Shown here: positions 1 to 64,000 of the stretch, piece after piece
Numbering within the stretch: position 1 is the first letter of the stretch
Layout of the letters: each line of letters starts with the position of its first letter
DNA from: Schmidtea nova
Taxonomy: Eukaryota
Length of the DNA: 64,000 nt
Assembly (NCBI GenBank): GCA_044892505.1
Contig: CM097883.1
Span: forward strand, 275,094,001-275,158,000
Direction: 5' to 3'
Made by a program: the position numbers and the translations under genes
Notes under the pieces: generated by a model
What the model saw: the letters and a program-made list of their open reading frames with translations, nothing else
What the model was told of the DNA's origin: nothing
Database searches by the model: none

Positions 1-745
1 TGTAAATATTTTTAGGAAAAGGAAAAGTAAATTAAAGAAATAAAAGGAAAAATAAATTTAAATTAAATTCCATTTTAAATTCATTAAATTGAATATTTGA
101 GTTATTCAACTCAATTTTTATTGGGTGATTTCTTTTGACATGAAGAACAGATTTGAAGTTAGTAATCAATTTAGTCCAATAAATTCATTTCATGAAAAAG
201 TCTTTTTTATTTGAAATTGTGATTGTTTTGTTCAGAAATTGAAATGTTTTTATTTATTATTTTTTGGTTTTTAATTGTCAATTTTTTTCTTTATTTTTAT
301 ATTATTTATTTACTTTTCTTTATTATTTTATGAAATAAATCATTGGAATTATTATTATTTATCAATTTAATATTTTTATTTTTACCAAACTAGGAGCGAG
401 TCCTTTGTTAAAATCTTTATAGCTCACCACTGAATATAAATTTTCAATATTTATTACTTTAAAGATACCTTTTAAACCAAATCTTCCCGTTGCAAACGAT
501 TCTGGAAATGAATTAATATTTTTTTAATATAATTGGTTATGGAATACATTCTGTAGTTAGGAAGATAAATATATCCATAAAATTATATTCGTTTCAAAAG
601 TAAAAGGAAAGTGTAAAATGCTTTTATGAGTTGGGAATGTCATAAAATAACACAAAAAAATTATATTTATAATAATTGTCATTTATTTTCAGTTAACCTA
701 AATTGCATATAAAATTTTCAGGCTAGTAAATTCACATTAGGGTAA

Positions 746-1185
746 GGGGTCGTACTTAAATGACGTCACAGATATAAGGACAGTGGGAGATTGAAAATGT
801 GACAACTACTGACAAAGGGGATAGAGGGAGCTTTATCAAATGTAACGTTACACATTTTTTAAAGTGCTTTGGTAAAAAAATCATTCCATATTCGGGCAAG
901 AAGAATCAAAATTACATGAAAAAAACTCATATTTGACAGTTCTGTCTCCTATTTTTGTCATTTCCCCAAGTTTTCTGTAGTTCACATGATTACTATTTTC
1001 TTCAAATATAAATGTTATATTTGCTTGATTCGAACCTATTAGAAGGGGAATCCCAAGTAGATTCTTACCAATAAAGAATATGGCGTCACAATGAAGATAG
1101 GGGTATTGAAAAAATGTGACAATGGGGAGGGAGGGGGTTCAAAAAATTGGGGGGAAAAACCTATGACGTCCTTTAAGTATATTCT
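746..1185. mobile_element. Probable PIF/Harbinger-like MITE
   Basis: Imperfect terminal inverted repeats (GGGGTCGTACTTAAATGACGTCAC ... TGACGTCCTTTAAGTATATTC) preceded by TAA; no coding capacity. Confidence 0.4.
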
Positions 1186-1378
1186 TGTTCCTCAGAAAAA
1201 GAATCTGCAGTTAAAAATTTATTTTGGTATCAAACAAATATGGTTATATAGACGGAATTTGCCTTGACACGGCACTATGACACAATACTGCTTACCTAAT
1301 GGTTTGCTAAAATCAACGTTCTACTGTTTTTTACTAAAATTGTTACATTTTAAAAATGAATAAAACTATTTTTTTCAG

Positions 1379-2203
1379 ATTATAACGCATTAAATTCCAA
1401 TTCTCTTGGTCTTCATCAATCTATTAAATTCAACAATATCACGGGTTCCGGTAGTTATAACGCAAATAATATGAACAATTCTCTCATTACTGGAGACAGA
1501 AATAATTTATCTTCTTCCGCAATAAATTCACTGCACAACATCAACAAACCCATTTTTACAGATTTGTCCATCGGGAATGCTGATTTAAACAAATATGATG
1601 ATGTTTCTCCACCCAACAATGAAGAATCAAATCCGATTTCGTTTAATAGTAGAGAATCTGAAAACAATGTCAAATGTAAAGGACCAGTGGAACAGTTTTC
1701 AGTTTCAGACTGCACATCCCTCGAGTCTTCTCTTCCTGTCCAGGTTGATCGAGAGTCAATATCTCTGACGGAACTGAAACCTATAGAAACTTCAAACTTA
1801 GACGAATTAAGAAATAATTTGACTTACAATGCTAATTTGAACGATAACATGCCTCATTTATATAATTATCTGCCTTCAACTTACCTCCAATCTCATCCTA
1901 GTAATTACAATATCAATTCTACTACTAATCCTACATCAGATTCGTTTAATTCACCATATCCTCTTTCTATGGGACTGCACGGATATGGCTACAACTACAA
2001 TTCCACGCATAGTCAATATCCTATAAATCCCATAATGTACGCTAATCATATTCATTCATACGCAACGGCCGCCATCGGGAATGGGGTTGCGTCTATATTT
2101 TCCCAATATGAAAATTCCGTCAGTAATAATGTTGCAAACTCATTGATATCTCAGTATGATTCCTATCAAAATCAGCATCACAATACAAATTTAATGACAA
2201 CAG
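1379..2203 (+). CDS. Probable internal exon of a host gene, N/S/Y/P-rich low-complexity segment (regulator-like, unidentified)
   Basis: Acceptor TTTTTTCAG ending 1378 and donor CAG|GTAAAA at 2203/2204; 825 nt, open throughout, phase 1-1; contains track ORF 1471-2214. Confidence 0.6.
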
Positions 2204-2321
2204 GTAAAAAATAAATTTTCATATTTAATTTTTATTATTTAATTTCAAGGATTTAAAAAAAATAATTTAGTGTATAATTTAATGACAACAGTTAAAAAAT
2301 AAATTTTCAAATATAATTTTT

Positions 2322-2493
2322 NNNNNNNNNNNNNNNNNNNNNNNNNNNNNNNNNNNNNNNNNNNNNNNNNNNNNNNNNNNNNNNNNNNNNNNNNNNNNNN
2401 NNNNNNNNNNNNNNNNNNNNNNNNNNNNNNNNNNNNNNNNNNNNNNNNNNNNNNNNNNNNNNNNNNNNNNNNNNNNNNNNNNNNNNNNNNNNN
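2322..2493. other. Assembly gap flanked by a tandemly repeated AT-rich unit (about 2190-2560)
   Basis: Run of N; the sequence TTAAAAAATAAA(A/T)TTTCAAAT recurs on both sides. Confidence 0.9.
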
Positions 2494-3507
2494 TTAAAAA
2501 ATAAAATTTCAAATTTAATTTTTATTATTTAAATTTAAGGATTTAAAAAAATATATTTAATTTATAATTTTTTTTGTGTAGGTTTATCGAGTTCTTTAAC
2601 TGAAAAATAAATATTTGTACAAGACCCAAAAAAAGTAATTCTTGTGATAAACTATGAATAAAATTTAATATATTAGTTATGTTTTTTGTTTTGTTGATAT
2701 TTCTAATTGTGTGATTCTCATGAAATTTAACTTTGATTTTTCTTGTAAATTGTTTACAATACATAAATAAACATGTTGTTTACATTTTAATCAGTAGTCG
2801 TGTTTTTAAAATCTATTTATAATTTGTTTACTTATGTTGCAAAAATTCATGAATTTTTTTGGCAAATGAAATAGAAATCATTCAAGACCCTTGTACAATG
2901 CATTTTTACAATAGAACAATAATTTTATTGTTTAAATAGAGTACATTATTATAAACAAATTTATTTAATTATTTATTTGTAAATAAAATTTAACAATTTT
3001 TTCTTACTGAAAATCAAAAGTTTTTTTAATATATTTTCGTTTTCATATGATTTAAGATAAATTAACATAACTATTAGATCAACTATTATATAAAAATGGT
3101 AAATTTTTCAAATAAATGAAAGCACCGTTTTTTAAACCTTTTGAGGGCTGAATTATTTTTTCTTTTGAAAAATTAATGAATAGGGCATATTTACTGGCTA
3201 TTTATAAACAAATAAAACATACAAAACTAATATAATGAAACCGAATTATTCACGTTATCCTGCAGGACGCGGTTATCTCACGAGACCACCTGACCGCAAA
3301 AGGCAAAACAAAAAGGATATGTTTTTTATAAACTATTTATATTCAAAAAATAACATTTCAAAATTCGATAGACATTTTATTATTTTGTATGGAAAGCTGC
3401 AAAACAGTTTTTGTCGTGCTTGATGCACAATCCAACATTGCATGTTGCACATTTCCACATTGTACGACTAAAATTATCCTCAGTACTACAGTGAGCACAC
3501 CTTAGTG

Positions 3508-4078
3508 CAGTGGTTCTCAAACTTTTTGAAGTCGGGGAACACTAAACTCTGATACATTTTTAGGCGGAACATCTACAATACAACATAAACTTTAAAACAG
3601 AGGGCGCGGGTAGTTAACCTTTTTAAAATCAAAAGAGCAATAAAAAATGGAATAATGTTCGCAAAAACACTCCATTATTATAGAACAAAAAAGAAAACGG
3701 AATCGTGCTGCAGCGTGTAATTGGCAACCCCCTGTTTCAAAGTGCTACTTTTAGAAAAAATATGTATATAAATAAAATATGTACCAATATTGGTTGATGC
3801 AAATATATTTATTGAAAACACAATTAAAATTACAATACTTTGAAAAAAATATCTAACTTAATGCGATACATGAGCTTGACGATCTTTACAGATCTCAGCG
3901 ATATTGGGATGAATAAATGATAAAGCCATTTATACAAAGCCGAATGGTACGTATAAATTTTATATTGAATTGATTTTTATGTGCGAACAATTTTTAATTG
4001 ATTTGATTTTTTCGCGGAACATTTGAAAGTGATCGCCGGAACACCAGTGTTCCGCGGAACACGCTTTGAGAACCACTG
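3508..4078. mobile_element. Non-autonomous hAT (Charlie/Buster-like) element nested in the piggyBac
   Basis: TIRs CAGTGGTTCTCAAA / TTTGAGAACCACTG; perfect 8-bp TSD CCTTAGTG (3500-3507, 4079-4086); internal remnant CKDRQAHVSH* on the minus strand. Confidence 0.92.
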
Positions 4079-5092
4079 CCTTAGTGACGTAGTTCTTTCT
4101 GGCATATGACAAGCTTTCGATGCACGGACTTCTGGCTGAATAATATTTTTGTATTTCCTGGGCGGTTTATCCATTTACGTCCGCCCTTTTTTAGCGGGTA
4201 TAATTGCTCCTACGAGACCAGATATCAGCGATAATCGAAATTCTTTTAATGTCATTTTCTTTTCGTTGTTTATTTGTTGGTATAAAATATGAGCATTTAC
4301 TACGCTAGCAGCAAGAAAATAGAAAAAAAGTTCGGTGCCACCATTTGTGGGACTTGCCATCTATTTCATATAGACCTTTTAGCATATCAAATTTGTCAAC
4401 ATAACCCATATGTTTGTTAGAGTCAACACTTTTACGATCCATCCATTCCAGTGCTAAATGTCCATCTGTAGAAATTCGATAATCAAAATCTCCGCGATTC
4501 AAATTTCTAGCGTTTTCTAAATCAGGAAATTGTTTCCTTCCCTTTCTTACTGTTCCGCAACTATATATTCCATTTGACAATAATGCTCTTTGTAATTCAA
4601 CGGAACTGAAGTAATTGTCAAAAACACTGATATTTACCTATCAAAGGTTTAGTGAGATCCTGTACAATTGTTCTCGGCAGACTCGCCTACTTTCCCCGAA
4701 TAAATTTGAAATTGGCTCATATTCCCATTAGAATCTGCTTGGGCCCATACTTTGTACCCACGTTTCACAGGCTTATCAGACATGTATTGTCGCAGGCTAC
4801 TGCGCCCTTTGAAACAAATCATCGATTCATCTACTGATTGACACTCATGAGGCTCGAGTGCTGGGAGAAATATCTCTTCAAGTTTAGTAAGAAAGGGTCG
4901 CACTTTGTATAGTTTGTCGAAATCTTCTTCATTTTTTTGGTTGACAAGAATTATCATTCAAATGAATATATAAAAGTAGCCAATCAAAACTAGCTCTTGA
5001 AATGACATCACTAATGAAATTATCTCAAAGCTCATCACTAGAGGGCCAGTAGTCCTTGTAAGCAGGCATTTGCTTTATTCCCATCAACAAAT

Positions 5093-5335
5093 CATCTTAA
5101 TCATATCAATAATTCCCATAATGGATGACTATAGATCAACATTTCTTTAAATAAGTACACAATATTTCGGCACAGCCTTTATCAAGCGATATTATCAGAT
5201 ACACACTTGATAAAAGTTGTGCCGAAATATTGTGTACTTGTTTAATGAAATTTTGATCTATAGTCATCCATTATGGGAATTATTAATATTAATATTAAAA
5301 AAAGATCAAAGGTGAAACAAAAAGATAATTATGAT
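5093..5335. mobile_element. Foldback MITE interrupting the piggyBac ORF
   Basis: Inverted arms of about 75 bp; splits LAVNLL/MGIKQMPAYKDYW; flanking duplication AACAAAT; same family at 41168-41592. Confidence 0.75.
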
Positions 5336-6299
5336 AACAAATTAACTGCTAGAATTTTTTTCATTTCTTCTTCGATGGTTGGGACAAATGTAGGATATCC
5401 TCCATGTGTTTGCGCATAATATAAATTCGTTTGAAAAACAATATGTTTTATAAGTTCTTCGGGAAACAATTGATGTAATATATTTGTACAGCTTTGTGCA
5501 TAATCGGATAAGTTTGGACCATTATCTTCTTTGCATTCATTTTGCTGAGAAACATAACTTCCATCATTTGTCCAGTAAACCAAGCTATCTCGTGTTCTGT
5601 ATTTCAATGATGATAGTGGAATATTGTCCTCCTCATCCCAATTCGACATATACTTTGTCTCGTTTTTAAAATCATATCCATATTTTCTATATCAAAAAGT
5701 TCACTGGTTTCCCGAATTAGATTTGTTGTAAACTTCTCTTGCATTTCGCCATCAACAACAGGGTTTATTGGTTCGTTATCAGGCGATATTAAATTCATCC
5801 TGGTCCATCTTCTCCAGATCCATAAAACTGTACAGTCGTTTTTCCATTTCTAAGAAATAAAAAACTATATTACCACTTTGCGGCCTGGTGTATTGTCAGA
5901 CGACCTCATAAAAAATTACAATTTGCAAAACAAATTGAATAAACATTATTTGAAATACTTATTCAGATGGTGAGATAATGCAAATAGAGTTAACTTACTG
6001 GCAATTGCGTCCTATGAATTCACAATAATACATTTGTATATCTTTAATACGGCAGTAATTCCAACTATACAAGAGCACATGTGTTTACATTAACCTGAAC
6101 TAGCTCACAATAAAATTATTACACGAAACGCATAGTATGCATATAAAGTACCATATAGACAACACATTTAAAGTCGTGACTAGTTGAAAAAACCAATAGG
6201 AAGATATAAAACAATTTTTGAGTGGATGATCTTTTCAGATAACCGGCTGCCCTGAAATAGTTAAATATATATTTGGTCACTAATAAATTTAAAAATAAT

Positions 6300-6700
6300 C
6301 TATTGTTTTTATTGAATTTGTTTAGTGCCTGATGATAACATCTGAGCTGTGGAAATATATTGCTAGGCATACCAAAACTCATTGAAACTTCGTCCATGTT
6401 TCCAACTTTATTTTTTCTACAACAGATACTTTTATTTTAAAACAAGTTAAAAAAGCTCAACTTTTTCATTCCAGTTTACAGACAATCTTTCTCAAGATAA
6501 AGTAGCAGATCTTGCACTCAGCTGATCCACTCAGCTTCCGAAACTGGCCAATGTACACTTCTTCTTCCCCTGACTCGTTTATTAGATTTCAGTGTTTACA
6601 AAACAGATTTTGTCTTCCACCATTCTCTAATTGAGGCTTTATTAACATGCTATACCCTTCCTGTTTCAAGATTACCGTAAATTTCTACATGTTGAAATAT
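6300..6700 (-). pseudogene. pogo/Tigger-like transposase remnant
   Basis: GNMDEVSMSFGMPSN resembles the pogo first-Asp motif; upstream RGRRSVHWP resembles a CENP-B-type HTH region; heavily disrupted. Confidence 0.45.
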
Positions 6701-6974
6701 TTCAAGATTTTTAATCATGAATATGAGATTCTTATTTTCTTCGATACCGTTTTATTGGATTAAAATAATAAATCAATAATTTTATTGGTTTTCGCTAGAT
6801 AAAGCTAAAACTTAGAAATAATTTTGAATATATATTTAATGACGCGCTTGTTGTACGTACAAGAAAAAAAGTTGATTTAAAAATACAGGCGCGTGTTATA
6901 CAGAGGATTTTAGGGGATTTTTATTAATTATGAATCACATTCGTACTTATTTAAAGAAATTTTGATTTATAGTC

Positions 6975-7131
6975 NNNNNNNNNNNNNNNNNNNNNNNNNN
7001 NNNNNNNNNNNNNNNNNNNNNNNNNNNNNNNNNNNNNNNNNNNNNNNNNNNNNNNNNNNNNNNNNNNNNNNNNNNNNNNNNNNNNNNNNNNNNNNNNNNN
7101 NNNNNNNNNNNNNNNNNNNNNNNNNNNNNNN
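6975..7131. other. Assembly gap
   Basis: Run of N. Confidence 0.99.
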
Positions 7132-7609
7132 ATATATTTATGGGAAATATATTTCGATGGTATAACCATCATCTTCAGTCCTAAAATTATCGATTATTTA
7201 AACAAATTATGCGGTCAAATATAAATAACTACTATACGCATTGTGCAAATTTAAAGAATGAAAAATAAAATATTTTTCTTCTTTCCCTCTCTTCTAATTT
7301 AAGACACTCAATAGATTTGTTGTCTCACTTTGTAATTTAATCTTAGGATTCAAAGATTTGATATACAAAGCTTCGCAAACCACTCTTTCCCAGTAACTAA
7401 GTGATTTACAAAGTGAGACAACAAATCTATTGAGTGTCTTTAATTAGAAGAGAGGGAAAGAAGAAAAATATTTTATTTTTCATTCTTTAAATTTGCACAA
7501 TGCGTATAGTAGTTATTTATATTTGACCGCATAATTTGTTTAAATAATCGATAATTTTAGGACTGAAGATGATGGTTATACCATCGAAATATATTTCCCA
7601 TAAATATAT
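7132..7609. repeat. Long inverted repeat (foldback/MITE), left end lost in the gap
   Basis: Arms 7132-7335 and 7406-7609 are near-perfect reverse complements with a 70-bp spacer. Confidence 0.88.
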
Positions 7610-7659
7610 TTTGAAATGGCAAATTGGTCTTTTTAATAATAAATTACCATTATTTTTCA

Positions 7660-7704
<45 letters not shown>

Positions 7705-8054
7705 TGTTGGGCCCGCCAAATCACCTAAAAACACAATAAAACGAACAAAATCATGAAACAATAAAGAAATGATAAAAATAAAAATAGCAAGAAAAACAAA
7801 TTAAAAATAACAATAAAACGACAAATAATAATTGAGAAATTTTCAGTAAAAGGAAATTTTGAAAATAAACCGGTAAACAACCGCAAAAGGGGGCCTGAAA
7901 TAAGAAAAGTAGAATTAAATAAAATAATAGTACAAATAATTAATTAATTACTTAGAAAATCAGGACCACCCAGCGAGAAACCGGAAAAGGAAACAAAATA
8001 ATGTTTAGATTAGATTAAAATAATAAAAATACTTTGAAGGACGGCCTGATCCTG

Positions 8055-8089
8055 ATTGGTCAATCCAACCAGACGGATCAGTATAAATA
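8055..8089 (+). promoter_or_regulatory. LTR core promoter: inverted CCAAT box plus TATA box
   Basis: ATTGG at 8055 and TATAAATA at 8082; the same pair with the same 27-bp spacing occurs in the diverged solo LTR (54458, 54485). Confidence 0.65.
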
Positions 8090-9092
8090 CCGATCCAAAA
8101 ATCACAACAACAGACTTGAGACGTTTTTACTTTTCACTTACAATCAAGACTAAACTTTGATTTAAGTAACATTTCATTTAACGAAGCGAGAATTTTTTGA
8201 AAAAACAGAATTCAAGTACGGAACGTAATTTTTATTGTTATTTTTTAATGTACCCATGATTTTTATTTTAATTAAAAGTTTATATGTAAACGTCATTTCA
8301 TTTTTTCATTGATTATTTTTAATGCATATAGCTATACTTCCTATGCTGCTCACGCGGCGAGGGAGTCCGAGTCGTCGTCGTGGGGCCTCAGGGTCTCACA
8401 TGGCGGTTCAACCTTTTTATTATTTAATTTAGATGTGAAGTTTTATCTAGAAAATTTGATTGAATTTTTAGTCTAATACAGACCATTTGCAAATTATTTA
8501 ATTTTGGGTTGCACAACGGACGAAGGTCGAGGGCCAAATATGTAGATTGCGGAGGGCGGATGGATAAGGAGGGACACCCCATGGTAGGGCATGCTCAGTC
8601 TTTAAATTTTTGGTAAATTGAATCGAAAGGGAACCTCCCGCATGGAAAACAGTGAGCAACAACTAAAATAAATTTGAATAATTTCGTTGGAATGAGAAAA
8701 TCCAACGTAGTCCAAAGTCCGATTTCATTCGGAATCAGCATTTCGCCTACGAAATTTTAACATCGATAAATTCCGATCGCGATGGAATGCGTCGGAAAAT
8801 CCAAATTAAATTAGTTACTAAAAATAGGCCGATCGTCGTATATGACGCGGTTTCCCAAGTTATTCTCCGATCGCTGTATATAGCGCGGAAATCTTGATTA
8901 AATTCGATAATTCCTGAATGCTGTATATAGCACAGGACTAATTATGAACTCTTTATTCCGACCGTGGTAGATCACGGCGGAGAGAAATAAAATTAATCTT
9001 ATTTTTTAACTGTTGTGATTATATGCAACATAATTAAATTATCAACGAATTTCCCCCTTAACTCATATTTATATCCAATAAATGTAATATAG

Positions 9093-9572
9093 ATGTCGAC
9101 AGCTGAACTTATACATCAATTGACGCAACTACGGAATATGGAGCAAGGGAATCTGCGAAATGGAAATATCTCGCAGCTCAAGGATCTACCAGCATCGATA
9201 TTGCGGACCCTCAACTGCCAAATGTATAAGTGGCGACAGGGGTTTGGCCGAAAATGCCCGTTCTCGATATGGACAGGAGGGCACGACCAAATACTCTATC
9301 GAGGAGGACCGAACTGGCCGATTTCTCAAAGGCCGTACTCAAACAAATTTGGCCGACTTGTCGTACTGATCAAGGACACCGATGGACGGACAAGCCGTGT
9401 AATTTATTGGGGGCATATCCCTCGTCGGGAACTATGCCAACTAGGCCTACACGAATTCCTGCCACGAAAACCGTTCGGCAAGGAGTGCCAGAAAGGACAA
9501 TCCTCATTCTCTTGGGCTCGTCTCCGTCAGAAACCGATTAACAGCGAATTGCATAGCCTGTTTCGGAGATAA
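9093..9572 (+). CDS. LTR-encoded ORF1, 159 aa, unknown function
   Basis: ATG directly after TAG acceptor-like site; identical copy in 3' LTR; positional counterpart in solo LTR at 55618. Confidence 0.55.
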   Translation: MSTAELIHQLTQLRNMEQGNLRNGNISQLKDLPASILRTLNCQMYKWRQGFGRKCPFSIWTGGHDQILYRGGPNWPISQRPYSNKFGRLVVLIKDTDGRTSRVIYWGHIPRRELCQLGLHEFLPRKPFGKECQKGQSSFSWARLRQKPINSELHSLFRR

Positions 9573-9755
9573 GAACTGATTGTCAAATCTTTCAAATTGT
9601 GATTAAATATTAATATTCAGTAGTGTTTTTGTTTTGTTGTTTTGAGTTTTGGTATTGTGTTTTTATAATTCATATTCGTAACCAAATAACCCTATAATCA
9701 GTTTCATTTTTCACATCATTTAATCATAGAGTAAATATCCTAAATAAATTATAGA

Positions 9756-10352
9756 ATGAACCCAGATTTGATGCAGAAAGAATTGGAAAAGATGTGGCGG
9801 ATTCGGAGAGCCCAGGACAAGGAATTGGGTCTCCTCAAGGCACAATTGATCAAAGCAGAGGCACAGATTGCATATTTGCGCAAAAGCTGGTTTGCTCCGG
9901 CCCGTATGAAGGAGCAAATCAGTAAAACCGAGCGCGCCCAACAGACTGCAGCCGATTACCAAATGGAATGGGAGGCTACAAAGATAGAACTCCGAAAATG
10001 CCTCCATTCCGTAACTGCCTCATACATCGAGAAGGAACTCAGAGAGCAAATCCGTCCGATTACGTACCAAGCTTGGACGGCAGAAAAGAAGACAGTAAAC
10101 TCCATTGGAACGGATGTCACCGATTTAATTGAAAGTCGGAATGAGACAGCTCCTCCAGCCAATTCAACCACTTCATCGGCGACTGCGCACCAGAAACGCA
10201 AGCGCATTGGGCAGAAACGGCGGAGACAGAGAAAATTATTTGCCCAGCAATTACAAATCCAAGTCGATGGTCTACATCAGATGACTGAGGAAGCATTATT
10301 GACGGAGATTTTTCCTCCGGCGGGAGTTTTTACCGAACTCATTAAAAATTAA
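9756..10352 (+). CDS. LTR-encoded ORF2, 198 aa, coiled coil plus basic NLS-like C-terminal region
   Basis: Protein-level homologue in solo LTR (56445-57008): WFAPARMK/WFNPERVK, IEKELREQIRPITYQAW/ITEQLRPVIRASTFNRW, KRKRIGQKRRRQR/RRNRLGAKKRRER. Confidence 0.8.
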   Translation: MNPDLMQKELEKMWRIRRAQDKELGLLKAQLIKAEAQIAYLRKSWFAPARMKEQISKTERAQQTAADYQMEWEATKIELRKCLHSVTASYIEKELREQIRPITYQAWTAEKKTVNSIGTDVTDLIESRNETAPPANSTTSSATAHQKRKRIGQKRRRQRKLFAQQLQIQVDGLHQMTEEALLTEIFPPAGVFTELIKN

Positions 10353-10826
10353 ATAAATTGTTGCATTGGCTTAAGAATCTCATCGTTCATTTAAATTGAT
10401 TTAATTAACTTTACCAATGATTAAATAAAGATAGAACAAAAGTATAAATTCAGTTTACAAAATATCGAATAGAGATAATTAAATAATTAAGCGAGCATTC
10501 GTTGAAATACTTCTCGCAGACTGAGCAATGATAAAAATAAATTTTCTGAAAGATTAACGCGGGATACATAAGTAGATGATTAAAGCATAAGTCCTTCTAA
10601 CGGCAGCAATGAACCCGTAAACATAAATGGGGAGTAGTACTAGCGATAGTGCTCACCTGCCCATCATTGTTTAACCACCCTGCGCATCACCAACTTGATT
10701 ATATAGGGAAATAATCAAGGGCGCTGGAGTGTAGAATTGCAATTTTATGCATGATCATGGATGAGGGATCCCTAGTCATTGTTAGAACATTTTTCATCTA
10801 ACCCCTCCATGAACCCAGCATAAATT

Positions 10827-10844
10827 TGGGGGCTCAGCCGGGAT
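10827..10844 (+). other. Primer-binding site, tRNA-Pro type
   Basis: TGGGGGCTCAGCCGGGAT, 6 nt after the LTR; 16/18 identical to the canonical tRNA-Pro PBS TGGGGGCTCGTCCGGGAT. Confidence 0.85.
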
Positions 10845-11148
10845 CAACTTCGTTTTATCGGAAAAATGTAAACGTAAAATCTGCAGAGAGGTTTAAAATG
10901 CTCGGGTCAATTAATTTAATAAAAAACAGAAAGGTTATAATTAAATGTAAATTATTGTATAAAAATTAAATAAACAACACGGCAGTGAACAAAAGTGAAT
11001 TTAAAAATTAAAATGCATGCATAATTTGTCGGGACGACAATTTTCAGAAACACGGGGGGAGTTAAATATTAAAAGATACAAAACGAAACATATTACTACC
11101 TTAAAAACGATAAAAATAACAGAGTTAAAACGATTATTTATTCAGTAA

Positions 11149-11610
11149 ATGGAGGAAAAACTGAAAGAAATCGAAGAATTCCTCAACACAGAAAGCGAAA
11201 CATTAGAAACGATTGGCAAGAAAATAAACCGATTTAGAGAAATTGAATTTCAAGAACCCACAACACAGACTGAGGAAACAGATGAATTAATAAAGATAAC
11301 AGAAAGAATAAGTAAAATCGACATAGAGACCCGCTACAAATGGTACAGAACACGATTAGAAAATGCAGAATTAAATATTAAGTGCAGGCAAATAGAACAA
11401 CAGTTAACCTCAACATACAATCGATGGAGGGCGCAAGGGGTAGAAGCAGCGAAAAAATACCGACAGTGCTATATATGTGGGGATAGCGAGATACAAATTA
11501 TGTTTTTACCTTGCGGACATTTTCGTTTTTGTAAGATATGTGCCAGCAAGTGCGACCTATGTCCTATGTGCAACCTGATGATAGACGATAAAATTATTGT
11601 ATATTTATAA
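11149..11610 (+). CDS. Coiled coil plus C-terminal IAP-type RING finger protein (153 aa)
   Basis: CYICGDSEIQIMFLPCGHFRFCKICASKCDLCPMC followed by IIVYL*, the spacing and terminus of XIAP/cIAP RINGs; no BIR domain visible. Confidence 0.85.
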   Translation: MEEKLKEIEEFLNTESETLETIGKKINRFREIEFQEPTTQTEETDELIKITERISKIDIETRYKWYRTRLENAELNIKCRQIEQQLTSTYNRWRAQGVEAAKKYRQCYICGDSEIQIMFLPCGHFRFCKICASKCDLCPMCNLMIDDKIIVYL

Positions 11611-12085
11611 TAAATAAAATTTGAATGGAATTTTATTGGTTTATTAATGATGAAATCATGGGTACAATTGTCATATATAAATAATTTTTGAGCTACTGCA
11701 AAGTAGTCCGATAGGAATCCATTGGGAGGTACCGATTGATCAACTTATTCAGGGTGTATAGAAAGGGGCCCATCGCAAATGTTGGAAAGTTTTTGTGATG
11801 TGATTGATCACCACATCCTGCATTAATGGACCAACGCGATCTTTTTGTATATTTTGGTTGGGGAGAGAGATAGGGAAATCTTGATGGAGTAAAGCGCGCA
11901 TAAGAAAAATAAATAAAAAGTTGAAGCAGACTGATCAGGAATAGTTATGATAGAATAAAGAGATAAATGACAAATTTTGAAAGAATAAAAGGTGCATAGT
12001 CAGCTCGCATAGAAGTAGTTATAACTCAGCTGAGAAATTTTAATCGCTAGCGAAGTAGGGAAGTGTGATTAACCGGTTAAGTAAA

Positions 12086-12467
12086 GTTAGGAGATTTGTC
12101 CCTTGAAACAAAGGGTTAGGAGATTTGTCCCTTGAAACAAAGGGTTAGGAGATTTGTCCCTTGAAACAAAGGGTTAGGAGATTTGTCCCTTGAAACAAAG
12201 GGTTAGGAGATTTGTCCCTTGAAACAAAGGGTTATGAGATTTGTCCCTTGAAACAAAGGGTTAGGAGATTTGTCCCTTGAAACAAAGGGTTAGGAGATTT
12301 GTCCCTTGAAACAAAGGGTTATGAGATTTGTCCCTTGAAACAAAGGGTTAGGAGATTTGTCCCTTGAAACAAAGGGTTATGAGATTTGTCCCTTGAAACA
12401 AAGGGTTATGAGATTTGTCCCTTGAAACAAAGGGTTATTAGCGGTTTGTCCCTTGAAAAAAAGGGTT
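12086..12467 (+). repeat. Tandem array, 29-bp unit, about 13 copies
   Basis: Unit GTTAGGAGATTTGTCCCTTGAAACAAAGG with a GTTATGAG variant; no spacers. Confidence 0.95.
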
Positions 12468-12509
12468 GAGGCCAATGAGCCTTATTGAATGACCTAGCTA
12501 GGCGTTATG

Positions 12510-12795
12510 GAGAGATTAAACTGAGGCCAATAGAGCCATTTGAGAGATTAAATTGAGGCCAATAGAGCCATTTGAGAGATTAAATTGAGGCCAATAGAGC
12601 CATTTGAGAGATTAAATTGAGGCCAATAGAGCCATTTGAGAGATTAAATTGAGGCCAATAGAGCCATTTGAGAGATTAAAATTGAGGCCAATAGAGCCAT
12701 TTGAGAGATTAAATTGAGGCCAATAGAGCCAGGTGAGATAGTAAAATGAGGCCAATAGAGCCATGTGAGATATAAAATTGAGGCCAGAAGAGCCA
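12510..12795 (+). repeat. Tandem array, 32-bp unit, about 9 copies, each with a CCAAT box except the last
   Basis: Unit TGAGGCCAATAGAGCCATTTGAGAGATTAAAT; CCAAT at 12527, 12559, 12591, 12623, 12655, 12688, 12720, 12752. Confidence 0.95.
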
Positions 12796-13408
12796 TAGTG
12801 AATTATAGAGATATCCGGATAAATAGTAACAGGGGGAATATAGACCCATAGTATAATCGTCGACGAGATTTAGAGTAGTGCGCACCAGTAGTTAAGAGAA
12901 TGCGAGTAAAGCTGATTATGCAACCTTAAGTAAAGCATGCAAGGAGAATAGTAAAAATTTGGGCTGACCGGAGCAACCGGCAGAATGAGTAGAACGATTG
13001 TTAGCAGGGAATAATGAATAGAAATGATAAAATAATGATAAACGAGTCAGGAAGACTCAGGGAATTAGAGCGCTCGAGCGACCAATAAATTGGGAAACTG
13101 TGGGAAAAGTAATCGATTTGATAAAACATAGATAATTATTACGACGTAAATAGATAATTGTGACCAGTCTATAGATAATTTAAATAGACTAAAAATAAAG
13201 GGGAATCTGGGAATTGGGAAATAATGAAAACCCAGTAATAAGTAATCCCGAAAGAAAGGGAATAAAAGCGCGACGATAACAATAATGTATCGTTGAGGAC
13301 CTTTGTATTTTAGATATACAAATCAATCAAATCAATCAATCAAGCAAGAAGAATCAGAAAAACGATAAGAGATAGAACAGGAAAATTGAGTATACAAAAG
13401 TAATCCCC

Positions 13409-16400
13409 TTGAGAAAAGGAGCAAAGAGTGTCGAAGTAAAGCCAACGGAAAAGAAAGTCGATAGCAACAGTAATAAAAAAGACAAAACTAGTACTACAAC
13501 AAAATCAACAAAAAAGCAGAAAGCCGGCAAAGATAACCCACAAGGGAGTAAATCGAGGAAAATAATAAGAGATAAATCGATTACCGAGAACGATAAATTG
13601 TCAATAATAAGCAACAGCTCAAGTAACAAAGAAAACCAAGCCGAACCCAAGGAGAACCAAGCAAGTGAAACAGAGAGCGACGAAACTAACAACGATAATA
13701 TCGAAGAAGTAGAAAACGAGGTAGAACCAGAGATAGAAATCAACGCGAGTGATAACGAAAGTATAATATCAGATAACGAAGGAATAAGAGAAACAGAAAG
13801 CGATTCAAGCTCGAGTGGAACAGAAGACGAACATAACAACGAATTAGAAACAAGAGGAAACGAAAGTAAAATAACTCAAGACAGCGGAATTGAAATGAGC
13901 GAACCAAGAGAAGAAATAAAGGATAAATTTTCGGGAGAACCGTTTAACGGAGATGCGAGTAAATTAGAAATTTTTCTCAAGGAATTTGGCATATTCGTGG
14001 AAGTATGCAAATGGAAAGCTGAGACAACAGCAAGTAGAATACAGTTATATTTGAAAGATAGCGCATTGGACCTATATTTGGAAGCAAAAAACGGTACCAA
14101 TCCACCTGCAGACTGGCCAGCGATAAAGGACTTTTTCCAACAAACATTTGGAATAAATAGAGTGCTGAGCGAAGCATTCATAGAATTTTCAATGAGAAAA
14201 CAAAAGATGAATGAATCTAACGCGGTATACGCGAGCGAATTGAAAAAATTAGCAAAATCGGTATTCAAGGATGGGAGTCCAATAAACGAGGAATTAATGG
14301 CAGCTATCTTCATAGGAGGATTAAGAAGACCTGACATAAGAGCGCAAGTAGGATGCCAAGGATGCAAAACCCTAGACCAAGCATTAGAAACAGCTAACAG
14401 ATTCGAACTGCATATGATAGGAAGTGAGGGCAGAATTTATTTAGCCATGGATACAGCGCAAACCGAACCAGAGGTAAATCTCAACAATCACATTCCAAAT
14501 TCGCAACAATTAAACCGACCACCCCCTCAACGAAGGAATGAAGGAAATAAAGTGCAGAACTTTGAAAACCAAAACAATTACAACCCTCAAAGACAAACAA
14601 AACAATGTAAAACATGCGGGAAGTTGGGACACTGGCAGCAAGAATGCTATCAAAATTTGAATTGCGGAAAATGTGGAGTTAAAGGACACTCGGAAAGCAG
14701 ATGTTCTACGATAATCTGTTTTAATTGCGGACGACCTGGTCACTATTCAAGGAATTGCGGACAAAAAGGTAATCAACGAGGAAATTGGCAGAGTAATGGG
14801 AACCGACCAAATTACGGAAATCAAGCAAATACCGTAAACCGACCAGATTATGGGAACCAACAAGTCAATAATAACAATAATCAGAACAAAACCACCCCCA
14901 AAGAAATACATTTAATGCAAGAAGTCCAAAGATTGACGGAACTTATAAACAATACGACGAGAGGAAATCCGCAAACCAATCAACAGCAAATTAGCATGAT
15001 GAGAAAAATAGAAAGCGAAAACGAACGATTGAATCAAGAAAGTCAAGCACGACACGCTCAGGAATGGGCAAGAATACAAAGAGAGGATGAACAAAAACAG
15101 CAAGAAAGAGAGCGACAACCTCTAAGAATTAACATGCTAAGAGCAACAAACCAAACAGACACTCGCGAGAAAGAAACCACACTGGAAATGAATTCGATAG
15201 ACCCAAATCCAGCCGACAACGAAAGTCGAAAAGAGACAGTACAAAAAGACGAAGAAGTAGAAAAAGAAATAAAAAAGGAAGGGGAAACTGAGATAAACCA
15301 GGAAGAGAGAAGAAAAATTTGGAAAAAAGGAATGATGGTAATCATGCCCAACGACCATATGTTTCGATTCCAATATAACGCAAAAGAAAAGGTGGAAATA
15401 CTATTCAATAAAGTAAACCAGATGATTCCAGGAGTGACAAAACTGCCCAGAGAAGCGTTCTTACAAATAGGAGATGCACCATCAGTAAAATTGAAATTAA
15501 CGGATATATGGGAAAACATGGGAGTAGTAGAAACAAAAAGAAATGTGATGAGAATTAAAGAAATAGAACCAGAAGAAATTCCACCACCAATACGTCACGA
15601 AACCCGAATCCGGCGAATATTTGAAGGAAAAATGATAAGAAGGCGTTTAAAAGAGATAGACGAGTTGGGAAAGAAAATGGAAAAAGTCGAAGTAATAGAG
15701 GACAAGAGTGAACCAACACCAGAAATTGACAAAAACGAACCAGAACCAACGGAGAATATACAAGGAGAAACGAACCAAATAGCACATATTAATATGCTAA
15801 GAAATACCACCAGAGAGTTTTCCGATGAAGAAGAAGATAGTGATATCAGTAGCCTAGCAGGAGACATATTAAACGAATCCGAAGATGAAAATAAAGAGAG
15901 AGAAGTAATAAAGACCTCAGAACCTACACAGATAAAAGTAGATGAAATCCAGAAATTACTAGATAACTCACTAGAAGTAATATATAACGAAGAGTTCATG
16001 GACAAGAAACAATATCGGAAATTCATGAAAGCATTATTACAAATGAACTACAAAGAATGGTTACAAGACCGGGAAGTAGACATGTTGAATCGATACGTAG
16101 GGAAATTAATAGAGGAACCACTCCTCAATTACACCATCTCAATAATAATAAATACATCTACACCAAGAATCTGGATCAAAACTCCATTTACAGACGATAT
16201 CTACAGATGGGTAGAGGATAGACTAGGGAGCTCATATAAAAACAAATTCATCTATTCGCAGAATAGACTCGTAAAGAAAAGAACTCACTTAGTAGAAACA
16301 GGTATATGGCCAGGAGAAATAACCCTGTTATCAATATGTGATGAAAAAGAAGAAGAGAACCTACAAGAAGTTGCAAGGGAAGCAAACGCGTGCTTCGAAA

Positions 16401-18247
16401 GGAGAATAAAACCACGGTTAGAATACGAGAAAGAACGAGTTTTGCGAAAGAATCTAAATTCCCTGATAGAACAAATCATACCACAAGTCAAAAAACATAG
16501 AAAAGAGTTAATGAGAAACGAATACGAGAAATTGAAACGATGTATTGAGTGCATACGTGACACAAGTCACACGAGATGGTCACAGATCTCACACGACAAA
16601 TTAATCGCAAAAATGGGAAAAACAATGTTTAGACAAGGGAAAATAACAGATCTAAAAATTTCGGTAGAATTACCTAATGAGGACACCAAAGAAATTGAGG
16701 TGGTAGCGGACTGCACCATTAAGGAATTAATAAATGTCATCAACGAGACACTAGTGCAAAGAGAACCAGAAGACGAATGGGAAGACGACATAATCATACA
16801 ATACAACGAACATGTATTATGGGATCACGATGAGAGACGATTATATAAAATCGGTATATGGGATAATCACCAAACAATCCACGTTAGCAGAATGGACAAT
16901 ACACCCAGAGAAACTGCTAAAGATGAGAAAAGAGAACGGGAACGACGGAAAGAAGTTGTGCGTAAATTACAACAAATAGTAGAAATTTATCGAAATTGGC
17001 GAATTTGGCCAGAGTGGGAAAATGTATTAGAAGAACTCAATCTCAACAGACGAATACGAACACCCGTAGAAAAACAATGGAACGAGAAAGGAAAATGTTG
17101 GGAACCAAAAGAAGGGGAATATGAAGAAGAATATAAAAGAGGAATTGAAGATGACTGTGAACCAGAGATAGGAAGAGTTTGCATGGTAACAAGGAAAGCT
17201 ACGCCAATAGACCTAGATGGACCAGAAACCGCGGCTATGTGGTTGGAAAGGGAAAAGCAAAAAACGGAAGAATTCGTCGAAATATTAAAAACTAATGCGC
17301 ACGGTAAGAGAAAAGTAATAAAGGGTCTCGCAGATTTTTTCGTGGTAAATGGGGAGGATATAACATGCTTACGTAAAGTAGCAAAAGCAATCGCGGAATA
17401 TAAAAGAGTTAACGAGTGGTGTCCGGAACAACTAGACCACGTAATTAGGAAATGGAGAAATCAAGAATTCTCGCAAGAAATTCCACAGAAAGTACATTTA
17501 AGAATAATATACCCAAACAAGGATAAGGAAGAGTTGTGGGTAGGAATAGCAGAAAAAATTCGAGATATTAAAAAGAAATTGAGATACGAACCACCATTCC
17601 ATTTACAACATCAAGGACGATCATTAGATAACAGTTTAGAGATTGGAATAACGCCAGCACAATTAGACCTCATGAATACCTTGACAGTAGAAGCAATAGC
17701 GGGTCAACCATTGAAACGTAAAGAAGAAAACCATAAACCACACGGAAGTATAAGTACGCCGAGCCCGATGAAATCAGCACTAACACCAGGGACAAGTTCG
17801 AGACGATCTGAGACAACACCCAGAGGAAATAGAGAAAGGACTCCACCACAACCATATGACGTGGACGAAATATTTACAGACAGCGACGATATGATAGAAG
17901 AATTAACCGAATTAACAAGGGAAAAGGACGATAACATTTTCGAAAGAATACAAGAACTACCTACAACAATACAAGTAACCAACACCGGAGAAACAGAAGT
18001 CGAAGAAGAGATAATAATAGAAGAGGTAAACGATTTGACGGAAGATGAAACGAGAGGAGCAAATGTCGAAAATGTACAATTAACACAAGAAATGGAAAGA
18101 TGGTTAGAAGAAAGAGCTAACGAACCAAGAGATGTCACCGAAGAAACAGGACGAGCAACAAGGTTTGTGGAAACAGGTACAGGAATGGATAAACGACCTA
18201 GAGGTAGACCTAAGACAGACCCAGCAAACTGTAGTTGTAAGAAATAA
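13409..18247 (+). CDS. gag: Extended Gag: capsid, three CCHC zinc knuckles and a long C-terminal extension with ubiquitin-like modules
   Basis: Capsid-like PFNGD...FLKEF, YLKDSALDLY, FIGGL; CKTCGKLGHWQQEC, CGKCGVKGHSESRC, CFNCGRPGHYSRNC; frame open from 13376 but first ATG at 13895, so the true start is uncertain. Confidence 0.92.
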   Translation: MRKGAKSVEVKPTEKKVDSNSNKKDKTSTTTKSTKKQKAGKDNPQGSKSRKIIRDKSITENDKLSIISNSSSNKENQAEPKENQASETESDETNNDNIEEVENEVEPEIEINASDNESIISDNEGIRETESDSSSSGTEDEHNNELETRGNESKITQDSGIEMSEPREEIKDKFSGEPFNGDASKLEIFLKEFGIFVEVCKWKAETTASRIQLYLKDSALDLYLEAKNGTNPPADWPAIKDFFQQTFGINRVLSEAFIEFSMRKQKMNESNAVYASELKKLAKSVFKDGSPINEELMAAIFIGGLRRPDIRAQVGCQGCKTLDQALETANRFELHMIGSEGRIYLAMDTAQTEPEVNLNNHIPNSQQLNRPPPQRRNEGNKVQNFENQNNYNPQRQTKQCKTCGKLGHWQQECYQNLNCGKCGVKGHSESRCSTIICFNCGRPGHYSRNCGQKGNQRGNWQSNGNRPNYGNQANTVNRPDYGNQQVNNNNNQNKTTPKEIHLMQEVQRLTELINNTTRGNPQTNQQQISMMRKIESENERLNQESQARHAQEWARIQREDEQKQQERERQPLRINMLRATNQTDTREKETTLEMNSIDPNPADNESRKETVQKDEEVEKEIKKEGETEINQEERRKIWKKGMMVIMPNDHMFRFQYNAKEKVEILFNKVNQMIPGVTKLPREAFLQIGDAPSVKLKLTDIWENMGVVETKRNVMRIKEIEPEEIPPPIRHETRIRRIFEGKMIRRRLKEIDELGKKMEKVEVIEDKSEPTPEIDKNEPEPTENIQGETNQIAHINMLRNTTREFSDEEEDSDISSLAGDILNESEDENKEREVIKTSEPTQIKVDEIQKLLDNSLEVIYNEEFMDKKQYRKFMKALLQMNYKEWLQDREVDMLNRYVGKLIEEPLLNYTISIIINTSTPRIWIKTPFTDDIYRWVEDRLGSSYKNKFIYSQNRLVKKRTHLVETGIWPGEITLLSICDEKEEENLQEVAREANACFERRIKPRLEYEKERVLRKNLNSLIEQIIPQVKKHRKELMRNEYEKLKRCIECIRDTSHTRWSQISHDKLIAKMGKTMFRQGKITDLKISVELPNEDTKEIEVVADCTIKELINVINETLVQREPEDEWEDDIIIQYNEHVLWDHDERRLYKIGIWDNHQTIHVSRMDNTPRETAKDEKRERERRKEVVRKLQQIVEIYRNWRIWPEWENVLEELNLNRRIRTPVEKQWNEKGKCWEPKEGEYEEEYKRGIEDDCEPEIGRVCMVTRKATPIDLDGPETAAMWLEREKQKTEEFVEILKTNAHGKRKVIKGLADFFVVNGEDITCLRKVAKAIAEYKRVNEWCPEQLDHVIRKWRNQEFSQEIPQKVHLRIIYPNKDKEELWVGIAEKIRDIKKKLRYEPPFHLQHQGRSLDNSLEIGITPAQLDLMNTLTVEAIAGQPLKRKEENHKPHGSISTPSPMKSALTPGTSSRRSETTPRGNRERTPPQPYDVDEIFTDSDDMIEELTELTREKDDNIFERIQELPTTIQVTNTGETEVEEEIIIEEVNDLTEDETRGANVENVQLTQEMERWLEERANEPRDVTEETGRATRFVETGTGMDKRPRGRPKTDPANCSCKK

Positions 18248-21200
18248 AGACGAAAAGAGACAAGATCAATGGGAATTATGTTTAAGGAAATTAAATAAAA
18301 TTGCGGAGATGAAAGAAAAAGAGACAACACCAATATGTCAAGGGGAGGAATGGATATCGAAAACAATAATGGAGATATTGGCAATAATTGATCCGGAATT
18401 GAGAAAATACTGGCGGATAACTGAGATAAGCGAAAAGGCGAAGTCACTACACAGCGCAATCGCACCCATTTTACCAGAATTCATAAAAGAAAAGACGAAA
18501 TCAAATCACTTAGACTGGCAAGGAACCACTATGTTAATAAAGAAACTGACAGAAGGAGCGGAAACGGATAATAAATACGTAATAGCCATTGCATACACGA
18601 TCTACAATCTATTAACATTGAGAAGAGGTCGACCAAAACCCACTGCATTAGAGAGACATATAAAGAATACCGCAAAGATTATAGCTAGAGAAATAGAACC
18701 CTACGTCATTAACAAAGGAGGATGGGAAACATTTATAAAAACTAACCAGAAGAAAACCCAAGCCAAGAATATGAAAAAGAAATTCGAAAAAATATTGGAA
18801 GAGTTAGGAAAAGAACAAGCAGGAACAGGAAACGCAAAGTCATCAATGAATCTGAGTGCTATAATAATGATGATGTTGATTTGGATGATTAGCACCGATA
18901 GCGCAACAGCATTCGAAGTGTTTGATTGCGACCAAATGAAGTTAGGAGAAAAGTATTCATTGAGAGGTACGGAGCAATGCAAAGATGCGACTCCAGTAGA
19001 GTTGCAAAAGATTAAAAAGGAACAATGGTACCACGTGTATCAAGAAGCAGAACTCATAAAGACAATGGTGAATGAATGTAAAGTGCAGAAGACGAGATTC
19101 GCGTTCTACTGCGGGAGAGGACATTATTCAGCAATTGTCATGCCAGGAACGGAAAGAGAACCAATCGTGTTACAAGGAGAAGACTGCGAAGCACTGTTTA
19201 AACATGGAGAAGTAACAACAAGAGATAAAATCAAGATAAGAGGAAAGCCAGGAATGATGATGCAACAAACGTACTATGTAGCAGGACGGATTACGGGAGG
19301 AGAAGGATATTGTCAAGGAGAAACCTACCCGATATTCGGAGTACCCGCAACCAACCTAGTAGTAATGGATACGTATATAGTCGAATTAAAAAGCTATGAA
19401 GCATTCTTCGAACCAACAACGGGAGAAATGAAAACGTTATCCATGTGTAAAATCGACAGGAGCATGTGTCAAACGGGAATGTCAACATTAGTGTACAAAC
19501 CAAAGGTAAACGAATGTCAGTTACAACTGCTACAAGGAGCAAAGTTCGACGAAATCCAAGGAAAAACGTTCCAGGAAGAAGACGATGACGACAAAGATAG
19601 AGCAAAGCATCTCAAGGAAGCTTTAGAGAATAAAAGACAACTGAAACCAGATCATAGAGAAAAACGAATAGAGATGAGAGCCACACCAACAGTATTGATA
19701 ACCACAAATCAGGATGTGGGAATGAGGTTCATAAAAGGAAAAGCAACCCTCAAGTGTAGTACAACGGTATACGAAACAAATTACCCAGGAATATATGTGT
19801 CAAAACAAGAAGTGCCAAACGCGAAACCCAAAATCGACACAATGGATATCAAACTACATTTGTATGTAAATAATAAAATGGATTTCCTATTCCATAGAGG
19901 ACAAGCCTCATTACAAAAAGTGTACTACGATCTAATAAATAATGATTGTATACTGAATCGAGAAATATTAAAGACAAAGTTGGCCGTAGCGATTACGAAT
20001 CCAGATAGCGCGATGCCATTATTACCACTGAGAGAAGGACATTTCGGAAGAGTGGTTGGAGAAGCAATGTATGTATACATTTGCGAAAAGACACACGCGT
20101 CACTAGCAGCAACAACACAGTTGAAACCTGGAACCTGTACAAATGAGTTAGAAATCGATTACAAAGGAAAAGTACGATACGTTCAACCGGTGACGAGAAT
20201 CATCAATCCACCAGGGTTTGAACCAAATCCATTCAACTGTAGTAATGCGTATGGACCACTTTATCAGAAACCAGATGGTAAATGGGTTATGTTCCCAGGA
20301 AGATCCGAAGTGATAGCACCAAGAGAATTCGAGCTAATGCAGTTGTCAAAGGATAGGCAATTCAGCGACGTGGATGTCTCAAACAATGGAATATATAGCC
20401 CAAAGGATTTAGAAGCAGCAAGGCAGAATATATTATTCCCAGCGAGAAGAGAAGCATTACTGTCAAATATCGTAACGATAACAGGAGGAACGGATTATCG
20501 AGAAGGACCGAATTATGAACTATTGTTGTCACCAGCACATTTCAAAAAAGCCACAGAAAACATGATGAAAGCAATGTGGGGAAGATTTCTGATATTCGGA
20601 CAAATGATGGCTGGAATACTGGGGGTTATATTAATCATCCAAATCGTCAGAGTAATAATAACACAAATGTTAGCATGTTTTGACATCTACAAGAGAGAAA
20701 AGAAAGTGAATTGGAAAATGGTAGTAGGATTTTTACCATTCCTTGCGAAAACGATGGTGTTACACGGTCACTCAAAAGATATCCACCGAATAAAAAGACT
20801 CCTAAAGATATTAGCAAAAATGAAGGGAACAGATGAAGAAGTAGGACGAAAATTTAAAAAGATAATGAATGACGAACAAGCAAGACAACAGCTCAAGAGA
20901 GAAAGAAAAGGTTTATGGGAGAGGATGAAAGGATATAAAACCCAAAATGATTCGAGTGACGACGATGACGACGATGACGACTATAAGGGAGGACAAGTGT
21001 ATAAGAACCAAGCACCACAATACATCGAAAAGAATCCAGCCGACGCATGGAAATGTTACGCACCTCCACCAACAATGTACCAAGAACCACTACAAGGAGG
21101 AAAAAATAGCACGATGCAAATGATGCCAATGACAAATGTATACCCCATGATACCAGAAGATTATAAAATGAGAAGATGTAGAAGCGTAGATCCACAAGGA

Positions 21201-24200
21201 GATACACATACGATCGCCGTAATGTCATCAAACACAGGTCCGGTATTAACCACGACAATAGAAATTAACGGAAGAGAAATCGAAGCAATGATCGACACTG
21301 GAGCAAACATTTCCGCCATCGACATCAAATGGATACCACAAGAGCAAAGACGGGAAATAGAAAGGACAAACGTCCATGTAATTGCATGTAGCAAAGAAGT
21401 TGTAGAAGTAGCAGGAAGATGGTGGGTAAAAATACGCCACTTAAACACGGAAATCGATACATACGTAGCTGTTATAACAGCATTAAGCGTACCTTGCATT
21501 ATCGGAACAGATTTGATGCCAGCATTATTTAAAGAGATTGTAATCGATCTCGGAACAATGAGACTAAAGGATCGCACAGGACAAATATGCGCAATAGAAG
21601 CCAAAGTGACAAGTTCAAAGCAAATGATAATACCCGCAAGAAAGGAGAAAATATGTTACGTAAAAATAGATCCGACAATCCAAGGGGATATGATTTTCGA
21701 ACCAAGTAAGAGATTCGAGAAAAGAAAAGCGTTGCCAATGGCAAGAGGACTAGTCAACATAAATGACGATGGAGAAATCCCAATAAACGTAGTAAACTTC
21801 GATGAAGAGGACAAAATAATATACGAAAACGAAAGATTAGGTAAATTAACCCCAATGATGGATATCGAACTGCCAATAGAAGGAGCAGAGAAAGATAAAG
21901 AACCAACCTGGAATATAGATAGTGAATTATTAAATGAGGATCAAAGGAAGCAGTTAGAAAAACTCCTGATAGAGTATAAGGATATATTTGCAGCATCCGA
22001 TTTGGATCTAGGAACATGTGATGTCACACTACATACAATACCATTAACAGATGAAACACCAATTGCATTAAGGCCGTACAAATTAGCGGAAGCACAGAAA
22101 GCAGTAGCAGAAGCAGAAGTGAAAAAAATGTTGGATGCAGAAGTAATCGAACCAAGTTGTTCACCCTGGCAATTTCCAGTGGTAATGGTGAAGAAGAAAG
22201 ACGGAACACAGAGATTCTGTATAGATTACCGAAGATTGAATACAGTGACAAAACGAGATACTTACCCATTACCAGACATCAACGAGATGCTACTAACATT
22301 ACAAGGAGCAGCATATTTTACGTCGTTAGATCTGAAAAGCGGATATTGGCAAATAAAAATGAAGGAAGAAGATAAAGAGAAAACTGCCTTTACCATCGGT
22401 AGAGACCTATATCAATTTCGAAAGATGCCATTTGGATTAACGAACGCACCAGCATCATTTCAGAGATGCATGAATTTCGTCACCCATGGAATAAAGCAGT
22501 GCATGGTCTACATCGACGATTTATTAATTTATTCTAGTACATTTGAACAACACATACAAGATATTCGAGATGTATTCGTTAGACTTAGACAATGGAAGTT
22601 AAAACTCAAGCCATCAAAATGCGATTGGGCAAAAGAAAAGGTTACATTTTTAGGACATATAGTGTCAGCAAAAGGAAAAGAACCGGATCCTAGAAATATC
22701 GACAAGGTAAAAGAATGTCCAGTGCCAAAAACAATAACCCAAATACAAGAATTTCTCGGACTATGTGGATATTATAGAAAGTTTATAAAAGATTACGCCG
22801 GAATAGCAAAACCTATACAGGAGCTGGTAAAGAAAGATGTATCATTCATATGGGGAGATGAACAACAAATAGCCTTTGAAACGTTGAGAGATAAATTGAT
22901 AACCGCACCCATATTGGTACACCCAGACTTTAAGAAGCCATTCCTACTTGCAACAGATGCAAGCGGATATGCAGCAGGAGCAGTATTAGGACAATACGAC
23001 GACGAAGGAAAAGAACGGGTAATCGGATATTATAGCCGAACATTCAAAAAGCATGAGAAAAATTACTCAGTGACAGAACGGGAAGCATTAGCGATTATAT
23101 TAGCGATTAAACATTTTAAATACCTATTATGGGGACACATCATCTGCATAACAACAGATCACCAACCGCTTGTATGGTTAGGACAGCACAAGGAAACATC
23201 CAGTAGATTAATGCGATGGGCAATGCAGTTACAGGAGTACTCACCAGACATTAAATTTAAATCAGGACGAGCGAATGCGAATGCAGATTGTATGTCAAGA
23301 CTGACATTTCCAGAACTAACCGATCCTGATGTACAACGAATTTGTGTATTAATAGCGGAGGATTTAGATTTTAGTGAGTTAAAGAAAGATCAACAAGAAG
23401 ACAAAGAATTAGGACAAATCATAGAGTTCCTAACATCTCGAAATATGGAAGTATTCAAGGATAATAAGGAATTAAAGGAACATATAGGAAAATATCAACA
23501 TCGCTACATAATAAATAAAGGATGGTTATTAATACAAGACGGGGAAAAGAGATTGATGTGTTTACCGGAAAACAGAAGGAAAGAGATAATGATCCAGTAC
23601 CATGATGGGAAACTAGGAGGTCATATGTCCGAGAAAAAGACAATAAATCGTATGAGACAAAAATATTATTGGCGAACAATGGAAGAAGATATAAAGGAAT
23701 GGATTAAAAATTGTCTAACTTGCGCAACCAGAAAGGATAGTGGGAAGAAATGGAAGAACCCACTACAACCAATGCCGATACCAGCAGAGCCAATGACAAC
23801 TATAGCAATGGACGTAATAGGACCATTACCAGAAAGTTTAAACGGAAATATTTATATATTGGTAATAACGGATTATTTGACGAAATTCCCGGAAGCATTT
23901 GCCATGCAAGACCAAAAAGCAAAAACCGTAGCAAAAATTCTAGTGGAAGAAATATGTTGCAGATACGGAACTCCAAAACAAATACTCACAGACCAAGGAA
24001 CTAATTTTATGAGTGAATTATTGAACGAGGTGACAAACTACTTCAGAATAGCAAAATTGAGAACTTCACCATATCACCCGCAAACGAATGGACAAACGGA
24101 GCGATTCAACGGCACATTGATTAGAATGTTATCAAACTACGTCAGCAGACACCAAACTGACTGGGATGAATACATAAAATTATGTTTAATGGCATACCGA

Positions 24201-27200
24201 ATGTCGATACATGCAGCAACAAAACTAAGCCCATTTCAACTTATGTATGGAAGAGAATGCAACATGCCCATAGATTTAGAGTATCAGCCACCATTATCGC
24301 AATATATGGAAGATGACGACTACGTAACCAAATTCAAAGAAAGAATGCAGGAGATATGGAAAACGGCAGAACTCAACATTAAATTCTATCAGGAAAGTTA
24401 TAAGGATTTACACGACCAGAAGAAAAATGTTAAAGCAAACGACCTAAAACCAGGAGATTGGGTGATAATAGAAACTCCCGAAATAATACCAGGAACTGTT
24501 AAGAAACTCCAAAGACCTGGAAGAGGACCTTATGAAATTATATACAAAAAGGACAACAATGTCAAAGTTAAGCTAATAAATAGACCGTTAATACGACCCA
24601 TATATGTAAACACCTGCAGATGTAAGAAAGTGCCTAAAACGATAACTACAACACCAGAAAATCGAATAATAACCAGATCACAAACAGCCAGGATAAATAT
24701 GCTCAGAGCTAATGCAACTGAAGACGACAAAGCAGAAATAAGGCAAAAAGAAATCAGAAATAAAGAGATCATATTGAAGGCGAGAGAAATAATGGGAAGA
24801 TGGCATGTTAAAGACGAAGTAGGCATATCAAGGGACATTAGACATATAATTAGCCGTTACGCACAAGGATTGCCAACCGAACCAATTATTTCGGATTTAT
24901 TGGAAAAAATCCCGGAAATACTCTTATTGAAAGATGTAGGAGGACAACCGGCCTTACATAATGCGATTCAGTGTAAAAACATTGAAAGAGCAAAAGAATT
25001 CTTGAAAATCGCAAAAGAAACAAACCAAAACCTAGACGTTGGGAATCGTGAACAAGAAACTCCATTAATGACAGCCGCAATCCACCAAGCAGATAAAGAA
25101 ATGATAGATCTATTGATAAAAGCTCATTTCAGTTGGACAGAACGAGATAGAGAGGACAAAACAGTGCTAAATCACGTAATATGGAGTTCTCACCAACCAA
25201 TGCTGGAATACATAATAGCTAACTCCACTTGGGAGATAGACGAACTAGTTAAAGGAGACATTATCAAAGAGGCAATCAAAATTGGTAAATGCAACACGAT
25301 CCGTAAGTTAATCAAATGGAAACGACCAGAAGATGATACATGGGTCTTAGACATAAACGAAGTATACAGCGAAGGACAAAACGCACTGTTAAGATACCTT
25401 TTGAAATTTACTTGTGATCAGAAGACATTACTAACCTTATTAGACAGAGGAAACATAAACATCACAAAGAATGAAGAAGAATACAAATTCGATAAAGAGA
25501 AGGAAGCCTTATTCAATAAGATTAGGAAATGGTGTGCGAAACCACTTGATAAACTAATAACATACAAAGACATAAACAATTTTAACGAGAAATACCAGAC
25601 GATAGTAAGCGAATATGAGGAATTAGTAAAAATCTTAAACCATCCCGAAAAATGCAAACAGGTTTTAGAGAAAAAAGAAAGAGAAAGTAACAAGAAACTC
25701 ACACCACTCTTCAAAGCAGAAGCACCATACCAAGCTAGACTAGATGCGATACAAGAAAAAGCAAAAGAATTGTTACCGGAATTCGAGAATAGTAAACATG
25801 CACTGGAAATACTCGGCGCATTAGTTGAAAAAGTACACGCATACGCAAAAGGAACATACAATGGTAACGACATAGTAATAATAAAAAAGGAGATGCCAGT
25901 AACATTCCTATTACCAAAAGACGGAATAATGCCCATACATAGAGCTCTACGAAATGGCAAAGATAGGAAAGTAATGGAAATTGCAAGAGTAATGCTAAAT
26001 TGCGGAAGCAATATGAATATGATAGACGAGAAAGGAGATACACTTATGATATTTGCAGCAAGGGCCAAAACGAAAACAAAGGTATTAGAAGAACTATACA
26101 AAGCAGGTGCAGGACTTACAGGAAAGACAGATAAAGATAATTCGATATTGGATGTAGCATTATTAACACACAATTGGGAAATGGTCAATTTCATTAAAAC
26201 CGTCCCAAATCAGGAAGAAATAGATCACCTAACTGATACGGTCAAGAAACCCAGTGTACTAGCAATGATGAACAACGTCGAACTAACAGAATCAATACTT
26301 ACGTGGATAAATCCTAATACTAACGAACCAGCATTCAGGATTAATAAGTTTACAGAACATAACCAAAACTGGTGTATAAGAAGTGCCTTAATAACGTATA
26401 AATGGCCAGAGATATTGAAGATGTTTATGGAAAGAAAAGATCTAAAAATCACAACCAGCCCGAAAGAGGAAAAATACACAGGCAAATGGAAAGAATTGAT
26501 GAAGACATACATCAACAATTGGATCAAGGCCAAAAAGGAAATCTTGGAACATAAATCCACTAACAAAGTAATACCGGAGCAGGTAGAAACACAAGAATTT
26601 GAGGCAAGTAATCTAACGACATTAGCATATGCAAAATTGATAGAAGAAATCAATGTCGAGGACGACATTTTCGACGAGCCAGGGGGAGATGACAACACAG
26701 ATAGTGACGACGGTAACAACTCAGAAAATTCAAGCGATCACGAACCACCCGATAAAGAGGAAAACGAGAGAAAAGACAAGAAACGAGACAAGGAAGGAAA
26801 GAAAGGTGAGGACGAAAAACAAAGAGATGAAGAGAGAGAACAAGGAACAAACGACCAAGGAGATAAAAATGACACCCAAAGAACAGGTTATAAATCAACC
26901 ATAAAACCATTCTTCAAACCAGAATTACTATTACTAACAATGATTATAACGTTAATTAATCCAAGTCAGGGAATGACATGTGAAGAAAGGGCAATAATAC
27001 AAATAAAAAACGCAAAAGGAATCGAACGAGTATGTTGGTCGAAAAAGGACAAAATCACGGAACAAAATAGCCCGATGGATTGCAGAATCTCAGAACACGA
27101 GCAAGAAATCATAGAGATCAACGACCTAGATCTAGATACCTGGTACAAAATATGCACCGTTAGGAAACAAAAGCATCCAAGATCACACAACACAATCGCA

Positions 27201-30200
27201 TGTGCAAAATACCAAACACCTAAAGCAGCCATGACAATACAACAGTCACCCAAAGGAGATTACATCATCGGAAAATGTGGAAGAACAGAGACACAGGGAA
27301 CAGAAAACAAAAAACCCCAGGCAATAGATAAGCAAACAACACCAACCCTACGAATTACAATAGAGAGGCCCGAAACAAGAATTGCCACAAACGAAACCGA
27401 AAGAGTGTCTTACCAAATGGAAGTATTATGCTTAGCACTCATACTAATAATGATAAAACGATTAGAGGAAGGAATAGAAATTGAAACTATGACAATAACA
27501 GAAGTAGAAGATACACAGAATACTAACATAAAATGTTGGGCGAGGAATAACGAGGAAATCGGCGTAAATGAAATAAGGAAAAGTCGAAAACCAACAACGA
27601 ATAAAGTAATTAAAGTATCCGAAGTAAAAGCAGATAAGACGTACAAACTATGCCTACTAGAAAAAGAGACAAACAAGAAAGGTACCACAAAATGCAAAAC
27701 ATTTCAACCCGGAGAAGTAATAAAGTTCAGAAGGAGAACGAGGAAGAGAAATAAACAAATCAAGCGGAAAATGAACATAACATTAGAAATAAAAGAGATA
27801 GAACCAAATGTGAAAGGAGTATGCTGGAGGAAGTACGAAAAAGAAACAAATAAAAGAACGACACCACAATGTCAAACAAGCACAGGAGCAACGACGATTC
27901 AAATAAAAGGTTTAGAAAGTAAACAAACTTACGAAATATGTCTGATAAAGAAAAATGATCAGATAACGATAAACGATCTAGAATGCGGAATATACACCAC
28001 TTCATCCGGAACAAGAACTAAAACGATAACACGAAAAAATAAAAGAAGACAACGAAACAAAGGGAAACCGAAGTACACCACTACCTTTAAAAACAATAAA
28101 CAACCGATAAGCCAAGAAGTTACGACAAAACCCGAGAAAAAGACATCAGCAACTCTGACATTATGGAAAATAGAGAATAAAACATTGGAGATATGTTGGA
28201 TAATAGTTCAGAAACATATAAGAAGACAATCAAGAGAGTGCAGAAAAACAAATAAAGAAATCAAGATCGAAAAACTACAATTTAATAGCGAGTATGAAGT
28301 ATGTACAATAGAAAAGACGGACGCACTAGGAAACCAACAAGAAAGATGCGAAACCTACTATACACCAGCGAACGCAACATCAAAAGGAATAACAAGGAAA
28401 CTCGAATTCAGGGAACTAAGCCAAACGAATGAACAAATGGACGCAGAAAAAACAATAACCGACCCTCAAGCAAAATGGACACCCGAAGAAGTTATCAAAG
28501 AAGTCAAAAGAAAGCAAGAGGAACGAGAACAATTAATGAGAAAACTAAAGGGACAATACGGAATAATGTTCAACCAAAGCGAACCTATACAAACAGACGA
28601 GAATAAAGAAATTAAAGAACTAATCGGCTTAGGAATATTAACAGCAACCATACCAGTAATAATCGCGTTATCAGCTATATGGATACGCAAGATAAACCCA
28701 AGAAAATCAACAACCCAATGGCTAAATATAGATAATACAAGCCATGGAGTAGAAATACTAGAAGAAAAAGCACGAGAAGAACCAAATAAGAAAGAAGCGA
28801 AAAGCGGAAAACTAGGAATAAACAACAAAGACAAGGAAATAAAAGAGATTAAAGGCGAAGAGAAAAAATATGAAAGGCGAACCAGAAGCCTACCGCAGAG
28901 TTCAAAATGGTTGGGTCTAACAATAATATTGACATTAATCAATAGGGAAGAAGCAACAAACCTACAAGCAGGGATAAAAATAGTAAATGTCCAGGAGGTC
29001 GAGAAAATATGCTGGAATAGAGAGGATGAACCAATTGGGAAAGATAACCCACTAAAATGCATAATCAGAAAATCCGACCAGGATATAGTACGAATAGAAG
29101 GGATGGATAGAGGAATCATGCATCGAATATGCATAATAGGAAAGGAAAAGAAGTCGGGGCTACCTAAGACAGTCGTATGTCAAAAATACGAAACGCCTGG
29201 ACTCGAATGGTATAGAGTAAAACCAACAAAGAAAGAAATCAAAAACACCATAGATCAACCAGCAACTCAGATAAGAAACACAACGGATAAACCAGGAGAA
29301 GGAGAGAAAAGCACCAATAAAACGAGAGAAAGAATATCACCCCAACAGGAGTGCGTATGCATAGCATTAATACTAGCAATGTCCAAACGTATCGATAAAG
29401 GAATAATAATAGAACAAATGGCCATAACAATAAGGAAAACAAGCAGCAACAAACTATGCTGGGGAACATATAACGAACCAAGGAAGGAATACCAAGTTCA
29501 GACAAGCGACGAATCACGAACAAACAAGGAAATCGAAATACAAGAAATACAAATGAATGAAGAAGGAAGTATATGTATATGGGAGAGAGGAATCCAAGAG
29601 GGAATAGAGCATTGCAAGACATTCCAAAAAGGGGAGATACTGAAATTCGATGAAGAAGAATTAACAAAAACAGAAAGAACTCTGACATTAACAGGACTCG
29701 ATCAGACAGTTAAAGGAATATGTTGGACAAAGCATAACCCAGAAGGGGAAGAAGACAACCTAACTCACTGTAGAGAAATAAAGAATAAAGAAAAAGTCGA
29801 ATTAAAGAAAATGGAAGTAAATAGGACATACGCGATATGTACCTTCACCAGAAAAGGTTCAGAAAAACCAGAATGCGGATTATATCAGATCTCAGAGAAA
29901 CTACAACAACAGATCGAACCAGGAAACATGGAAAACCGAACAAAAGAAAATAACGTCAAACAACTACTAAACCGCCATTGGTCTACCCAAGAAGTAATGA
30001 ACAAAGTCAAGAGTCAAATACCGAAAGAGAAGAAGCCAGAGGCTCAAACCCGAAATGAGATAAAAGTAAATCAGAATAAAAACAAAGAAACAAACATGGG
30101 GAAAGCAGTAATAGGATTGATCAGTATGGGAATATTAATAACGTATGGAATACTGACGACAAGCATAATAATATATTGGAGATACAGAAAGAGAAACAAA

Positions 30201-30362
30201 GCGACAGCCATACAATGGCCAGATATTAAAATTATGAAGCAAAGAATAGAAATACCAGAAGAGATACAGCAAGAATTCCAAAGAAGAACGAAAGGTAAAG
30301 AATTCTGGAAACAAATAGAAGATGAAGAACGATACGAGGAAAAGACGATAATGATGGTATAG
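18132..30362 (+). CDS. pol: 4076-aa polyprotein: Bcl-2-like / envelope glycoprotein / PR / RT / RNase H / IN / ankyrin repeats / two FN3 membrane proteins
   Basis: DTGA at 21294, YIDD at 22509, TDAS at 22953, integrase HHCC plus D,D,E and GPY; uninterrupted ORF. Confidence 0.96.
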   Translation: MSPKKQDEQQGLWKQVQEWINDLEVDLRQTQQTVVVRNKDEKRQDQWELCLRKLNKIAEMKEKETTPICQGEEWISKTIMEILAIIDPELRKYWRITEISEKAKSLHSAIAPILPEFIKEKTKSNHLDWQGTTMLIKKLTEGAETDNKYVIAIAYTIYNLLTLRRGRPKPTALERHIKNTAKIIAREIEPYVINKGGWETFIKTNQKKTQAKNMKKKFEKILEELGKEQAGTGNAKSSMNLSAIIMMMLIWMISTDSATAFEVFDCDQMKLGEKYSLRGTEQCKDATPVELQKIKKEQWYHVYQEAELIKTMVNECKVQKTRFAFYCGRGHYSAIVMPGTEREPIVLQGEDCEALFKHGEVTTRDKIKIRGKPGMMMQQTYYVAGRITGGEGYCQGETYPIFGVPATNLVVMDTYIVELKSYEAFFEPTTGEMKTLSMCKIDRSMCQTGMSTLVYKPKVNECQLQLLQGAKFDEIQGKTFQEEDDDDKDRAKHLKEALENKRQLKPDHREKRIEMRATPTVLITTNQDVGMRFIKGKATLKCSTTVYETNYPGIYVSKQEVPNAKPKIDTMDIKLHLYVNNKMDFLFHRGQASLQKVYYDLINNDCILNREILKTKLAVAITNPDSAMPLLPLREGHFGRVVGEAMYVYICEKTHASLAATTQLKPGTCTNELEIDYKGKVRYVQPVTRIINPPGFEPNPFNCSNAYGPLYQKPDGKWVMFPGRSEVIAPREFELMQLSKDRQFSDVDVSNNGIYSPKDLEAARQNILFPARREALLSNIVTITGGTDYREGPNYELLLSPAHFKKATENMMKAMWGRFLIFGQMMAGILGVILIIQIVRVIITQMLACFDIYKREKKVNWKMVVGFLPFLAKTMVLHGHSKDIHRIKRLLKILAKMKGTDEEVGRKFKKIMNDEQARQQLKRERKGLWERMKGYKTQNDSSDDDDDDDDYKGGQVYKNQAPQYIEKNPADAWKCYAPPPTMYQEPLQGGKNSTMQMMPMTNVYPMIPEDYKMRRCRSVDPQGDTHTIAVMSSNTGPVLTTTIEINGREIEAMIDTGANISAIDIKWIPQEQRREIERTNVHVIACSKEVVEVAGRWWVKIRHLNTEIDTYVAVITALSVPCIIGTDLMPALFKEIVIDLGTMRLKDRTGQICAIEAKVTSSKQMIIPARKEKICYVKIDPTIQGDMIFEPSKRFEKRKALPMARGLVNINDDGEIPINVVNFDEEDKIIYENERLGKLTPMMDIELPIEGAEKDKEPTWNIDSELLNEDQRKQLEKLLIEYKDIFAASDLDLGTCDVTLHTIPLTDETPIALRPYKLAEAQKAVAEAEVKKMLDAEVIEPSCSPWQFPVVMVKKKDGTQRFCIDYRRLNTVTKRDTYPLPDINEMLLTLQGAAYFTSLDLKSGYWQIKMKEEDKEKTAFTIGRDLYQFRKMPFGLTNAPASFQRCMNFVTHGIKQCMVYIDDLLIYSSTFEQHIQDIRDVFVRLRQWKLKLKPSKCDWAKEKVTFLGHIVSAKGKEPDPRNIDKVKECPVPKTITQIQEFLGLCGYYRKFIKDYAGIAKPIQELVKKDVSFIWGDEQQIAFETLRDKLITAPILVHPDFKKPFLLATDASGYAAGAVLGQYDDEGKERVIGYYSRTFKKHEKNYSVTEREALAIILAIKHFKYLLWGHIICITTDHQPLVWLGQHKETSSRLMRWAMQLQEYSPDIKFKSGRANANADCMSRLTFPELTDPDVQRICVLIAEDLDFSELKKDQQEDKELGQIIEFLTSRNMEVFKDNKELKEHIGKYQHRYIINKGWLLIQDGEKRLMCLPENRRKEIMIQYHDGKLGGHMSEKKTINRMRQKYYWRTMEEDIKEWIKNCLTCATRKDSGKKWKNPLQPMPIPAEPMTTIAMDVIGPLPESLNGNIYILVITDYLTKFPEAFAMQDQKAKTVAKILVEEICCRYGTPKQILTDQGTNFMSELLNEVTNYFRIAKLRTSPYHPQTNGQTERFNGTLIRMLSNYVSRHQTDWDEYIKLCLMAYRMSIHAATKLSPFQLMYGRECNMPIDLEYQPPLSQYMEDDDYVTKFKERMQEIWKTAELNIKFYQESYKDLHDQKKNVKANDLKPGDWVIIETPEIIPGTVKKLQRPGRGPYEIIYKKDNNVKVKLINRPLIRPIYVNTCRCKKVPKTITTTPENRIITRSQTARINMLRANATEDDKAEIRQKEIRNKEIILKAREIMGRWHVKDEVGISRDIRHIISRYAQGLPTEPIISDLLEKIPEILLLKDVGGQPALHNAIQCKNIERAKEFLKIAKETNQNLDVGNREQETPLMTAAIHQADKEMIDLLIKAHFSWTERDREDKTVLNHVIWSSHQPMLEYIIANSTWEIDELVKGDIIKEAIKIGKCNTIRKLIKWKRPEDDTWVLDINEVYSEGQNALLRYLLKFTCDQKTLLTLLDRGNINITKNEEEYKFDKEKEALFNKIRKWCAKPLDKLITYKDINNFNEKYQTIVSEYEELVKILNHPEKCKQVLEKKERESNKKLTPLFKAEAPYQARLDAIQEKAKELLPEFENSKHALEILGALVEKVHAYAKGTYNGNDIVIIKKEMPVTFLLPKDGIMPIHRALRNGKDRKVMEIARVMLNCGSNMNMIDEKGDTLMIFAARAKTKTKVLEELYKAGAGLTGKTDKDNSILDVALLTHNWEMVNFIKTVPNQEEIDHLTDTVKKPSVLAMMNNVELTESILTWINPNTNEPAFRINKFTEHNQNWCIRSALITYKWPEILKMFMERKDLKITTSPKEEKYTGKWKELMKTYINNWIKAKKEILEHKSTNKVIPEQVETQEFEASNLTTLAYAKLIEEINVEDDIFDEPGGDDNTDSDDGNNSENSSDHEPPDKEENERKDKKRDKEGKKGEDEKQRDEEREQGTNDQGDKNDTQRTGYKSTIKPFFKPELLLLTMIITLINPSQGMTCEERAIIQIKNAKGIERVCWSKKDKITEQNSPMDCRISEHEQEIIEINDLDLDTWYKICTVRKQKHPRSHNTIACAKYQTPKAAMTIQQSPKGDYIIGKCGRTETQGTENKKPQAIDKQTTPTLRITIERPETRIATNETERVSYQMEVLCLALILIMIKRLEEGIEIETMTITEVEDTQNTNIKCWARNNEEIGVNEIRKSRKPTTNKVIKVSEVKADKTYKLCLLEKETNKKGTTKCKTFQPGEVIKFRRRTRKRNKQIKRKMNITLEIKEIEPNVKGVCWRKYEKETNKRTTPQCQTSTGATTIQIKGLESKQTYEICLIKKNDQITINDLECGIYTTSSGTRTKTITRKNKRRQRNKGKPKYTTTFKNNKQPISQEVTTKPEKKTSATLTLWKIENKTLEICWIIVQKHIRRQSRECRKTNKEIKIEKLQFNSEYEVCTIEKTDALGNQQERCETYYTPANATSKGITRKLEFRELSQTNEQMDAEKTITDPQAKWTPEEVIKEVKRKQEEREQLMRKLKGQYGIMFNQSEPIQTDENKEIKELIGLGILTATIPVIIALSAIWIRKINPRKSTTQWLNIDNTSHGVEILEEKAREEPNKKEAKSGKLGINNKDKEIKEIKGEEKKYERRTRSLPQSSKWLGLTIILTLINREEATNLQAGIKIVNVQEVEKICWNREDEPIGKDNPLKCIIRKSDQDIVRIEGMDRGIMHRICIIGKEKKSGLPKTVVCQKYETPGLEWYRVKPTKKEIKNTIDQPATQIRNTTDKPGEGEKSTNKTRERISPQQECVCIALILAMSKRIDKGIIIEQMAITIRKTSSNKLCWGTYNEPRKEYQVQTSDESRTNKEIEIQEIQMNEEGSICIWERGIQEGIEHCKTFQKGEILKFDEEELTKTERTLTLTGLDQTVKGICWTKHNPEGEEDNLTHCREIKNKEKVELKKMEVNRTYAICTFTRKGSEKPECGLYQISEKLQQQIEPGNMENRTKENNVKQLLNRHWSTQEVMNKVKSQIPKEKKPEAQTRNEIKVNQNKNKETNMGKAVIGLISMGILITYGILTTSIIIYWRYRKRNKATAIQWPDIKIMKQRIEIPEEIQQEFQRRTKGKEFWKQIEDEERYEEKTIMMV
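18354..18740 (+). other. Bcl-2-like domain within the polyprotein
   Basis: Helical domain ending in BH2-like YVINKGGWETFI, with a hydrophobic alpha5-like NKYVIAIAYTIYNLL in the BH1 position. Confidence 0.65.
18846..20690 (+). other. Chuvirus-type envelope glycoprotein domain (signal peptide, Cys-rich ectodomain, TM)
   Basis: Signal MNLSAIIMMMLIWMISTDSATA; motifs FEVFDC, FYCGRGHYS, LYVNNKM, YYDLINNDCILNREIL, VGEAMYVYIC, NNGIYSPKDL...ILFP in the order recalled for chuvirus G; TM from 20586. Confidence 0.8.
21210..24640 (+). other. Core Pol: aspartic protease, reverse transcriptase, RNase H, integrase
   Basis: IDTGA; RFCIDYRRLN, DLKSGYWQI, MPFGLTNAPASFQR, YIDD; TDAS...YSVTEREALA...TDHQPL; H-H-C-C, AMD, TDQG, QTNGQTER, GPY. 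Confidence 0.98.
24930..26190 (+). other. Two clusters of ankyrin repeats after integrase
   Basis: GQPALHNAI, ETPLMTAA, KTVLNHVI; GIMPIHRAL, GDTLMIFAA, NSILDVAL, spaced about 33 aa apart. Confidence 0.85.
26925..28685 (+). other. Type I membrane protein module 1: signal, four FN3-like repeats, TM
   Basis: LLLLTMIITLINPSQG; four CW...L..x.Y.IC...C..Y/F.T repeats; TM LIGLGILTATIPVIIALSAIW. Confidence 0.7.
28908..30185 (+). other. Type I membrane protein module 2: signal, three FN3-like repeats, TM (paralogue of module 1)
   Basis: WLGLTIILTLINREEA; three similar repeats; TM AVIGLISMGILITYGILTTSIIIYW followed by RYRKR. Confidence 0.7.
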
Positions 30363-30488
30363 GGGCGGATTATGACTGTAAATAATAGTGTAAATAACAA
30401 AGCATTACCGTAATAGTATGGGTATCGATATTATAAAAAATTGTAAAAAGCTAGAAAAACAAAGTAAATGATGTATATAATTTAGAAA

Positions 30489-30845
30489 ATGACCGAACAG
30501 GACGAAACAACTGAAATAACTATGGCTATGAGATGGAAGGCACAATGTGATTTATTAGTACGAACAGTCAACTCATTACAGAACCAATTAGCGGAAAGAC
30601 AAATGTTATTATCAGAAAGTTATAACAATTGTTTCGAACAATTACACAGAATAGAGGAACAACAAAGAGCGATAACTGAACTCACCAGAGAAAATCAAAC
30701 GATAAGCAACACCAATCAAAGACAAGCAATAGAAATAAACCATTTAACACGAGGAGAAAGAGAAGGATCCGAAGAAGGATGGATGAGTTGGGTAATAAAT
30801 AGATTAAACAACGAAGCGGAACCAGATTCAACGAATGAGCCATAG
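30489..30845 (+). CDS. Accessory ORF, 118-aa coiled-coil protein
   Basis: Intact ORF with the element's A-rich codon usage, heptad pattern, TAG-AAA-ATG start context. Confidence 0.7.
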   Translation: MTEQDETTEITMAMRWKAQCDLLVRTVNSLQNQLAERQMLLSESYNNCFEQLHRIEEQQRAITELTRENQTISNTNQRQAIEINHLTRGEREGSEEGWMSWVINRLNNEAEPDSTNEP

Positions 30846-30937
30846 ATAAATAAAGCGGAAAACTGTAAATATGTAAAAATAAAAACAAGAAAAACCAAAA
30901 ATAAATGACAAGTCGAATGTATATATTATTGTAGAAA

Positions 30938-32314
30938 ATGGACAGAGAAGAACGAATAATCGAAATTTTGAGACTAGAAAACAGAAAATGGAGCAAGAGA
31001 CTCACATGCGGAAAATGTAACAATTTATTACGAGAACCCAGACAAACGATATGTGGATGTAGAATATGTACAAAATGTATACAAGAATTAGATGTAACAG
31101 GAATAACAACATGCCCAGCATGTAAAGAAGGAAGAATAGTGTTGAACGAAACCAGAACGGACAAAGCAACCCAGAGAGAAATTATGAGCACCATAACGGA
31201 GTGCGTAAATACACCTTGTACATGGCAAGGACAAATAAGCAATCTAGAGAACCATATGGAAAAATGCGAGGAAAAGAGAGCCGAATGCGAGAAATGCCAA
31301 CAGACAATAACTCTAAAGAAGAGAGAACAACACAAGGAAGAATGTAAAGAAGAAGAAATCGCATGCGAGTATTGTGAAACTCGAGAAACAAGGAGAAAAA
31401 TCGAAGAGGAACACTTGAATATAACAGAAGAGAAAGTATGCAGACAATATGTAAGTAAATGTCCAAACAATTGCGAAATAACCGAAGAAGTAAAGTTACA
31501 TGAACATTGGAAAGTATGTACCGAAAGACCAAGAGAATGTCCATATAACAAGCAGGGATGCAAAGAAAAGCGGACGCGGCAATCAATGAAACAACACCTA
31601 GAAGAAGCAGCACTAACGCATGTGGAAATGACAAACGAAACGACAAAAGAAACGGAACAGACAATCCAGAAATTAGAAAAAGAAGTAGAATCACATAAGA
31701 TAATGATGAGTTTACTACTAGAAACAAGAGAGCAGTTTGAACTAACTCGCGAAAGAATGGAAAAGAAAATAATAGCCATAGAAGAATTAGGAAAAGGAAT
31801 GAAAATACAATATAATCAATTAATACGAGAAATTGACGAAAGAAGGGACTTACCAATCGCACCTTACCTATGGAAAGTAACAGATTTCAGAGACAAACTA
31901 GCAGAAGCCAGAAATATGACGAAAACAGCAGTAATAAGCCCACCATTTTATTTATGGAAAAACGGGGTTAAAATAAGATTGAAAGTATACCCAAATGGAG
32001 ACGGAAGAGGACAAGGAACACACGTGTCAATATTCTTCTCACTATGTAAAGGAGAATACGATGACCTAATAGAATGGCCCTTGAAAATAGGAGTCATTAT
32101 AAGAATCAAAAGTATGGGAAAACCGGTAGAAAAGTTCTTTGAAACAGACAAACATTCGAGTACGAGCGAAAAACCAACGACAGAATGCGGACTAGCAGCA
32201 GGAGAACCAATGTTTATAAGGAAAGAAAACCTATGGGAGCAACTATATGCAGACACGCTATACATAGAGATGGAGAGGCATGAGAAAACAGACAGAAAAG
32301 GATGGTTGGCGTAA
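30938..32314 (+). CDS. Full-length TRAF-family protein (RING, TRAF zinc fingers, coiled coil, MATH/TRAF-C), 458 aa
   Basis: CGKCNNLLREPRQTICGCRICTKC...CPAC; C-x-C zinc fingers; LWKVTDF...SPPFY...YPNGDGRGQGTHVSIFFSLCKGEYDDLIEWP. Confidence 0.95.
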   Translation: MDREERIIEILRLENRKWSKRLTCGKCNNLLREPRQTICGCRICTKCIQELDVTGITTCPACKEGRIVLNETRTDKATQREIMSTITECVNTPCTWQGQISNLENHMEKCEEKRAECEKCQQTITLKKREQHKEECKEEEIACEYCETRETRRKIEEEHLNITEEKVCRQYVSKCPNNCEITEEVKLHEHWKVCTERPRECPYNKQGCKEKRTRQSMKQHLEEAALTHVEMTNETTKETEQTIQKLEKEVESHKIMMSLLLETREQFELTRERMEKKIIAIEELGKGMKIQYNQLIREIDERRDLPIAPYLWKVTDFRDKLAEARNMTKTAVISPPFYLWKNGVKIRLKVYPNGDGRGQGTHVSIFFSLCKGEYDDLIEWPLKIGVIIRIKSMGKPVEKFFETDKHSSTSEKPTTECGLAAGEPMFIRKENLWEQLYADTLYIEMERHEKTDRKGWLA

Positions 32315-32428
32315 TGAAGGAAGTAACCATGTAAATAAAATGTATAGAAACAATATAAATTAACGAATAATCAAAAACAATAAAAATAAAAAAATGATTA
32401 AATATTCTTTTTATCTGTAATTATAGAA

Positions 32429-33490
32429 ATGGGAAATATAGAAGTAACCTTACAAGAAGTAACAGTACATCAAGACGAAATGATCAGAAATCACATGGAG
32501 CGGATTGGGATATGGATTCATGCCTATTATCGAAAACAGGAGGAATTGGAAAGACAAACCCAAGCACTAAGAGAAGCCGAGAAAACGAATCAAAGAAGTC
32601 GAGAAAAAATAGAAGAAGTCTACAAACTACTAAGACAACAAAACGAATACTACAAAGAGATGATGAAAGAGCGACGAGAGGAGAGGGATAGACAACAAAT
32701 AAAAACAGACCATAAGATTCAGTCAATCACAGAACAAGCCAGATATTGGAAGAAAGAGGCAAAAGACTCTTATAAGGAAGCAAGGGAGATAATAGAACGA
32801 ACAGCGTACAGCGATGATTGGAAACTGTTTAAAGAGATCGATGAATTAAAAGAGGAATTAGGGCAAAAGATCAGTCAAGAAGCATCAAATAAAGTATGGA
32901 GTAAGAAAAGACAACAATTTATCCGAGAACAAGCCAAGAAAATAAAAGAATTAACTTATCAAGTACAAAGAATGGGAGAAGACTTAGCCAATCAAGAACA
33001 GTTAAAAGGTATGCTGACAGGAATGTGGAATCACAAGGAAGAAAACATGAAAAGAGACATAAATGGATATCAAGGAGTGATCACCCAGAAGAAAATAGAA
33101 TTAAAAAGAACTAAAGAAAGAATGGAAGAAACGAGGCAGAGTTATGAAGAGAACATAACAAATTTGGCAAAAGAAAACGAAGAACTGAGAAAGAAGTTGG
33201 CAGAAAAACCAACACCAATAAAAGAAACAAGTATCACAGCAGCAGTGACCGAAATGATGGAGAAGGAAGAGAGAGAGAAAAAATTGGCAGAACTAGAAAA
33301 ACAAATTGAAACCCTAACAGAACAGGCGAACTATCTGGAATACTTATTAGATGAAGAGATCCAGATATCCCACACATACCGAGAAGAAGTCGAAATGTGG
33401 AGGAGCACGGTAATATGGATGCCACTCCCCATAAATCAGGTGGAACCTCAAGACGAAGGTTTTCACGAACCCAACGAAACCCTTGTATAA
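32429..33490 (+). CDS. Accessory ORF, 353-aa coiled-coil protein
   Basis: Intact E/K/R/Q-rich heptad ORF; pyrimidine tract plus TAG directly before ATG. Confidence 0.75.
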   Translation: MGNIEVTLQEVTVHQDEMIRNHMERIGIWIHAYYRKQEELERQTQALREAEKTNQRSREKIEEVYKLLRQQNEYYKEMMKERREERDRQQIKTDHKIQSITEQARYWKKEAKDSYKEAREIIERTAYSDDWKLFKEIDELKEELGQKISQEASNKVWSKKRQQFIREQAKKIKELTYQVQRMGEDLANQEQLKGMLTGMWNHKEENMKRDINGYQGVITQKKIELKRTKERMEETRQSYEENITNLAKENEELRKKLAEKPTPIKETSITAAVTEMMEKEEREKKLAELEKQIETLTEQANYLEYLLDEEIQISHTYREEVEMWRSTVIWMPLPINQVEPQDEGFHEPNETLV

Positions 33491-33565
33491 ATGTGCGGAA
33501 ACCAAGTGTAAATAAATTATGTAAAATAAAAAGTGTCAAGCTGTATTGACCGATGTATAAAAGAA

Positions 33566-34135
33566 ATGAGAAAGCTCGCAATAGCAACACTCCTATGGTT
33601 AACAACCATTACCCTACAGAGAGAAGATCTACAACTAACCGAAACCCAATTACGAGTTCTACCCGACAAAACCTATCAGAAAGTAGACAGCCTAATCGAA
33701 GAAGTAATTAAAGAAATCAACGAATTCCGACAGAAATTCCCCCACAATCAAGATCGTCAAATCCAACAAATCTTCGATAATCAACAACTGAAACTAGAAG
33801 AAACCCGAAAAATCCTGAAAGAAGGTAGAGAACCCATAAAAAGCCTATCCCAAGCTGAAATAGAATATCAAGAGAAATGGATCATAGCAATCATCATAAT
33901 CCTAGCAGTCAGCACAACTATCATCGCAATCACAATCCTGCTTGCCTCATATAGAATAAAAATCCTAAAACAAAAGCAGAAAATCTACAACCAAACCTCC
34001 AGACGAGATAACCGAGCTCAAAGACGAATAAGGAGCCATCTCAACCACATTCAAACCCACTACGAGCTACAAATGATCAACGAGAGGACCCGAACTCAAC
34101 CCCAAGCGAGCCAGACGATCGAACAAATTGTATAA
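33566..34135 (+). CDS. Accessory ORF, small type I membrane protein (signal, helical ectodomain, TM, basic tail)
   Basis: ATG at 33566; MRKLAIATLLWLTTITL; TM WIIAIIIILAVSTTIIAITILLASY. Confidence 0.72.
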   Translation: MRKLAIATLLWLTTITLQREDLQLTETQLRVLPDKTYQKVDSLIEEVIKEINEFRQKFPHNQDRQIQQIFDNQQLKLEETRKILKEGREPIKSLSQAEIEYQEKWIIAIIIILAVSTTIIAITILLASYRIKILKQKQKIYNQTSRRDNRAQRRIRSHLNHIQTHYELQMINERTRTQPQASQTIEQIV

Positions 34136-34323
34136 ACATTATGATAACTTATCGAACTATTGTGACAAATCATTACATTTTGACTATTTAGTGACAAACT
34201 TTATGATATGTATAAATCCGATCACCTTATGTGATTTTTATCTTTGCATGTATAACTTTATAAAACTTTTTATGGATGATGAATATAAGTATTTATGTAT
34301 AATTAATTGCGGGACGCAATTTT

Positions 34324-34339
34324 AGGGGTCCCCGGGTGA
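34324..34339 (+). other. Plus-strand priming position (atypical PPT)
   Basis: AGGGGTCCCCGGGTGA abuts the 3' LTR; G-rich but not a pure purine tract. Confidence 0.45.
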
Positions 34340-35727
34340 TGTTGGGCCCGCCAAATCACCTAAAAACACAATAAAACGAACAAAATCATGAAACAATAAA
34401 GAAATGATAAAAATAAAAATAGCAAGAAAAACAAATTAAAAATAACAATAAAACGACAAATAATAATTGAGAAATTTTCAGTAAAAGGAAATTTTGAAAA
34501 TAAACCGGTAAACAACCGCAAAAGGGGGCCTGAAATAAGAAAAGTAGAATTAAATAAAATAATAGTACAAATAATTAATTAATTACTTAGAAAATCAGGA
34601 CCACCCAGCGAGAAACCGGAAAAGGAAACAAAATAATGTTTAGATTAGATTAAAATAATAAAAATACTTTGAAGGACGGCCTGATCCTGATTGGTCAATC
34701 CAACCAGACGGATCAGTATAAATACCGATCCAAAAATCACAACAACAGACTTGAGACGTTTTTACTTTTCACTTACAATCAAGACTAAACTTTGATTTAA
34801 GTAACATTTCATTTAACGAAGCGAGAATTTTTTGAAAAAACAGAATTCAAGTACGGAACGTAATTTTTATTGTTATTTTTTAATGTACCCATGATTTTTA
34901 TTTTAATTAAAAGTTTATATGTAAACGTCATTTCATTTTTTCATTGATTATTTTTAATGCATATAGCTATACTTCCTATGCTGCTCACGCGGCGAGGGAG
35001 TCCGAGTCGTCGTCGTGGGGCCTCAGGGTCTCACATGGCGGTTCAACCTTTTTATTATTTAATTTAGATGTGAAGTTTTATCTAGAAAATTTGATTGAAT
35101 TTTTAGTCTAATACAGACCATTTGCAAATTATTTAATTTTGGGTTGCACAACGGACGAAGGTCGAGGGCCAAATATGTAGATTGCGGAGGGCGGATGGAT
35201 AAGGAGGGACACCCCATGGTAGGGCATGCTCAGTCTTTAAATTTTTGGTAAATTGAATCGAAAGGGAACCTCCCGCATGGAAAACAGTGAGCAACAACTA
35301 AAATAAATTTGAATAATTTCGTTGGAATGAGAAAATCCAACGTAGTCCAAAGTCCGATTTCATTCGGAATCAGCATTTCGCCTACGAAATTTTAACATCG
35401 ATAAATTCCGATCGCGATGGAATGCGTCGGAAAATCCAAATTAAATTAGTTACTAAAAATAGGCCGATCGTCGTATATGACGCGGTTTCCCAAGTTATTC
35501 TCCGATCGCTGTATATAGCGCGGAAATCTTGATTAAATTCGATAATTCCTGAATGCTGTATATAGCACAGGACTAATTATGAACTCTTTATTCCGACCGT
35601 GGTAGATCACGGCGGAGAGAAATAAAATTAATCTTATTTTTTAACTGTTGTGATTATATGCAACATAATTAAATTATCAACGAATTTCCCCCTTAACTCA
35701 TATTTATATCCAATAAATGTAATATAG

Positions 35728-36207
35728 ATGTCGACAGCTGAACTTATACATCAATTGACGCAACTACGGAATATGGAGCAAGGGAATCTGCGAAATGGAA
35801 ATATCTCGCAGCTCAAGGATCTACCAGCATCGATATTGCGGACCCTCAACTGCCAAATGTATAAGTGGCGACAGGGGTTTGGCCGAAAATGCCCGTTCTC
35901 GATATGGACAGGAGGGCACGACCAAATACTCTATCGAGGAGGACCGAACTGGCCGATTTCTCAAAGGCCGTACTCAAACAAATTTGGCCGACTTGTCGTA
36001 CTGATCAAGGACACCGATGGACGGACAAGCCGTGTAATTTATTGGGGGCATATCCCTCGTCGGGAACTATGCCAACTAGGCCTACACGAATTCCTGCCAC
36101 GAAAACCGTTCGGCAAGGAGTGCCAGAAAGGACAATCCTCATTCTCTTGGGCTCGTCTCCGTCAGAAACCGATTAACAGCGAATTGCATAGCCTGTTTCG
36201 GAGATAA
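35728..36207 (+). CDS. LTR-encoded ORF1, 3' LTR copy
   Basis: Translation identical to 9093-9572. Confidence 0.55.
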   Translation: MSTAELIHQLTQLRNMEQGNLRNGNISQLKDLPASILRTLNCQMYKWRQGFGRKCPFSIWTGGHDQILYRGGPNWPISQRPYSNKFGRLVVLIKDTDGRTSRVIYWGHIPRRELCQLGLHEFLPRKPFGKECQKGQSSFSWARLRQKPINSELHSLFRR

Positions 36208-36390
36208 GAACTGATTGTCAAATCTTTCAAATTGTGATTAAATATTAATATTCAGTAGTGTTTTTGTTTTGTTGTTTTGAGTTTTGGTATTGTGTTTTTA
36301 TAATTCATATTCGTAACCAAATAACCCTATAATCAGTTTCATTTTTCACATCATTTAATCATAGAGTAAATATCCTAAATAAATTATAGA

Positions 36391-36987
36391 ATGAACCCAG
36401 ATTTGATGCAGAAAGAATTGGAAAAGATGTGGCGGATTCGGAGAGCCCAGGACAAGGAATTGGGTCTCCTCAAGGCACAATTGATCAAAGCAGAGGCACA
36501 GATTGCATATTTGCGCAAAAGCTGGTTTGCTCCGGCCCGTATGAAGGAGCAAATCAGTAAAACCGAGCGCGCCCAACAGACTGCAGCCGATTACCAAATG
36601 GAATGGGAGGCTACAAAGATAGAACTCCGAAAATGCCTCCATTCCGTAACTGCCTCATACATCGAGAAGGAACTCAGAGAGCAAATCCGTCCGATTACGT
36701 ACCAAGCTTGGACGGCAGAAAAGAAGACAGTAAACTCCATTGGAACGGATGTCACCGATTTAATTGAAAGTCGGAATGAGACAGCTCCTCCAGCCAATTC
36801 AACCACTTCATCGGCGACTGCGCACCAGAAACGCAAGCGCATTGGGCAGAAACGGCGGAGACAGAGAAAATTATTTGCCCAGCAATTACAAATCCAAGTC
36901 GATGGTCTACATCAGATGACTGAGGAAGCATTATTGACGGAGATTTTTCCTCCGGCGGGAGTTTTTACCGAACTCATTAAAAATTAA
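36391..36987 (+). CDS. LTR-encoded ORF2, 3' LTR copy
   Basis: Translation identical to 9756-10352. Confidence 0.8.
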   Translation: MNPDLMQKELEKMWRIRRAQDKELGLLKAQLIKAEAQIAYLRKSWFAPARMKEQISKTERAQQTAADYQMEWEATKIELRKCLHSVTASYIEKELREQIRPITYQAWTAEKKTVNSIGTDVTDLIESRNETAPPANSTTSSATAHQKRKRIGQKRRRQRKLFAQQLQIQVDGLHQMTEEALLTEIFPPAGVFTELIKN

Positions 36988-37454
36988 ATAAATTGTTGCA
37001 TTGGCTTAAGAATCTCATCGTTCATTTAAATTGATTTAATTAACTTTACCAATGATTAAATAAAGATAGAACAAAAGTATAAATTCAGTTTACAAAATAT
37101 CGAATAGAGATAATTAAATAATTAAGCGAGCATTCGTTGAAATACTTCTCGCAGACTGAGCAATGATAAAAATAAATTTTCTGAAAGATTAACGCGGGAT
37201 ACATAAGTAGATGATTAAAGCATAAGTCCTTCTAACGGCAGCAATGAACCCGTAAACATAAATGGGGAGTAGTACTAGCGATAGTGCTCACCTGCCCATC
37301 ATTGTTTAACCACCCTGCGCATCACCAACTTGATTATATAGGGAAATAATCAAGGGCGCTGGAGTGTAGAATTGCAATTTTATGCATGATCATGGATGAG
37401 GGATCCCTAGTCATTGTTAGAACATTTTTCATCTAACCCCTCCATGAACCCAGC

Positions 37455-37486
<32 letters not shown>

Positions 37487-37504
37487 TATTATTATTATTA
37501 TTAT

Positions 37505-39274
37505 TGGTGGGTTGTTGATCGTCAATATGACCTTGACGTTGCTATGGCTCGCATCAACAACTCAACACATAAAACATTGAAATTACCATCTTGTTACCCG
37601 TCACTATGTAACGTTGGTACTGTAACAAGTGGGTGGGTATTCGCAATCAGTGAGCGTCGTCAATACGAAACTATGATTGACCGAATATCTCCTGGGTCCA
37701 AGGGCTACCGATAGAAGGTTTAATGCCCATTTTGTCCCTCCTTTAATGATTGATCTATAAGCATTCAACAAAATTTTATCGGAAATTCAACATAAACACT
37801 CTACGCAACTATTAATTCATTATTGCACCCAAATAAATTATTCCGAGCATCAAAAACACTAATATAACCCTGTATTTTACCAATATTGCATTTTATGATA
37901 ATTAATACATAAAATATTTTATTTTTATAGAAAAATTTTAATCTGCATTTGAAATTTAAGAAAAATTTTAATTATTACCGTAATTTAATCCAGTTTAGAA
38001 ATAATAAAAATAAAATTTCCGTTTGTTTAAAATTGCTAATTTAATCAAAAGGACAAATTTACTCAATTTAAAAATTATATTAATTTTAAAGGTAATTTTC
38101 TGAAGTTTTCACTAAATTGATAAATTAACGATTTCTATAGTTCAGATCAACAAGAAATGGACCTCTCCAGAAACTACGAAGCCAGAGGAAAATTCTCCCA
38201 CCCAAACGGGTCAATCCGATTAGAACTCGAGCTCCTATGAAGCAAAATAGCCCGCTCTACCAACCAAGTAAAATTTTGATTATTTCAGAATTATAATTTA
38301 TTTTGAACAATTTTAGAAAATTTCTTGAAGAGAATATGTTAGAACCGGCCCTTCAAGCACTATAAACCGGAAAAAATCCTTGCCGGGGACTCTTATCCCT
38401 CAAACTGAATTTTTATCAATAAATCTTTAGATAAAAAAAATTTTTTTCGTCTTTACTCTTTTTCGTTTGAGTTTTTATTATTTTTATGAAATTTTTGTAA
38501 ATTAAAAAATAAACTGTAATGTAAATGGCCTATTTGGCTGGGTAAATTCAATTTTATATGGTAGGTTTGAATGATAGAAATTTTTGTATGGTTTTTCTGG
38601 ATGTATGTTGCCGACTAACATAACTGTGTAGAATTTTCAGTATTGTTTGCTTGTGTGTATATAACTATTGAATGCTAATAAATGATACTGTGTATGTGTG
38701 TATATTGTATTTTAAATATATGTTGCTTGTGTATTAGTATGGGAAATGTTATTGAATGAAATGGATGTAATTTTTTGCAATTAGGGATGCATTATGATTT
38801 TTGAGATATCGTGGGGGTATTTATAATATATATATATATATAAATTATATAAAATATTTTTAAAATTAAAATAATAAAAATAATTTTTATATTAAAATAA
38901 TAATAATAATTTTTATAATACTTTTCATAAATTTTAGATTTATAATTTTACGAAAATAATACAATAATAAAATTTCCAATTTTTATATTATAAATTTTTA
39001 TAATACTTTTTATAAATTTTAAATTTATAATTTTATAAAGATATAATAATAAAATTTCTAATTTTTACAATACACATTTTCCCAATACTTCTTATAAATT
39101 TTAGATTTATAATTTTATGAAAGTAATATAATAATAAAATTTCTAATTTTTATAATACATATTTTTATAATACTTTTTATAAATTTTAAATTTATAATTT
39201 TATGAAAATAATATAATAATAAAATCTCTAGTCTCTATAATATACATTTTAATATTCGAATTTTTATATTTTAA

Positions 39275-39330
<56 letters not shown>

Positions 39331-41131
39331 AAAAATTTTTCCTATAAAATTTTGAAATTTTGGATTTTTTAAAATGATAAAATTTTCGATATAATAATAA
39401 TATTTTCGATTTAAAATTCTTATGGGTTTCAATATAAGTTTTGATTTATAAATTCTTAGGAATTTTATAAAATGACAAAATCTTTTATATCATAACAATA
39501 TTCGGAGAATTTTTGGTTCACAATTTTTCATTATAAAAATTTTCAATATAATAAAAAGTAAATTTTTATTTTTTGATCGAAACGAAATCCACATAATAAT
39601 AAATTTTTCATCCATAAATTCCGAAATCTAAATAAGCATTTAATCAAAAATAAAATTTTATATGCTAAATAAAAATAAAATAAAAATAAGTTATAAATTT
39701 TTCAACGAAATTTTTTCGACATCGAATAAAGTTAATTTCGGTTTCATTATTATTCCATCGGATTTGAGCATTAATTCGAACGATTTACTTTTTAATATCG
39801 GTTTTTAATATTCTGGATCTTGGATGAGAAGAAAATTATTGTGAAGGTGAAGGCGAAGGACGAGTAAAATGTTTTTGCATAATTATTTTTCCTAATGGAA
39901 AAGACATTGTTGGAGAGATTTGTCTTTACGTTTTCATGTGGTATTACTTTTCAATATATTAAAATTTATAAATTCGGATAAGCTACATTTATTATAAATA
40001 AATATCATTAATATAACACCTTGCCTTGGGCCAAGCCACTGTTCCCCAGTTGGGATGAAGTGAGCATGGATGGTTAGGCTAATCACCTGAACTCGGACGA
40101 ATGGACTGATCGATTTACGTATCGAACCAGCGATCCGCTCAGGCTACTTCCACCCGATCGGCGCAAGGCCAGACACAGGCTTCAGGGGGTAAGGAAGTAA
40201 AAAAAAAATTTAATATTTTTTATTTATTTATCCTCTTTATAATATATATTATTGTGACTTTAAACGGCAATTTGTGACAAACAAAAATTAAAGAATTAAA
40301 AGTAAATATTTTAATATTCAATAAAGATAGCATAATAATAATAATAATATAAAAATTATAAACACATTACCGGTACGGGATAATCGAACAGGCATGGTGT
40401 TCGATGACCCCGCGCCAACAAAAGAATAAGACTTACGAATAAATTTAGAAATCTTCTTGCATAAAATTTTTAAAAAAAATTTTTCACAAATTCTGAATAG
40501 ATTCCATTTTGATGGCGGTATATATACCGTCGATTTTCGTCACCTTCACCAGTGTAATAAAACAAATTGTTCTAGAACTTTCCATTTAATTTTTCTAAAT
40601 TAATTCTAATGATTTTCCGAAAATTAAATCCATATTTTTGTGTAATAATTTTTTACAAAACACAAATAATTTATTTTAATCCAAAATTTTTATTTTTGAA
40701 TCGAAATTTGTTCGATTTAATTTAATTTACGATATTTCAATCAATATTAATTCTTTTTATTGTTAATGTGAAATATTTTGCTAAAATCACAATTTTCGGC
40801 TAAAATTCTGTTAATTTTTTCTGCATGAAGGTTTTATAACACAATTCCGTTGTTTATGGGTATTTTCAATGGGTTTTCCGCCTTATTCTAACTTTTAAAC
40901 GTTCTTCTTTTGATGGTATTTGATTTTTTCTCGAGGTTTCAATGTAAGAGCTCTCAGACTCACAGCTAGCGCGTTCTCTACTGGTTGATGTGTTGTGAGT
41001 TCACTTCACCTTTTGCTGTTTTTCACTTAATCGTTTCGATTTTTAAGGGATATTTGGGTTAAAACTGAATCTTGCGCGTTCTCTACCTATGGGGTTATCG
41101 CTTTATTAAAACATTTGTGGTTTTTGCCCAA

Positions 41132-41133
<2 letters not shown>
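37505..41133 (-). mobile_element. Probable solo LTR of a related family (3629 bp)
   Basis: Minus strand starts TGTTGGGC and ends CCCACCA; TTAT on both flanks in a (TTA)n tract; first 300 bp homologous to 63699-64000. Confidence 0.68.
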
Positions 41134-41167
<34 letters not shown>

Positions 41168-41170
<3 letters not shown>

Positions 41171-41402
41171 CAATAATTCTCATAATGACTATAGATCAAA
41201 TTTTTTTTTATAAACAATAACACAATATTTCGGCACAGCCTTTATCAGCCTTTATCAGCCTTTATCAAAGATACACACTTGATAAAGGCTGTGCCGAAAT
41301 ATTGTGTTTTTGTTTATAAAAAACAAATTTGATCTATAGTCATTATGAGAATTATTGATAATAATAATAAAAAAAGATCAAAGGTGAATAAAGATAACTA
41401 TG

Positions 41403-41456
<54 letters not shown>

Positions 41457-41589
41457 TTATCATAATTATCTTTTTTCACCTTTGATTTTTTTTTATTATT
41501 ATTATCAATAATTCTCATAATGACTATAGATCAAATTTTTTTTAATAAACAATAACACAATATTTCGGCACAGCCTTTATCAAGTGTGT

Positions 41590-41592
<3 letters not shown>
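41168..41592. mobile_element. One full and one partial copy of the foldback MITE seen at 5093
   Basis: ATAATGACTATAGATCAA...TTTCGGCACAGCCTTTATC arms and the AAAGATCAAAGGTGAA tail, embedded in (AAT)n. Confidence 0.75.
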
Positions 41593-41661
<69 letters not shown>

Positions 41662-41671
41662 TAATAATAAT

Positions 41672-41868
41672 AAATTATTTGTAAAAATAAATAACATTGT
41701 GGTATTTACAAACATGTGTGTGTTTCCTCGAATTTGATTGGTTAAAAATTTCTGAATTTATTATATAAACTTTATATAATAAATTCAAAAATTTTGAACC
41801 AATCAAATTTGAGGAAACACACACACGTTTGTAAATACCACAATGTTATTTATTTTTACGAAAAATTT
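41672..41868. repeat. Near-perfect palindrome of about 195 bp centred at 41770
   Basis: Arms are reverse complements; right arm homologous to about 63003-63100. Confidence 0.85.
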
Positions 41869-41901
41869 ATTTTTTTAATTATTGAACACATAATTCATTG
41901 C

Positions 41902-41955
<54 letters not shown>

Positions 41956-44900
41956 CAGTGGTGGATTTAGATTTTGGTGCGTGGGGGGCGACGAAAATTT
42001 TCAAGGGGCGCCACAAATTATGAAGATTGTACTACTCATTTTCCCGAGTATTGAGTGAATACTAATATTATTATAAAGCATTAGATTCAGTAAATTTATT
42101 GATGTAACAAACATACCAGTTTATTTATTATTTAAATTGCTTCCTGCGTGATTTCATTGAAGCAAAACGATTTATAATCGATTCAAAGTCAATGTTCTCA
42201 GCCAGTTCGCGTTCTATTGAAATTAATGCTAATCCAGACAGACGTTCGTTTGTCATTGTTGATGGCAAATAATTTTTGATAATTTTCAGTCTACTGAAAC
42301 TTCTTTCAGCAGTAGCAGATGTAACAGGAAGAGTCAAGTATATTTTATAGAGAATTGCCAAATTGGGAAGTCCCGGCGCCATCTGATTTCAACCAAGAAA
42401 GGCAGCACCTCTTTAAGTTGTAGTTCACAAGATAGTAATGGGCGTATTGATGCATACACGTATTTGAAAGTATCATATTCTAGGATTGCTTCTTCAATAT
42501 TAATATCGTTTTTGTAAATGTCGCATAAATTTTGAAAAGATTCTTTATTTTCTTCTGATATTTGTGATGGATCAAGACAGGAGAATAAAGCAACAGTGTT
42601 ATGAAAATCATTAAAACGTTCATCTAGTTGTGTTACAAGTGTATCCAAGACAGTGAAATACGTTTCACATTTGAAACGTGTAGTTGGATCATCAACCCTT
42701 TCATCTCTGTTAAGTTCACCTGCCATGCGTTTCTTTTTTGCAACTCGCTTTTCTTTAAATTCTGTTTCAACATCTGGTGAAGAACAATTTTTGATAATAA
42801 ATGATTTTACAGCAACATTTAGACTTTCAAAAGCTTTATCACTTCTTATATCAGCAAACTTATTTCTGGCAACATAAATCAATTGTTTTGCAAAGGCAAT
42901 ATCTATGTCCTTTCGTTGCAAATAGTTTGATAACACAAAGATATTATCTAACAGCTTTTGTAGAAATAGCATCAGAAAAACAAAAGAATATTTTGTTATC
43001 AAAATAGATAGTCCCATAGCTTCTGCTCTGACACTTCCTTTGTGTTCTTTTGATTCCCCAAAATTTATATCTTCTAGAGTAGATATAGTAGCAGAGAATG
43101 ATCCAACAACTGCATCAACTGCATGCTTTCGGCTTGCCCATCTTGTATCAGAAAGTCGTTTTAGAGTATCTACTGTCGATTCATATCGAGACTTCTGATG
43201 TTCTTCGAGAATATGTAGTCGTGGTAAACTTGATGTAAGGAAAGTATACAACTTTTCTGTTGTACCAAAAAACAACTGAACATCACTGTTAAGAGACATT
43301 GCTTCAACAGTCACCAAATTCAATGCATGAGAACAACAGTGAACAAATATAGCATTTGGTGAAAGTGTCTTTATCTTAGTTTGAAGACCATTTTTAATCC
43401 CAGACATCACAGAGGCACCATCATATGCCTGTCCTCTACAAAGTGTAATGTCAATGTTTCGCTTTTGTAACTCCGTTAATATTATATCAGAAAATGCTGC
43501 AGCATTACTGTTTTCCAACTTGTAGAAGCCTATAAATCGTTCAACAACTTGTCCTGATTTTAACACTAATCTTAAAGAAACTGACATTTGATCAACTCTG
43601 GATATATCAATTGTTGAATCAACAATTAGAGAAAAGAATTGTGCAGACCTAACTTCATTATCAATATTTGCGGATAATTCAGAAGCAAGTGATTGAATTA
43701 GGTCATTTTGTACATCATGACATAAATAAAGTTCATTTTTCTTTTCAAACTTTAGATGATTGTCCAAAGTGGAATCATATTTAGCCAATAAAAATAGCAA
43801 TTCTCGAAAATTTCCAATATTACTACTACTGTCAGAGCCAGAATGTTCTCTGTGTCCTCTGAATGGCAAACCTTGTTTTGCTAAAAACAACGTTGCATCT
43901 ACCATGCGTTTCAAAACTTCTCTATTTTTTTCCACTTGATAACGCTCCTGACTGATCAAACCAGATATCACAGTTTTATCATTTGAAATGCGATATTTAG
44001 CCAGCAAATATTGTCATATTGCACTTTGATGTTGATTGGAAGCTTCATGTTTAACGATTTTTTCCATGCCTTTTTTCCAGTTATAAACTCCAAAATTTGG
44101 ATCGGACCATTCCTTGCTATAATTTTCAGTTTTACAATCAGCGAATAACCAGCAAGCTTGGCAATGCATTTTTTGATTTGTTGGTGAATAGACAAGCCAA
44201 TTTCTTTCCTCCTTCATACTAACTTTTCCAAAACATTTTGTGTACCAAGAAATTTGAAACTTGCGCCCCAATTCATCTGTCGGAAATTGAAATGGTTCAT
44301 TGAGTCCAGGTTGACATGGTCCGATTTCAAACAATTTTCGTATCAGTTTCGAGCTTATGCTCGTATTAATGTAGAGTCCTGGATCTGTAGGAAAGTCGGA
44401 TTGAGGAAGAAGTGGTTCTTGTAAAATATCTGAAGCAAGTTGTTTTTCCACTGTATCAAATTCTGAACCACCCTGATTATGTTTCAAGCCCTGAGCAGGT
44501 AATGTTACCGTCTCAGTATTCTCTGCACATGAATGTATAGCTGGGTGTTGATCATCAACTACAGATAGTACTTGCTCATCTTCAACAAGAACTTCAGATG
44601 ATGTTTCTGTCTCAGCAGGCTCAGTACAGGAACTCGAATGCGTAGATGCGTGTTGATCATCAAATACATGCACATTTTTAGCAGAAACTTCAGCTGATTG
44701 AACTAATGGCAGTTTAGACTGTTTAGTAATAAATGATGTTAACTTAATACATTTGCTAGCATCTGCCTTGAGACTGGCTTCCTTTGCCAATTTACGCCTA
44801 GATGATCCACTTAATTTGGTAACTGATTTTCTTTTATTAGTGTCACCAGTTGACTCAGCCATGGCTCTAATTTAAATTTTATTTTAATTCAATATTGAAT

Positions 44901-45504
44901 ATTATGTTAATATTTCAATACTAACGCAATAATTTGTTTGTCATAAAAGTCCAAATTGACAATAATTATTATGGTTAGATTTATGTACAAACACTATAAA
45001 AGCTTAAAAAAGTCAAACTGTCGCTCTTCACAGGAGCTATGTAATATTATTAATATGATGCAGCATAACAGCTGTAGTTGCTTAAATCCAGTTGAACTTT
45101 GTACACAGACAAAACTGTAATAAGAGAAAGGCCAGGCCGTCTGGCTAGTGGCAGTCTCAGCACTTCTGAGTAAGCTGTAATCTGCACTACTGAAGAATAT
45201 GCCTGCTGCTGTGCTGCATCAACTATGTTTAACAACATAGCTGAGTAATAGGTACTATCAATAATAATAATAATAATAATATAAACGGTGACTCTGAGCA
45301 GCTGTATGCTGCAGTGATAGTAGAATACATTTCAATCCATTTAGCTCTTCCAAATCAAAGATATATTAAATTGTCAGTGTTAGTGATCGGATTAATCTTA
45401 ATGCTTGTACACATTCATAAAAATTATCTTTGGGGGGCGCCAATTAGGATTCAACAGGGGCATGGGGGGCGACCCGCCCCCCGCCCCTGTTGAATCCGCC
45501 ACTG
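41956..45504 (-). mobile_element. Full-length hAT transposon (ZMYM1/TTF zinc finger type) inserted in (TA)n
   Basis: TIRs CAGTGGTGGATTTA / TGAATCCGCCACTG; flanks ATTTATAT and ATATATAT (7/8). Confidence 0.92.
42128..44862 (-). pseudogene. hAT transposase split into three ORFs by two frameshifts
   Basis: TTF-type zinc finger (CQAC...KHE..H), GLPFRGH, DSTID, YDGASVMSG, HCCSHALNL, TRWASR, SATAERSFS; breaks near 44010 and 42370. Confidence 0.92.
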
Positions 45505-45574
45505 ATATATATATATATATATATATAAACAAAAAAAGCTTGTGATTTTTTGTGATAACCAGTGCAAATCCCCA

Positions 45575-45616
45575 ATAGCAGACTAGTTTCGAGCTTTTGG
45601 CTCTCATCAGTTCTAT
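45575..45616 (-). ncRNA. Minimal type I hammerhead ribozyme, one stem I mismatch
   Basis: ATAGAA-CTGATGA-GAGC CAAAA GCTC-GAAA-CTAG-TC-TGCTAT on the minus strand. Confidence 0.8.
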
Positions 45617-45955
45617 GCAGGAGACGCGAAAATTTCTCTCCGCGCCAGGTAAGTATAAAACAAAGTCGAAAGATTTTTGTTATATACTATACCTGGTACA
45701 CTGGATAAAACATCACTTGAATATGCAAGGTCCTACAGATAATCTGTAACTTGCAAACATGGCGTATGAATTTCATTTTCACCTCTGCGCACTAAACGTG
45801 TTCAACAGAAACTGTTTGCAAGCGCACCCGACTGCCTTAGCTTCATTATTTCAAATTCTTCATTATTTCAGTGTACCAGGTATAGTATATAACAAAAATC
45901 TTTCGACTTTGTTTTATACTTACCTGGCGCGGAGAGAAATTTTCGCGTCTCCTGC

Positions 45956-45997
45956 ATAGCACTGATGAGAGCCAAAAGCTCGAAACTAGTCTGCTAT
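45956..45997 (+). ncRNA. Minimal type I hammerhead ribozyme
   Basis: Stem I ATAGCA/TGCTAT, core CTGATGA, stem II GAGC/GCTC, GAAA, palindromic stem III ACTAGT, predicted cleavage after GTC at 45991. Confidence 0.9.
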
Positions 45998-46784
45998 TGG
46001 GGATTTGCACTGGTTATCACAAAAAATCACAAGCTTTTTTTGTTTAAAACAAATAAGTCATCCGACAAATGTTTTTTTCACATATATATATATATATATA
46101 TATATGATCATTTAATGTTAAATATGAATTATTATTAAAATACATTGTAATAAATTTAGAATAATTTTAAAATTAAATTACACTAATAAATAATAAAAAT
46201 TATTACAAATTAAAGTAATTGAAATTAAATGAATAAAAAAGGAGTTATTTAATTATTCGATAAATTGTAAATTAATTAATATAAAAATAAATTAATTAAA
46301 AAGTAAACTATTTATTCACTAAGTTATTATTTTATACATAATGAATTATTGTAGAGAATTAAATTTAACATATAAATTGTTACAGTGAAAATACAATAAA
46401 AGTATCAATCATCAAATAAAATCAATTATTTTCAACAAAACACGTGTGTAACACTAAAAACAATAACTGAAATTTCTAGTCAAACTATTTAGTAGATAAT
46501 TAAATTTTATACATACAATATTACAATGAAAACTCTATAAAATTATTTTTAATAGTTCAAAATTATAAAATTAACAATAAACATGTGTGCAGCACGAAAA
46601 ATGACAAATTATATAATTTTATTCAAGCGATTTTATAGAAAATTAAATTTTACCTTTACTATATACAGATCAAAACTCAATAATGTTATTTTACATACTT
46701 GAAAACAGAACAATTAAATGCAAAACACATGTGCAATTCAAACAAAACGGCACACTAAATTTCTTATCAATTCATTTTATAAGA

Positions 46785-47310
46785 AATTAAATTCTACATG
46801 TGCATTGTTAATGTGAAAACTCATTATCTTTATTATATCCTCAAAGAAAACCAATTATTAACAACAAAACGTGTGCGGCGTGCAAAGCACAAAATTTTGA
46901 ATTTTTAAGTTGGCTCTCTTGTAGAGAATAAAATTCTATCTATACATTGTTACAGCGAGAAAAAAGAATAATACCAATTTGAGGCACAAAATAAAAAAAA
47001 TACGGCAGAGTAGGGAATAGTGAGCGATCTAGTTTAAGCTATAAATATTTTATAATTAAATTCTACATGTGCATTGTTAATGTGAAAACTCATTATCTTT
47101 ATTATATCCTCAAAGAAAACCAATTATTAACAACAAAACGTGTGCGGCGTGCAAAGCACAACATTTTGAATTTTTAAGTTGGCTCTCTTGTAGAGAATAA
47201 AATTCTATCTATACATTGTTACAGCGAGAAAAAAGAATAATACCAATTTGAGGCACAAAATAAAAAAAATACGGCAGAGTAGGGAATAGTGAGCGATCTA
47301 GTTTAAGCTA
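46785..47310 (+). repeat. Tandem duplication, 269-bp period
   Basis: ATTCTACATGTGCATTG at 46791 and 47060; both copies end GATCTAGTTTAAGCTA. Confidence 0.9.
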
Positions 47311-48106
47311 TTTATCCCAAAACTGTATATTTTATGCAATAATTATACAGTTTACCCCGCTCCGCGCGTGTTGATGAAGCCGATGATCGTTATTGAATAA
47401 ATATTTATTTAAAACTTGTTTTTTATAATTTTTCACCTTTCAATTGTGATTATTTTGATGTAAAAATTATTGAATTCTGACTATTTTTGAAATGTTGAAA
47501 AAATTAATTAATTTTATATTTTTTGTAAAAAATTATCAAAAAATAAATATTAAATTTCAGTATTACATCATCAATAACATAATAATTAAATTGTTTATGT
47601 AATTTTTAAAAGTAATATGTAAGAATTAAGGTAATTATAAATTGGTATGTAATAAACAAAGTATCTCCTGATGGTTAAGTAATGATTACATAACATACAT
47701 AATATTATGTAATGATTATGAAATATCTAAAGTATTATGTGTATTTGGGTAGGCGGTGCAAATTGTATAAATATTACATAATATATAGAGTTTATGGACA
47801 AATGGCTTGTGCTTGTCCGCCCACTATCCCCTACTTTATAACCATCATTGATCGAAATTAGTAATTATAAACACAAATTTTCGGCACAGTCTTTATCAAA
47901 TATTGGATTTGCTATGTATATCTCATTGATTTATTTCTAATAATATATTAATTTAAAAAAAAAAATTTTTGATTAAAACAATAAAAATTAATTGATTTTA
48001 AAACAAATAAATATGATTTATGAAAAATAAACTCGTTTAATCGCAAAAATAATGTTTAATTAGTGCCATATGGTCCAGAAATTGTGATTGCCTTATTGTC
48101 ATTAAT

Positions 48107-49333
48107 ATGAGTTTTTTATGGAATTTAAAGGCTTGCAAAGTCAAAGTAATTTTGTATATAATAATTTTTGTTCTTTTAATATATATTTTGCTAAAATATT
48201 TTCAAAATCGAAATGAACCTAAAATCATAAAGCAAAATGATTTTGAAAAAGGTATTTCATTGAGTCTCTCCGATGCGTGGAAAACGGTCAAAAAGTCCGA
48301 CAATTTCGAAAGAAAGATAAAGAGCTCATCGAAGAATGTTTCACGGGAAAATTCTAACCGAAAAGAAAGATATAAATCCATTCCGACCGATCCAACAAGT
48401 CCTCAAGTGGCATCTGTGGTGAAAAAATACTGGAACATTCCAAAACCGAAAATCCACGAAGAGATAAAGATAAAGCGTCAACCAAAAGTCGATTCAGAAT
48501 TCTGCGGCTTCAAAGACTTGGTGATAATATTTTCGATGAGCATCTCTGAGAATGTTGCAAATAGAAATGCAATAAGAGAAACTTGGGGGAACCGAAATAA
48601 AGCATACAACAGCAATTACAGAAACCTTGACAACCTTGACTACCGGGTTCTATTCGTCATCGGAAAAACCAACAATGACAATGCAAACCTCTTACGGGAA
48701 ATTACCGAAGAAATTCTATATAACAATGACGTGATAGAGTTGGATTTCCATGAATCGAAATACGAATATACGAGAAAATTCATCGGTTTGATGATGTGGT
48801 TAAAACAGATTCCTTGTTCAAACGTTATATTTGTCTTGCGGGTTTTAGATGACGCCTTTATCAATGTGCCCCCCATCATGAATTGGCTCACTGCGGTATT
48901 TGTTCAACCGAAGTCACTGGAAAACGTTTATCTTGGACATTTAATCAGACAAGACAAACCTATTCGAAACTCTCAGCATCCGCTTTTCACCGACCACGAC
49001 GACTATCCGGAAGACTATTTTCCCGATTATATCCAAAGTCCGATTTATTTATTTTCGATTGACACTGTAAAATGCATGTTTAATGAAAAAGACAACGTTC
49101 CTGTTCTTCCAATGGAAGACGCTTTTATTGGACTGCTGGCAGTTAAATGTGAAATTTCTCCAAGGCATAATGAACACTTTGTTCTTCTTCAAATGCCTGA
49201 CAATGTCTGCCATCACCAAAACATGTTCTTCATCGGCAATATCAAACCTATAGATAGTATAAGGGTTTTTCAGAATTTATCAAAAAAGAATGACACTGAA
49301 TGCAATCAAGTTGAAGAAAATAGAGAATTATAA
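48107..49333 (+). CDS. GT31-family beta-1,3-glycosyltransferase (B3GALT/B3GNT-like), type II membrane, single exon
   Basis: N-terminal TM; NRNAIRETWG, VLFVIG, DVIELDFHE, RVLDDAFINV, YPEDYFPDY, MEDAFIG. Confidence 0.88.
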   Translation: MSFLWNLKACKVKVILYIIIFVLLIYILLKYFQNRNEPKIIKQNDFEKGISLSLSDAWKTVKKSDNFERKIKSSSKNVSRENSNRKERYKSIPTDPTSPQVASVVKKYWNIPKPKIHEEIKIKRQPKVDSEFCGFKDLVIIFSMSISENVANRNAIRETWGNRNKAYNSNYRNLDNLDYRVLFVIGKTNNDNANLLREITEEILYNNDVIELDFHESKYEYTRKFIGLMMWLKQIPCSNVIFVLRVLDDAFINVPPIMNWLTAVFVQPKSLENVYLGHLIRQDKPIRNSQHPLFTDHDDYPEDYFPDYIQSPIYLFSIDTVKCMFNEKDNVPVLPMEDAFIGLLAVKCEISPRHNEHFVLLQMPDNVCHHQNMFFIGNIKPIDSIRVFQNLSKKNDTECNQVEENREL

Positions 49334-49542
49334 TCTCATTTGAAGATTTTTAACGGCGCTCGAAAATAATATTATTAAATAGTTTTTCCCAATTTTTATT
49401 AATAGAAATTTTTTCTATATGATTTAAAATTTGGTTTGAAATTTGTTTTAGCTATTGTGATTTAATTTATAGGGGTATTCGAGCAAAATATATTCTATGA
49501 CATTTTTTGAATTTATTTTTGTTTTATGATGTTTAAAATATT

Positions 49543-51350
49543 ATTTTTGGGATTAGCAAATTATTATCGCAAATTTGTTCCAAATTTTGCTGAAATAGCC
49601 AAACCGTTGTATGAATCTACATAGCTACATGAAAAAGACATTAAATGGAATGACGAGTGTGAGGAAACTTTCCGAAAACTTAAGCATGCATTATCGAGTG
49701 CACTAATATTGGCGGTTCCAAATAAGGTCGATTACTTTATTTTGGATACTGATGCGTTTTTAGTGGAATTGGTGCTGTTCTAAGCCAAGTTCAAAATGGT
49801 TGTGAAAAATTCATAGCATATGGTTCAAGACTTTTAAGTGCTCACGAGAAAGGATACTTTGTGACTAGAAAAGAACTATTAGCAATATACGAGTACGTCT
49901 TATATTTTCGACATTATTTATATGGAAAGAAGTTTGATATACGTACGGATCATAAGGCTTTAAAGTTCATAAGATCAACTTCGAAACCAATAAGTCCACA
50001 ATTCCAAACATAGTTGAGTGAGTTGTTAGGTTAGAATTTTGATTTAAAATATAGGAAGGGTGAGAATCATAACAATGCTGATGGACTATCGAGGATACTA
50101 CGAAGTTATTGCTCACAATCTCAAACCGAACACGAAGAAGGAAAACTTGAAAAGAGCCGAATAAGATTTTTAAGCGTGATTACTTCAAGTAATTTAAATA
50201 TGCAGGTATATTTTGAGAATCAGGAAACAGATAATTTACTGTCTACAATAAAGAAATATGTACTAAACCCGAGCCCCGATATACCTCACTTGATTCGGGA
50301 TTCACCTTATTCCAAAGGACTGGATCAGATATTCGTAAAAGATAATCTGTTATTAATAGTAAATGGTGATAAGCAGAAGATAATAATTCCGCAGAATATG
50401 GTGTCACAAGTCGTACAGCATATGCACAAAGAACTCTGTCATTTAGGAGTTAAGAAAACAGCAAATTATATGAACGATTATTTCTTTTGGATACACATGG
50501 TAACCGATATACGAGATATTATAAAAAAATGTGATGTATGCATGAAAAGGAAAGTGTTGACAAAAAGAGACAGCTGAGTATTTAATTTCTAGGGTAATAA
50601 TGAATTCGATGGAACAAATTGCTCATATGAAAGAAACCAGAAACCGTAACTGTTATTTGGTAGTAATAATTGATCAGTTCAGCAAGATGGTTAGTTTAAC
50701 GTCTACTCAGAACCAAGATGAAAAGACTGTATATCGGGTACTTTTACACAATTGGATATACAAATTCGGTAAGCCAGCTTACATTGTTTCGGTTAGAGGT
50801 AAAGGTTTTGAGGGAAGTCAAATCAAAGTGTTAATGGATAATTTTAAAATCGAATGGATATTTACCTCACCATATGATCATAAGTCTAATGGCTTAGCAG
50901 AACAAGTAATACGAACGGTTCGTGATATAATCGTGACATTTCTGAATGATGGGCAAACTGGAGGGTGTTGGGATGACATTATGCCAAAAAGTGAATATTC
51001 CCTAACCTCAACAACACAGAATTCTACCGGATTTTCACCAATGAAAATAGTATTTGGAAGGTAATATACATGGAAAGAATTCATTTATAGATCTTAATCG
51101 AGAACAAGAATTATTGACATCACAAAATAATATTAAGCTAGCGGCAGATAAAATGAAATCAAGAGATGCAGATAAGAAAATTCATTGTCATTTTGAGGTG
51201 AGTCAGAGAGTTCTAGTAAAAATGGATCCCCATAAGAGATCAAAGCATGGTAATTTGTTCGAAAGTTCTGTAAAGATTATTGGTTTTCCAACCGAACACC
51301 AAGTTGAACTAGAATATCAAGATGTGAAAAGATGCAGAAGAATTGAATGA
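49543..51350 (+). pseudogene. Decayed conventional Ty3/Gypsy pol (RT end, RNase H, integrase)
   Basis: FLGLANYYRKFV, ILDTDA, RKELLAI, RTDHKAL, HKELCHLG...CDVC, SNGLAE, QNSTGFSP; multiple stops and frameshifts; PPT AAGAAGGTGGGAG then TG at 51387. Confidence 0.9.
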
Positions 51351-52049
51351 CTGAAAGAGTATTACAGTTCTTAAAGAAGGTGGGAGTGACGATATTTGGA
51401 TTAATATGTTTAAATATTGCAGTTTTTGAATATAATATATTTTTTTGTAAATAGCGTGTTATATTTAATGATTATTAATGGAAAAGTTACTATCTAATTT
51501 AGTACGAGGTCGTTTTAAATTTTAAAACCTAATTTAAAACTGAAAAACAATCAACCCGTAAATTTTCATAATAGCAGAAATATAAGGTTCTTAAATTATC
51601 AGGATCTCTATATGTTAAACGTTGCCGTTGCTAGGGCCTCGGTGATAATTTAAAAGTTGAAAGTTTTCATAATAGTAGAACACCAAGTTGAACTAGAATA
51701 TCAAGATGGGAAAAGATGCAGAAGAATTGAATGACTGAAAGAGTATTACAGTTCTTAAAGAAGGTGGGAGTGACGATATTTGGATTAATATGTTTAAATA
51801 TTGCAGTTTTTGAATATAATATATTTTTTTGTAAATAGCGTGTTATATTTAATGATTATTAATGGAAAAGTTACTATCTAATTTAGTACGAGGTCGTTTT
51901 AAATTTTAAAACCTAATTTAAAACTGAAAAACAATCAACCCGTAAATTTTCATAATAGCAGAAATATAAGGTTCTTAAATTATCAGGATCTCTATATGTT
52001 AAACGTTGCCGTTGCTAGGGCCTCGGTGATAATTCAAAAGTTGAAAGTT
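51294..52049 (+). repeat. Tandem duplication, 384-bp period, covering integrase end, PPT and LTR start
   Basis: GAACACCAAGTTGAACTAG at 51294 and 51678. Confidence 0.9.
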
Positions 52050-52709
52050 GAATTTTTGAGAAAAATTGTAAAATAACTTTTTAAGAAAAGGGAAAACAAT
52101 AGAACTAGAATATAAATCAAATTTAATTAAATTTTGAAATTGAAATGAGAAAATTTGAAAAATCACGAAAATGATAGTTATTTGGACCAAAACAATAGTG
52201 ATTGAATATCCCCGAATATAAGCATTTTATTAAGGAATATTTGATCCCCGAATTGGGTAGCGATCAGATTCTACATTAAAGAATGATGTTGTATAAATAG
52301 ATACATAGAGAATTTTTGCATTTTTAGGATTATCACCTTTTGTTTGTTTGGAAATAACTGTTCTAATGACCACAATTAAGATAATATTCGTTGTTGACGC
52401 CGTTTATTGATTGAGTTTACAATGATCTGACGGAGGGGCTCGTGAAATAAAACTGCGCACAAATTTTACAGGATCCGAAAACTTTGATACTAGGCGACTA
52501 ATAATTTTAATAATTTTGTTGTGTCTTTTGATATGTTGCGTATATCTGAAATGGATTCTTGAATGAATTTGATTTTGTTAATGTTTTGATGTTGGAAAAA
52601 TGATTTATGTTGATCTATTAATAATTTTTTATTGATGTGGATATTTATTTTAAAGTGCCGATTAAAAATCTTATTGAATATTTATTGATTCACTGTTCAA
52701 TAAGGAACT

Positions 52710-52935
52710 GAAATGGGCATTAAACCTTCTATTGGTAGCCCTTGAACACATTGTAATGTTCGGTCAATCATAGTTTTAATTTTTCGACGCTCACTGTTTG
52801 CGGACATTCAGCTATTTGTTGCATTAAAAACGTTACATTGTGACGGGCAACAAGATGGTTTTCAATAATGTTTTAAATGTTGAGTTGTTGATAGGAGCCA
52901 CAGCAACGTCAAGGTTTAATTGACGGTCAACAACC
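52710..52935 (+). repeat. Fragment homologous to the 3' end of the 37505-41133 LTR family
   Basis: Reverse-complement similarity to 37510-37735. Confidence 0.7.
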
Positions 52936-55617
52936 TGGTAGGATCAACAGGGAAAAGTTTGAAACTAACACAAAAATAAACCTTTCAGAGAGATTAAGTT
53001 GGTAATTAATTATTTATTTATCTGACTCCAAATTATGTATCGTTATATTATTGAAATAGGTTACGCTCACTATCAAATGATAAAATCAAAAGAAACTTCT
53101 TTTCTCTTTAAATACTTTTATTAAATAACAATGTGTACAAATTTTACTACAGATATAACTAAGAACATGATCAACTGATCAATCCCTCAATGATCCGCAA
53201 GCTATACGATGCTTTCTAACGGCAGGTCACCGTTGAATATATATACTTATTGAACTCACCATGTAAATAAATTATTATAAAACCTAATTAATTTAGTAAA
53301 ATGAATTAGTAAGAATAAATTTATGGATCTTGAATTTTTTTAAATAGTCATGCTAGTCATATTTGGTCAAAGAACTTACCTTTTCCTGGCAAAGAAGATT
53401 ATAATTGCGGAGTTTAGCAAATTGAAAATATTAATGGATTTTATAACATTTTTATAATAATACGGCTACATTACAGTTAATGAAAAATTGATAATTGTTT
53501 TTTCTCTCGTAAATTCGTAATTATGTAAATAATTGCTGAAATAACAAAACTCAAATCATATTCAACTTACAATTTACTTTATTGTATTAAAAAATTCCTG
53601 TCTATCTGTTGAGGATACCTAAATAATAAATTAAATATTGGCACAAATAAATAAAATTATTTCGGGAAAATGAACACGGTGAATGATTTATTGTTTAGAA
53701 ATATGAAAAAAGATGTTTGAAGAACAAAACTTGAAGGATGAGAAGTTGGCAGCAAAACAAAGGAAATTGAAAAAATAACCAAGAACGGTCATTCCTAATT
53801 AAAAAGTACAAAAAGCAAAAAAGAATTCCAAAATCGAAAAACAAAGAGAAAATTAGAAAATTAGCCTGTCAGAGATATCGGAATTATAGGAGAAAAGTCG
53901 GAACAACAAAAAGGAAAAGCAGTCCATATCTCGACAGCTGTCACAGATAAGGCAATAGCTGTTGAAGAAGGCCAAAAGCAAAGTTGAAAAACTAATTTAT
54001 TTTTCAAGTACCACAAAATTTACCGCGCTATAAAAGCAAAAGTCAGCGCAGCTGAATTAGAGAAAAAAATTCGAGTGAGACTACTGTTGGGCCAGCCAAA
54101 TCGAGCAGCATCTGAAAATAATGTACAATCAATAAAATAAATTAAATACAGAATAACAACAAAATAAATTACCAACACCAAAGCGTAACAAAATAGGCGG
54201 CAACATCTAAAAGAAATAAAATATTAATCAAAACAACAAAAATCTTCAAAACTCACTCATGCGAAGCAGAAAAAAATTGAATATGACAGCGCGTGGGCGG
54301 ATGTCACCGAAGAGCTAAAACAAAATCAAATAAAAATTAAATCATACAAAAATAAACTTACCGCATGATTAACCAAATAAATCATTGAGTTGAGTTAGGC
54401 ACCAAAAAGCCGGCAATACAAAATAATGAAGCAAACATACACACATACTCGATGCTGATTGGCTAACCAACAACACCGGTTGAGTATAAATACTGAAGTC
54501 AAATCAGTATTTGACAATGTCATTTTTACTGAAGTTAAATCAGTGCAACAGTCACTCTTACGGAAGACATTGTAAAACCGAATTGGAAATAAAAGGTAAT
54601 TTGGTGTTATGTTATTGATGTGTCTAAACCCTCATAATCATAATTGTTTATAATCATATTAAAATCAATAAGGTTTCCGGAGGCCTAACAGCCTGACGGA
54701 TTCTTGGGGCCTCTCAGCGCAACACAATCTTTCGGTTGTGAGGTGCTGATGCGGCGGGACCATAAGTTTACTAAATACTTGATGGGGGAAAAGGGGGATG
54801 CACATAGGGTATCGAGTAAGACCTAATGAACATGAACTAAATCGAGGTAGAGACGGCCTGATATAAACGCTATACATCACGATGATAGGGTATCGAGTAC
54901 AAACTAGTAGTCGTAAACGAGCGCAAAGGGAAACCCGTTTTATAGGAAGGATATATATCGTGGCGAAGTCTAGACGAGGGATAGACGTGTAGTGAATAAT
55001 GTTAGGGTAGATGAATTAGGTGACGACGAGGGTAGGTATATGTCGACATTAGCGCGTACGAGTTCGGCATAGTGAACCTAGTATCAAGGGTTAAGGATAA
55101 TCGATAACCTCTGTCAGCTGTGTTTAGTCGCCAAGAGAGATGATAAATAAATCACAGGCATTGAGAACTGATAAAATGATGAACCCCAGTGAGTAAGGAC
55201 CACAGGAACTTACGAGAATTACCCGACATAGTGTGATCATTGCTGGTTAGATGAGGAAGTGATTGAGAACGACTGATGAGATTGAATGTAATAAATAGTA
55301 TTATCAATAAACAAAAACGGTTGTAGTTGGGTGGTTGAACCTGATTGATGAAAGTTAAGTATAATAGTGATATGATTAAAAAATGCAACAAATCGTGCGT
55401 AGCTGAATCGTTGAAATAAAAAGCGGAGTACACTAGCTTCAAGCTATCATCTAACACGACCCACGTTAAGTCACCAACTATGATCCGGCAAAAATACAGA
55501 ATGTACCACTCAGACCTACAAAATTTCATAAATAAGACGGGTGGGTCGACTAATATAAATAGGTCCGTTCTACCGTAGAATCCGTAGATAAAATCAACCA
55601 TTTTCTTTAGGAATACT

Positions 55618-56253
55618 ATGGTGAAACTGGAGAGTTACCAAAAGAAGTCGATGGTCGCGTGCCCTATAAAGCTAGAGAAGACCATCATTCGTAGGAAACG
55701 GCGCACCCGTTCCGTCCTCAGACCAAATGCGAACCCAAATATCAGAGGAGAGAACGAAGCACCCCGAAAAGTTGTCGAAGTATCACGTCGCCACCTACGA
55801 CGGTGGATGAGGGCCCATATGAGCTCAGCCGCTAGCACCCCAGCTTGCGCGTTTGGACTACAGTTGCGGTGGGAAGGAGATACCGATTGGGTACCCTCCT
55901 CGGATCGTATCAAGCCGGAAAATACCCGATGGTTTTATCAATTCCTAGATGAGTTAAAGCAACCCCGCTGGCTACTGAGTACCGGAATGATGTCCGGAAA
56001 AGAGCTACATCAACTCGGATACATGCTGCTAGACAGGCCTCGGTGTGGCGACACTGGGGAAGTCTTCGCCTACTCAAACGCGCCAGGAAGCGTGTCATTG
56101 GACCAACACCCCGAGCCCAAAGACCTTCGTCTCTGGGAGGTATTCATCTTTCGGGACAAGTTAAGTTGGAGCCCCGCCCCGGAGTTATACTATGAGAGCG
56201 GAATCCGTCGTGACGAGAACACGGCCGACCAGGAATTACGACCCTTCATCTAA
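55618..56253 (+). CDS. Solo-LTR ORF A, 211 aa, unknown; positional counterpart of LTR ORF1
   Basis: TTTTCTTTAG acceptor-like site just upstream of ATG; short shared motif GMMSGKELHQLG vs GHIPRRELCQLG. Confidence 0.55.
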   Translation: MVKLESYQKKSMVACPIKLEKTIIRRKRRTRSVLRPNANPNIRGENEAPRKVVEVSRRHLRRWMRAHMSSAASTPACAFGLQLRWEGDTDWVPSSDRIKPENTRWFYQFLDELKQPRWLLSTGMMSGKELHQLGYMLLDRPRCGDTGEVFAYSNAPGSVSLDQHPEPKDLRLWEVFIFRDKLSWSPAPELYYESGIRRDENTADQELRPFI

Positions 56254-56444
56254 ATCGCAAGGAAACCGACCCACCGAAGGAATATTTGATGTGTATTAAA
56301 AATAAATGTATTAATTTTTGGGTTTTGTTATGTCTTTGAATGTATGAAGCGATCTGAGAGTAAAACACCTGTTTGATAATAAAGATAGTGACTGGGAGAA
56401 CAGACAAACCATACATAACCCGATTAATGATACATTTTACAGAG

Positions 56445-57008
56445 ATGAGTGAACATCCAACTAGGAACTACAAACAAGAGGCAAAAGAGCATAAAGCACG
56501 ATCGCGAGTCCTAGAAAACCGCTTGCGGCAGCTAAACGAAGAGCACCAGCGAATTAAAGCCACGTGGTTCAACCCAGAGAGGGTTAAAACCATCCTGCAA
56601 GCCAGATACAGGGCGGAACGAACAATCGACGAGCAAGCTAGGGAGGTAGCAGCACTAAAGATGGAGCTGTCGAATTACTTGAGGGCATCAACCCAGGAGT
56701 TTATCACCGAGCAACTACGCCCAGTGATCAGGGCTAGCACCTTTAATCGGTGGGTGGACACAATATCGATGACAACAAGTACCCAAACGGAAATAGAAAC
56801 CATCCCAATCACAACTACCCCAACATCCCCAATAATTCTGGAAGGCTCGAAACGAACAAAGAGACGGAATCGCTTGGGAGCGAAAAAGCGTAGGGAGAGA
56901 CGCGCATATGCAGATCGCGTAGGAATAGAGGTAGACTTGCTCAGTGGTCTATCCGAGCAAGAACTACTAAATGTAATCCGACCCTCTGTATTGTTGAACT
57001 ACAAATAA
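56445..57008 (+). CDS. Solo-LTR ORF B, 187 aa, homologue of LTR ORF2
   Basis: Collinear similarity to 9756-10352; CATTTTACAG-AG-ATG start context. Confidence 0.8.
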   Translation: MSEHPTRNYKQEAKEHKARSRVLENRLRQLNEEHQRIKATWFNPERVKTILQARYRAERTIDEQAREVAALKMELSNYLRASTQEFITEQLRPVIRASTFNRWVDTISMTTSTQTEIETIPITTTPTSPIILEGSKRTKRRNRLGAKKRRERRAYADRVGIEVDLLSGLSEQELLNVIRPSVLLNYK

Positions 57009-60000
57009 ATGTATAAAATGAATGATTTGACTTGTCTTGTTTGTTTGTGGAATGTCTGAGGATCGAATGTAGATAAAGCCCGGATTCATGTTAAGGCTGC
57101 AGATATCTAAAAAGTAAATTACCCTAGGACAAAAGAAAAGAGCATAAGTGGGACCGAAAGAAATCCACAAACACCTTCTATCGGTAGTGGTGGACCCGTG
57201 AATAAACAAGGGAATAGTAGCCGAAAGGTTGCTCACCTGCCTTGTCATTTCACAACGTTGACACAGTACCAACATGATGAGTAGTTAGGGATACATCATG
57301 GGTGTCAGCGGGGGAAACGTTTTTATGTTGGCGAGATCACCCTAACGTATAAAATCATAAGGATCTCAGTTGTCAATCCAACCAACACACCAGCACTACA
57401 AATTTGTGCGAAAATATTTTATGACAGAAATTTATTGAAAAGCTTATCGAGAGGAACTTATTGAGCCGAAGTTCAGGTCAATGCATAGAAAGCAATTAGT
57501 TAGTTGCCCATTGTTAACACTAAATCAGTAGCTAGTGGTTGTTAGACGGATATATTATACAAGAGTGCTTATTCTTCAAATAAGTGTCGTAATAAGCACT
57601 GTATGATTGTTTAATATTATTGATTTATTGTACCAGTTGTGATATCAATAAAAATCACTGTTGTAATTGTTATTCTATTGATTAAGAAAGCACGCATTTG
57701 GAGTCAGAATTTTCATTGGTAACTTTGAAATTTCACTAACTGTACAATAACCCAACATATCTATGGTCCGATTGACTTCCAACTAGGAACTTCAGATCTA
57801 CCCTATAATTCAAATTTCTTTCTTTATGTTGGAATTACTATTAAAAGCATAAAAGTAAAATCCAACACACAATAAATAATTTGAAAATCAAAAAAAAATA
57901 TCAAAATAATTAAAAGTGCAAAAATTAATTAAAATCTATCAAAAATTAAAATTCATCGGGGGAAATTGGTATGGTTGAAAGCCAAATCAAAATACGAATC
58001 CAATAATAATAATAATTGAGTGAATGGTCCCAAAGAATGTTATATTAAAAAAATTAATCGCTCAATGGGAAGTCTGAGCCGATGGGAAACCCGAGAGGTG
58101 AAAAAACCCGGAGCGCAAGAAGACCCGAGAGTTCAAAGGCGGATAATTGTGCAAAACAAATAAAGATAAAACCCATCCGGGCCCTAGTAATGGATGTACA
58201 ATTTAATTTGTTATTGTCCCAATTAGGCTAAAGATTTCCAGATAATTATCTTCGTGATAATGATATAAAAGGAGAACGGAAAAGAAACGAGCCACCACGT
58301 TGTCGAAAAGAGTCAAGGTAAAATACTGAGTTGAGGAATTTTAAGGAATGTAAGAAGCGATTATAATAAACCTTTTTTTTCAATTAGACGTACCAGAAAA
58401 GGAAATTACCCTTTGGGTTATCTGCCTTAACGTTAATCAAATTAATAAATAAAAGAATGTGCAAATTATTGGAAAATTGTATCGATTTAAAATATCGTAA
58501 TAAGACAAATTGTAATTTGTTGTGACTTTCAAATTAAATTATTCTGAGTTACGTATTATTGATATAAATAAAAGGACACGATGAGTCAAAATTTAAACCC
58601 ATCTATTGTTTAAATAAAATAACCCAACACTTAACATTACAAAAATGGGTTAAATTCTACTAAATAATATTAAACATTGTTTAAATCCTGAATTAAGATT
58701 TAATTCATTCAAATAAAAAAATCAATTTCTAAACAAGTCATTTCTCCAACTTATATATTGCACAAAATTAAGTAATTAACATTTTTAACAGACTGGCAAG
58801 TCTAAATTCAGTATCTAAATTAAATGAACAATCAATTTTCAGTTTTTTAAATAAACAAAAATAATAAAAATCAAACTCAAATAAAAGTTTTTCAAATAAA
58901 ACCAAATTTCATTTGTTAAATTACTTGAAAATAATAATACAAATACAATTAATAAGGTCAACACAATTTCGAATTAAACAGCCTTTACATAATTAACTCA
59001 AAAGAAAATTTGATCCTAATTATGAAAATTCGAAAAACAATTTATATATAATATCACATAATTAGAAATTGTAAAAAAACAAATCACCAATTTTATTGCG
59101 TGTCATTAAAAAAAATCAAATATTTTGGAAAAACTCATTTATTAAATTTAAATCAGTGCATTGATTGCCGACTAATCGATTTTTCTAAATATTTAAAATA
59201 ACATTTTTTTCATTATTATTTTTTAATTAAATAATATAAACTACGTTTTTTAAATTTATGAGAGTTGGAATTTCAGTTAATTTCAAATCAGAATCACATC
59301 GAAATTTATTTTCCGTTGATTTCCATCTATTTTATAATAAACAAAACAAGAAAACGGTACACTAAATTTTACAAGAATTTACTCGTCTTTATAGCCAACT
59401 TCTACTAAAGCAAATACCAAATTACTGCATAATTCCATTCCTTTTTCAACGAAAGGTTCAGCTGGTTTTAATTTTTAATTAATAAATTATTAAAAGATAG
59501 ATATTAATAAATTGATAATAAATATCAATTAATAAATTTTAAAAAATCAATACCATCACGACAATCAGAACACCAGCTATCTCCGGTGGACTCTTCAGTT
59601 GAACCACAGAAAAATAATATCACTGAATTTTCTAGCGATTTTAACTCTTCAATTTTGGCTAGATATTTGTCATAATTTCCAATATACAATTGTTCACATG
59701 ACATTGCACAAATATTTTATTTGATTTACAGCTAATATAAATTGAAAATGGAATTAACAAATAAATAAATAAAATCAGTTAGAAGTATTTAAACAAATAA
59801 CTTATTTAACACATTTTTTCTGAATTATTTAATTGATAAAATTTTTCCTAAAGTCAATATTGTCAACTAATTGTGTATTTAATTTTATAAATTAAAATAA
59901 GAAATTTTACTTCATATTGATTAAATTGAAATGATTAAAATTTTTTTCTAATGCAAATGTTGTGCAAAACAAAAATAGGGTTTAAAAGTGTTGGATTATT

Positions 60001-60204
60001 TATTTTAAATCGGTTTATTATCTGACTCCTCATGCTCATATAATTGAAAATCACCAAAACCGAACACAATAAAATTTTTTGAATTACATCAATTCACAAA
60101 AGATAAATCAATACAATTTTTATTTTCTGCACAAACACTCAGAAATCTCCTTTATTCAAGCGATAGGGGCAGGTCTACCAAGGGTAGATTGCATTTTCTG
60201 ATGT

Positions 60205-61620
60205 TGGTACCATAGCAGGATCTAATTCTATAGTGACCAAAACAACTGTTGTTTTAACTGGTAGTTACCTGTCACAAGCAACTGGTGGGTTATTGGGCAT
60301 GAGGAAAACTAATTACTGCGGTTCTATTTCCAGTAACCTCGCGTATAAACATTGAATAACCACCTTGTTGCCCGCTACAGTGTAACGTTGGTACTGCAAC
60401 AAGTGACATTCGCAAAAAGTGAGCGTCGAATGAATCGAAAATATAATTGTCCGAATGTTGCGGTTGGGTTCAAGGGCGACCGATAGAAGTGTTGGAATTT
60501 CAACGTAAACTGATCGAAACATTCATTTTAGATAAATATTATAGGACTGTGGCAAACAGTTTCCGAATAAATATCTACGCAAAAGCTCAGTTCGAAGATC
60601 TCCACAATATATTTCATTCAAGTCAAATCTAATAAATTGCGATCATATATAACTCCAAATATAATCAGTTCAACCTTATCTAATCTGTGTAGTCCTAACA
60701 AAAGCAACAAACCACAAACACCTCAAAGATCAATCCAATCCAGCCAATACAACAATTATCTTATGACAATTTATATGACGATTTCAGATTTTATCCTATG
60801 ACAATTTAAATAAGACAATATGTCAATTTGCAATTCTGGCAATCTTGTATATGATCTATTAATGTGGATGACTATATTGAAATTTTGTTATTTTATTTTG
60901 TCATGCCAGAAACGGGCATTTAACCTTGTAAATTTTATATAAATACAATATTTTAGGCTAATTTCAAAATTCTAAATTTTGGTACATAAGGGTAAATATA
61001 ATTAATATTAATTTTATTAGAGTTCATAAAATATTGTACATAAGCTTATATAAAATTTAATATTTTCGCCCAAAAAATTCGATAACTTAAAATTAGTGTC
61101 TCTTCTTTTTAAGGTAATCAGAGAGAACACTTAAAACCCGAGCAGGCAAAAAAGCTCACCAGAGTTATTTGCACATAACATAACATTAAATTGCACACTA
61201 CATTTAACAAAATACAACATGCATTTCCTTTAGTTTGAACAGTATTGTTGGTACCATAACGGATTTTATTTTATGATAACCAAATAATTTTTGATTTTAC
61301 CAGTAGTTACCTGTCGCAAAAACAAGCTTCATCCCAACTGAGGGTGGACGAGAAAACTCGCTCTCATCATTTTTATATGCTTTTCGATGTTTCCAGCTAA
61401 CACAATCAATATCCCGCCTGAGCCCGCAAATATTATGTTGGTAACATAACAGGATTTAATTTTATTGTAACTAATTAATTATTGAATTTACCAGTAGTTA
61501 CCCGTCACAAGTAACGTTGATACTGTAAATAATGGGCTAAAATACTCGCAAAAAGTCAGTGTTGTTTCCAAAACTATAATTGTTTGAGTAATTTCTTCGG
61601 CTTCACGAGCTATCGATATA
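60205..61620 (-). repeat. Cluster of degenerate fragments related to the 3' end of the 37505 LTR family
   Basis: TGGTGGG end at 60287; recurring GTTACC(C/T)GTCAC and GTAACGTTG(G/A)TACTG motifs near 60265, 60370, 61305, 61498. Confidence 0.5.
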
Positions 61621-63002
61621 AGATATGTGCTCAATTTCGGTGTTCGGTCCCTTTTCACATTTTAACCCTTATCAATTCATGTTTTAACTGTTAATGATCA
61701 TACTACTGTTTTATCTGAGAAAATTAATTATTATATTTACAGATTCAAAATTTTATTATTTTAAATGCAAAATTAAGATTGTATGGAATGATGATAAGTT
61801 TCGTGTGTAAGGGGATAAAATAATGATAAAATTACAAGAATTACAGATTTTCCCAAAGAAGGTAAATATATTCGAACGATGTGGTTAGGTTAGAAGAATA
61901 GTTAGCAGAGTCTCGTCTGCAAGAAGTGCAACAACAGAAGAAAAGAAAAACTGATAATATAAGCTTAATTGATAAATTTTCTTGGGTGAATTTGTTTCAT
62001 TATGGTACAATTTATTTCAGATTTTTATGCTTTCGGAATCAACTCTCGCTCCCTATTTGGACTTCATCGCTTTTCCAGTCTGTCTCGCCGACCCTTTGAA
62101 TTTTATTTCTTCGTCGCTGAAAAATTTTTATGATATCAACATTGTAAGTTTTATGTTAAATAAATGTGTTGTTTTTTTTTTATTTATATAAATTTTAATT
62201 GATTAAATTCGATGTTAAGATTCACATTTTTTACTAAAATTAAATACGTGATGTCGTCAAAAAGTTTCCGGCCTACCCTACTTAACAAATTGATTTTTTA
62301 ATGGAAATAGGTTTATTTTATTGGAAATTTATTGACAATTTCATGTTGAAAATCAGTAGGGGATAGTGAGCGCACGTCACCACTTTTTTCACATAGCAAC
62401 GGTTGCTAGGGTAAATACACACATCAATATATAATCCACGAGGAACCTGTTTCCAAGGTAAATACACACATCAATATATAATCATCGAGGAACCTATTTC
62501 CAAGTTAATTATTTTACAGTTAATTATTTTAAGTTGTCATTAGTATTTATTAACTTATCATAAATATTACAAATCTTATTGAATAATAAATAAAGATTAA
62601 TTATTAGATTACAAAGATCAATAAAGAAAACTAATTATTAAATAATCTAAATTAATTTTTATTTACAAAGGTAATTAATTATAAATTGAATTGATTAAAT
62701 AAATTGATACTTACAGTTACTTTCTTTTCTCTTTTCATCGGTAAGTTTATTTTTCATTAAACTATTCATTGTTGCAGATGCTTCAATATTATAACCAATA
62801 GCATTGTTCATGTTATTGTCGACATCGTTGTTGTAATCATTGATCATGGTAATATCCATATTGTTGTTGGTGTTGTTCATTTTATCTAAAATAAGTTGAT
62901 TATTTAAAAATTTTAAAACAAAAATTAACTTACCAAATTTAGGTTGCAATAAAAAGTGATTCTTAAATGAAAAACTATTGCTTATATACTAAATTCAACA
63001 AT

Positions 63003-63698
63003 TTTTAACCAATCAAATTCGAGGAAACATACACACACGTTTGTAAATACCACAGTGTAATTTATGTTTACAATTAAATTTTTTTTAAAATTATTGAACA
63101 CATCATTTATTGTTATAAATATATGTCATCATTTAATGTTAAATATCAATTATTTTTAAAATACAATGTAATAAATTAAGATTAATTTTACAGTTAAATT
63201 ATTCTAATAAATTATAAAAATTATTACAAGTAATTAAAATTAAATAAAAAAAATTAATTATTCGATAAATTGTAAATTAATTGAAATAAAAATTAATTAA
63301 TTAAAATAAAAATTAATTAAAAGTAAACTAATTATTCACAAAGTTATTAGTTTTTACATAATGTATTATTGTAGAGAATTAGAATATAAATTGTTACAGT
63401 GAAAACACAATTAAAGTATCAAATAAAATCAATTATTTACAACAAAACCCATGTGTAACACGATAATTTTTAAATTTCTAATCAAACAATTTAGTGGAAA
63501 ATTTATACATATAATGAAAACTCTAAAAAATTATTTTAAATAGTTCAAAAATATCAATAAAACATGTGTACAACACGAAAAATGATTAATTATATATTTT
63601 TATTTAAGCCATTTTATAGGAAATTAAATTCTAAATATACACTGTTAATGTGAAAACTCATTATCTTTATTACAACATCAAAGAAAACCAATTAATAA
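63003..63698 (+). repeat. AT-rich dispersed repeat, uninterrupted counterpart of 41800-41900 plus 46105-46860
   Basis: Collinear similarity across the site that is filled by hAT and the hammerhead foldback in the other copy. Confidence 0.7.
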
Positions 63699-64000
63699 TG
63701 TTGGGCCAAAACGCAATTTGTTTTAATAAAACGATAACCCCATAGGTAGAGAACGCGCAAGATTCCATTTTTAACCTTAGCTTCCATTGAAAATCCAACA
63801 ATTAAGTGGAAAACACCAAAAGGTGAAGATGAATCAAAACACATCAACCGGTAGAATGCGCGCTAACTGCGAATTTATAAATATTTTCACTGAAATCGCG
63901 AGAAAAATTAAAAGCAGAATGTTTGGAAGCTAGAATAGGCAAAAAACCCATGGAGAGTGCCCATAAGGAACAGAATTTTGTCATAAAATCTTCAGTGCAG
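63699..64000 (+). mobile_element. Start of another LTR of the 37505-41133 family, running off the window
   Basis: ATAA then TGTTGGGCCAAAACG...CCCCATAGGTAGAGAACGCGCAAGATTC, collinear with the minus strand from 41133. Confidence 0.75.

What the first reader, a model, noticed from the sequence alone, without database searches (positions are those of the whole stretch)
7705..37455. Intact 30-kb LTR retroelement built like a complex enveloped virus
Seen: apparently identical 3.1-kb LTRs, TSD, PBS, no stops or frameshifts in about 22 kb of ORFs, and nine distinct ORFs. Known: ordinary Ty3/Gypsy elements are 5-10 kb with gag-pol and sometimes env; giant Burro elements are described from the planarian Schmidtea mediterranea. 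Inference: this is a recently active, possibly infectious element that combines a Gypsy replication core with a fusion glycoprotein and a large-DNA-virus-like set of host-modulating genes. I do not recognise this domain combination from any element I know.
Basis: partly seen in the sequence, partly recalled or inferred. Interest (0 to 1): 0.95.

Follow-up and report, generated by a model that had tools for sequence, protein, structure and literature searches.

The report
Intact giant Burro-like LTR retroelement
This is a complete, very young 29.75-kb copy of a giant Gypsy-type endogenous retrovirus of the "Burro" kind, with an envelope gene and captured cell-death and signalling genes; it is a fine specimen, but the architecture is already in the literature for planarian flatworms.

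Summary
Two 3.1-kb LTRs (7705-10820 and 34340-37455) are 100% identical and enclose 23.5 kb. This carries nine open + strand ORFs, about 22 kb in total.

The contents are:
- a Gag with three CCHC knuckles;
- a 4076-aa polyprotein: Bcl-2-like domain, signal peptide, class III (herpes gB / chuvirus-type) fusion glycoprotein, TM anchor, PR, RT, RNase H, IN, two ankyrin blocks, then about 1,400 aa with no detectable relatives;
- small ORFs for an IAP-type RING protein, a full-length TRAF-like protein, coiled-coil proteins and a small membrane protein.

The structural interpretation is right, but the novelty claim is not. This domain set, including env in frame between gag and pol, is described for Burro/GYPSM1 of Schmidtea mediterranea and a Dugesia tigrina relative (PMC6431247). 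GAG-ENV-POL elements with gB-type Env are reported for Platyhelminthes (PMC13524379).

Several points stay open:
- The host species and sequence identity to a named Burro family could not be tested with these tools.
- TSD and PBS are compatible but unproven.
- gag and env-pol lie in different frames. The same +1 relation occurs in two distant relatives, so it is probably native.
- Infectivity is untested.

Interest is modest.

The parts
7660..7704 (.). (AAT)15 microsatellite, 5' flank of the insertion site
7705..10820 (+). 5' LTR, TG...CA, 3116 bp (identity with the 3' LTR runs to 10823 through the shared TAA)
   Evidence: 0 mismatches
9093..9572 (+). ORF inside the LTR, 159 aa, no family hit (copy at 35728-36207)
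9756..10352 (+). ORF inside the LTR, 198 aa, coiled-coil N-terminal part and an arginine/lysine-rich stretch, no family hit (copy at 36391-36987)
   Evidence: longer than every ORF in 2000 shuffles
10827..10845 (+). candidate primer-binding site, starts with TGG, 6 nt after the LTR
   Evidence: not matched to any tRNA
11149..11610 (+). upstream accessory ORF, 153 aa, with a C-terminal IAP-type RING (C3HC4_3)
   Evidence: E 3e-11; XIAP/cIAP RING, E 5e-10; 31% identical RING ORF in relative L003
12086..12796 (+). two tandem-repeat arrays in the leader: 29 bp x 13 (12086-12467) and 32 bp x 9 (12510-12796)
13376..18247 (+). ORF1, Gag-like. Open from 13376, first ATG at 13895 (1450 aa from the ATG). 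Capsid-like core about 13937-14395, three CCHC knuckles 14606-14758, then about 1150 aa with no recognisable domain
18132..30362 (+). ORF2, a 4076-aa Env-Pol polyprotein, +1 frame relative to ORF1; its frame opens at 18108 (140-nt overlap with ORF1)
18429..18776 (+). Bcl-2-like helical domain (ORF2 aa ~100-215)
   Evidence: aligns to the N-terminus of P0020, E 3e-7; P0020 has a sub-threshold Pfam Bcl-2 hit, E 1e-3; profile A3: 57 of the 60 PDB hits listed, including the top 55, are Bcl-xL/Bcl-2/Bax, best E 1.1e-3; helical bundle, pLDDT 65-80. Moderate support
18843..18908 (+). signal-peptide-like hydrophobic segment that begins with a Met (ORF2 aa 238-259)
   Evidence: read directly from the sequence
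18909..20579 (+). Env ectodomain, a class III fusion glycoprotein (ORF2 aa 260-816)
   Evidence: PF24664; 931 homologues; pLDDT above 90
20580..20687 (+). Env transmembrane anchor (ORF2 aa 817-852)
21237..21533 (+). retroviral aspartyl protease (D-T-G motif present)
22188..22664 (+). reverse transcriptase (Y-I-D-D motif present)
22851..23240 (+). RNase H (Ty3/Gypsy type)
23565..24644 (+). integrase: H2C2 zinc domain, D,D,E core and a conserved C-terminal part
24954..26195 (+). two ankyrin-repeat blocks (ORF2 aa 2275-2364 and ~2603-2688)
26196..30362 (+). C-terminal ~1390 aa of ORF2 with no detectable relatives. One highly charged low-complexity stretch and two TM-like segments (aa 3494-3519 and 3990-4015)
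30489..30845 (+). ORF, 118 aa, coiled-coil-like
30938..32314 (+). full-length TRAF-like ORF, 458 aa: RING, TRAF zinc fingers, MATH/TRAF-C
   Evidence: TRAF3 MATH 1e-23; TRAF6 RING-zf 2e-12; closest database proteins 26% identical
32429..33490 (+). ORF, 353 aa, charged coiled coil
33533..34135 (+). ORF, 200 aa (first ATG at 33566), with one TM segment followed by a basic tail
34340..37455 (+). 3' LTR, identical to the 5' LTR
37456..37486 (.). continuation of the trinucleotide microsatellite, 3' flank

Best explanation
The region is one complete, recently inserted copy of a giant Ty3/Gypsy-type (Metaviridae) endogenous retrovirus-like element of the Burro kind, with gene order GAG-ENV-POL.

Shown:
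- identical 3.1-kb LTRs;
- a Gag with three zinc knuckles;
- a 4076-aa polyprotein in which a Bcl-2-like domain, a signal peptide, a class III (gB/chuvirus-type) fusion glycoprotein and its membrane anchor precede PR, RT, RNase H, IN, ankyrin repeats and a long unknown tail;
- six small ORFs that include an IAP-type RING protein and a complete TRAF-like protein.

Inferred mechanism:
1. The 5' LTR drives a genomic RNA that is translated into Gag. Env-Pol is made either by a shift into the +1 frame in the 140-nt overlap or from its own ATG on a separate (possibly spliced) message.
2. The internal signal peptide and the downstream TM anchor place the Env ectodomain in the ER lumen, while everything before and after it stays cytosolic. 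This is why env can sit in frame with pol.
3. The protease then cuts out the parts. Gag particles package the RNA with RT and IN, and a tRNA primes at the site after the 5' LTR.
4. The DNA copy is integrated, here into an (AAT)n microsatellite.
5. The captured host-type proteins (Bcl-2-like, IAP-RING, TRAF-like, ankyrin) would hold off apoptosis and bend ubiquitin and NF-kB-type signalling in the expressing cell. The small ORFs are probably expressed from subgenomic messages, as in complex retroviruses.
For: - LTR identity and ends.
- ORFs and frames.
- Pfam domains.
- Catalytic motifs of PR, RT and IN, visible in the alignment to P0001.
- Env: 931 homologues, a confident model, gB fold, chu-like and related negative-strand RNA virus glycoproteins as the closest viral structures.
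- Signal peptide and TM.
- Bcl-2-like.
- RING and TRAF.
- Uniform A-rich coding-strand composition from 13.4 to 34 kb, accessory ORFs included.
- Relatives with the same Bcl-2-like-Env unit, polyprotein layout and a RING accessory ORF (L001, L003-L006).
- The same +1 frame relation between the gag-side ORF and the Bcl-2-like-Env ORF in L005 and L006, which are only 34% identical in Env.
- Literature describing the same architecture: PMC6431247 and PMC13524379. BURRO1 is reported as expressed and 'highly abundant and active' in PMC8532177.
Against: - No Burro reference sequence and no planarian genome were available to the tools. Family membership rests on architecture, and the host is unidentified.
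- TSD and PBS are not verifiable, and no clear polypurine tract was found.
- ORF1 and ORF2 are in different frames, which could be a single disabling change or an assembly indel rather than a native feature. In L003 the shift is -1, and in L001 gag-env-pol is one ORF.
- ORF1 has 173 open codons before its first ATG.
- About 2,500 aa (the ORF1 tail and the ORF2 tail) have no assignable function.
- dUTPase-like, SUMO-like and BIR domains reported for Burro were not detected.
- Expression, splicing, particles and mobility are all inference.
Confidence: 0.85

Rival explanations
1. It is a structurally complete but dead copy. The frame change between the gag ORF and the env-pol ORF is one disabling mutation (or an assembly indel), so no Gag-Pol fusion can be made and the copy is not autonomous.
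For: Burro1 and the D. tigrina relative are described with a single gag-env-pol ORF, and L001 also has one ORF. The shift direction is not uniform among relatives (L003 is -1).
Against: The LTRs have no differences and there is no other interruption in 22 kb. L005 and L006, very distant relatives, show the same +1 relation with an ATG in the overlap. ORF2 has its own ATG eight codons after its frame opens.
Confidence: 0.25
2. It is an assembly artefact: a collapsed or chimeric join of several repeat copies, with LTR identity produced by consensus polishing.
For: The literature notes that Burro elements are numerous and make planarian genomes hard to assemble. Two N gaps lie just upstream (2322-2493 and 6975-7131).
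Against: There is no N inside the element. The coding-strand composition is continuous, the frames are uninterrupted, and both ends abut the same microsatellite in phase.
Confidence: 0.07
3. The accessory ORFs are host genes that merely lie between two LTRs (a recombinant between two elements, or a captured segment) and are not genes of the element.
For: The TRAF, RING, ankyrin and Bcl-2-like domains are of cellular type. The TRAF ORF is only 26% identical to any database protein, so its source is unknown.
Against: All are on the element's strand, intronless and tightly packed, and they share its unusual A-rich composition. A RING accessory ORF and a Bcl-2-like-Env fusion recur in distant relatives. 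The literature reports the same motifs as integral to Burro.
Confidence: 0.05
4. It is the provirus of a currently circulating, horizontally transmitted enveloped retrovirus rather than a vertically inherited retrotransposon with an env.
For: Env is intact and confidently folded, with a signal peptide, a TM anchor and a furin-like site. The LTRs are identical. The literature raises the provirus hypothesis.
Against: No evidence for particles or transmission is available here. PMC13524379 finds that env and pol largely co-diverge with their hosts, which fits long-term genomic residence.
Confidence: 0.15

Closest known systems
[quoted passage not shown] 2018; described in PMC6431247)
   Same: Giant Gypsy-like element of about 30 kb with multi-kb LTRs and tandem repeats. 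Gag with three CCHC knuckles. Bcl-2-like domain directly before an env that lies in frame upstream of PR-RT-RH-IN. Ankyrin repeats, MATH/TRAF, RING/IAP-family motif and coiled coil.
   Different: Burro1 is described with one 4,873-aa ORF that carries MATH/TRAF inside the polyprotein. Here gag is a separate ORF in another frame, TRAF is a complete separate ORF downstream of pol, and the RING protein is an ORF upstream of gag. dUTPase-like, SUMO-like and BIR motifs were not detected. No sequence comparison was possible.
Burro-like element of Dugesia (Girardia) tigrina (PMC6431247)
   Same: Accessory ORFs can exist outside the polyprotein; the overall layout is the same.
   Different: There the MATH/TRAF ORF is upstream, Gag has two knuckles and a midasin-like region is reported. 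None of these is seen here.
Metagenome-derived relatives P0166/L003, P0001/L001, L004-L006 (ENA ERZ25039515 and ERZ2271731)
   Same: Env 34-38% and Pol 42-48% identical. Bcl-2-like-Env unit (L005, L006), RING accessory ORF (L003), ankyrin, and giant polyproteins of 3,865-4,844 aa.
   Different: They have extra protease copies and about 1,350 aa between Env and PR in L003, an RNase T-type exonuclease ORF, and no TRAF. The post-integrase tails and the Gag tails are not alignable.
GAG-ENV-POL Ty3/Gypsy 'errantiviruses' with HSV/gB-type ENV of Nematoda, Bryozoa and Platyhelminthes (PMC13524379)
   Same: The gene order and the class III gB-type Env fold.
   Different: As far as that text was read, those elements are described with gag, env and pol only. 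The size and the accessory gene set here are far larger.
Glycoproteins of chu-like and related negative-strand RNA viruses (Pfam PF24664), also captured by mosquito BEL/Pao elements (PMC7642597, cited)
   Same: Closest viral structural matches to Env (Foldseek E 1e-37 to 1e-31) and about 20-27% sequence identity to stand-alone ~650-aa glycoproteins.
   Different: Those are stand-alone genes of RNA viruses. Here the glycoprotein is embedded in a reverse-transcribing polyprotein.
Complex retroviruses and foamy-like fish ERVs with accessory ORFs (PMC6431247)
   Same: LTR element with env and several small ORFs outside gag-pol.
   Different: The Pol here is of Ty3/Gypsy type, env lies upstream of pol, and the accessory genes are unrelated.

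Membership tests
Ty3/Gypsy (Metaviridae) LTR retrotransposon | Two direct LTRs with TG...CA ends | tested here: met
   3116-bp LTRs, 100% identical, TG...CA
Ty3/Gypsy (Metaviridae) LTR retrotransposon | Pol domain order PR-RT-RNase H-IN, with Gypsy-type RNase H and an H2C2 integrase | tested here: met
   RVP, RVT_1, RT_RNaseH/RT_RNaseH_2, Integrase_H2C2, rve, in that order; catalytic motifs visible
Ty3/Gypsy (Metaviridae) LTR retrotransposon | Gag with CCHC zinc knuckle(s) | tested here: met
   three knuckles; the capsid-like core aligns weakly to the Retrotrans_gag-bearing ORFs of L003/L004
Ty3/Gypsy (Metaviridae) LTR retrotransposon | tRNA primer-binding site, polypurine tract and 4-6-bp target-site duplication | tested here: inconclusive
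   Candidate PBS at 10827-10845 not matched to a tRNA. No clear PPT. TAAT duplication compatible but uninformative inside (AAT)n
Burro (giant Gypsy-like elements of dugesiid planarians) | Total length around or above 30 kb, with an internal region up to 25 kb | tested here: met
   29,751 bp in total, 23.5 kb internal; literature figures
Burro (giant Gypsy-like elements of dugesiid planarians) | env in frame with pol, between gag and PR, preceded by a Bcl-2-like domain | tested here: met
   for Env inside ORF2. Bcl-2-like has moderate support. Gag, however, is in a separate frame
Burro (giant Gypsy-like elements of dugesiid planarians) | Accessory motifs: MATH/TRAF, ankyrin, BIR/RING (IAP family), coiled coil (Smc-like) | tested here: met
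   Only the IAP-type RING was found, not a BIR domain
Burro (giant Gypsy-like elements of dugesiid planarians) | dUTPase-like domain between PR and RT; SUMO-like domain | tested here: inconclusive
   No Pfam hit at E up to 1. A three-sequence profile of the PR-RT spacer hit only retroviral RT N-termini in the PDB
Burro (giant Gypsy-like elements of dugesiid planarians) | Host is a planarian of the family Dugesiidae | not testable with these tools
   Exact-protein look-ups of flanking genes found nothing. The AT-rich flanks (GC 0.20-0.35) agree with the >70% A/T reported for S. mediterranea, but this is not specific
Burro (giant Gypsy-like elements of dugesiid planarians) | Nucleotide or protein similarity to the Burro-1 to -4 / GYPSM1 reference sequences; common clade in an RT/IN tree | not testable with these tools
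   No reference sequence could be reached. The closest proteins in the searched collections are 42-48% identical in Pol
GAG-ENV-POL errantivirus-like elements with gB-type ENV (PMC13524379) | Gene order gag, env, pol within one LTR pair | tested here: met
GAG-ENV-POL errantivirus-like elements with gB-type ENV (PMC13524379) | Env has the class III (herpesvirus gB-like) fold | tested here: met
   the top 50 PDB matches are all herpesvirus gB, E down to 3e-14, probability 1.0. TM-scores are only 0.3-0.4, as expected for an elongated multi-domain protein in one conformation
Retroviridae (complex retrovirus) | Retroviral-type Pol, with env downstream of pol | tested here: not met
   Pol is of Ty3/Gypsy type and env lies upstream of PR

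The most novel reading that the evidence does not exclude
The element may be an undescribed lineage within the Burro group whose organisation is not in the published descriptions. Its distinguishing features would be:
- an IAP-RING ORF in the leader;
- a gag ORF joined to a Bcl-2-like-Env-Pol ORF by a +1 frame relation that is conserved in relatives only 34% identical in Env, hinting at programmed +1 frameshifting or a dedicated Env-Pol message;
- a complete TRAF gene downstream of pol;
- two ORFs carried inside the LTR;
- a ~1,400-aa post-ankyrin tail with two membrane anchors and no relatives anywhere.

On this reading the copy would be replication-competent today.
Probability: 0.3. Interest if true: 0.55.

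Novelty: already known. Interest (0 to 1): 0.3.

Why it matters
The element shows how far an LTR retroelement can grow. A single 30-kb unit combines a Gypsy replication core with a fusion glycoprotein shared with negative-strand RNA viruses and herpesviruses, plus captured regulators of apoptosis and ubiquitin/NF-kB-type signalling.

A copy with identical LTRs and fully open frames is a clean reference for three tasks:
- annotating such elements;
- studying how an envelope protein can be made from inside a polyprotein (signal peptide plus stop-transfer topology);
- asking how gag and env-pol expression are coupled.

The kind itself is published, however, so the value lies in the detail and not in discovery.

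Tried and rejected
1. Exact-sequence look-ups of the TRAF ORF, the flanking galactosyltransferase-like ORF and the hAT-like ORF found no record, so the host stays unidentified.

2. The word-indexed protein search with the Env piece alone found nothing, and so did a PDB sequence search. Only the exhaustive HMMER search and fold comparison resolved Env.

3. The whole ORF2 search gave only five hits, all through Pol.

4. The TRAF ORF search gave only distant animal TRAFs at 26% identity, with no planarian hit and no source gene.

5. Single-sequence AlphaFold of ORF1 aa 640-1450 gave pLDDT 34 and is unusable, so it was not sent to fold search.

6. Pfam on ten sub-pieces at E up to 1 added only a second ankyrin block. 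PHROGs on the small ORFs gave nothing credible.

7. The dUTPase test of the PR-RT spacer was negative or inconclusive.

8. There are no tRNA genes and no Rfam families in the window or loci, so the PBS is unassigned.

9. There is no internal duplication among the element's proteins. Outside the element the window holds no second related copy, only an unrelated degraded Gypsy RH-IN fragment.

10. The Grohme et al. 2018 paper is not held in the library, so the layouts of Burro-2, -3 and -4 could not be read.

11. Rejected idea: that Env is of baculovirus-F/class I type, as in Drosophila gypsy. The fold is class III.

Declared slip: while reasoning about the PBS, the Bcl-2-like motif and frameshift signals, I recalled from memory the 3' end of a tRNA, short Bcl-2-family motif strings and two yeast frameshift heptamers.

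The alignment tools printed consensus lines of their own accord.

Full report

Yes. A direct repeat 26,635 bp apart extends without gaps or mismatches over 3119 bases, 7705-10823 = 34340-37458. The repeat starts with TG. Its last three bases, TAA, are shared by accident with the flanking trinucleotide repeat.

The element is embedded in a perfect (AAT)n microsatellite (7660-7704 and 37456-37486). A 4-bp TAAT duplication is compatible and would leave the microsatellite in phase. Inside a trinucleotide repeat that has a one-in-three chance, so the TSD is not evidence.

A 19-nt stretch beginning with TGG lies 6 nt after the 5' LTR (10827-10845). It is where a primer-binding site should be and is unique in the window. 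No tRNA gene was available to match it. I see no convincing polypurine tract before the 3' LTR.

The 4076-codon ORF cannot be chance. The two ORFs inside the LTR (198 and 159 aa) exceeded every one of 2000 shuffles that preserved local composition.

From 13.4 to 34 kb the + strand is uniformly A-rich (AT skew 0.29-0.53). The flanks are not.

**2. What is encoded?**

The features run in this order:

- **5' LTR**, with its two ORFs. Neither has a family hit; one has a coiled-coil part and an arginine/lysine-rich stretch.
- **Candidate PBS.**
- **A 153-aa ORF** whose C-terminus is an IAP-type RING (Pfam C3HC4_3, E 3e-11; XIAP/cIAP RING domains, E 5e-10).
- **Two tandem-repeat arrays**, 29 bp x 13 and 32 bp x 9.
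- **ORF1** (open from 13376, first ATG at 13895). It has a capsid-like core that aligns weakly with the Retrotrans_gag-bearing ORFs of relatives and three CCHC knuckles. About 1150 aa of unknown function follow.
- **ORF2** (18132-30362, 4076 aa).
- **Four ORFs downstream of ORF2**:
  - a 118-aa coiled-coil ORF;
  - a complete TRAF-like protein with RING, TRAF zinc fingers and MATH/TRAF-C (TRAF3 MATH E 1e-23; TRAF6 RING-zf E 2e-12);
  - a 353-aa charged coiled coil;
  - a 200-aa protein with one TM segment.
- **3' LTR.**

ORF2 contains, in order:

- a helical Bcl-2-like domain (aa ~100-215);
- a textbook signal-peptide-like segment that begins with a Met (aa 238-259);
- a fusion-glycoprotein ectodomain (Pfam PF24664, profile positions 5-579 of 653, E 1e-70);
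- a strong TM anchor (aa 817-852);
- protease, RT, RNase H and integrase, with their catalytic motifs in place;
- two ankyrin blocks;
- about 1390 aa with no detectable relatives, which hold one highly charged low-complexity stretch and two further TM-like segments.

**3. Env**

The word-indexed search and the PDB sequence search were blank. The exhaustive HMMER search found 931 homologues in two tiers:

- 30-47% identical domains buried in giant polyproteins;
- stand-alone glycoproteins of about 650 aa at 20-27% identity.

An AlphaFold model of ORF2 aa 1-900, built with 118 of these as alignment, had mean pLDDT 78.9 and above 90 across the ectodomain. Foldseek placed it with herpesvirus gB: the top 50 PDB matches were all gB, with E down to 3e-14. 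Among viral models the closest were glycoproteins of chu-like, qin-related and xinmo viruses, with E from 1e-37 to 1e-31. Env is therefore a class III fusogen, not the class I F-type of Drosophila gypsy.

**4. Bcl-2-like domain**

Pfam did not detect it in the window's protein. Three other results point to it:

- ORF2 aa 135-210 align to the N-terminus of relative P0020 (E 3e-7).
- P0020 itself has a sub-threshold Pfam Bcl-2 hit (E 1e-3, below the gathering score).
- A three-sequence profile (A3) searched against all PDB sequences gave Bcl-xL, Bcl-2 or Bax for 57 of the 60 hits listed, including the top 55, with a best E of 1.1e-3.

The model shows a helical bundle at pLDDT 65-80. I rate this as moderate support.

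**5. Relatives**

The collections hold a small family of giant polyproteins with the same layout:

- P0001/L001: 3865 aa, gag-env-PR-PR-RT-RH-IN in a single ORF.
- P0166/L003: a gag ORF, then a 4844-aa Env-Pol polyprotein with three protease copies and ankyrin, followed by accessory ORFs that include an RNase T-type exonuclease and a C3HC4_3 RING.
- L004, L005 and L006, from the same ENA sample as L003.

Against the window, Env is 34-38% identical, Pol 42-48%, the RING ORF 31% and the Gag core 23%. The Bcl-2-like-Env unit is contiguous in L005 and L006. Nothing else aligns: not the Gag tail, the post-integrase tail, the TRAF ORF or the other small ORFs. The accessory load is thus lineage-specific around a conserved gag / Bcl-2-like-Env / Pol core.

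**6. The gag / env-pol junction**

ORF2 lies in the +1 frame relative to ORF1. Its frame opens 140 nt before the ORF1 stop, and an ATG follows eight codons later. That is one frame change and no stop inside any ORF.

L005 and L006 show the same +1 relation, with 80-92-nt open overlaps and an ATG in the overlap. L003 is -1 with a 40-nt overlap, and L001 is one continuous ORF. Because copies only 34% identical in Env share the +1 arrangement, I consider it more likely native than a lesion (about 65:35). It could reflect frameshifting or separate initiation, perhaps on a spliced message. This cannot be settled from sequence alone.

**7. Mechanism** (inferred, apart from the anatomy above)

The signal peptide and the TM anchor give a consistent topology. 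Everything before the signal peptide (and Gag, if fused) is cytosolic, the Env ectodomain is lumenal, and PR-RT-IN after the anchor is cytosolic again. That explains how env can be in frame with pol.

Protease processing, particle assembly, tRNA-primed reverse transcription and integration would follow the Ty3/Gypsy scheme. The Bcl-2-like, IAP-RING, TRAF-like and ankyrin proteins plausibly blunt apoptosis and rewire ubiquitin and NF-kB-type signalling in expressing cells. The small ORFs would need subgenomic messages.

Zero differences between two 3.1-kb LTRs indicate a very recent insertion. An absolute age needs the host's mutation rate, and assembly polishing or gene conversion could also homogenise LTRs.

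**8. Comparison with what is known**

Arkhipova & Yushenova 2019 (PMC6431247) summarise Burro elements of Schmidtea mediterranea. Burro1 equals Jurka's GYPSM1 of 2007. The published features are:

- an internal region up to 25 kb and a total above 30 kb;
- thousands of copies;
- tandem repeats;
- Gag with three CCHC knuckles;
- MATH/TRAF, SUMO-like and Bcl-2-like domains;
- env in frame between gag and pol, with hits to mononegavirus fusion glycoproteins;
- PR, a dUTPase-like domain, RT, RH and IN;
- ankyrin, BIR, AIR1 and Smc motifs;
- accessory ORFs that can alternatively be subdomains of the polyprotein.

A Dugesia tigrina relative and decayed D. japonica copies are also described, and the authors propose that these elements are integrated proviruses.

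PMC13524379 reports that platyhelminth env-carrying Gypsy elements have gB-type ENV in GAG-ENV-POL order. PMC8532177 shows BURRO1 transcripts in intestinal cells under PIWI control and calls it highly abundant and active.

The window's element matches this description point by point, with these exceptions:

- the placement of TRAF (a separate, complete ORF downstream of pol);
- the RING ORF upstream of gag;
- the two-frame gag / env-pol arrangement;
- dUTPase-like, SUMO-like and BIR domains, which I could not detect.

**9. Membership and novelty**

Membership in Ty3/Gypsy and in the GAG-ENV-POL gB-type group is met on the tested features. For Burro in the strict sense, architecture and size are met. 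The two decisive features could not be tested: a dugesiid planarian host, and sequence similarity to the named references. The AT-rich flanks agree with the >70% A/T reported for S. mediterranea but are not specific.

I therefore file the finding as already known. About 30% probability remains that this particular family and its ORF organisation are undescribed within the group.

**10. Limits and declarations**

- The consensus lines printed by the alignment tool were not used.
- The N runs at 2322-2493 and 6975-7131 were left as they are.
- Nothing in the window looked human.
- None was entered into a tool or used as evidence.

Noticed in passing
window 61410-61428 (- strand): A 19-mer that differs at 3 positions from the element's candidate PBS, against 0 matches expected by chance. 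It may be the PBS of another, older LTR element on the opposite strand, or a tRNA-derived remnant.
   Followed up: no
window 46084-47311 and 63031-63913: Blocks of 72-85% identical direct repeats about 17 kb apart, with internal 269-bp and 144-bp tandem duplications. They could be diverged LTRs of an older element that encloses the Gypsy fragment and the ORFs between them.
   Followed up: partly
window 49544-51061 (+): A fragmentary RNase H-integrase of a different Gypsy element, 26-45% identical to ORF2 and split into several ORFs. It is not a Burro-type copy.
   Followed up: partly
window 48107-49333 (+): An intronless 408-aa ORF with a Galactosyl_T domain (E 1e-29). It is the only candidate host gene in the window. 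Its exact sequence is not on record in the collection.
   Followed up: partly
window 42334-44862 (-): Two adjacent ORFs (557 and 282 aa). The first has a DUF4371 domain, typical of hAT-like transposases.
   Followed up: no
window 51294-51977; 45526-46046; 38817-39304: A 300-bp direct repeat at 100% identity with 384-bp spacing, a 178-bp inverted repeat at 99% complementarity, and an 85-bp tandem array. The flanks are repeat-dense.
   Followed up: no
window 54000-58000: A block with GC 0.40 and positive AT skew, unlike its surroundings. It holds two 211-aa + strand ORFs (55618-56253 and 56373-57008) with no Pfam hit.
   Followed up: no
window 9093-10352 and 35728-36987: Each LTR carries two ORFs (159 and 198 aa) longer than any ORF in 2000 composition-preserving shuffles. 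LTR-borne coding sequence is unusual. Whether they lie in U3 and are transcribed is unknown.
   Followed up: partly
P0021 (NCBI HBK71150.1): A 2627-aa Env-PR-RT-RH-IN polyprotein of this family is deposited as a hypothetical protein of a Flavobacteriaceae MAG. This is almost certainly a mis-binned eukaryotic contig.
   Followed up: no
L003-L006 (ENA ERZ25039515): One metagenome assembly holds at least four distinct giant elements of this family, which suggests that the sample contains DNA of an animal host rich in them. The sample's nature could not be looked up.
   Followed up: partly
window 13376-13894: ORF1's frame is open for 173 codons (acidic, serine-rich) before the first ATG. This hints at a non-ATG start, an upstream exon or a remnant.
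   Followed up: no

Follow-up and report, generated by a model that had tools for sequence, protein, structure and literature searches.

Gypsy LTRs are regarded as non-coding sequence, and a solo LTR as an inert promoter. By contrast, the LTR of a giant element in the 64,000-nucleotide stretch of Schmidtea nova DNA analysed here (the window) holds two selected orphan genes, raising the questions of how such genes are maintained and expressed and of what their products might do. The features discussed below are collected in Table 1.

A coding LTR and the element around it

The initial annotation had claimed that ORF2, in the 5' LTR, aligns collinearly over most of its length with ORF B of a solo LTR of another family (family 2), and that the DNA is otherwise diverged. 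We found the collinear alignment to span about three quarters of ORF2 (residues 41-187; 43/147 identical, 29%; E 2e-16). Its score of 184 lies far above the maxima of 71 among 5000 full shuffles and 107 among 5000 shuffles of 14-aa blocks, and the motifs named at the outset (WF.P.R.K, RA, K.EL..L, I...LR..IR..T...W, KR.R.G.K.RR.R and I.VD.L....E..LL) were all found in it. The N-terminal 40 aa of ORF2 gave no local alignment with ORF B. The divergence of the DNA was borne out as well: the two LTRs could not be aligned except in the TATA region (47 nt, 79%) and over the first 18 nt, where alone likeness exceeded chance. The LTR 3' end common to most LTR types (71-100%) was not found in family 2 at that threshold. 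Family 2 occurs as full elements too, and ORF2 homologs occupy the equivalent LTR position in six LTR types.

Homology between ORF1 and ORF A is likely, judged from a profile comparison (E 1e-4, probability 57%), the BLASTP match between them not being significant; ORF1 is absent from one LTR type. Profiles of ORF2 and ORF1 matched no internal ORF in four elements. Between families, identity is lowest for the LTR genes (21-44%, versus 44-98% for internal genes). At one further locus a second, divergent ORF2-like match, some 2,750 nt away from the LTR end, may belong to a nested LTR of a different type.

The element carrying ORF2 has two LTRs that are 100% identical, and it is flanked by a target duplication, TAAT, at 7701-7704 and 37456-37459. 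Its architecture (length, long LTRs, glycoprotein position and cargo) points to a Burro-like giant Gypsy. The length looked for was about 30 kb or more with long LTRs; the element is slightly below 30 kb, with LTRs of 3.1 kb. A fusion glycoprotein (PF24664, E 1e-70, Pfam) lies in frame ahead of PR-RT-RH-INT, and TRAF/MATH, RING and ankyrin cargo were all detected by Pfam; BIR and BCL2-like domains were not detected in the window copy at E 0.01. The planarian Burro/GYPSM1 elements are described as about 30 kb long, with gag-env-pol in a single frame, a mononegavirus-like glycoprotein before the protease, and RING, TRAF/MATH and ankyrin cargo (PMC6431247, in part). Compared by description with that partial account, the window element is alike in size, gag-env-pol order and cargo, and differs in having TRAF as a separate downstream gene. 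Flatworm elements with gag-env-pol order are also reported elsewhere (PMC13524379, in part).

Gag-env-pol is a single 4,961-aa ORF in a family-2 copy and is split in the window copy. Since the gag/env-pol junction (18132-18247) is one open frame in 20/20 other family-1 copies, the split is a private break or an assembly error, and a programmed frameshift is ruled out.

Several further observations concern the element and its surroundings. Tandem arrays of 29-nt and 32-nt units lie at 11999-12830, past the RING gene and short of the gag acceptor. Ahead of its first ATG, gag has another 173 open codons in frame (13376-13894), which may reflect a non-AUG start or an effect of A-rich composition. 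After the ankyrin region, the polyprotein tail (26700-30362) contains repeated Cys/Trp-containing modules and hydrophobic stretches with no Pfam match. The env region (about 18940-20710) is 98% identical between families 1 and 2, with pS of 0.31, compared with 0.70-0.73 for RT, gag and TRAF, so that a recent swap of the env module between these families is likely. Labelled by eye, ORFs elsewhere in the window resemble a hAT-type transposase (42334-44862, minus strand), a galactosyltransferase (48107-49333, plus strand) and a Gypsy integrase remnant (50200-51064, plus strand).

Table 1. Features of the window and of the ORF2 protein (positions in the window unless given as residues)
Feature	Position	Strand	Remarks
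Element, 29.75 kb	7705-37455	+	Burro-like giant Gypsy (by architecture); ORF2 inside its LTR
5' LTR, 3,116 bp, termini TG..CA	7705..10820	+	from LTR comparison and target duplication
Inverted CCAAT box (8052) and TATA box (8082)	8052..8089	+	start predicted about 30 nt on
Predicted ATG-free leader exon and donor	8118..8230	+	GT 8225, alternative GT 8216; T-rich sequence after
Conserved double hairpin, predicted first intron	8336..8409	+	z -4.45; in gag-only elements too
LTR ORF1, 159 aa	9093..9572	+	orphan alpha/beta protein (low-confidence model); AG abuts ATG, ATTAAA at 9602
LTR ORF2, 198 aa	9756..10352	+	acceptor AG 9753-9754, AATAAA at 10352
Non-coding LTR 3' end	10560..10790	+	71-100% in most LTR types, ORF-less ones included
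Primer-binding-site-like sequence	10827..10844	+	6 nt after 5' LTR; 620 exact genome copies
RING-finger accessory gene	11149..11610	+	acceptor 3 nt before ATG, AATAAA at stop
Acceptor-like site	13300..13313	+	581 nt upstream of gag ATG, near start of 610-nt ATG-free stretch
gag	13895-18247	+	two frames with env-pol in this copy
env-PR-RT-RH-INT-ankyrin ORF	18132-30362	+	Pfam domains
Four 3' accessory genes	30489..34135	+	118 aa; TRAF-like, 458 aa; coiled coil, 353 aa; 189 aa
3' LTR	34340..37455	+	identical ORF1 at 35728-36207, identical ORF2 at 36391-36987
Family-2 solo LTR, 3,311 bp	54085..57395	+	target duplication CTAC, same termini as family 1
Solo LTR signals	54085..57395	+	TATA 54485, predicted donor 54596, hairpin island about 54670-54770
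ORF A, 211 aa	55618..56253	+	acceptor 7 nt before ATG, AATAAA about 50 nt past stop
ORF B, 187 aa, ORF2 homolog	56445..57008	+	acceptor 2 nt before ATG, AATAAA overlaps stop
ORF2 predicted dimeric coiled coil	residues 1-89		homodimer model; followed by helix with IRP.T...W
ORF2 disordered linker	residues 116-143		AlphaFold
ORF2 Arg/Lys-rich patch	residues 147-160		followed by acidic amphipathic tail

Selection on the replicating lineage and the state of solo LTRs

Protein searches of the genome returned at least 150 scored copies each for ORF2 and ORF B. A first set, with one LTR per element and copies picked by protein likeness, gave dN/dS values of 0.14 for ORF2 (57 copies), 0.07 for ORF B (61 copies), 0.19 for ORF1 and 0.21 for ORF A. 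Because picking by protein likeness biases dN/dS downwards, a second sample was anchored on primer sites and comprised 60 of the first 68 listed of the 620 exact sites, 8 being skipped as already in the set. Thirty-six of these 60 LTRs, belonging to six types, contained an ORF2 homolog, which in intact copies stops 380-610 nt short of the LTR end; one more held a fragment, and 23 gave no ORF2 match. By our reading, 29 of the 36 homologs are intact and 6 broken, and the last is a 144-aa type. dN/dS by LTR type was 0.074 (n=6), 0.134 (n=2), 0.109 (n=8), 0.15 (n=6) and 0.126 (n=8), calculated from ORFs of at least 170 aa, a filter that dropped shorter broken copies, missed one intact copy and took in two or three with altered ends. 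ORF1-type genes in this sample gave 0.11-0.20. Over both samples, values ran from 0.07 to 0.11 for ORF B, from 0.19 to 0.21 for ORF A and from 0.11 to 0.21 for ORF1. The 5' and 3' LTRs of single elements were too alike for dN/dS (6 N and 3 S in 21 pairs).

Values of 0.07-0.15 across genomic LTR copies, far below 1 and holding also for copies chosen regardless of ORF, uphold the earlier proposal of purifying selection on an LTR-encoded protein. ORF2 is a gene under purifying selection inside the LTR, and selection also acts on the second LTR gene (ORF1/ORF A). The low complexity of coiled coils and basic patches and the lack of a database homolog would suit a compositional accident in an ORF that is not a gene; this reading, to which we give practically no credence, is ruled out by dN/dS in both samples and by the shuffle tests, and is further opposed by the third-position bias and near absence of gaps within the LTR ORFs and by 13 invariant columns across the 26 proteins of the ORF2-family alignment.

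Variants shared by two or more copies had N/S ratios of 0.14-0.31, as opposed to 0.31-1.07 for private variants (Fisher p 0.04, 0.02, 9e-12 and 2e-9). As private variants are less constrained than shared ones, selection acts via replication cycles and relaxes after insertion, indicating that it acts on the replicating lineage and not on inserted copies.

This bears on the solo LTRs, every one of which the initial annotation had expected to be a self-contained expression cassette for the protein. The family-1 LTR end occurs 733 times in the genome, 114 times with a primer site, and about 500 of the ends are unpaired. From 20 early-listed family-1 ends without primer site or obvious partner, 12 were identified as solo by their target duplication. 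ORF2 was intact with its AG in 5 of these 12 unselected solo LTRs, 4 of which also had the exact TATA; ORF1 was kept in 7/12, and both genes in 3/12. The cassette itself stands as a prediction, with signals for promoter, leader, donor, acceptor and poly(A) addition all inside the LTR, but "every" does not, given the 5/12 with intact ORF2 and the much weaker constraint on private mutations. About 500 unpaired ends, with 5/12 intact, nevertheless suggest roughly 200 dispersed intact ORF2 copies which, if expressed, would be a hidden source of trans-acting element protein. Domestication of the gene by the host, with selection keeping it in solo LTRs, could draw on the same unpaired ends and on the N/S of private variants in solo copies (0.49-0.78, below 1). 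We consider it highly improbable and, as a general rule, disfavoured, because constraint on private variants is far weaker than that on shared ones (for the ratios above, Fisher p from 0.04 to 9e-12) and intact ORF2 has been lost in 7/12 unselected solo LTRs.

Some LTRs have neither gene. Both are absent from three family-2 LTRs of about 1.57 kb (92-93% identical in two comparisons), and in the two of these copies that were followed inward, gag-env-pol homology remains, with breaks. Three other ORF-less LTR types followed inward proved to be gag-only elements of 11-12.5 kb. As gene-less LTRs have also spread, the genes are not needed in cis, which fits trans-acting products. Strong selection on a freely shared product, however, needs some preference for the parent copy, for which we have no explanation and which counts against the model of ORF2 function proposed below. 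The gag-only elements have LTRs of 1.4-1.7 kb and share the primer site and the LTR 3' end; one type among them also has the family-1 hairpin. A separate LTR type, represented by 8/60 sampled LTRs and one interior read, has LTR ends 13.3 kb apart in that copy, which retains ORF2 and RING along with part of gag and every 3' accessory gene but is without env, protease, RT and integrase.

Predicted expression from one LTR promoter

CCAAT and TATA boxes were found at LTR nt 365-401 in 7/7 gene-bearing LTRs examined, representing six types. The TATA box is near-invariant in 40 family-1 copies, as are the promoter boxes within families generally. With the start inferred from TATA, U3 would be only about 410 nt long, and the position of the conserved TATA, about 1,000 and 1,670 nt upstream of the two LTR ORFs, argues for their placement in R/U5. 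The leaders predicted in seven LTRs, with donors chosen by eye, vary in length from 66 to 184 nt and contain 0 ATG where 13.1 were expected; each runs into a GT donor-like site with T-rich sequence behind it. The leader is free of ATG in 40/40 family-1 and 35/36 family-2 copies.

Acceptor-like and poly(A) signals recur along the element. A YAG lies within 3 nt of the ATG in 6/7 of its small genes (background 12%, p 2e-5), and the same 6/7 have A[AT]TAAA within 60 nt of the stop (background 40%). Three of the four 3' accessory genes are among those with such a YAG, each with AATAAA past the stop; the 189-aa gene lacks both signals in the window copy. Across six LTR types, a YAG precedes the first or second Met of the LTR ORFs by at most 15 nt in 11/11 cases (background 37%), cases that are homologs and not independent. 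The gag ATG follows 393-610 ATG-free nt in 9/9 elements (5-9 ATG expected). This stretch begins near a T-rich acceptor in 6/9, a pattern first noticed in the window and then tested in relatives; it was not found at the expected place in three family-2 gag regions.

The simplest reading of these signals is that a single promoter and leader serve alternative acceptors and poly(A) sites, with both LTR genes in R/U5. A promoter near LTR nt 380-400 would probably give an ATG-free leader with a donor, joined to alternative acceptors at ORF1, ORF2, RING, gag and three of the 3' genes, the majority of which have a poly(A) signal of their own. With both genes in R/U5, an intact LTR would hold promoter, leader, genes and ends. 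Contigs from four runs of undefined kind covered 30/30 bins, U3 and predicted introns included; they are DNA-like and silent on expression, and none of their 15 listed joints (three more being unlisted) fell at predicted splice sites. Short inverted repeats flank the TATA box (8040-8110) in several LTR types, with a folding z of only -2.1.

Alternatively, the LTR genes might share a polycistronic transcript, as in an operon, and be separated by spliced-leader trans-splicing. About 150 nt lie between the ORF1 poly(A) signal and the ORF2 acceptor downstream, within the 300 bp used as operon spacing in flatworms (PMC12582326, in part). Against this stand the conserved donor and ATG-free leader after TATA in all LTR types examined. 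In addition, the flatworm leader ends in AUG by the same account, yet acceptor-to-ATG distances fall in all three frames. We regard trans-splicing as quite unlikely; it concerns expression only and is compatible with any protein function.

Candidate functions of ORF2 and known systems

The initial annotation had described a coiled coil with a basic, NLS-like cluster and had inferred a Tat/Rev/Bel1-like role. AlphaFold modelling, among the checks suggested there, predicted an all-helix protein (pLDDT 78, pTM 0.33), and a homodimer model gave an in-register coiled coil over residues 1-89. The homodimer scored 0.57 against 0.06 for the best control, with contact agreement of at least 87% and pLDDT of at least 63 across runs. 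The mark used was reached by 21/30 microbial pairs and 0/23 single chains, and by 17/29 eukaryotic pairs and 0/30 single chains, but by only 1/7 of the eukaryotic pairs without an older solved relative, and the score of a coiled-coil dimer may reflect likeness to solved coiled coils. The basic patch, with 8-10 K/R in 14 residues, is present in 26/26 aligned proteins, so that both parts of the description hold, the first as a prediction. An acidic tail with a [TS]E.EL..[IF]-like motif is found in 25/26.

Searches beyond this genome brought up no relative or fold match. Single-sequence and alignment word searches, limited to lengths near the query, found no homologs, and an ORF2 profile had 0 matches among 1.84 billion representatives. 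In the ESM Atlas ORF2 matched unnamed clusters (best 0.86), and ORF1 was also searched there without finding a homolog. No Pfam domain reached its cut-off for the LTR ORFs, PDB sequences matched ORF2 only in designed coiled coils (E 0.04 or worse), and fold searches gave no match at E 0.001 for ORF2 or for ORF1 (model pLDDT 52).

Between the predicted donor and the LTR genes lies a conserved double hairpin, a candidate response or packaging element. A hairpin island occurs at or near LTR nt 590-770 in 6/8 LTRs scanned (z -2.5 or lower), is shifted in a seventh, and is also kept in ORF-less LTRs. Its sequence did not align between the main families in the searches made, and covariation is slight, with two-sided change in 5/29 pairs and in 2/26 for the double hairpin of the window.

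We tentatively favour, at somewhat below even confidence, a reading of ORF2 as a trans-acting, Rev/CERV-like regulator of unspliced genomic RNA, and rank it ahead of transcriptional and host-directed roles. The LTR promoter would produce a short leader spliced onto ORF2, and the resulting protein, a predicted nuclear dimer, would help unspliced genomic RNA to avoid splicing, early poly(A) addition and nuclear retention. If Gag and the accessory proteins come from spliced RNA, the 27-kb genomic RNA would need to escape processing at about seven acceptors and six poly(A) signals and then leave the nucleus. With the primer site downstream of the donor, splicing to internal genes would yield RNAs that no longer contain that site. 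That ORF2 supplies the escape in trans, its basic patch binding family-specific LTR RNA, is suggested by anatomy and analogy and is perhaps slightly less probable still. Placing the gene in the LTR would prevent recombination between families from parting the protein from its target, and intact solo LTRs would make ORF2 as bystanders. In favour of this model are the predicted dimer, the basic patch in 26/26 proteins, the hairpin island retained in ORF-less LTRs, the high divergence of the LTR genes between families, and the precedents of CERV and the foamy virus LTR described below. Set against it are the lack of a homolog, a fold match or a conserved export signal, the spread of family-2 LTRs that have neither gene, the choice of donors by eye, the acceptor pattern missing from three family-2 gag regions, the missing signals of the 189-aa gene and the slight hairpin covariation; the acidic tail and a weak bZIP match in the ORF B type would fit a transcription factor equally.

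A transcriptional activator or repressor of its own LTR (Tas/Tat/bZIP-like) would dimerise, bind DNA or nascent RNA through a basic helix and activate through the acidic tail. Besides the tail motif, a sub-threshold bZIP_1 match over the basic region of the ORF B type (E 0.075 and 1.3; 9.7 bits against a cut-off of 27.6) and the inverted repeats flanking the TATA box are in keeping with such a factor, as is the basic motif, low in complexity, which resembles the basic stretch of Tat. However, ORF2 and two other types lack the bZIP Asn, and the predicted dimer interface is N-terminal (1-89) and not placed after the basic region. There is no Cys-rich Tat domain, ORF2 containing a single Cys, and the predicted 5' leader is not conserved and has no stable hairpin (z -1.0 and -0.2). 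We consider this alternative unlikely. Membership in the two known classes is rejected: bZIP, defined by an N-x7-R/K basic region ahead of a leucine zipper, by the missing Asn, the restriction of the sub-threshold match to the ORF B type and the position of the interface, and lentiviral Tat by the single Cys, without a Cys-rich core, and the leader z of -1.0.

ORF2, together with ORF1, might instead target the host, counteracting piRNA or chromatin silencing or cell death as the RING/TRAF cargo may. The LTR genes diverge fastest between families, the element carries RING, TRAF and ankyrin cargo, and expression from any LTR suits a diffusible antagonist; Burro elements are expressed in a planarian and repressed there by SMEDWI-2, a piwi protein (PMC8532177, in part). 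On the other hand, no sign of positive selection was seen within families, a shared antagonist should decay faster than observed, and no host-like domain was found, leaving this role rather improbable.

Extending the RNA-regulator reading, we can picture an expression switch moved into the LTR. All proteins, Gag included, would come from spliced RNA, and an LTR-encoded Rev-like dimer would free the unspliced 27-kb genome; with gene and target in the same repeat, each family would have a lock and key of its own, with intact solo LTRs, in their hundreds, serving as dispersed helper genes for gag-only and gene-less parasites. As a whole, this picture is doubtful. If the genes are expressed, they would offer a direct way into two questions, namely how a 27-kb, intron-laden RNA avoids processing and what role the Burro accessory genes have. 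Mechanism aside, repeat annotation and LTR dating in this group should allow for coding constraint in LTRs.

The element type is known already, as is an ORF within an LTR (MMTV, in U3; PMC9412291, in part). Two features appear to be new: a pair of selected orphan genes within a Gypsy LTR, downstream of its own predicted promoter, and an element-wide leader-splicing signature. The literature searched held no account of an LTR-encoded Burro protein; these ORFs may be shown in Grohme 2018 and its supplements, in the Repbase entry or in Fig. 2A of PMC6431247, which lay outside that search. Section 7 of PMC6431247, as the part describing Burro/GYPSM1, mentions neither an LTR-encoded protein, nor selection on such a protein, nor a scheme of splicing, and the excerpt of PMC11410931 adds nothing on LTR ORFs.

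Among known regulators, Rev and Rem (Rem in PMC9412291 and Rev in PMC10309623, both in part) are likened to ORF2 by small size, an Arg-rich motif, predicted self-association and a candidate structured intron RNA. They differ in that ORF2 is without homology to them, has no conserved export-signal consensus and is encoded inside the LTR. Of the features common to Rev, Rem and CERV, the Arg-rich motif is present in 26/26 proteins, and donor and acceptor signals are present, but the export signal fails. Leucine-rich export signals fall into consensus classes, none of which follows the basic patch of ORF2 in family 1, F1b or F3; the other LTR types have unrelated matches, no class being conserved.

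CERV, from Cer1 of C. elegans, is an orphan nuclear protein made from a spliced mRNA and needed to export unspliced genomic RNA (PMC10309623, in part). By the same partial account, Cer1 is likewise a Gypsy-type element with a tRNA-Pro-like primer site (the primer-site-like sequence in the window begins like the Cer1 site, given as tRNA-Pro), and CERV has a predicted coiled coil and a basic signal. It differs in its 517 aa, in sharing exons with gag, in its internal position and in having a candidate export signal, a Cys loop and a G-like domain; ORF2, at 198 aa, lies wholly inside the LTR, and no homology between the two was seen.

The foamy virus LTR resembles that of the window in having a splice donor upstream of its poly(A) signal; there the major donor suppresses early poly(A) addition at the 5' end (PMC3694450, in part). 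Unlike the predicted LTR genes of the window, the transactivator of these viruses does not lie behind the LTR promoter. It is encoded between env and the 3' LTR and has an internal promoter.

HIV nef overlaps U3. The MMTV Sag/Naf ORF lies in U3, and a U3 promoter can drive Sag (PMC9412291, in part). As in the window, these are coding ORFs within an LTR and so are duplicated at both ends of the element. They lie, however, upstream of the main start, whereas the two ORFs of the window are predicted to lie downstream of it, in R/U5, each with an acceptor and a poly(A) signal, in a Gypsy element and not a vertebrate retrovirus.

Follow-up and report, generated by a model that had tools for sequence, protein, structure and literature searches.

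The window, that is, the entire 64,000-nucleotide stretch of Schmidtea nova DNA analysed here, holds a young, recently inserted Burro-type element, an env-bearing Ty3/gypsy retrotransposon of 29.75 kb, in which five cargo domain types (TRAF, RING, Bcl-2-like, ankyrin and ubiquitin-like, UBL) are all under purifying selection (omega 0.04-0.35). On balance, we lean towards the reading that this selected cargo was captured piece by piece and would work side by side, without forming a single complex, to dampen death and stress-immune signalling where the element is expressed. The five parts named in the preliminary description are real, the UBLs being weakly supported, and all domains of interest lie inside the one LTR element, which is laid out as follows.

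7705..10820 (+): 5' LTR, TG...CA ends, 100% identical to the 3' LTR
9093-9572 and 9756-10352 (+): two ORFs inside the 5' LTR, no Pfam match and no known family; omega 0.29 and 0.36
10827..10844 (+): primer-binding site sequence, directly inside the 5' LTR
11149..11610 (+): 153-aa accessory ORF with helical N-terminus and C-terminal IAP-type RING, no BIR; omega 0.28
12086..12796 (+): two arrays of tandem repeats within the 5' leader, with units of 29 nt and 32 nt
13895..18247 (+): polyprotein, Gag region (capsid-like, with CCHC knuckles), then three UBL candidates
15302-15589, 16607-16894 and 17468-17710 (+): three candidate beta-grasp UBLs; omega 0.35, 0.08 and 0.04
18132..30362 (+): remainder of the polyprotein, which in the window copy is ORF2
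18324..18752 (+): Bcl-2-like domain, ORF2 aa ~65-207, BH2 GGW kept, BH1 degenerate; omega 0.11
18846..20711 (+): Env fusion glycoprotein (PF24664, E 1e-70; TM segment at aa 827-843 by hydropathy), preceded by a hydrophobic signal/anchor segment at aa 239-255
21234..24281 (+): protease, dUTPase-like position, RT, RNase H and integrase; omega 0.03-0.14
24894..26501 (+): ankyrin region of two blocks, a single unit duplicated internally (Pfam E 1e-14); omega 0.14 and 0.23
26940..30362 (+): membrane-spanning tail with three hydrophobic segments and repeated FN3-like modules (a lead only)
30489..30845 (+): accessory ORF of 118 aa that matches no family above the threshold; omega 0.19
30938..32314 (+): full-length TRAF with RING (Cys in place of the usual His), zinc fingers, coiled coil and MATH; omega 0.13-0.21
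32429..33490 (+): 353-aa coiled-coil accessory ORF; omega 0.17
33566..34135 (+): 189-aa accessory ORF with a TM segment; omega 0.31
34340..37455 (+): 3' LTR, 3.1 kb, 100% identical to the 5' LTR

The 5' LTR is inserted in an AAT microsatellite, and the exact junction between LTR and primer-binding site has 510 matches genome-wide. The primer-binding site, which we take to be of the tRNA-Pro type, is common to this element and a non-autonomous sister family. LTR pairs were 99.3-100% identical in 24 of the 28 sampled copies with both LTRs recovered, and the family is therefore active or recently active. As described in 2018, Burro is ~30 kb long and encodes one huge polyprotein, gag-UBL-BCL2-env-PR-RT-RH-IN-ANK, in which env lies in frame and separates gag from pol (PMC6431247); it also has TRAF/MATH, tandem repeats and accessory ORFs, and a role in meddling with apoptosis and ubiquitin was proposed (PMC6431247 section 7). 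The window element is alike in its size of ~30 kb, long LTRs, PR-RT-RH-IN order (the dUTPase-like label is taken from that description), env in frame between gag and pol within a single polyprotein, MATH/TRAF, BCL2-like, UBL and ANK cargo, tandem repeats and accessory ORFs (PMC6431247). However, its full-length TRAF is encoded by an ORF of its own within a 3' cassette, whereas Burro has MATH in the polyprotein or in an upstream ORF; the window element also lacks a BIR, and has a duplicated ANK block and a long membrane tail on its polyprotein. With TRAF as a separate 3' ORF and no BIR gene, it falls outside the Burro1 subfamily, which combines a polyprotein-internal MATH with a BIR gene. The comparison here is with the published description, and the window family may be one of Burro-2/3/4. 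That Burro carries apoptosis and ubiquitin genes is already known, the cargo list and the idea of meddling with apoptosis having been published for the sister element (PMC6431247 section 7); the additions here are a selection measure for each module, a BIR-RING gene on a replication-dead satellite, and a suggested role of the Bcl-2 fold as an Env leader.

Gag and ORF2 form one ORF (4,958-5,492 aa) in 6 of the 28 sampled copies. The break between them near 18.1-18.2 kb is private to the window copy, the frame relation being different in 12 of the 12 A/B copies that span the site, and a programmed frameshift from gag to ORF2 was rejected. Since the part from Bcl-2 to ANK is out of frame with gag in the window copy, this particular insertion may fail to make that product.

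Selection was measured on up to 28 copies from three subfamilies (A, B and C) plus the window; copies covering <80% of a module were dropped for that module (0-6 rows), and omega within subfamilies was computed against the element's own mutation spectrum. This expectation replaced singleton-versus-shared and fixed-versus-singleton tests, which are weak here because the singletons are themselves depleted of amino-acid changes. Within subfamilies, omega was 0.11 for the Bcl-2-like domain, 0.28 for the RING, 0.13-0.21 for the TRAF parts, 0.14-0.23 for ANK and 0.04-0.35 for the UBLs (all p ≤ 1e-8), and stops were strongly depleted in the cargo modules. Between subfamilies it was 0.06-0.37 where dS was unsaturated; tail3 of subfamilies B and C matched a paralogous repeat, which voids its between-subfamily values and limits tail3 to A, and comparisons of the LTR ORFs between A and B are unreliable. 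ORF lengths are kept across subfamilies whose proteins share only 45-78% identity. Random transduction of host genes, now decaying neutrally, would fit the frameshifts in many copies, 22 of the 28 having no continuous polyprotein. Still, the conserved lengths stand against neutral decay, and omega far below 1 for every module together with the depletion of stops refutes it, leaving this explanation with practically no chance of being correct; the earlier claim that each gene is selected, not randomly transduced, is borne out for all five. Literature searches returned no per-module selection measure for Burro cargo. However, selection does not single out the death pathway, because three accessory ORFs and two LTR ORFs belonging to no death-pathway family are similarly conserved (omega 0.17-0.36). 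That accessory ORFs of no known role are as conserved as the death-related ones also counts against our preferred reading.

The RING of the 5' accessory ORF is of the C3HC4 kind, with XIAP/cIAP as its best solved relatives (E 5e-10; profile E 3e-13) and cIAP2/XIAP as top matches; the RINGs of MYLIP and CGRRF1 also match, more weakly. It is C-terminal and followed by the aromatic tail residue of IAPs (Y/F in 12 of 12 rows), and its zinc ligands are invariant across copies except for a one-residue deletion in subfamily C. By homology, the window RING is IAP-type. An IAP protein has at least one BIR, and the window family was found to have none: there was no Pfam BIR in the window, and tblastn matches and six-frame zinc signatures were both zero in the window and 40 sampled stretches. 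TRAF2 recruits cIAP via BIR1, and the RING ORF, being devoid of a BIR, cannot bind caspases or TRAF through one. When homologs of the RING ORF were sought, 0 of 20 candidates were found. In position and full-length similarity it matches the separate 5' RING ORF of a sister family, where that ORF coexists with a BIR-RING gene. The Burro1 gene B-IAP (Lee, Poulet, Allikka Parambil, van Wolfswinkel, Dev Cell 2026) is a BIR-RING gene reported to protect stem cells from caspase-mediated apoptosis (as cited in PMC13465017). B-IAP and the window ORF are alike as element-borne IAP-type RINGs with a proposed survival function, but B-IAP has BIR and RING whereas the window ORF has the RING only. The gene with published anti-apoptotic activity is absent from the window family and carried instead by the replication-dead satellite. 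The role in keeping producer cells alive that was envisaged for the window cargo is plausible and is reported for the Burro1 gene (as cited in PMC13465017), but that gene is not part of the window family, which counts against our preferred reading.

In the TRAF ORF, a RING is combined with TRAF zinc fingers, a coiled coil and a MATH domain (Pfam MATH E 1e-20; human TRAF3 E 1e-23), and its best solved matches are TRAF3/5/2. In an unrooted MATH tree with few references, all element MATHs formed one long-branch clade (support 97/96), and the window TRAF grouped with other Burro TRAFs, apart from a TRAF2/3 reference. Prediction of a complex between the TRAF trimer and the RING ORF product, made without alignments, scored 0.02 and spoke neither for nor against such a complex. 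The ankyrin blocks follow integrase in frame; among the best 60 of 382 matches, the top ones were ankyrins and DARPins, and no IkB or NF-kB chain occurred among these 60. Judged by these matches the window ankyrins look generic, and the idea that they mimic IkB finds no support. A Rel-homology search of the genome gave 0 candidates, the control likewise being without a match, so that the zero carries no information.

The preliminary description had read the five parts as mimics of one TRAF2/3-cIAP-IkB-Bcl-2 pathway, cooperating as a module. The solved matches to TRAF3/5/2 and XIAP/cIAP favour this, as do the TRAF that adjoins a true BIR-RING IAP in the non-autonomous family and the RHD-ANK proteins that planarians possess according to PMC6211748. 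We nevertheless regard it as very improbable: the window family has no BIR, its ANK does not look IkB-like (best 60 of 382 matches), its TRAF lies outside the TRAF2-like references of an unrooted tree with few references, modules occur in differing combinations in four families, unrelated ORFs are equally conserved, and direct NF-kB homologs are described as hard to identify in planarians (PMC13563047).

Single-sequence searches with the window Bcl-2 region found no match in Pfam, PDB or Atlas. However, the domain is syntenic and alignable with the Pfam-positive Bcl-2 domain of a sister family, and its family profile reaches Bcl-xL at E 1e-5. Among the 37 Foldseek matches listed for the low-confidence model (pLDDT 56), all were of the Bcl-2 family (best E 0.046), and the top VIA match of this model (pLDDT 56) was BAX at Z 6.6, tied with an unrelated chain. 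A helical Bcl-2 fold with BH2, whose GGW is invariant, is present with weak scores. The motif NWGR marks BH1 of the BH3-binding groove in the pro-survival Bcl-2 family. It was absent from 25 of 25 aligned copies, where the aligned position reads D-[N/S]-K-Y, and BH3 binding is doubtful because BH1 is degenerate. Of the two assignments made earlier, the modelled Bcl-2 one probably stands at the level of fold, on weak scores and without NWGR, and the IAP one at the level of RING type, without a BIR. Viral Bcl-2-fold proteins (herpesvirus BHRF1/M11, poxvirus A49/CNP058, ASFV A179L) share the fold at very low identity, with VIA Z of 4.8-5.3 for the window model; in contrast to them, the window domain is part of a retroelement polyprotein, with the Env signal peptide as its presumed anchor. 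Certain Bcl-2-fold proteins of poxviruses block immune signalling instead of cell death.

The Bcl-2-like domain always lies directly upstream of the Env signal peptide, it was lost along with Env in the non-autonomous family, and in 4 of 9 scanned public relatives of its profile the fusion glycoprotein stands directly behind it. The fold is suggested to be an old Env-leader module. The position before Env, the joint loss and the missing NWGR would also suit a cargo that serves mainly replication, with RING, TRAF and UBL in ubiquitin-dependent trafficking or budding, the Bcl-2 fold as a membrane-shaping Env leader, and ANK, in frame after integrase, guiding integration. The UBL candidates point the same way, being fused to Gag and without a C-terminal di-Gly, the mark of a type I modifier, at 0 of 3 ends; they are weakly supported, with a best profile E of 4.5e-4, Rad60-SLD matched by 2 of 13 members, and a poor model (pLDDT 38) whose weak Foldseek UBL matches include none at E ≤ 0.001. 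We consider this explanation unlikely, as ANK, TRAF, RING and protease stay constrained after the loss of gag, env and integrase, and four public gag-env-pol relatives are without such cargo domains, so that the cargo is not needed for a gag-env-pol architecture.

The constraint without replication genes is seen in a high-copy sister family of ~25 kb, for which the genome has 1,068 exact matches to the BIR motif and 1,737 to the ANK-start motif. This family has lost gag, env, RT and integrase, together with Bcl-2, but its TRAF, RING ORF, protease, ankyrin and a complete BIR-RING IAP remain under selection (omega on shared variants 0.11-0.12 for TRAF, 0.12 for ANK, 0.29 for RING and 0.39 for the BIR region), while its UBL was under no significant constraint (p 0.3). 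Cargo constrained on such a family points to selection via the producer cell. A replication-dead, cargo-keeping family was not found in literature searches, and the text and supplements of Grohme 2018 and Lee 2026 may already describe it, the window family or the RING-only ORF. Large retrotransposon derivatives (LARDs) are non-autonomous LTR elements whose cargo is rarely >10 kb (PMC6431247). LARDs and the sister family are alike as non-autonomous LTR elements moved in trans, but the latter is ~25 kb long and has many protein-coding ORFs under purifying selection. A further family of ~14 kb is organised as gag-UBL-Bcl-2-Env-pol with no match to TRAF, RING or ANK, and a Burro1-like copy carries MATH within its polyprotein along with the 5' RING ORF, and no BIR. 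With modules in different combinations across the four families, the cargo parts look separately captured and reshuffled.

Selection may also act at the level of the host, with stem cells dependent on survival proteins made by the element. Such mutualism is reported for Burro1 (as described in PMC13465017), and the IAP gene is present in at least 1,068 copies in the genome; we hold it to be rather improbable, the constraint being on variants common to dispersed, young copies, which fits selection during retrotransposition. The two are not exclusive, and are inseparable from sequence data alone. Conceivably, though we would not expect it, the Burro elements of this genome form a helper-satellite consortium that divides the survival cargo: the autonomous families would contribute the Bcl-2-fold Env leader and the BIR-less RING, and the satellite the only true IAP found in these elements and TRAF in an operon-like cassette. 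The satellite would pay for its transport by sustaining the stem cells that express both, while RING-RING dimers would let the RING-only protein adjust how stable the IAP is. If the non-autonomous cargo is truly selected via cell survival, transposon families would compete or cooperate at the stem-cell level.

The favoured reading of separately captured parts acting in parallel has its observed basis in the architecture, the purifying selection on every module and the reshuffling among sister families. The Bcl-2-like domain would form the cytosolic terminus of the Gag-UBL segment, with the Env signal peptide tethering it to the ER, in effect a tail-anchored Bcl-2 fold whose groove is non-canonical. 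In TRAF-TAK1/TBK1 signalling, the full-length TRAF may act as a competitor of the expanded TRAF family of the host, and the BIR-less RING could be a dimeric E3 or pair with IAP RINGs of the host or the satellite. ANK and UBL would be interaction modules of a generic kind that may serve replication instead of death control. The FN3-like tail modules reached an Atlas FN3 score of 0.87, below the mark of 0.9, and a Pfam Fn3 E of 0.0025. Four runs (one study, kind unrecorded) showed the depth typical of repeats, and neither joints nor leader ends in them were informative. The accessory ORFs are predicted to be translated from spliced or trans-spliced RNAs, a YAG standing immediately upstream of the ATG in 25 of 29 ORFs.

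The TRAF, RING, Bcl-2-like, ankyrin (ANK) and UBL domains listed in the preliminary description were confirmed to reside in one element, and all of them lie inside a single LTR element at window positions 7705-37455. Its two 3.1-kb LTRs share 100% identity, and the insertion site is an AAT microsatellite. The features of the element and its surroundings are:

Inside the element: RING ORF, 153 aa
Inside the element: two tandem arrays
Inside the element: gag ORF
Inside the element: 4,076-aa ORF coding for an Env fusion protein, protease, RT, RNase H, integrase and ankyrins
Inside the element: 3' cassette of four ORFs, the second a full-length TRAF
42334-44862, minus strand: hAT-like DUF4371 ORF and an adjoining ORF
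48107-49333, plus strand: intronless galactosyltransferase ORF
50200-51064, plus strand: integrase fragments of another gypsy element

This architecture is that of the giant Burro gypsy elements described from planarians in PMC6431247, a review that lists MATH/TRAF, BIR, ankyrin, BCL2-like, Ubi2/SUMO-like and env. Together with an AT-rich genome of 1.25 Gb, it suggests a dugesiid planarian as host. Meddling with apoptosis and ubiquitination is already proposed there, and the idea of cargo directed at apoptosis is largely anticipated in print.

The exact LTR-PBS junction motif gave 510 matches genome-wide. The first 40 among the 100 listed, each taken with 30 kb of surrounding sequence, yielded 9 copies of subfamily A (that of the window), 5 of B, 14 of C and 12 other elements. 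Subfamily B is about 78% similar to A in nucleotides and C about 75%/65%, and LTR pairs were 99.3-100% identical in the 24/28 copies with both LTRs recovered. A continuous gag-to-tail ORF of 4,958-5,492 aa was found in 6/28 copies. The gag/ORF2 split of the window is either private to this copy or an error of the assembly, since the frame relation across 17950-18330 differs from that of the window in 12/12 A/B copies spanning the region. Env of A (window 18909-20711) is 98% identical to that of C and 80% to that of B, whereas A groups with B in most other modules; env thus appears to have been exchanged through a recombination swap.

Between subfamilies, where part of the dS values is saturated, dN/dS was low in all five modules (Bcl-2-like domain, 0.08-0.11; RING, 0.18-0.22; TRAF parts, 0.06-0.37; ANK, 0.12-0.32; UBLs, 0.09-0.34), compared with 0.01-0.02 for RT. 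Within subfamilies, omega (the amino-acid-changing rate relative to that expected from the element's own fourfold-site spectrum, in counts that take sites as independent and ignore recombination such as that in Env) was 0.11, 0.28, 0.13-0.21, 0.14-0.23 and 0.04-0.35 for the same five modules, respectively. With both measures far below 1 in all five domain types, and omega at 0.04-0.35 across the cargo, the objection of neutral decay fails and the cargo is selected. Constraint extends to the accessory ORFs (118 aa, 0.19; 353 aa, 0.17; 189 aa, 0.31), to the polyprotein tail at 0.37-0.40 and to both LTR ORFs at 0.29 and 0.36, and consequently selection on the cargo shows function without telling which function.

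The Bcl-2 assignment found no support when the single window sequence was searched against Pfam, PDB or Atlas. Conversely, the region is syntenic with the Pfam-positive Bcl-2 domain of a sister family, and a family profile, which takes in three sister-family rows, retrieved Bcl-xL at E 1e-5; PF00452 was matched at E ≤ 1 by 5/13 family members. For a low-confidence model, every listed Foldseek row belonged to the Bcl-2 family (E 0.046-0.35), and the same model scored a Z of 6.6 against BAX, level with an unrelated chain. In combination, synteny, profile and model rescue the assignment, albeit with an altered BH1: BH2 is retained, but the NWGR motif of BH1 is substituted in 25/25 copies. A hydrophobic segment separates the domain from Env in the window element and the sister family alike. 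Among 1.84 billion public representatives the profile matched 10 proteins; of the nine scanned, four carried a fusion glycoprotein directly behind and four a weak Bcl-2 match.

The TRAF identity of the 3'-cassette ORF was solid by domain and structure-database comparisons. In the tree, the MATH domains from these elements all fell into a single clade (97/96), separate from the 22 distinct host rows and 6 references included, consistent with a single capture that was later relocated. The host genome also encodes a large TRAF family, clustered on C2 at ~405-455 Mb, and in some of its members a single open frame covers both RING and MATH. The RING ORF is IAP-type by best matches, as proposed, but BIR was absent from the window and the 40 sampled stretches, also by zinc signature. 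The ankyrin blocks are two copies of one unit, with no IkB among the best 60 of 382 ankyrin matches. Three UBL candidates drew weak support from profile and fold comparisons, with no di-Gly after any of the three. The original interpretation holds in part: the cargo is under selection and likely has a role in survival or immunity, but through modules that probably act in parallel and not in one TRAF-cIAP-IkB pathway.

The sister families show a mosaic of modules. The three elements of a ~14-kb family (a) have the order gag-UBL-Bcl-2-Env-PR-RT-RH-IN with no TRAF, RING or ANK matches; their second ORF (717-847 aa) is of no known kind. Cargo domains were absent from four other public gag-env-pol relatives. 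One autonomous Burro1-like copy (b) has MATH within a 4,606-aa polyprotein and a 5' RING ORF, and no BIR. The BIR matches of the genome trace to the ~25-kb family (c), which shares the PBS and whose LTRs have 93% identity with those of (b). Its 1,036-aa UBL-protease-ANK ORF maps to four separated blocks of the (b) polyprotein, and it also has the 5' RING ORF, a complete TRAF and a BIR-RING IAP of 389 aa. Two whole elements and 20/20 further stretches (10 kb each, picked from 150 listed matches) gave no gag, env, Bcl-2, RT, RH or IN matches, and UBL-PR-ANK were consecutive in 16/20 stretches. Motif matches genome-wide numbered 1,068 for BIR and 1,737 for the ANK start, and ANK sites picked for having no listed BIR partner had the protease directly upstream in 10/10 cases. 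Shared-variant omega was 0.11-0.12 for TRAF, 0.12 for ANK, 0.31 for protease, 0.29 for RING and 0.39 across the BIR region, with no significant constraint on the UBL. Family (c) is a high-copy non-autonomous Burro family in which purifying selection acts on protease, ANK, TRAF, the BIR-RING IAP and additional ORFs; literature searches, with two key Burro papers beyond their reach, turned up no account of a Burro that is non-autonomous and carries cargo alone. Gag-only elements of ~11-14 kb (10/40 PBS-anchored stretches, 10 of the 12 other elements) share the LTR-PBS junction motif, have a ~900-aa ORF 53% identical to the window gag, and appear to be a second non-autonomous type.

Gaps between accessory ORFs are about 75-125 nt. 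An acceptor-like YAG lies ≤12 nt from the ATG in 25/29 ORFs of four families (background 0.13), and the 611 spacer bases contain seven copies of the Pumilio-site-like TGTAHATA, against a shuffle mean of 0.17; these enrichments suggest that the accessory messages may be spliced or trans-spliced, with 3' signals. YAG precedes accessory ATGs including 9093, 9756 and 11149, TGTAHATA falls in the 30363-34339 spacers, and enrichment was seen in 4/4 families checked. The polyprotein would leave Gag-UBL-Bcl-2 cytosolic, with the Env signal peptide as anchor. BIR-dependent routes are closed to the RING-only protein, which would serve as an E3 or as a partner of other RINGs. The element TRAF would be a decoy among the TRAFs of the host, which PMC7958881 and PMC13563047 link to planarian immunity. 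Constraint on the cargo of a non-self-replicating element is most simply explained by better survival of the cell that produces it, and such a benefit was reported for the Burro1 BIR-RING gene (Lee et al. 2026, as cited in PMC13465017).

The gag frame is open for ~170 acidic, Ser-rich codons 5' of its first ATG (window 13376-13894), and a start via a non-ATG codon or splicing is possible. Candidate FN3-like modules recur along the polyprotein tail (26940-30362), which also has several hydrophobic segments and is predicted to give extra membrane proteins. Two ORFs at 55618-57008 (211 and 193 aa), without a Pfam match, look by eye like the two ORFs carried in the LTR, and this stretch is probably a solo LTR or a fragment of a related family.

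Follow-up and report, generated by a model that had tools for sequence, protein, structure and literature searches.

Predicted ubiquitin-like domains in the polyprotein of a Burro-type Gypsy element from Schmidtea nova

The Gag frame of an LTR retroelement in Schmidtea nova continues well beyond its zinc knuckles, which raises the question of whether the extension encodes ubiquitin-like (UBL) domains and, if so, whether they would serve Gag, the element or its dealings with the host. The window analysed is a stretch of 64,000 nucleotides, and all features described lie on its forward strand. A 29.75-kb LTR element occupies positions 7705-37455, with TAAT on its flanks inside a (TAA)n run. Its LTRs (7705-10820 and 34340-37455; about 3,116-3,119 nt) are 100% identical, and the 5' LTR, which ends TG...CA, is followed by a primer-binding-site-like sequence that presumably matches tRNA-Pro.

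The element has two long frames, ORF1 (P0001; 13376-18247, 1,623 codons) followed by P0002 (18108-30362, 4,084 codons). ORF1 encodes the Gag capsid region with three CCHC knuckles (13895-14758; zf-CCHC E=1.1e-7, with Retrotrans_gag at E=6.7e-6 in an aligned sister family) and closes with an AT-hook-like KRPRGRPK and a frame break (18191-18247; AT_hook E=0.053 in the sister family). P0002 opens with a BCL2-like domain and a hydrophobic Env signal stretch (18318-18782). No direct Pfam Bcl-2 match was obtained at the P0002 start; hhalign, run against the regions of other families that match Bcl-2, gave a probability of 95.6 and E=1.1e-8, against E=0.16 for the reversed control. Pfam matches to Env (a Monjiviricetes-type fusion protein), protease, RT, RNase H, integrase and ankyrin repeats follow in frame (18915-25223). 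Two accessory ORFs flank these frames, one with a coiled coil and a C3HC4 RING (11149-11610; Pfam zf-C3HC4_3 E=3e-11) that is of the IAP type by resemblance, although a Pfam scan of this ORF gave no match to BIR, and one that is TRAF-like, with RING, TRAF zinc fingers and MATH matched in Pfam (30935-32314).

In its layout the element is a Burro-type Gypsy: it exceeds 25-30 kb, has long LTRs and an in-frame Env between Gag and Pol, keeps the order PR-RT-RH-IN, and carries a BCL2-like domain before Env, ankyrin repeats after integrase and MATH/TRAF cargo. An earlier note on this DNA had recognised the UBL block and missed the type of element, for which the 2019 review already describes one SUMO-like domain (PMC6431247). 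A search of the same genome with segment 3 of the block gave 813 candidate places; the 150 that were scored were 93-100% identical, and 32 of these (counted by eye) had open frames of 5,641-5,736 codons. No break separates ORF1 from the BCL2-like region in a subfamily about 80% identical (L051) or in a member of the sister family (L072). The break is therefore peculiar to the window copy, and the UBL block is an accessory part of one Gag-BCL2-Env-Pol polyprotein.

Four segments of the block had been proposed as UBL modules, and three of them are supported. Segment 2 (16118-16354) is predicted to adopt the ubiquitin fold, its model having the strand-strand-helix-strand-strand-strand order and superposing on ubiquitin-family chains, to which its identity is just 4-19%. 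The top structural matches included the proteasome-binding UBLs of BAG1, Dsk2 and midnolin, tied with SUMO, ISG15 and FERM domains. Segments 3 (16649-16894) and 4 (17489-17704) are likely ubiquitin folds on profile and language-model evidence, segment 4 being ubiquitin/SUMO-like. Structure prediction, the check that the earlier note had suggested, thus returned a beta-grasp for segment 2, and a pLDDT of 33 for the model of segments 3 and 4. Segment 1 (15329-15568) is a possible UBL: its model had pLDDT below 50, its profile score was equalled by 15 of 300 shuffles, and no counterpart was found when the sister family was checked, making it family-specific. Each of the three supported segments lies behind a helical stretch (15938-16111, three helices at pLDDT 60-73; 16355-16630; 17228-17470).

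Pfam and PDB sequence searches gave nothing above threshold for any window segment, pairwise comparison of the segments with host ubiquitin showed no similarity, and a profile built from the UBLs of other families alone scored the window segments at shuffle level. The window units also barely resemble one another. Across 28 comparisons, u3-u4 gave E=0.0016 and u2-L067 gave E=0.02, with E=0.01 for the best reversed control, which points only weakly to common descent of the window's units.

Gly-Gly is absent throughout ORF1 residues 466-1623, the stretch thereby lacking the tail of a type I conjugatable modifier. The proposal that the domains are integral, non-conjugatable UBLs is thus supported for segments 2-4. 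The proteasome-adaptor role put forward with it fared less well. Proteasome-shuttle UBLs of the Rad23/Dsk2 type carry a Leu8-Ile44-Val70 patch. In low-identity sequence alignments, the Ile44 column holds Tyr in all four rows of segment 2, Gln, Lys, Val and Met across the four rows of segment 3, and Gln in all three rows of segment 4. Subject to alignment error, the lack of conservation in this column argues against a Rad23/Dsk2-type surface on segments 2-4.

Substitution patterns show the UBL block to be under purifying selection. In pairwise counts against L051, which are non-independent and cover seven of ten family copies, segments 1-4 had dN/dS values of 0.19, 0.13, 0.06 and 0.10, compared with 0.06 in the Gag capsid and 0.28-0.29 in two linkers. 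At 0.07-0.15, the helical stretches were as constrained as the UBLs. Across families, 42 columns among the 85 residues of segment 4 are invariant.

Searches for relatives in a 5.8-billion set found nothing at lengths 892-5,000, and the sole match among 1.84 billion representative proteins was P0003, which is 32% identical and has an in-frame MATH within the block. P0003 led to the sister family, which lies in the same genome as the window, includes L072 and has frames of about 4,990-5,000 codons; 51 matches were scored and six sequences taken. Its ORF1 is about 30% identical to that of the window, its RT/RH region is identical at 374 of 420 positions, and segments 2, 3 and 4 are kept at 33-35%, 36-37% and 52% identity. 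In L072, MATH lies between segments 3 and 4. Segment 4, between MATH and the BCL2-like domain, thus sits where the published SUMO-like motif does. Among more distant Env/BCL2 families, a single segment (L067, L068, L069, L070 and L071) or a pair (L061, L062 and L063) lies after the knuckles and ahead of the BCL2-like domain. The L067/L070 segment matched Rad60-SLD at E~0.002, under the curated cut-off. A ubiquitin-clan profile scan of the four L061/L062 segments gave no match; these helix+UBL units align with one another and with the L067 unit (hhalign probability 89-92, E~1e-6). At least one unit was thus present in all four family groups examined, with the copy number varying by family from one to three or four.

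The block is flanked by candidate cleavage sites of the element's own protease. A motif class, [IV][NHSCA][MLVAI][LMVI], was defined after inspection of the data. It has 12 matches in P0002, four of which fall at Pol junctions: directly before and after the protease (21213, 21585), at the RNase H/integrase border (23340) and behind integrase (24693). Seven matches occur in ORF1, at residues 511, 539, 585, 805, 921, 1119 and 1268. The likely sites among them are IHLM (14906-14917, residue 511), ISMM (14990-15001, residue 539) and INML (15128-15139, residue 585) after the knuckles, a second INML between segments 1 and 2 (15788-15799, residue 805) and VCMV between segments 3 and 4 (17177-17188, residue 1268).

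Independent tests were made because the class had been chosen post hoc. When a score was trained on the four Pol sites only, residues 585 and 1268 ranked 1 and 2 of 1,615 windows scored; residues 805, 539 and 511 ranked 7, 8 and 51, thresholds at which there was no excess over shuffles. Of the seven ORF1 matches, five align exactly with motif matches in L072, against a per-position rate of 0.004 there; the other two fall within segments 2 and 3. The three sites after the knuckles are among those aligned; the site at 805 is kept in L051, L072 and P0003 within an otherwise divergent linker, and that at 1268 aligns with ISVL in L072. In P0003, one motif word corresponds to 805 and another, judged by its location behind MATH, to 1268. 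The sister-family Pol junctions read IAMM, ICSM, ICMI and IYML, two of the four being in the strict class, and the motif was absent from the Pol junctions of the L061 family. Type 2 retroviral sites are described as having a hydrophobic P1-P1' pair (PMC3185560). The likely sites here share that pair, lie in linkers or at domain borders, and are conserved. We infer that the element's protease cuts at these conserved motif sites. With such sites on its flanks, the block would not be the permanent extension of Gag that had been supposed.

On this basis, a reading to which we give about even weight is that segments 2-4 are UBLs cut from Gag by the element's protease to act as cytosolic adaptors for the host's ubiquitin/SUMO and death machinery. 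Cleavage would free the accessory block as separate cytosolic proteins. One product of about 220 aa would contain segment 1, and another of about 460 aa would contain segments 2 and 3, together with MATH in the sister family. Since no motif match occurs from residue 1268 to the protease, a third product would join segment 4 to the AT-hook-like motif and the BCL2-like domain and run as far as the Env signal stretch, which may serve it as a membrane anchor. The UBL pieces might then act with the BCL2-like, RING, TRAF/MATH and ankyrin cargo in host manipulation, as their company suggests, and the particle-making cell may thereby be kept alive. The host-facing role is favoured because these companions are a set typical of ubiquitin-dependent death and immune signalling, and because Burro1 is reported to shield planarian stem cells from apoptosis via a captured IAP-like gene (as cited in PMC13465017). 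A bolder version, which we regard as unlikely, is that a previously unrecognised Burro helix+ubiquitin-fold module expanded from one to four copies as a protease-released host-manipulating set, with a UBL-BCL2 chimera tail-anchored by the Env signal that would form, with the RING and TRAF E3s, a survival complex of the LUBAC/IAP kind.

The main competitor to host-facing adaptors is a role in the element's own cycle, in nucleocapsid or RNA binding or as an assembly or budding scaffold with Env, with no partner in the host ubiquitin system. Within one polyprotein, the segments lie directly behind the nucleocapsid knuckles and ahead of Env; every family examined retains at least one unit, segment 3 is as constrained as the capsid, and loss of Ile44 would suit a self-partner. 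Precedent exists in coronavirus nsp3, whose Ubl1 is described as binding N protein (PMC9938351, PMC8769549). Variation from one unit to three or four, together with the insertion of MATH in one family, is more in keeping with signalling cargo than with a core component of assembly. To our knowledge, most Gypsy elements also assemble without such domains, and we consider this role rather doubtful, if a serious contender. That the UBLs instead remain on Gag, with a ubiquitin-like surface that recruits the proteasome, p97 or ESCRT or acts as a decoy for them, agrees with the fold of three segments, the absence of Gly-Gly and the tied matches to BAG1, Dsk2 and midnolin, but three conserved likely protease sites separate the nucleocapsid from the block and the Ile44 column is not conserved; this seems improbable.

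Two further readings would deny the units any partner. As structural spacers or stabilising modules serving the BCL2-like and MATH cargo, they could well show 4-19% identity to ubiquitin-family chains and hardly resemble each other, yet 42 of 85 invariant columns in segment 4, dN/dS of 0.06-0.13 and repeated duplication exceed what a spacer needs, which makes that role slightly more improbable still. Chance resemblance to a beta-grasp in all four segments is hardly credible. The missing Pfam and PDB matches and the lack of likeness to host ubiquitin speak for it, and segment 1 may be such a case, but for segment 2 it is contradicted by the predicted model and its structural matches, and elsewhere by the profile and language-model support and by the Rad60-SLD match of the L067/L070 unit.

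The UBL block is a real feature of the element, and the evidence supports three of its four segments. Roughly half of the Burro polyprotein lacks annotation; a map that places three more folded, putative adaptors in it, together with a cleavage code open to testing, yields definable proteins for expression and pull-down. The block also shows a retroelement building a repeat array out of a ubiquitin-like domain. The finding builds on a published observation on Burro and does not represent a new kind of system. Among the papers retrieved on Burro/GYPSM1 SUMO-like domains and on tandem UBLs in LTR Gag, the 2019 review alone bore on domain content; further annotation may exist in Grohme 2018, Jurka 2007 and Lee 2026, and BURRO1 expression is shown in PMC8532177, whose BURRO1 passages contain no domain work.

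Compared with type II UBLs (the SUMO-like domains of Rad60/NIP45, the OASL tandem, HOIL-1L/SHARPIN and BAG1), the window units have 4-19% identity and tied rows, so that no family can be assigned; they differ in not retaining Ile44 at its alignment column, in each following a helical domain and in being encoded by a retroelement. Ubl1 and Ubl2 of coronavirus nsp3 are similar, with no homology claimed, in being described as integral UBLs of a viral polyprotein freed by a viral protease, whereas nsp3 belongs to a different virus class and the partner of Ubl1 is known. The nearest system is Burro1/GYPSM1 and Burro2-4, the planarian giant Gypsy elements (Arkhipova and Yushenova 2019, PMC6431247). 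As described there, these share with the window element a length of about 30 kb, long LTRs, three CCHC knuckles, MATH/TRAF and RING cargo, and a single polyprotein of about 5,000 codons in the order Gag-accessory-BCL2-Env-PR-RT-RH-IN-ankyrin, with a Ubi2/SUMO-like motif ahead of BCL2. Burro1 has a BIR (B-IAP), which was not found in the window element's RING ORF, and MATH is in frame in Burro but in the separate downstream TRAF ORF here. A protease-site map is proposed for the window element, and the review's Burro section gives none. Only one 'Ubi2/SUMO-like (PF11976)' motif appears in that section, placed between MATH and BCL-2; the window element has three supported ubiquitin-like domains and a possible fourth.

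Helical stretches each followed by a ubiquitin-like domain were found upstream of the BCL2-like domain in other Burro-type families, with a copy number before that domain of two or one per family. Pairs of such units occupy L061:5252-6271 and L062:5352-6371, and a single unit is located at L067:6284-6817 and at L068:6462-6995.

Comparison of the window's element with locus L078 of the sister family showed that RT/RNase H is 89% identical, whereas the accessory block is about 30% identical and Env ranges from 27 to 88% identity per 100-residue block. This contrast would reflect either very uneven divergence or an exchange of modules between families. The sister family is also mostly unlike the window's element in the C-terminal third of ORF2 (window 26500-30362), a long region 3' of the ankyrin repeats. 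This region comprises repeated beta-rich, cysteine-containing units separated by hydrophobic stretches, with a single weak Fn3 match (E=0.16), and may encode membrane or surface proteins.

Two accessory ORFs upstream of the 3' LTR (32402-33490 and 33530-34135) encode one coiled-coil protein and one small protein with a hydrophobic segment; a Pfam scan of both identified no significant family. Each LTR contains two further ORFs, of 159 and 202 codons (9093-10352 and 35728-36987), for which a Pfam scan returned no family. Tandem arrays of 29-nt and 32-nt repeats occupy part of the leader that separates the RING ORF from Gag (12057-12800). Beyond the element, additional long ORFs are present at 42334-44871 on the reverse strand, and at 48053-49333, 50035-51064 and 55588-56253 on the forward strand.

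A multi-copy BEL/Pao-type family (L064, L065 and L066; G000), with more than 100 similar matches, was also observed. Its long ORF opens with part of an Hsp70 and a near-canonical ubiquitin, joined in frame with Gag (DUF1759), protease and RT, and one of the three scanned members additionally carries a HECT fragment.

What the first reader, a model, noticed from the sequence alone, without database searches (positions are those of the whole stretch)
18846..21210. Chuvirus-type fusion glycoprotein placed upstream of, and in frame with, protease-RT-integrase
The motif series FDC, YCG..H.S, YVN.K, Y.D.....C.L.R.IL, GE......C, GIY...DL......FP matches my recollection of chuvirus (Jingchuvirales) glycoproteins, which are known to have been captured by BEL/Pao elements in insects. 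Here it is in a Gypsy-type element, and it lies before pol inside the same polyprotein instead of in a separate 3' env ORF. Signal, ectodomain and one TM would put PR-RT-IN on the cytosolic tail of Env, giving 1:1 Env:Pol synthesis and membrane tethering of Pol until PR cleaves at TIAVM. This could be a distinct way to build an infectious retroelement particle.
Basis: partly seen in the sequence, partly recalled or inferred. Interest (0 to 1): 0.92.

Follow-up and report, generated by a model that had tools for sequence, protein, structure and literature searches.

The report
Giant flatworm-type retroelement with embedded envelope gene
The window holds a very young, 29.8-kb Gypsy-type endogenous retrovirus in which a chuvirus-like (herpes gB-fold) fusion glycoprotein really is encoded in frame ahead of protease, reverse transcriptase and integrase. 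This layout was already described for the giant planarian 'Burro' elements in 2019 and for flatworm, nematode and bryozoan Gypsy elements in 2026.

Summary
Residues 239-~870 of a 4076-codon ORF (window 18132-30362) are a full-length homologue of chuvirus glycoproteins. Pfam PF24664 scores E=1e-70. The alignment to the Tacheng Tick Virus 4 glycoprotein is collinear from signal peptide to membrane anchor (E=3e-40). The AlphaFold model (pLDDT 87) matches chu-like glycoproteins (E=1e-40) and herpesvirus gB (E=1e-13), so the fold is class III. Protease, RT, RNase H and integrase follow in the same frame.

The ORF lies in a 29,754-bp LTR element (7705-37458) with two 3119-bp LTRs that are 100% identical. 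It also has a zinc-knuckle gag-like ORF, ankyrin repeats and a TRAF-like ORF.

At least 20 distant relatives (30-40% identity) keep the order gag knuckle, env, PR, RT in one ORF. In one related pair env has dN/dS 0.019.

The layout is not new. Arkhipova and Yushenova (2019) described in-frame env between gag and pol in planarian Burro elements. An eLife 2026 paper reports GAG-ENV-POL with gB-type Env in Platyhelminthes.

The proposed mechanism is inferred, not shown: an internal signal sequence, Env in the lumen, and Pol on the cytosolic side until protease cuts. The 'TIAVM' cleavage site is unsupported.

The parts
7705..37458 (+). Whole LTR retroelement, 29,754 bp, inserted in a (TAA)n microsatellite
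   Evidence: Two identical terminal repeats. Strand-biased, A-rich coding block between them. ORFs all on the + strand.
7705..10823 (+). 5' LTR, 3119 bp as aligned. It starts with TG. A CA dinucleotide lies 3 nt before the aligned end.
   Evidence: blastn 100% identity, no gaps, to 34340-37458. Ends read.
34340..37458 (+). 3' LTR, identical to the 5' LTR
10827..10845 (+). Primer-binding-site-like 19-mer beginning TGG, just inside the 5' LTR
   Evidence: Read directly. No tRNA gene in the window to match it against.
11999..12828 (+). Tandem repeats of 29 nt and 32 nt in the long leader
   Evidence: the repeat finder families D1 and D2. Tandem repeats are also drawn in the published Burro maps (PMC6431247).
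13409..18247 (+). ORF1, gag-like, 1612 codons (first ATG at 13895). Zinc knuckles lie around residues 436-450. About 1100 further residues have no recognised domain.
   Evidence: the ORF listing. Pfam zf-CCHC E=1e-7. PDB hits to retroviral nucleocapsid proteins.
18132..30362 (+). ORF2, 4076 codons. Order: helical N-terminal region, Env, PR, RT, RNase H, IN, ankyrin repeats, then a long C-terminal region. It is in a different frame from ORF1 and overlaps its end.
18132..18845 (+). ORF2 residues 1-238: all-helical region upstream of Env, possibly BCL-2-like
   Evidence: No Pfam or PDB sequence hit. The AlphaFold model is poor (pLDDT 50). About 40 of the top 50 Foldseek hits are BCL-2 family proteins, but with E 0.2-0.9. 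A BCL2-like motif is published at this position in Burro.
18846..18911 (+). Internal signal-peptide-like segment (ORF2 residues 239-260), with small residues at -3 and -1 before the conserved F/Y-D-C start of the ectodomain
   Evidence: Hydropathy. It aligns with the N-terminal signal region of the chuvirus glycoprotein. A comparable segment is present in 17 of 17 family members examined.
18912..20579 (+). Env ectodomain (ORF2 residues 261-816). Chuvirus-type, class III fold, 14 Cys, 2 N-x-S/T sites. A non-conserved acidic loop carries an R-x-K-R motif.
   Evidence: Pfam. BLASTP. AlphaFold pLDDT 87.4. Foldseek against PDB gB and against BFVD chu-like glycoproteins. Cys and site counts.
20580..20690 (+). 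Membrane anchor (ORF2 residues 817-853), the only segment between the ectodomain and PR that reaches Kyte-Doolittle 1.6
   Evidence: Modelled as one long helix.
20691..21251 (+). Basic and acidic tail linking the anchor to PR (ORF2 residues 854-1040).
   Evidence: Translation. Rows of the alignment.
21252..21524 (+). Aspartic protease
   Evidence: Pfam RVP E=1e-6. D-T-G at residue 1055.
22188..23240 (+). Reverse transcriptase and RNase H
   Evidence: Pfam RVT_1 E=8e-37, RT_RNaseH E=4e-38, RT_RNaseH_2 E=4e-36.
23565..24080 (+). Integrase (H2C2 zinc domain and catalytic core)
   Evidence: Pfam Integrase_H2C2 E=5e-20, rve E=1e-10.
24954..25223 (+). Ankyrin repeats downstream of integrase
   Evidence: Pfam Ank_2 E=3e-14.
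28611..30176 (+). C-terminal membrane region of ORF2: a hydrophobic segment, then 467 residues with 13 Cys, 6 N-x-S/T sites and a repeated C-W motif, then a second hydrophobic segment and a basic tail
   Evidence: No family hit.
30938..32314 (+). ORF3, TRAF-like accessory protein (RING, TRAF zinc finger, MATH)
   Evidence: Pfam MATH_2 E=1e-20, zf-TRAF E=3e-7.
32429..34135 (+). ORF4 (353 codons, coiled-coil-like) and ORF5 (200 codons, hydrophobic stretches), both of unknown function

Best explanation
This is a full-length, recently inserted copy of a giant Ty3/gypsy-type endogenous retrovirus of the 'Burro' kind known from planarian flatworms. Its envelope gene is a chuvirus-type class III fusion glycoprotein. 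It is not a separate 3' ORF but a module inside the polyprotein, between the gag/accessory part and protease.

The most likely working (inferred, not shown):
1. Ribosomes translating ORF2 make a cytosolic helical domain. They may enter ORF2 by recoding from the gag-like ORF1 or at ORF2's own ATG.
2. The internal hydrophobic segment at residues 239-260 then acts as a signal sequence. The Env ectodomain is threaded into the ER lumen and cut free by signal peptidase.
3. The single anchor at residues 817-853 stops transfer. PR, RT, RNase H and IN are then made on the cytosolic face, tethered to the Env tail until the element's protease cuts them off.

This is the logic of flavivirus and alphavirus structural polyproteins applied to a retroelement. 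It gives Env and Pol in equal numbers. Where gag is in another frame, gag would be made in excess.
For: Element anatomy:
- Identical 3119-bp LTRs, a TG start, a PBS-like 19-mer and ORFs all on one strand.
- Gypsy-type pol domains and a zinc-knuckle gag.

Env identity:
- PF24664 E=1e-70.
- 24% identity over 612 residues to the Tacheng Tick Virus 4 glycoprotein, from just after its signal peptide through its anchor.
- Confident model, pLDDT 87.4.
- Matches chu-like glycoproteins with TM about 0.6 and herpesvirus gB with probability 1.0.

The arrangement is a family trait, not an accident of this copy:
- 12 of 14 first-round relatives of 1000 residues or more continue past env, 11 of them with a protease motif after it.
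- 11 long polyproteins, 10 of them new, carry PF24664, PR, RT, RNase H and IN in one ORF.
- The order knuckle, env, D-[TS]-G, Y-x-D-D holds in every one of 15 that has those motifs (one lacks Y-x-D-D).

Env is under strong constraint in relatives. dN/dS is 0.019 for env against 0.069 for the whole ORF. Amino-acid identity is 94% for env against 82% for RT-RH-IN.

Topology:
- An internal signal-like segment occurs in 17 of 17 proteins.
- A single strong anchor lies between the ectodomain and PR in 13 of 17.

Published descriptions match. BURRO1 is transcribed in planarian gut cells.
Against: - The host was not identified. Three look-ups or searches returned no named organism.
- No reference Burro sequence was available to compare with.
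- Some domains published for Burro-1 (BIR, dUTPase, ubiquitin-like) were not detected here.
- TRAF/MATH is a separate downstream ORF here, whereas it is inside the polyprotein in Burro-1.
- No expression, processing or localisation data exist for this element.
- A conserved, weakly hydrophobic segment just after the anchor reaches the threshold in one relative. If it spanned the membrane it would reverse the side on which PR lies.
- Basic-residue counts flanking the anchor favour a cytosolic tail in the window copy but not in most relatives.
- A spliced or internally initiated env message cannot be excluded from DNA alone.
Confidence: 0.8

Rival explanations
1. Env is expressed on its own, from a spliced subgenomic message or by initiation at the Met that opens the signal segment, as in ordinary retroviruses. 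On this reading the in-frame continuity with pol is only genome compaction, and Pol is made from a different message.
For: The signal-like segment begins with an ATG. Free-standing homologues begin exactly with this domain: 117 proteins of 550-900 residues. Retroviruses normally make Env from spliced RNA (established knowledge).
Against: There is no stop codon between the anchor and PR in the window or in any of about 20 relatives. Translation from that Met would therefore still run into pol unless a splice removed pol. The signal is internal in 17 of 17 relatives. No transcript data were available.
Confidence: 0.2
2. The split of gag (ORF1) and env-pol (ORF2) into two frames is a single lesion or a long-read assembly error in this copy. 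On this reading the native element has one giant gag-env-pol ORF, as described for Burro-1.
For: In 10 of 15 relatives a CCHC knuckle lies in the same ORF as env. Burro-1 is published as one 4873-residue ORF.
Against: The LTRs are 100% identical, and ORFs of 1612 and 4076 codons are otherwise uninterrupted in an AT-rich sequence. That argues for an undamaged copy. In two other loci with DNA context (L001, L003), the knuckle-bearing ORF also overlaps the env-bearing ORF by about 40 nt in another frame. A frame change at this junction therefore recurs.
Confidence: 0.3
3. The env module is a non-functional relic, or a host-domesticated fusogen that merely lies inside repeat-rich DNA.
For: No functional data exist for this copy. 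Only 2 N-glycosylation motifs are present in the ectodomain.
Against: It sits between identical LTRs in frame with pol. All invariant and nearly invariant columns of the family are kept. The model is confident. In relatives env is the most conserved part of the polyprotein, with dN/dS 0.019.
Confidence: 0.05

Closest known systems
Burro / GYPSM1 giant Gypsy-like LTR retrotransposons of planarians (Grohme et al. 2018; Jurka 2007; re-annotated by Arkhipova and Yushenova 2019, PMC6431247)
   Same: Total length about 30 kb with an internal region of about 23-25 kb. Tandem repeats are present. Gag carries CCHC knuckles. Env is in frame between gag/accessory domains and PR, with hits to mononegavirus-class fusion glycoproteins. 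Ankyrin repeats and a MATH/TRAF module are present. A BCL2-like region lies just upstream of env. The host DNA is AT-rich.
   Different: Here gag is a separate ORF in another frame. TRAF/MATH is a separate ORF downstream of the polyprotein. No BIR, dUTPase or ubiquitin-like domain was detected.
GAG-ENV-POL 'errantiviruses' with HSV/gB-type Env in Platyhelminthes, Nematoda and Bryozoa (eLife 2026, PMC13524379; nematode cases from Sacco et al. 2022, as cited there)
   Same: Ty3/gypsy pol. Class III, gB-like Env placed between gag and pol. Multiple young copies.
   Different: That survey searched for ENV and POL as neighbouring ORFs, allowing gaps up to 2 kb, and does not discuss in-frame fusion. 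The elements described there are of ordinary size. The window element is about 30 kb with many accessory modules.
Chuvirus (Jingchuvirales) glycoproteins and their capture by mosquito BEL/Pao elements (Dezordi et al. 2020, PMC7642597)
   Same: The same glycoprotein family (PF24664). Signal peptide, ectodomain, anchor and conserved cysteines are all present.
   Different: In the viruses and in BEL/Pao the glycoprotein is a free-standing ORF of about 650-700 residues. Here it is embedded in a Gypsy-type polyprotein. No BEL/Pao-specific domain was found.
Structural polyproteins of flaviviruses and alphaviruses (working analogy only)
   Same: A cytosolic nucleic-acid-binding or accessory part is followed by an internal signal sequence, a lumenal glycoprotein, an anchor and further cytosolic parts that a viral protease releases. 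This comparison rests on established knowledge and on inference.
   Different: There is no sequence or evolutionary relation. Here the downstream cytosolic part is a retroviral PR-RT-IN. Processing has not been observed.

Membership tests
Ty3/gypsy (Metaviridae) LTR retroelement | Two long terminal repeats in direct orientation flanking the coding region | tested here: met
   3119 bp, 100% identical.
Ty3/gypsy (Metaviridae) LTR retroelement | Domain order PR-RT-RNase H-IN with Gypsy-type RNase H and H2C2 integrase zinc domain | tested here: met
   Pfam RVP, RVT_1, RT_RNaseH, RT_RNaseH_2, Integrase_H2C2 and rve, in that order.
Ty3/gypsy (Metaviridae) LTR retroelement | Gag with nucleocapsid zinc knuckle | tested here: met
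   zf-CCHC E=1e-7. Retroviral NC hits in the PDB. No capsid domain was detected by Pfam.
Ty3/gypsy (Metaviridae) LTR retroelement | Target-site duplication and tRNA primer-binding site | tested here: inconclusive
   The insertion lies in a (TAA)n run, so a 4-bp duplication cannot be told from the repeat. A PBS-like 19-mer beginning TGG is present, but no tRNA was available for comparison.
Burro giant planarian retroelements | Length of about 30 kb with an internal region over 20 kb | tested here: met
   29,754 bp in total, 23.5 kb internal.
Burro giant planarian retroelements | Env in frame between gag/accessory domains and PR | tested here: met
   Published description.
Burro giant planarian retroelements | Accessory modules: ankyrin repeats, MATH/TRAF, BCL2-like, BIR, dUTPase, ubiquitin-like | tested here: inconclusive
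   Ankyrin and TRAF/MATH were found. BCL2-like is only suggested, with Foldseek E 0.2-0.9 on a poor model. BIR, dUTPase and ubiquitin-like were not detected.
Burro giant planarian retroelements | Sequence identity to reference Burro-1 to -4 / GYPSM1, and a dugesiid planarian host | not testable with these tools
   No reference sequence or planarian genome was within reach. Host look-ups returned no name.
Monjiviricetes/chuvirus fusion glycoprotein (Pfam PF24664) | Profile match above the curated threshold | tested here: met
   238.9 bits against a cut-off of 27.
Monjiviricetes/chuvirus fusion glycoprotein (Pfam PF24664) | Collinear full-length similarity to a named chuvirus glycoprotein, including signal peptide, conserved cysteines and C-terminal anchor | tested here: met
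   Tacheng Tick Virus 4 glycoprotein, E=3e-40. Conserved Cys columns. BFVD top hits are chu-like glycoproteins.
Class III viral fusion proteins (gB, rhabdovirus G, gp64) | Multi-domain beta-rich fold with a long central helix, similar to gB | tested here: met
   Foldseek to more than 50 gB chains, E down to 7e-14, probability 1.0, TM 0.35-0.46. The model has a 48-residue central helix.
Class III viral fusion proteins (gB, rhabdovirus G, gp64) | Trimer formation, bipartite fusion loops and membrane-fusion activity | not tested
   Only a monomer was modelled. Activity is not addressable with these tools.
BEL/Pao elements carrying chuvirus-like env (mosquito type) | BEL/Pao-type pol and a separate env ORF | tested here: not met
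   The pol domains are Gypsy-type, no BEL/Pao-specific family was hit, and env is in frame inside the polyprotein.
Insect errantiviruses (gypsy, ZAM etc.) | F-type (class I) env as a separate ORF 3' of pol | tested here: not met
   Env is class III and lies 5' of pol.

The most novel reading that the evidence does not exclude
The element may be a retrovirus-like agent whose whole proteome is one membrane-threaded polyprotein. On this reading:
- A BCL-2-like domain's tail anchor doubles as the Env signal sequence.
- Env and Pol are made 1:1 and held together at the membrane.
- A frame change after gag sets the excess of gag.
- A second, unrecognised Cys-rich membrane protein is encoded at the 3' end of the same ORF, at the canonical env position. 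The particle could then carry two different surface proteins.
Probability: 0.25. Interest if true: 0.7.

Novelty: already known. Interest (0 to 1): 0.3.

Why it matters
The arrangement shows that a retroelement can carry its fusion protein inside the gag-pol polyprotein. That raises a concrete and still unanswered question: how are membrane insertion, stoichiometry and protease processing coordinated? The published papers note the layout but do not address how it works. This copy has identical LTRs and uninterrupted ORFs. With the family-wide data gathered here (a conserved internal signal, a single anchor, env as the most constrained module), it is a clean reference for descriptive follow-up. 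It adds no new kind of system.

Tried and rejected
- Naming the host failed. Exact look-ups of ORF3 and of a flanking galactosyltransferase gene found nothing. A homologue search with the latter returned unnamed metagenome proteins. Cluster look-ups of relatives gave only ENA or Logan records and one mis-binned 'Flavobacteriaceae MAG' entry.
- A sequence search of Env against the PDB gave only noise. The relation to gB is visible only by fold.
- NCBIfam gave nothing.
- The N-terminal region of ORF2 gave no Pfam or PDB sequence hit and a poor model. Its BCL-2 likeness remains a hint.
- No tRNA in the window could be matched to the PBS.
- A text search for 'Burro-1/-2' and the supplements of the eLife paper gave nothing further.
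- The R-x-K-R motif in the acidic loop of Env was considered as a maturation site and set aside. The aligned rows of relatives lack it.
- 'TIAVM' was considered as a PR site and set aside as untestable and not conserved.
- An assembly chimera or a chance ORF was rejected because of the family-wide conservation.

Method note: a profile HMM (not a sequence) was built from alignment A2 inside the sandbox, only to locate domain bounds.

Slips I own up to:
- I once glanced at a tool-printed consensus line when thinking about the Env tail.

Full report
**What is at the coordinates.** The interval 18846-21210 lies inside a 4076-codon ORF on the + strand (18132-30362). Its translation shows, in order:
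- 238 residues of helical sequence;
- a hydrophobic segment that opens with Met239;
- a Cys-rich region of about 560 residues;
- one strongly hydrophobic segment at residues 817-853;
- a charged tail;
- a D-T-G protease.

Pfam places PF24664 (Monjiviricetes_fusion, 'viral fusion glycoprotein') on the Cys-rich region with E=1.1e-70. It then finds RVP (residues 1041-1131), RVT_1 (1353-1511), RT_RNaseH (1574-1703), Integrase_H2C2 and rve (1812-1983), and ankyrin repeats (2275-2364), all in the same frame. They fall on invariant or nearly invariant columns of a 74-sequence alignment. One correction applies: the signal-like segment is internal to the ORF.

**The element around it.** The window vs. 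itself gives two 3119-bp direct repeats, 7705-10823 and 34340-37458, with no mismatch.
- The repeat starts with TG. A CA lies three bases before its aligned end. A 19-mer beginning TGG follows the 5' copy.
- The element is 29,754 bp and sits in a (TAA)n run, so a target duplication cannot be judged.
- Between the LTRs, all on the + strand, are: a 2.5-kb leader with 29- and 32-nt tandem repeats; ORF1 (13409-18247, 1612 codons) with CCHC knuckles that match retroviral nucleocapsids; ORF2; a TRAF-like ORF3 with RING, TRAF zinc finger and MATH; and two further ORFs of unknown function.
- There are no internal stops in any of these ORFs.
- The only irregularity is one frame change between ORF1 and ORF2, which overlap.
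- The coding block has a strong A-over-T skew and GC 0.37, against 0.30 in the flanks.

**What the glycoprotein is.**
- A profile of the window protein and three first relatives found 2252 homologues at E<=0.001 among 1.84 billion representatives.
- One of them, P0023, is the glycoprotein of Tacheng Tick Virus 4, a chuvirus.
- BLASTP aligns the window protein to it over 612 residues, from just after the signal peptide through the anchor, at 24% identity and E=3e-40.
- An AlphaFold model built on 74 homologues has mean pLDDT 87.4 and a 48-residue central helix among beta-rich domains.
- Against predicted viral structures the best matches are chu-like glycoproteins (E=3e-40, TM 0.63).
- Against solved structures the best 50 are all herpesvirus gB (E down to 7e-14, probability 1.0).

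Sequence search against the PDB alone saw nothing.

**Is the in-frame position real and general?** Yes.
- Among the first-round relatives of 1000 residues or more, 12 of 14 continue beyond env. Eleven have a protease motif after it and 6 also have an RT motif. By contrast, 117 homologues of 550-900 residues begin and end with the env domain, as free-standing viral or endogenous glycoproteins do.
- Pfam on eight long relatives shows Env followed by PR in six of them, four of which run on to RT, RNase H and IN, all in one ORF.
- A second search centred on env-to-RT found 11 long polyproteins (10 of them new) of 2440-4057 residues with PF24664, PR, RT, RNase H and IN together. They are 30-39% identical to the window.
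- In the 15 examined, env always precedes the first protease motif. In the 14 that have a Y-x-D-D motif, that motif follows. In 10 a CCHC knuckle lies upstream in the same ORF.
- Two relatives with 94% identical Env (P0004 and P0168, loci L004 and L003) give dN/dS 0.019 for env against 0.069 for the whole ORF. Env is better conserved than RT-RH-IN, at 94% against 82% amino-acid identity.

The module is thus maintained by selection in this clade.

**What is already known.**
- Arkhipova and Yushenova (2019, PMC6431247) re-annotated the giant planarian Burro/GYPSM1 elements. [quoted passage not shown] They also list ankyrin repeats, MATH_TRAF, tandem repeats and total lengths over 30 kb.
- An eLife 2026 paper (PMC13524379) reports that Ty3/gypsy elements of Platyhelminthes, Nematoda and Bryozoa carry only HSV/gB-type Env in the order GAG-ENV-POL. 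It also reports that the chuvirus-like glycoprotein is structurally similar to gB and occurs next to gypsy POL.
- BURRO1 is described as abundant, active and expressed in gut cells.

The window element matches the Burro description in size, layout and accessory content. I could not compare it with a reference sequence or name its host, so 'Burro-like' is the safe label. Differences from the published Burro-1 map are:
- a gag ORF in a separate frame;
- TRAF/MATH as a downstream ORF;
- no detectable BIR, dUTPase or ubiquitin-like domains.

**How it probably works (inference).** The glycoprotein is a type I membrane protein by homology.
- In the window and in 16 relatives a short, strongly hydrophobic segment lies directly before the conserved start of the ectodomain, although it is internal to the ORF. 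In the window it ends with small residues at -3 and -1.
- Between the ectodomain and PR there is one strong hydrophobic segment in 13 of 17 proteins.

The simplest reading is co-translational insertion through an internal signal, followed by signal-peptidase release of the upstream cytosolic part. Env would then lie in the lumen, with PR-RT-IN on the cytosolic face of the same chain until the protease cuts. Env and Pol would be made in equal numbers.

Three caveats apply:
- A conserved, weakly hydrophobic juxtamembrane segment reaches the threshold in one relative.
- Basic-residue counts flanking the anchor favour a cytosolic tail in the window copy but not in most relatives.
- Splicing cannot be assessed from DNA.

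The 'TIAVM' cleavage site is a guess. The aligned rows of relatives show no conservation there.

**The region before Env.** Residues 1-238 of ORF2 give no sequence hit, and the model is poor (pLDDT 50). Even so, about 40 of the 50 best fold matches are BCL-2 family proteins (BAX, MCL-1, BCL-xL, BCL-2), with E 0.2-0.9. This is not significant. It agrees with the published BCL2-like motif at this position. If true, the hydrophobic tail typical of that family would coincide with the Env signal.

**The gag/env-pol junction.** ORF2 is in a different frame from ORF1 and overlaps its end. In two other loci with DNA context (L001, L003), the knuckle-bearing ORF likewise overlaps the env-bearing ORF by about 40 nt in another frame. 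In 10 of 15 relatives the knuckle and env share one ORF. A recurring frame change suggests recoding that would make gag in excess over Env-Pol. A single lesion or an assembly error in this copy is not excluded. I count this as at most one frame change, with no stops in the element. I took no step to join the frames.

**Verdict.** The phenomenon is already in the literature, so I rate it 'already known' with modest interest. The mechanism remains untested.

Noticed in passing
window 28611-30176 (ORF2 residues 3494-4015): The 3' end of the polyprotein encodes a hydrophobic segment, then 467 residues with 13 Cys, 6 N-x-S/T sites and a repeated C-W motif, then a second hydrophobic segment and a basic tail. 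This could be a second membrane protein at the canonical env position. Relatives P0004, P0008 and P0014 also show hydrophobic segments after integrase (rows). No family hit.
   Followed up: partly
window 30938-32314: A TRAF-like ORF (RING, TRAF zinc finger, MATH) is carried inside the element, downstream of the polyprotein. It is a candidate for interference with host signalling or ubiquitination.
   Followed up: partly
window 18132-18845: The helical region just upstream of Env gives mostly BCL-2 family fold matches, but below significance and on a poor model. In the aligned rows a G-G-W motif stands at a similar distance upstream of the signal segment in P0006 and P0007, as in the window.
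   Followed up: partly
window 11999-12828: Arrays of 29-nt (13 copies) and 32-nt (9 copies) tandem repeats in the 2.5-kb leader between the 5' LTR and ORF1. A 153-codon ORF at 11149-11607 precedes them.
   Followed up: no
window 49544-51061: A fragment of a different Gypsy-type element (RNase H-integrase), 26-45% identical to ORF2 at the protein level. Next to it are a 300-nt direct repeat pair at 51294-51977 and two 211-codon ORFs at 55618-57008 with no family hit.
   Followed up: no
window 42334-44862 (- strand): ORFs of 557 and 282 codons. The first has a DUF4371 domain (E=4e-25).
   Followed up: no
window 48107-49333: A single-exon ORF of 408 codons with a galactosyltransferase domain. It is probably a host gene. 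The nearest database proteins are unnamed (86% and 64% identity).
   Followed up: partly
window 38817-39304; 41152-41582; 46084-47311 and 63031-63698: An 85-nt tandem array and several dispersed short repeat families in the AT-rich flanks.
   Followed up: no
window 2322-2493 and 6975-7131: Runs of N. They were left as they are.
   Followed up: no
L003:2334-5753 and P0008: In a metagenome contig, a related element lies next to bacterial-type genes (MacB, ABC transporter, TetR). Relative P0008 is filed in NCBI under a 'Flavobacteriaceae bacterium' MAG. These are probably chimeric assembly or mis-binning of eukaryotic DNA.
   Followed up: no
L003:19559-21613 and L004:9547-11622: In two relatives the ORF after the polyprotein carries an RNase_T (3'-5' exonuclease) domain instead of the TRAF-like ORF. 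The accessory genes therefore differ between lineages.
   Followed up: no

Follow-up and report, generated by a model that had tools for sequence, protein, structure and literature searches.

Four open reading frames (ORFs) follow the polyprotein ORF of a long terminal repeat (LTR) retroelement in Schmidtea nova, and the locus raises the question of how these ORFs are expressed. The window is the whole stretch of 64,000 nt that was analysed (contig CM097883.1); coordinates are window positions, and all features given lie on the + strand. It is quite possible, as a tentatively preferred reading of the sequence, that the accessory ORFs are expressed as an operon resolved by spliced-leader (SL) trans-splicing. 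One long RNA would be converted into one mRNA per ORF, with 3'-end formation in each spacer followed by SL trans-splicing at the next AG. Clusters of UGUA and AAUAAA would act as 3'-end or 3'UTR signals. The LTR donor would serve the first intron at most, and donor-less downstream acceptors would receive the SL. Some transcripts would escape every cut and provide genomic RNA. As far as the available parts of these papers go, the distances between genes in flatworm operons are most often near 100 nt (PMC8629364, PMC12582326), and SL addition is said to need no more than an acceptor that lacks a donor upstream (PMC8629364, PMC4558846).

Identity and architecture of the element

Positions 7705-37455 are a young Burro-type giant gypsy LTR retroelement, judging from identical LTRs and an env inside the polyprotein. 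The assignment was made by features, against published descriptions of Burro. In the available part of its description, planarian Burro (Burro1/GYPSM1) is about 30 kb long and encodes a single gag-env-PR-RT-RH-IN polyprotein in which env stands between gag and pol; it has ankyrin repeats, MATH/TRAF and RING, and in one species MATH forms an accessory ORF of its own (PMC6431247). The present element resembles it in size, polyprotein order, env position, ankyrin, MATH/TRAF and RING, the three domain types all being found by Pfam. It measures 29,751 bp, near 30 kb with LTRs. The 5' LTR (7705..10820; TG...CA), which lies inside an AAT microsatellite, shows 0 differences over 3116 bp from the 3' LTR (34340..37455), which carries second copies of LTR ORF1 and ORF2. 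The polyprotein ORF (13895..30362) reads gag-env-PR-RT-RH-IN-ankyrin in Pfam, with PR, RT, RH and IN at positions 1041, 1353, 1574 and 1812-1983 of a 4076-aa ORF. A mononegavirus-like env (PF24664, E 1e-70) precedes PR, between gag and pol. The reading frame of the window copy is broken near 18110-18250, and gag and pol share a single open frame in 14/14 other copies. A primer-binding-site-like TGGGGG... (10827..10844), which may resemble tRNA-Pro, follows the 5' LTR in this family (family 1) and in a related one (family 2).

Burro as published differs from the element: here, the polyprotein is followed by a TRAF ORF and three others, the LTR contains two ORFs, and no BIR match is found in Pfam. 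BIR and BCL2-like motifs gave no match in Pfam or PDB searches of the element; the published calls, in the part of the source available, used HHpred. An Rfam search of the window gave no match, and no relatives were found among the viral and metagenome contigs searched.

Three accessory ORFs precede gag. LTR ORF1 (159 aa; 9090..9572 with its acceptor-like TAG) has no Pfam family. LTR ORF2 (198 aa; 9752..10352 with its TAG) is 29% identical to solo-LTR ORF2, and a database search gave no relatives. The RING ORF (153 aa, PF13920) follows an acceptor-like CAG and a TAA (11143..11610). Next, an acceptor-like TTTGTATTTTAG (13302..13313), matched in 23/23 copies of two families, precedes the gag leader (13314..13894). 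An ATG scan found this leader free of ATG, in 23/23 copies, with an in-frame extension of 173 codons (13376-13894). No ATG-free run elsewhere in the element is longer (610 nt here; the next reaches 322), and an AUU start at AAA-ATT-GAG (13382-13390) is possible.

The cassette behind the polyprotein begins with ORF A1 (118 aa, 30489..30845; 51% identity to family 2). The TRAF-like ORF (458 aa, 30938..32314) has RING, TRAF zinc fingers and MATH in Pfam, with 24-26% identity to animal TRAF2/4 across most of its length and 52% to family 2. It is followed by a coiled-coil-like ORF (353 aa, 32429..33490; 55% to family 2), which had no relative in a database search, and by ORF A4 (189 aa, 33566..34135; 34% to family 2), in which inspection by eye shows the N-terminus and one internal stretch to be hydrophobic. 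Overall, family-1 and family-2 proteins are 29-55% identical.

Acceptor-like sites and spacer motifs

The preliminary description had reported spacers of 126, 92, 114 and 75 nt in the cassette, and remeasurement reproduced these lengths, the coordinates and the start contexts. Acceptor-like YAG triplets end at 9092, 9754, 11145, 30485, 30934 and 32426, leaving linkers of 0, 1, 3, 3, 3 and 2 nt to the ATG. The extension of the pattern to LTR ORF1, LTR ORF2 and the RING ORF was thus borne out. It also holds for both ORFs of a family-2 solo LTR (54087..57394, CTAC target duplication). These ORFs (55618-56253 after TTTAG, 56445-57008 after TACAG) have YAG ends at 55610 and 56442 and linkers of 7 and 2 nt, the second provided that ATG 56445 and not 56427 is the start. 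The start at 33566, described earlier as weaker, is indeed so: no YAG lies within 9 nt in the window or in 20/20 other copies, which have only AAG or GAG. Its family-2 counterpart reads CAG-AA-ATG in 7/7 copies.

A YAG stands 0-3 nt before the ATG in 6/7 accessory ORFs, compared with 66/577 other + strand ATGs of the element (Fisher p=1.8e-5); within the cassette it does so in 3/4 ORFs (p=0.005). In family 2, a YAG lies 1-9 nt before the ATG in 7/7 counterpart ORFs, a count that is not independent of that in family 1 because the families are homologous. The YAG of the RING ORF is present in 12/12 family-1 and 11/11 family-2 copies, and a third LTR family has TTTYAG-AAA-ATG in 20/20 loci; invariance inside one family says little, as family copies are 90-100% identical. 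Between families, the AG is retained although linker and frame differ. The run ahead of the YAG is T-rich (T 0.45-0.65 vs 0.15-0.26). Same-strand cistrons at most 300 nt apart with an acceptor before the ATG occur at 3/4 cassette spacers in family 1 and 4/4 in family 2. These AGs are very probably functional splice acceptors, as the preliminary description had supposed; the statistics, the conservation across families and the likeness to host SL acceptors speak for this, with 33566 as the one exception.

An RNA that is never spliced, from which the downstream ORFs would be translated through reinitiation or internal entry, is quite improbable; in that case the AGs would simply reflect A-rich start contexts and shared descent. 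The missing YAG at 33566, the near-identity of family copies and the lack of a junction in fossil and spliced-copy probes fit such an RNA. The excess over the other ATGs of the element argues against it, as do an upstream ATG 11-33 nt before the AG at ORF1, A1, the TRAF ORF and the coiled-coil ORF, and an AG that outlasts family divergence while the linker varies.

Motif scans support the preferred SL-operon reading in part. Spacer 1 (30363..30488) has three UGUAHAUA, spacer 2 (30846..30937) three AATAAA and two UGUAHAUA, spacer 3 (32315..32428) TGTAAATAAA and a T-rich tract, and spacer 4 (33491..33565) TGTAAATAAA; the first three carry the acceptor-like TAGs that end at 30485, 30934 and 32426, and in the fourth, family 1 lacks a YAG close to the ATG. 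Lengths of 126/92/114/75 nt in family 1 compare with 125/91/89/73 in family 2, and for spacers 1 and 2 the alignment of the two families is close. UGUAHAUA occurs 13 times in eight spacers (shuffle mean 0.66; 0/3000 shuffles reach 13) and once in the 12.2-kb pol ORF. UGUA is also enriched (28 vs 11.3). For AATAAA by itself the spacers show no excess (11 vs 8.2, p=0.19), and its use as proof of poly(A) sites was therefore dropped; it is absent from family-1 spacer 1 and from two family-2 spacers, and it is followed by A-rich rather than U/GU-rich sequence.

The spacers of both families share GCGGAAA-like and TGTAAATA motifs. Such motifs would suit a small internal promoter in each spacer, the AG belonging to the start region, as would TATATAA or TATAAAAG ahead of 30489, 30938 and 33566; on this view TGTAAATA would be forkhead-type sites and TGTATATAA a TATA box. 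This explanation is unlikely. With TATA-like words less than 20 nt away from the ATG, transcription starting 30 nt further on would begin within the ORF, and in the TRAF ORF would remove the conserved RING end. In addition, the family-2 TRAF and coiled-coil spacers carry TGTAAAT instead of TATA, and internal promoters leave the fixed YAG and its T-rich run unexplained.

Candidate LTR donors and the cis-splicing alternative

The predicted LTR promoter (8054..8090) consists of a CCAAT box in reverse form and TATAAATA, an arrangement repeated in family-2 LTRs. Candidate splice donors GTACGG (8217) and GTAATT (8225) follow at 8217..8230. In the solo LTR, a TATA at 54485 precedes AATAAAAG|GTAATT (54588-54601). 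The GTs earlier proposed as donors at 8225 and 54596 are present; the one at 54596 may be a poly(A) site, since AATAAA stands immediately before it and a GU-rich run behind. In alignments scored against shuffles, the LTR 3' module (10560..10820) shows a relationship to the ends of the LTRs of family 2 (z 11.3) and family 3 (z 5.8).

Accessory ORFs behind acceptors, served by one promoter and a leader donor, are known from complex retroviruses, gypsy env splicing and the adenovirus major late unit. The element resembles these systems in its many accessory ORFs, each with an acceptor, and its leader donor. Alternative cis-splicing, in which each acceptor is joined to one short leader exon from the LTR that stops at 8216 or 8224 and the 3' ends are nested or alternative, is conceivable, though rather doubtful. 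A donor-like site downstream of the TATA box is conserved in both families, as AAC|GTAA in the 30/30 best-matching family-1 LTRs and as AAG|GTAATT in 23/25 family-2 LTRs, there within an otherwise variable leader. A flatworm LTR has been reported as cis-spliced to an SL acceptor, in the part of that paper available (PMC4558846). However, the cassette would require introns of 22-25 kb that pass over four to seven acceptors. The family-2 donor also coincides with AATAAA plus a GU-rich run, and AATAAA occurs without GT in one LTR and GT without AATAAA in another. Spliced LTR copies (exon 8224 plus ATG) gave 0 matches against 140 unspliced ones, which is a weak test, as are the 0 matches for exon 8224 without the following G. 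An exon-8216 probe gave one unrelated-looking match, and the family-2 probe was too loose (7,879 matches). The systems named above differ from the element in that their hosts have no SL RNA; most spacers here also carry UGUA/AAUAAA clusters after each stop.

Host spliced leaders and related systems

The SL machinery invoked in the preliminary description exists in this genome: three SL1 RNA genes have exon ends ATG|GTACGG, the SL exon closing with TATATG, and SL-spliced host mRNAs survive as fossils. Seven host SL acceptors traced from such fossils are all YAG, with linkers of 1, 1, 3, 3, 8, 18 and 19 nt; they include TTAG|AAAATG (compare 30485) and TTAG|TAAATG (compare 11145, TAG or CAG). Host intron acceptors resemble them, which suits cis-splicing as well, and the AGs alone thus do not separate the two routes. 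The SL's own AUG frame failed as a discriminator, as host fossils show in-frame, out-of-frame and AUG-UAA cases alike. No ORF resembling a real cistron ends close upstream of any of the seven host SL genes, which speaks against the operon reading.

Junctions were sought in fossils and contigs. Among the 100 listed of 107 fossils with SL and a near ATG, none continues into a Burro start; a second probe gave 0/32 and a third 0 matches, all weak tests. Distinct SL junctions matching Burro were 0/49. Contigs of runs X1-X4, from one study, resemble DNA in their behaviour, with every bin covered, also upstream of the TATA box; the matches listed include neither a GT..AG joint nor an SL loose end, and the depth peaks of these runs were left out of the analysis.

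In the parts of the sources available, SL-resolved flatworm and nematode operons share same-strand ORFs about 100 nt apart, an acceptor near the ATG and SL RNA genes with the present locus (PMC8629364, PMC12582326, PMC5832876). Unlike them, the cassette sits in a mobile element that also needs uncut genomic RNA, its spacers are A-rich, and its use of the SL is putative. SL exons merged with transposable elements at six Schistosoma mansoni loci hint that retroelement RNAs may bear the SL; their authors allow for assembly chimeras, and the available text describes no multi-ORF cassette there (PMC5832876). No SL-resolved LTR element appeared in the titles and abstract beginnings searched, and Grohme 2018, Rossi 2014 and Lee 2026 may already describe Burro transcripts.

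If SL addition resolves the accessory ORFs, a mobile element has taken over the operon processing of its host, and this would make continued gene gain up to 30 kb easier to understand. The proteins concerned are TRAF, RING and, in Burro1 according to the available text, an apoptosis inhibitor that reportedly protects stem cells (PMC13465017, citing Lee 2026). Burro RNA is reported to be abundant in neoblasts or piwi knock-down animals.

A wider and more speculative proposal is that Burro is an env-bearing eight-cistron SL operon with a trans-spliced Gag RNA, that the LTR 3' ends of related elements have dispersed to sites ahead of host SL genes, where they act as promoters, and that hundreds of SL-capped host mRNAs have been copied by a second LTR family. 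Four of the seven host SL acceptors stand 450-700 nt downstream of the end of a Burro-related LTR, where the RING acceptor is also placed, and this counts in favour of the SL-operon reading too. Genome-wide, SL-exon matches number 1,742 and are mostly SL-mRNA fossils in another LTR family, which thereby constitutes a genomic archive of trans-spliced mRNAs; all but one of eight captured cDNAs were traced to their source gene.

Element architecture and relatives

The element spans 29,751 bp (window positions 7705–37455) within AAT repeats, and its two LTRs, 3116 bp each, show 0 differences. On the + strand it encodes, from 5′ to 3′, two LTR ORFs, a RING ORF, tandem repeats, gag with a CCHC knuckle, a long ORF, and, 3′ of the long ORF, a four-ORF cassette in which TRAF is the second ORF. 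The long ORF contains a Monjiviricetes-type fusion glycoprotein, PR, RT, RH, IN, and ankyrins. The element agrees with the planarian Burro elements as described in a review (PMC6431247) and is a new member of this known group. Its gag and pol are separated by a frame break near 18110–18250 (18108–18247) despite the identical LTRs; in 14/14 other copies fetched the break is absent and gag and pol share one open frame. The solo LTR at 54087–57394 is a member of a second family; in full copies of that family the ORF order is identical and the accessory-ORF proteins are 29–55% identical to those of the first. Tandem repeats with units of 29 and 32 nt form arrays at 11999–12830, between the RING ORF and gag, and the second family has different repeats at the matching position.

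The window also contains a DUF4371 ORF flanked by inverted repeats (42334–44862, − strand; likely a DNA transposon), an intronless galactosyltransferase ORF (48107–49333, + strand), and integrase fragments from another LTR element (50200–51064, + strand).

Acceptor-like sites and spacers

The spacer lengths and start contexts in the preliminary description agree with the sequence. The acceptor AG that it places before the accessory ATGs is there in six of the seven ORFs; the exception is the last cassette ORF (33566), which it already called weaker and where no YAG was found in the window copy or in 20/20 further copies. A YAG ends 0–3 nt 5′ of the ATG in 6/7 accessory ORFs vs 66/577 other + strand ATGs of the element (Fisher p=1.8e-5). 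In the second family, a YAG lies 1–9 nt 5′ of the ATG in 7/7 counterpart ORFs, with different linker length and frame, and a third LTR-like family has TTTYAG-AAA-ATG at 20/20 loci. Within families the AG is unchanged in 29–30 of the 29–30 copies reached; because these are best-matching, closely related copies, conservation across families is what counts, and those counts share the homology of the families to each other. At three cassette AGs, the 20 nt upstream are 45–65% T vs 15–26% in the remaining spacer. These AGs are probably functional acceptors. The third family carries a single 189-aa ORF 3′ of TTTTAG-AAA (L203:4749-5318 and loci L223–L242), with TGTAATAAA after the stop; its likeness to LTR ORF2 is faint (E 0.018).

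Alignment between the families is close for spacers 1 and 2; in spacers 3 and 4 only motifs are kept. UGUAHAUA occurs 13 times in the eight cassette spacers (shuffle mean 0.66; 0/3000 shuffles reach 13), compared with a single occurrence in the pol ORF (12.2 kb). UGUA occurs 28 times vs 11.3 expected, and AATAAA in the spacers is not significantly enriched (11 vs 8.2). Since UGUA is the CFIm word and UGUAHAUA a Pumilio element, each spacer can be read as a 3′ end with an acceptor after it. Among seven host outrons, only one has UGUAHAUA in its last 120 nt.

The spliced leader in the host genome

The Schmidtea SL1 exon, as printed in Fig. S6 of PMC10899757, is present in the host genome, which points to a planarian host. 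In three SL1 RNA genes (G000:C2:409.01 Mb) the exon ends in ATG and is followed by GTACGG and the Sm-like sequence AATTTTTAAC. The exon motif has 1,742 genome matches and a control motif 0. In 30/30 loci read, the exon is followed by varied mRNA-like sequence without the SL intron, and nearly always has on its 5′ side an element of ~145 nt that the loci have in common. Two pairs checked are LTRs of 1.75–1.8 kb (TG...CA) with 4.9 kb between them. This family, separate from Burro (e.g., L143:297-7007, L144:347-7024, and L070–L099), has TGGTCGCGC...CCA ends and primer site TGGTAGCAGAG, and is set in AAT repeats. Its LTRs consist of the ~145 nt sequence, then the complete SL1 exon, then stretches of many host mRNAs that lack introns, which looks like gene capture via the spliced leader; the internal ORF of L143 holds HSP90 and ubiquitin pieces.

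Source genes were found for seven of eight captured pieces searched, each with a YAG exactly at the SL joint, and introns of three source genes are absent from the copies. The SL machinery is available in the host. The AG-to-ATG linkers of the seven host acceptors are 1, 1, 3, 3, 8, 18, and 19 nt, and the sites include TTAG|AAAATG and TTAG|TAAATG; the Burro sites thus resemble genuine SL acceptors of the host.

A 235-nt module lies 450–700 nt upstream of 4/7 host SL acceptors, on the same strand (L191, L244, L253, and L260), and in the window at 37505–37738(−), 52711–52935(+), 60347–60489(−), and 61481–61536(−). The third family has this module as its 3′ end, and the LTR ends of the first and second families can be aligned to it (z 5.8 and 8.9). 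Its motif has 13,505 matches, which gives an expected rate of 0.8% per 1.5 kb; clustering near genes would raise this rate. In the first 2.4 Mb of C1, a host Pfam domain follows the module at 4/27 loci in sense and 0 in antisense (longer frames scanned, 59/98 sense and 62/118 antisense; three overlapping loci dropped). The RING acceptor lies 325 nt downstream of the equivalent Burro LTR end. Together with the module upstream of host SL acceptors, this position is in line with use of the SL on transcripts that begin within Burro-type LTRs or read through them. The module is possibly a co-opted promoter, and the host SL genes may instead use their own promoters.

Proposed routes of RNA processing and the gag leader

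In SL-bearing hosts, an acceptor that has no free donor upstream of it is reported to take the SL (PMC8629364, PMC4558846), and flatworm operon spacing has a mode near 100 nt (PMC8629364, PMC12582326). In the proposed mechanism, the RNA would acquire a 3′ end in each spacer, leaving the acceptor after it free to receive the SL, and the LTR donor would be used once at most. This SL-resolved operon is therefore tentatively favoured over three rivals: joining the LTR leader in cis to each of the acceptors is less likely, internal promoters for the accessory ORFs are improbable, and translation of unspliced RNA is the least probable. The Burro sites resemble host intron acceptors as much as SL acceptors, and the SL and cis routes both leave the escape of full-length genomic RNA from eight acceptors unaccounted for.

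The candidate LTR donor at 8225 is present as AAC|GTAA in 30/30 first-family LTRs. The first family also has ATTAAA at 8271 and a U-rich run 3′ of it. In the second family, AATAAAAG|GTAATT occurs inside a variable leader in 23/25 LTRs (one LTR lacks the GT and one the AATAAA) and can be read as a donor, a poly(A) site, or both. GTACGGA at 8217, noticed after the fact, has the same seven letters as the SL intron start; at 8217–8237 it precedes AATTTTT(A/G)A, resembling the SL Sm site. The pattern was not seen in the second family, and the likeness may be chance.

No splice joint appeared among the matches listed from four sequencing runs that behave like DNA. SL fossils continuing into a Burro start numbered 0 among 100 listed of 107 and 0/32 in a second probe, and a third gave no match; since the fossil archive is many repeats of few captures, these blanks lower the odds only somewhat. 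No LTR copy with its leader joined onward was found vs 140 unspliced copies. The portions of the literature covered do not describe such an operon-like layout for Burro, and further Burro papers may bear on it. The architecture is real, conserved, and precisely testable; its most striking step is still a proposal.

An eighth acceptor-like site, TTTGTATTTTAG, ends at 13313, directly 5′ of the gag leader. This leader of 483–653 nt has no ATG in 23/23 copies across both families and is the element's longest ATG-free run. A frame of 121–197 codons (13376–13894 in the window) runs on into gag in the two families. Because it starts near an AAA-ATT-GAG common to both, a longer Gag with an AUU (non-AUG) start is possible.
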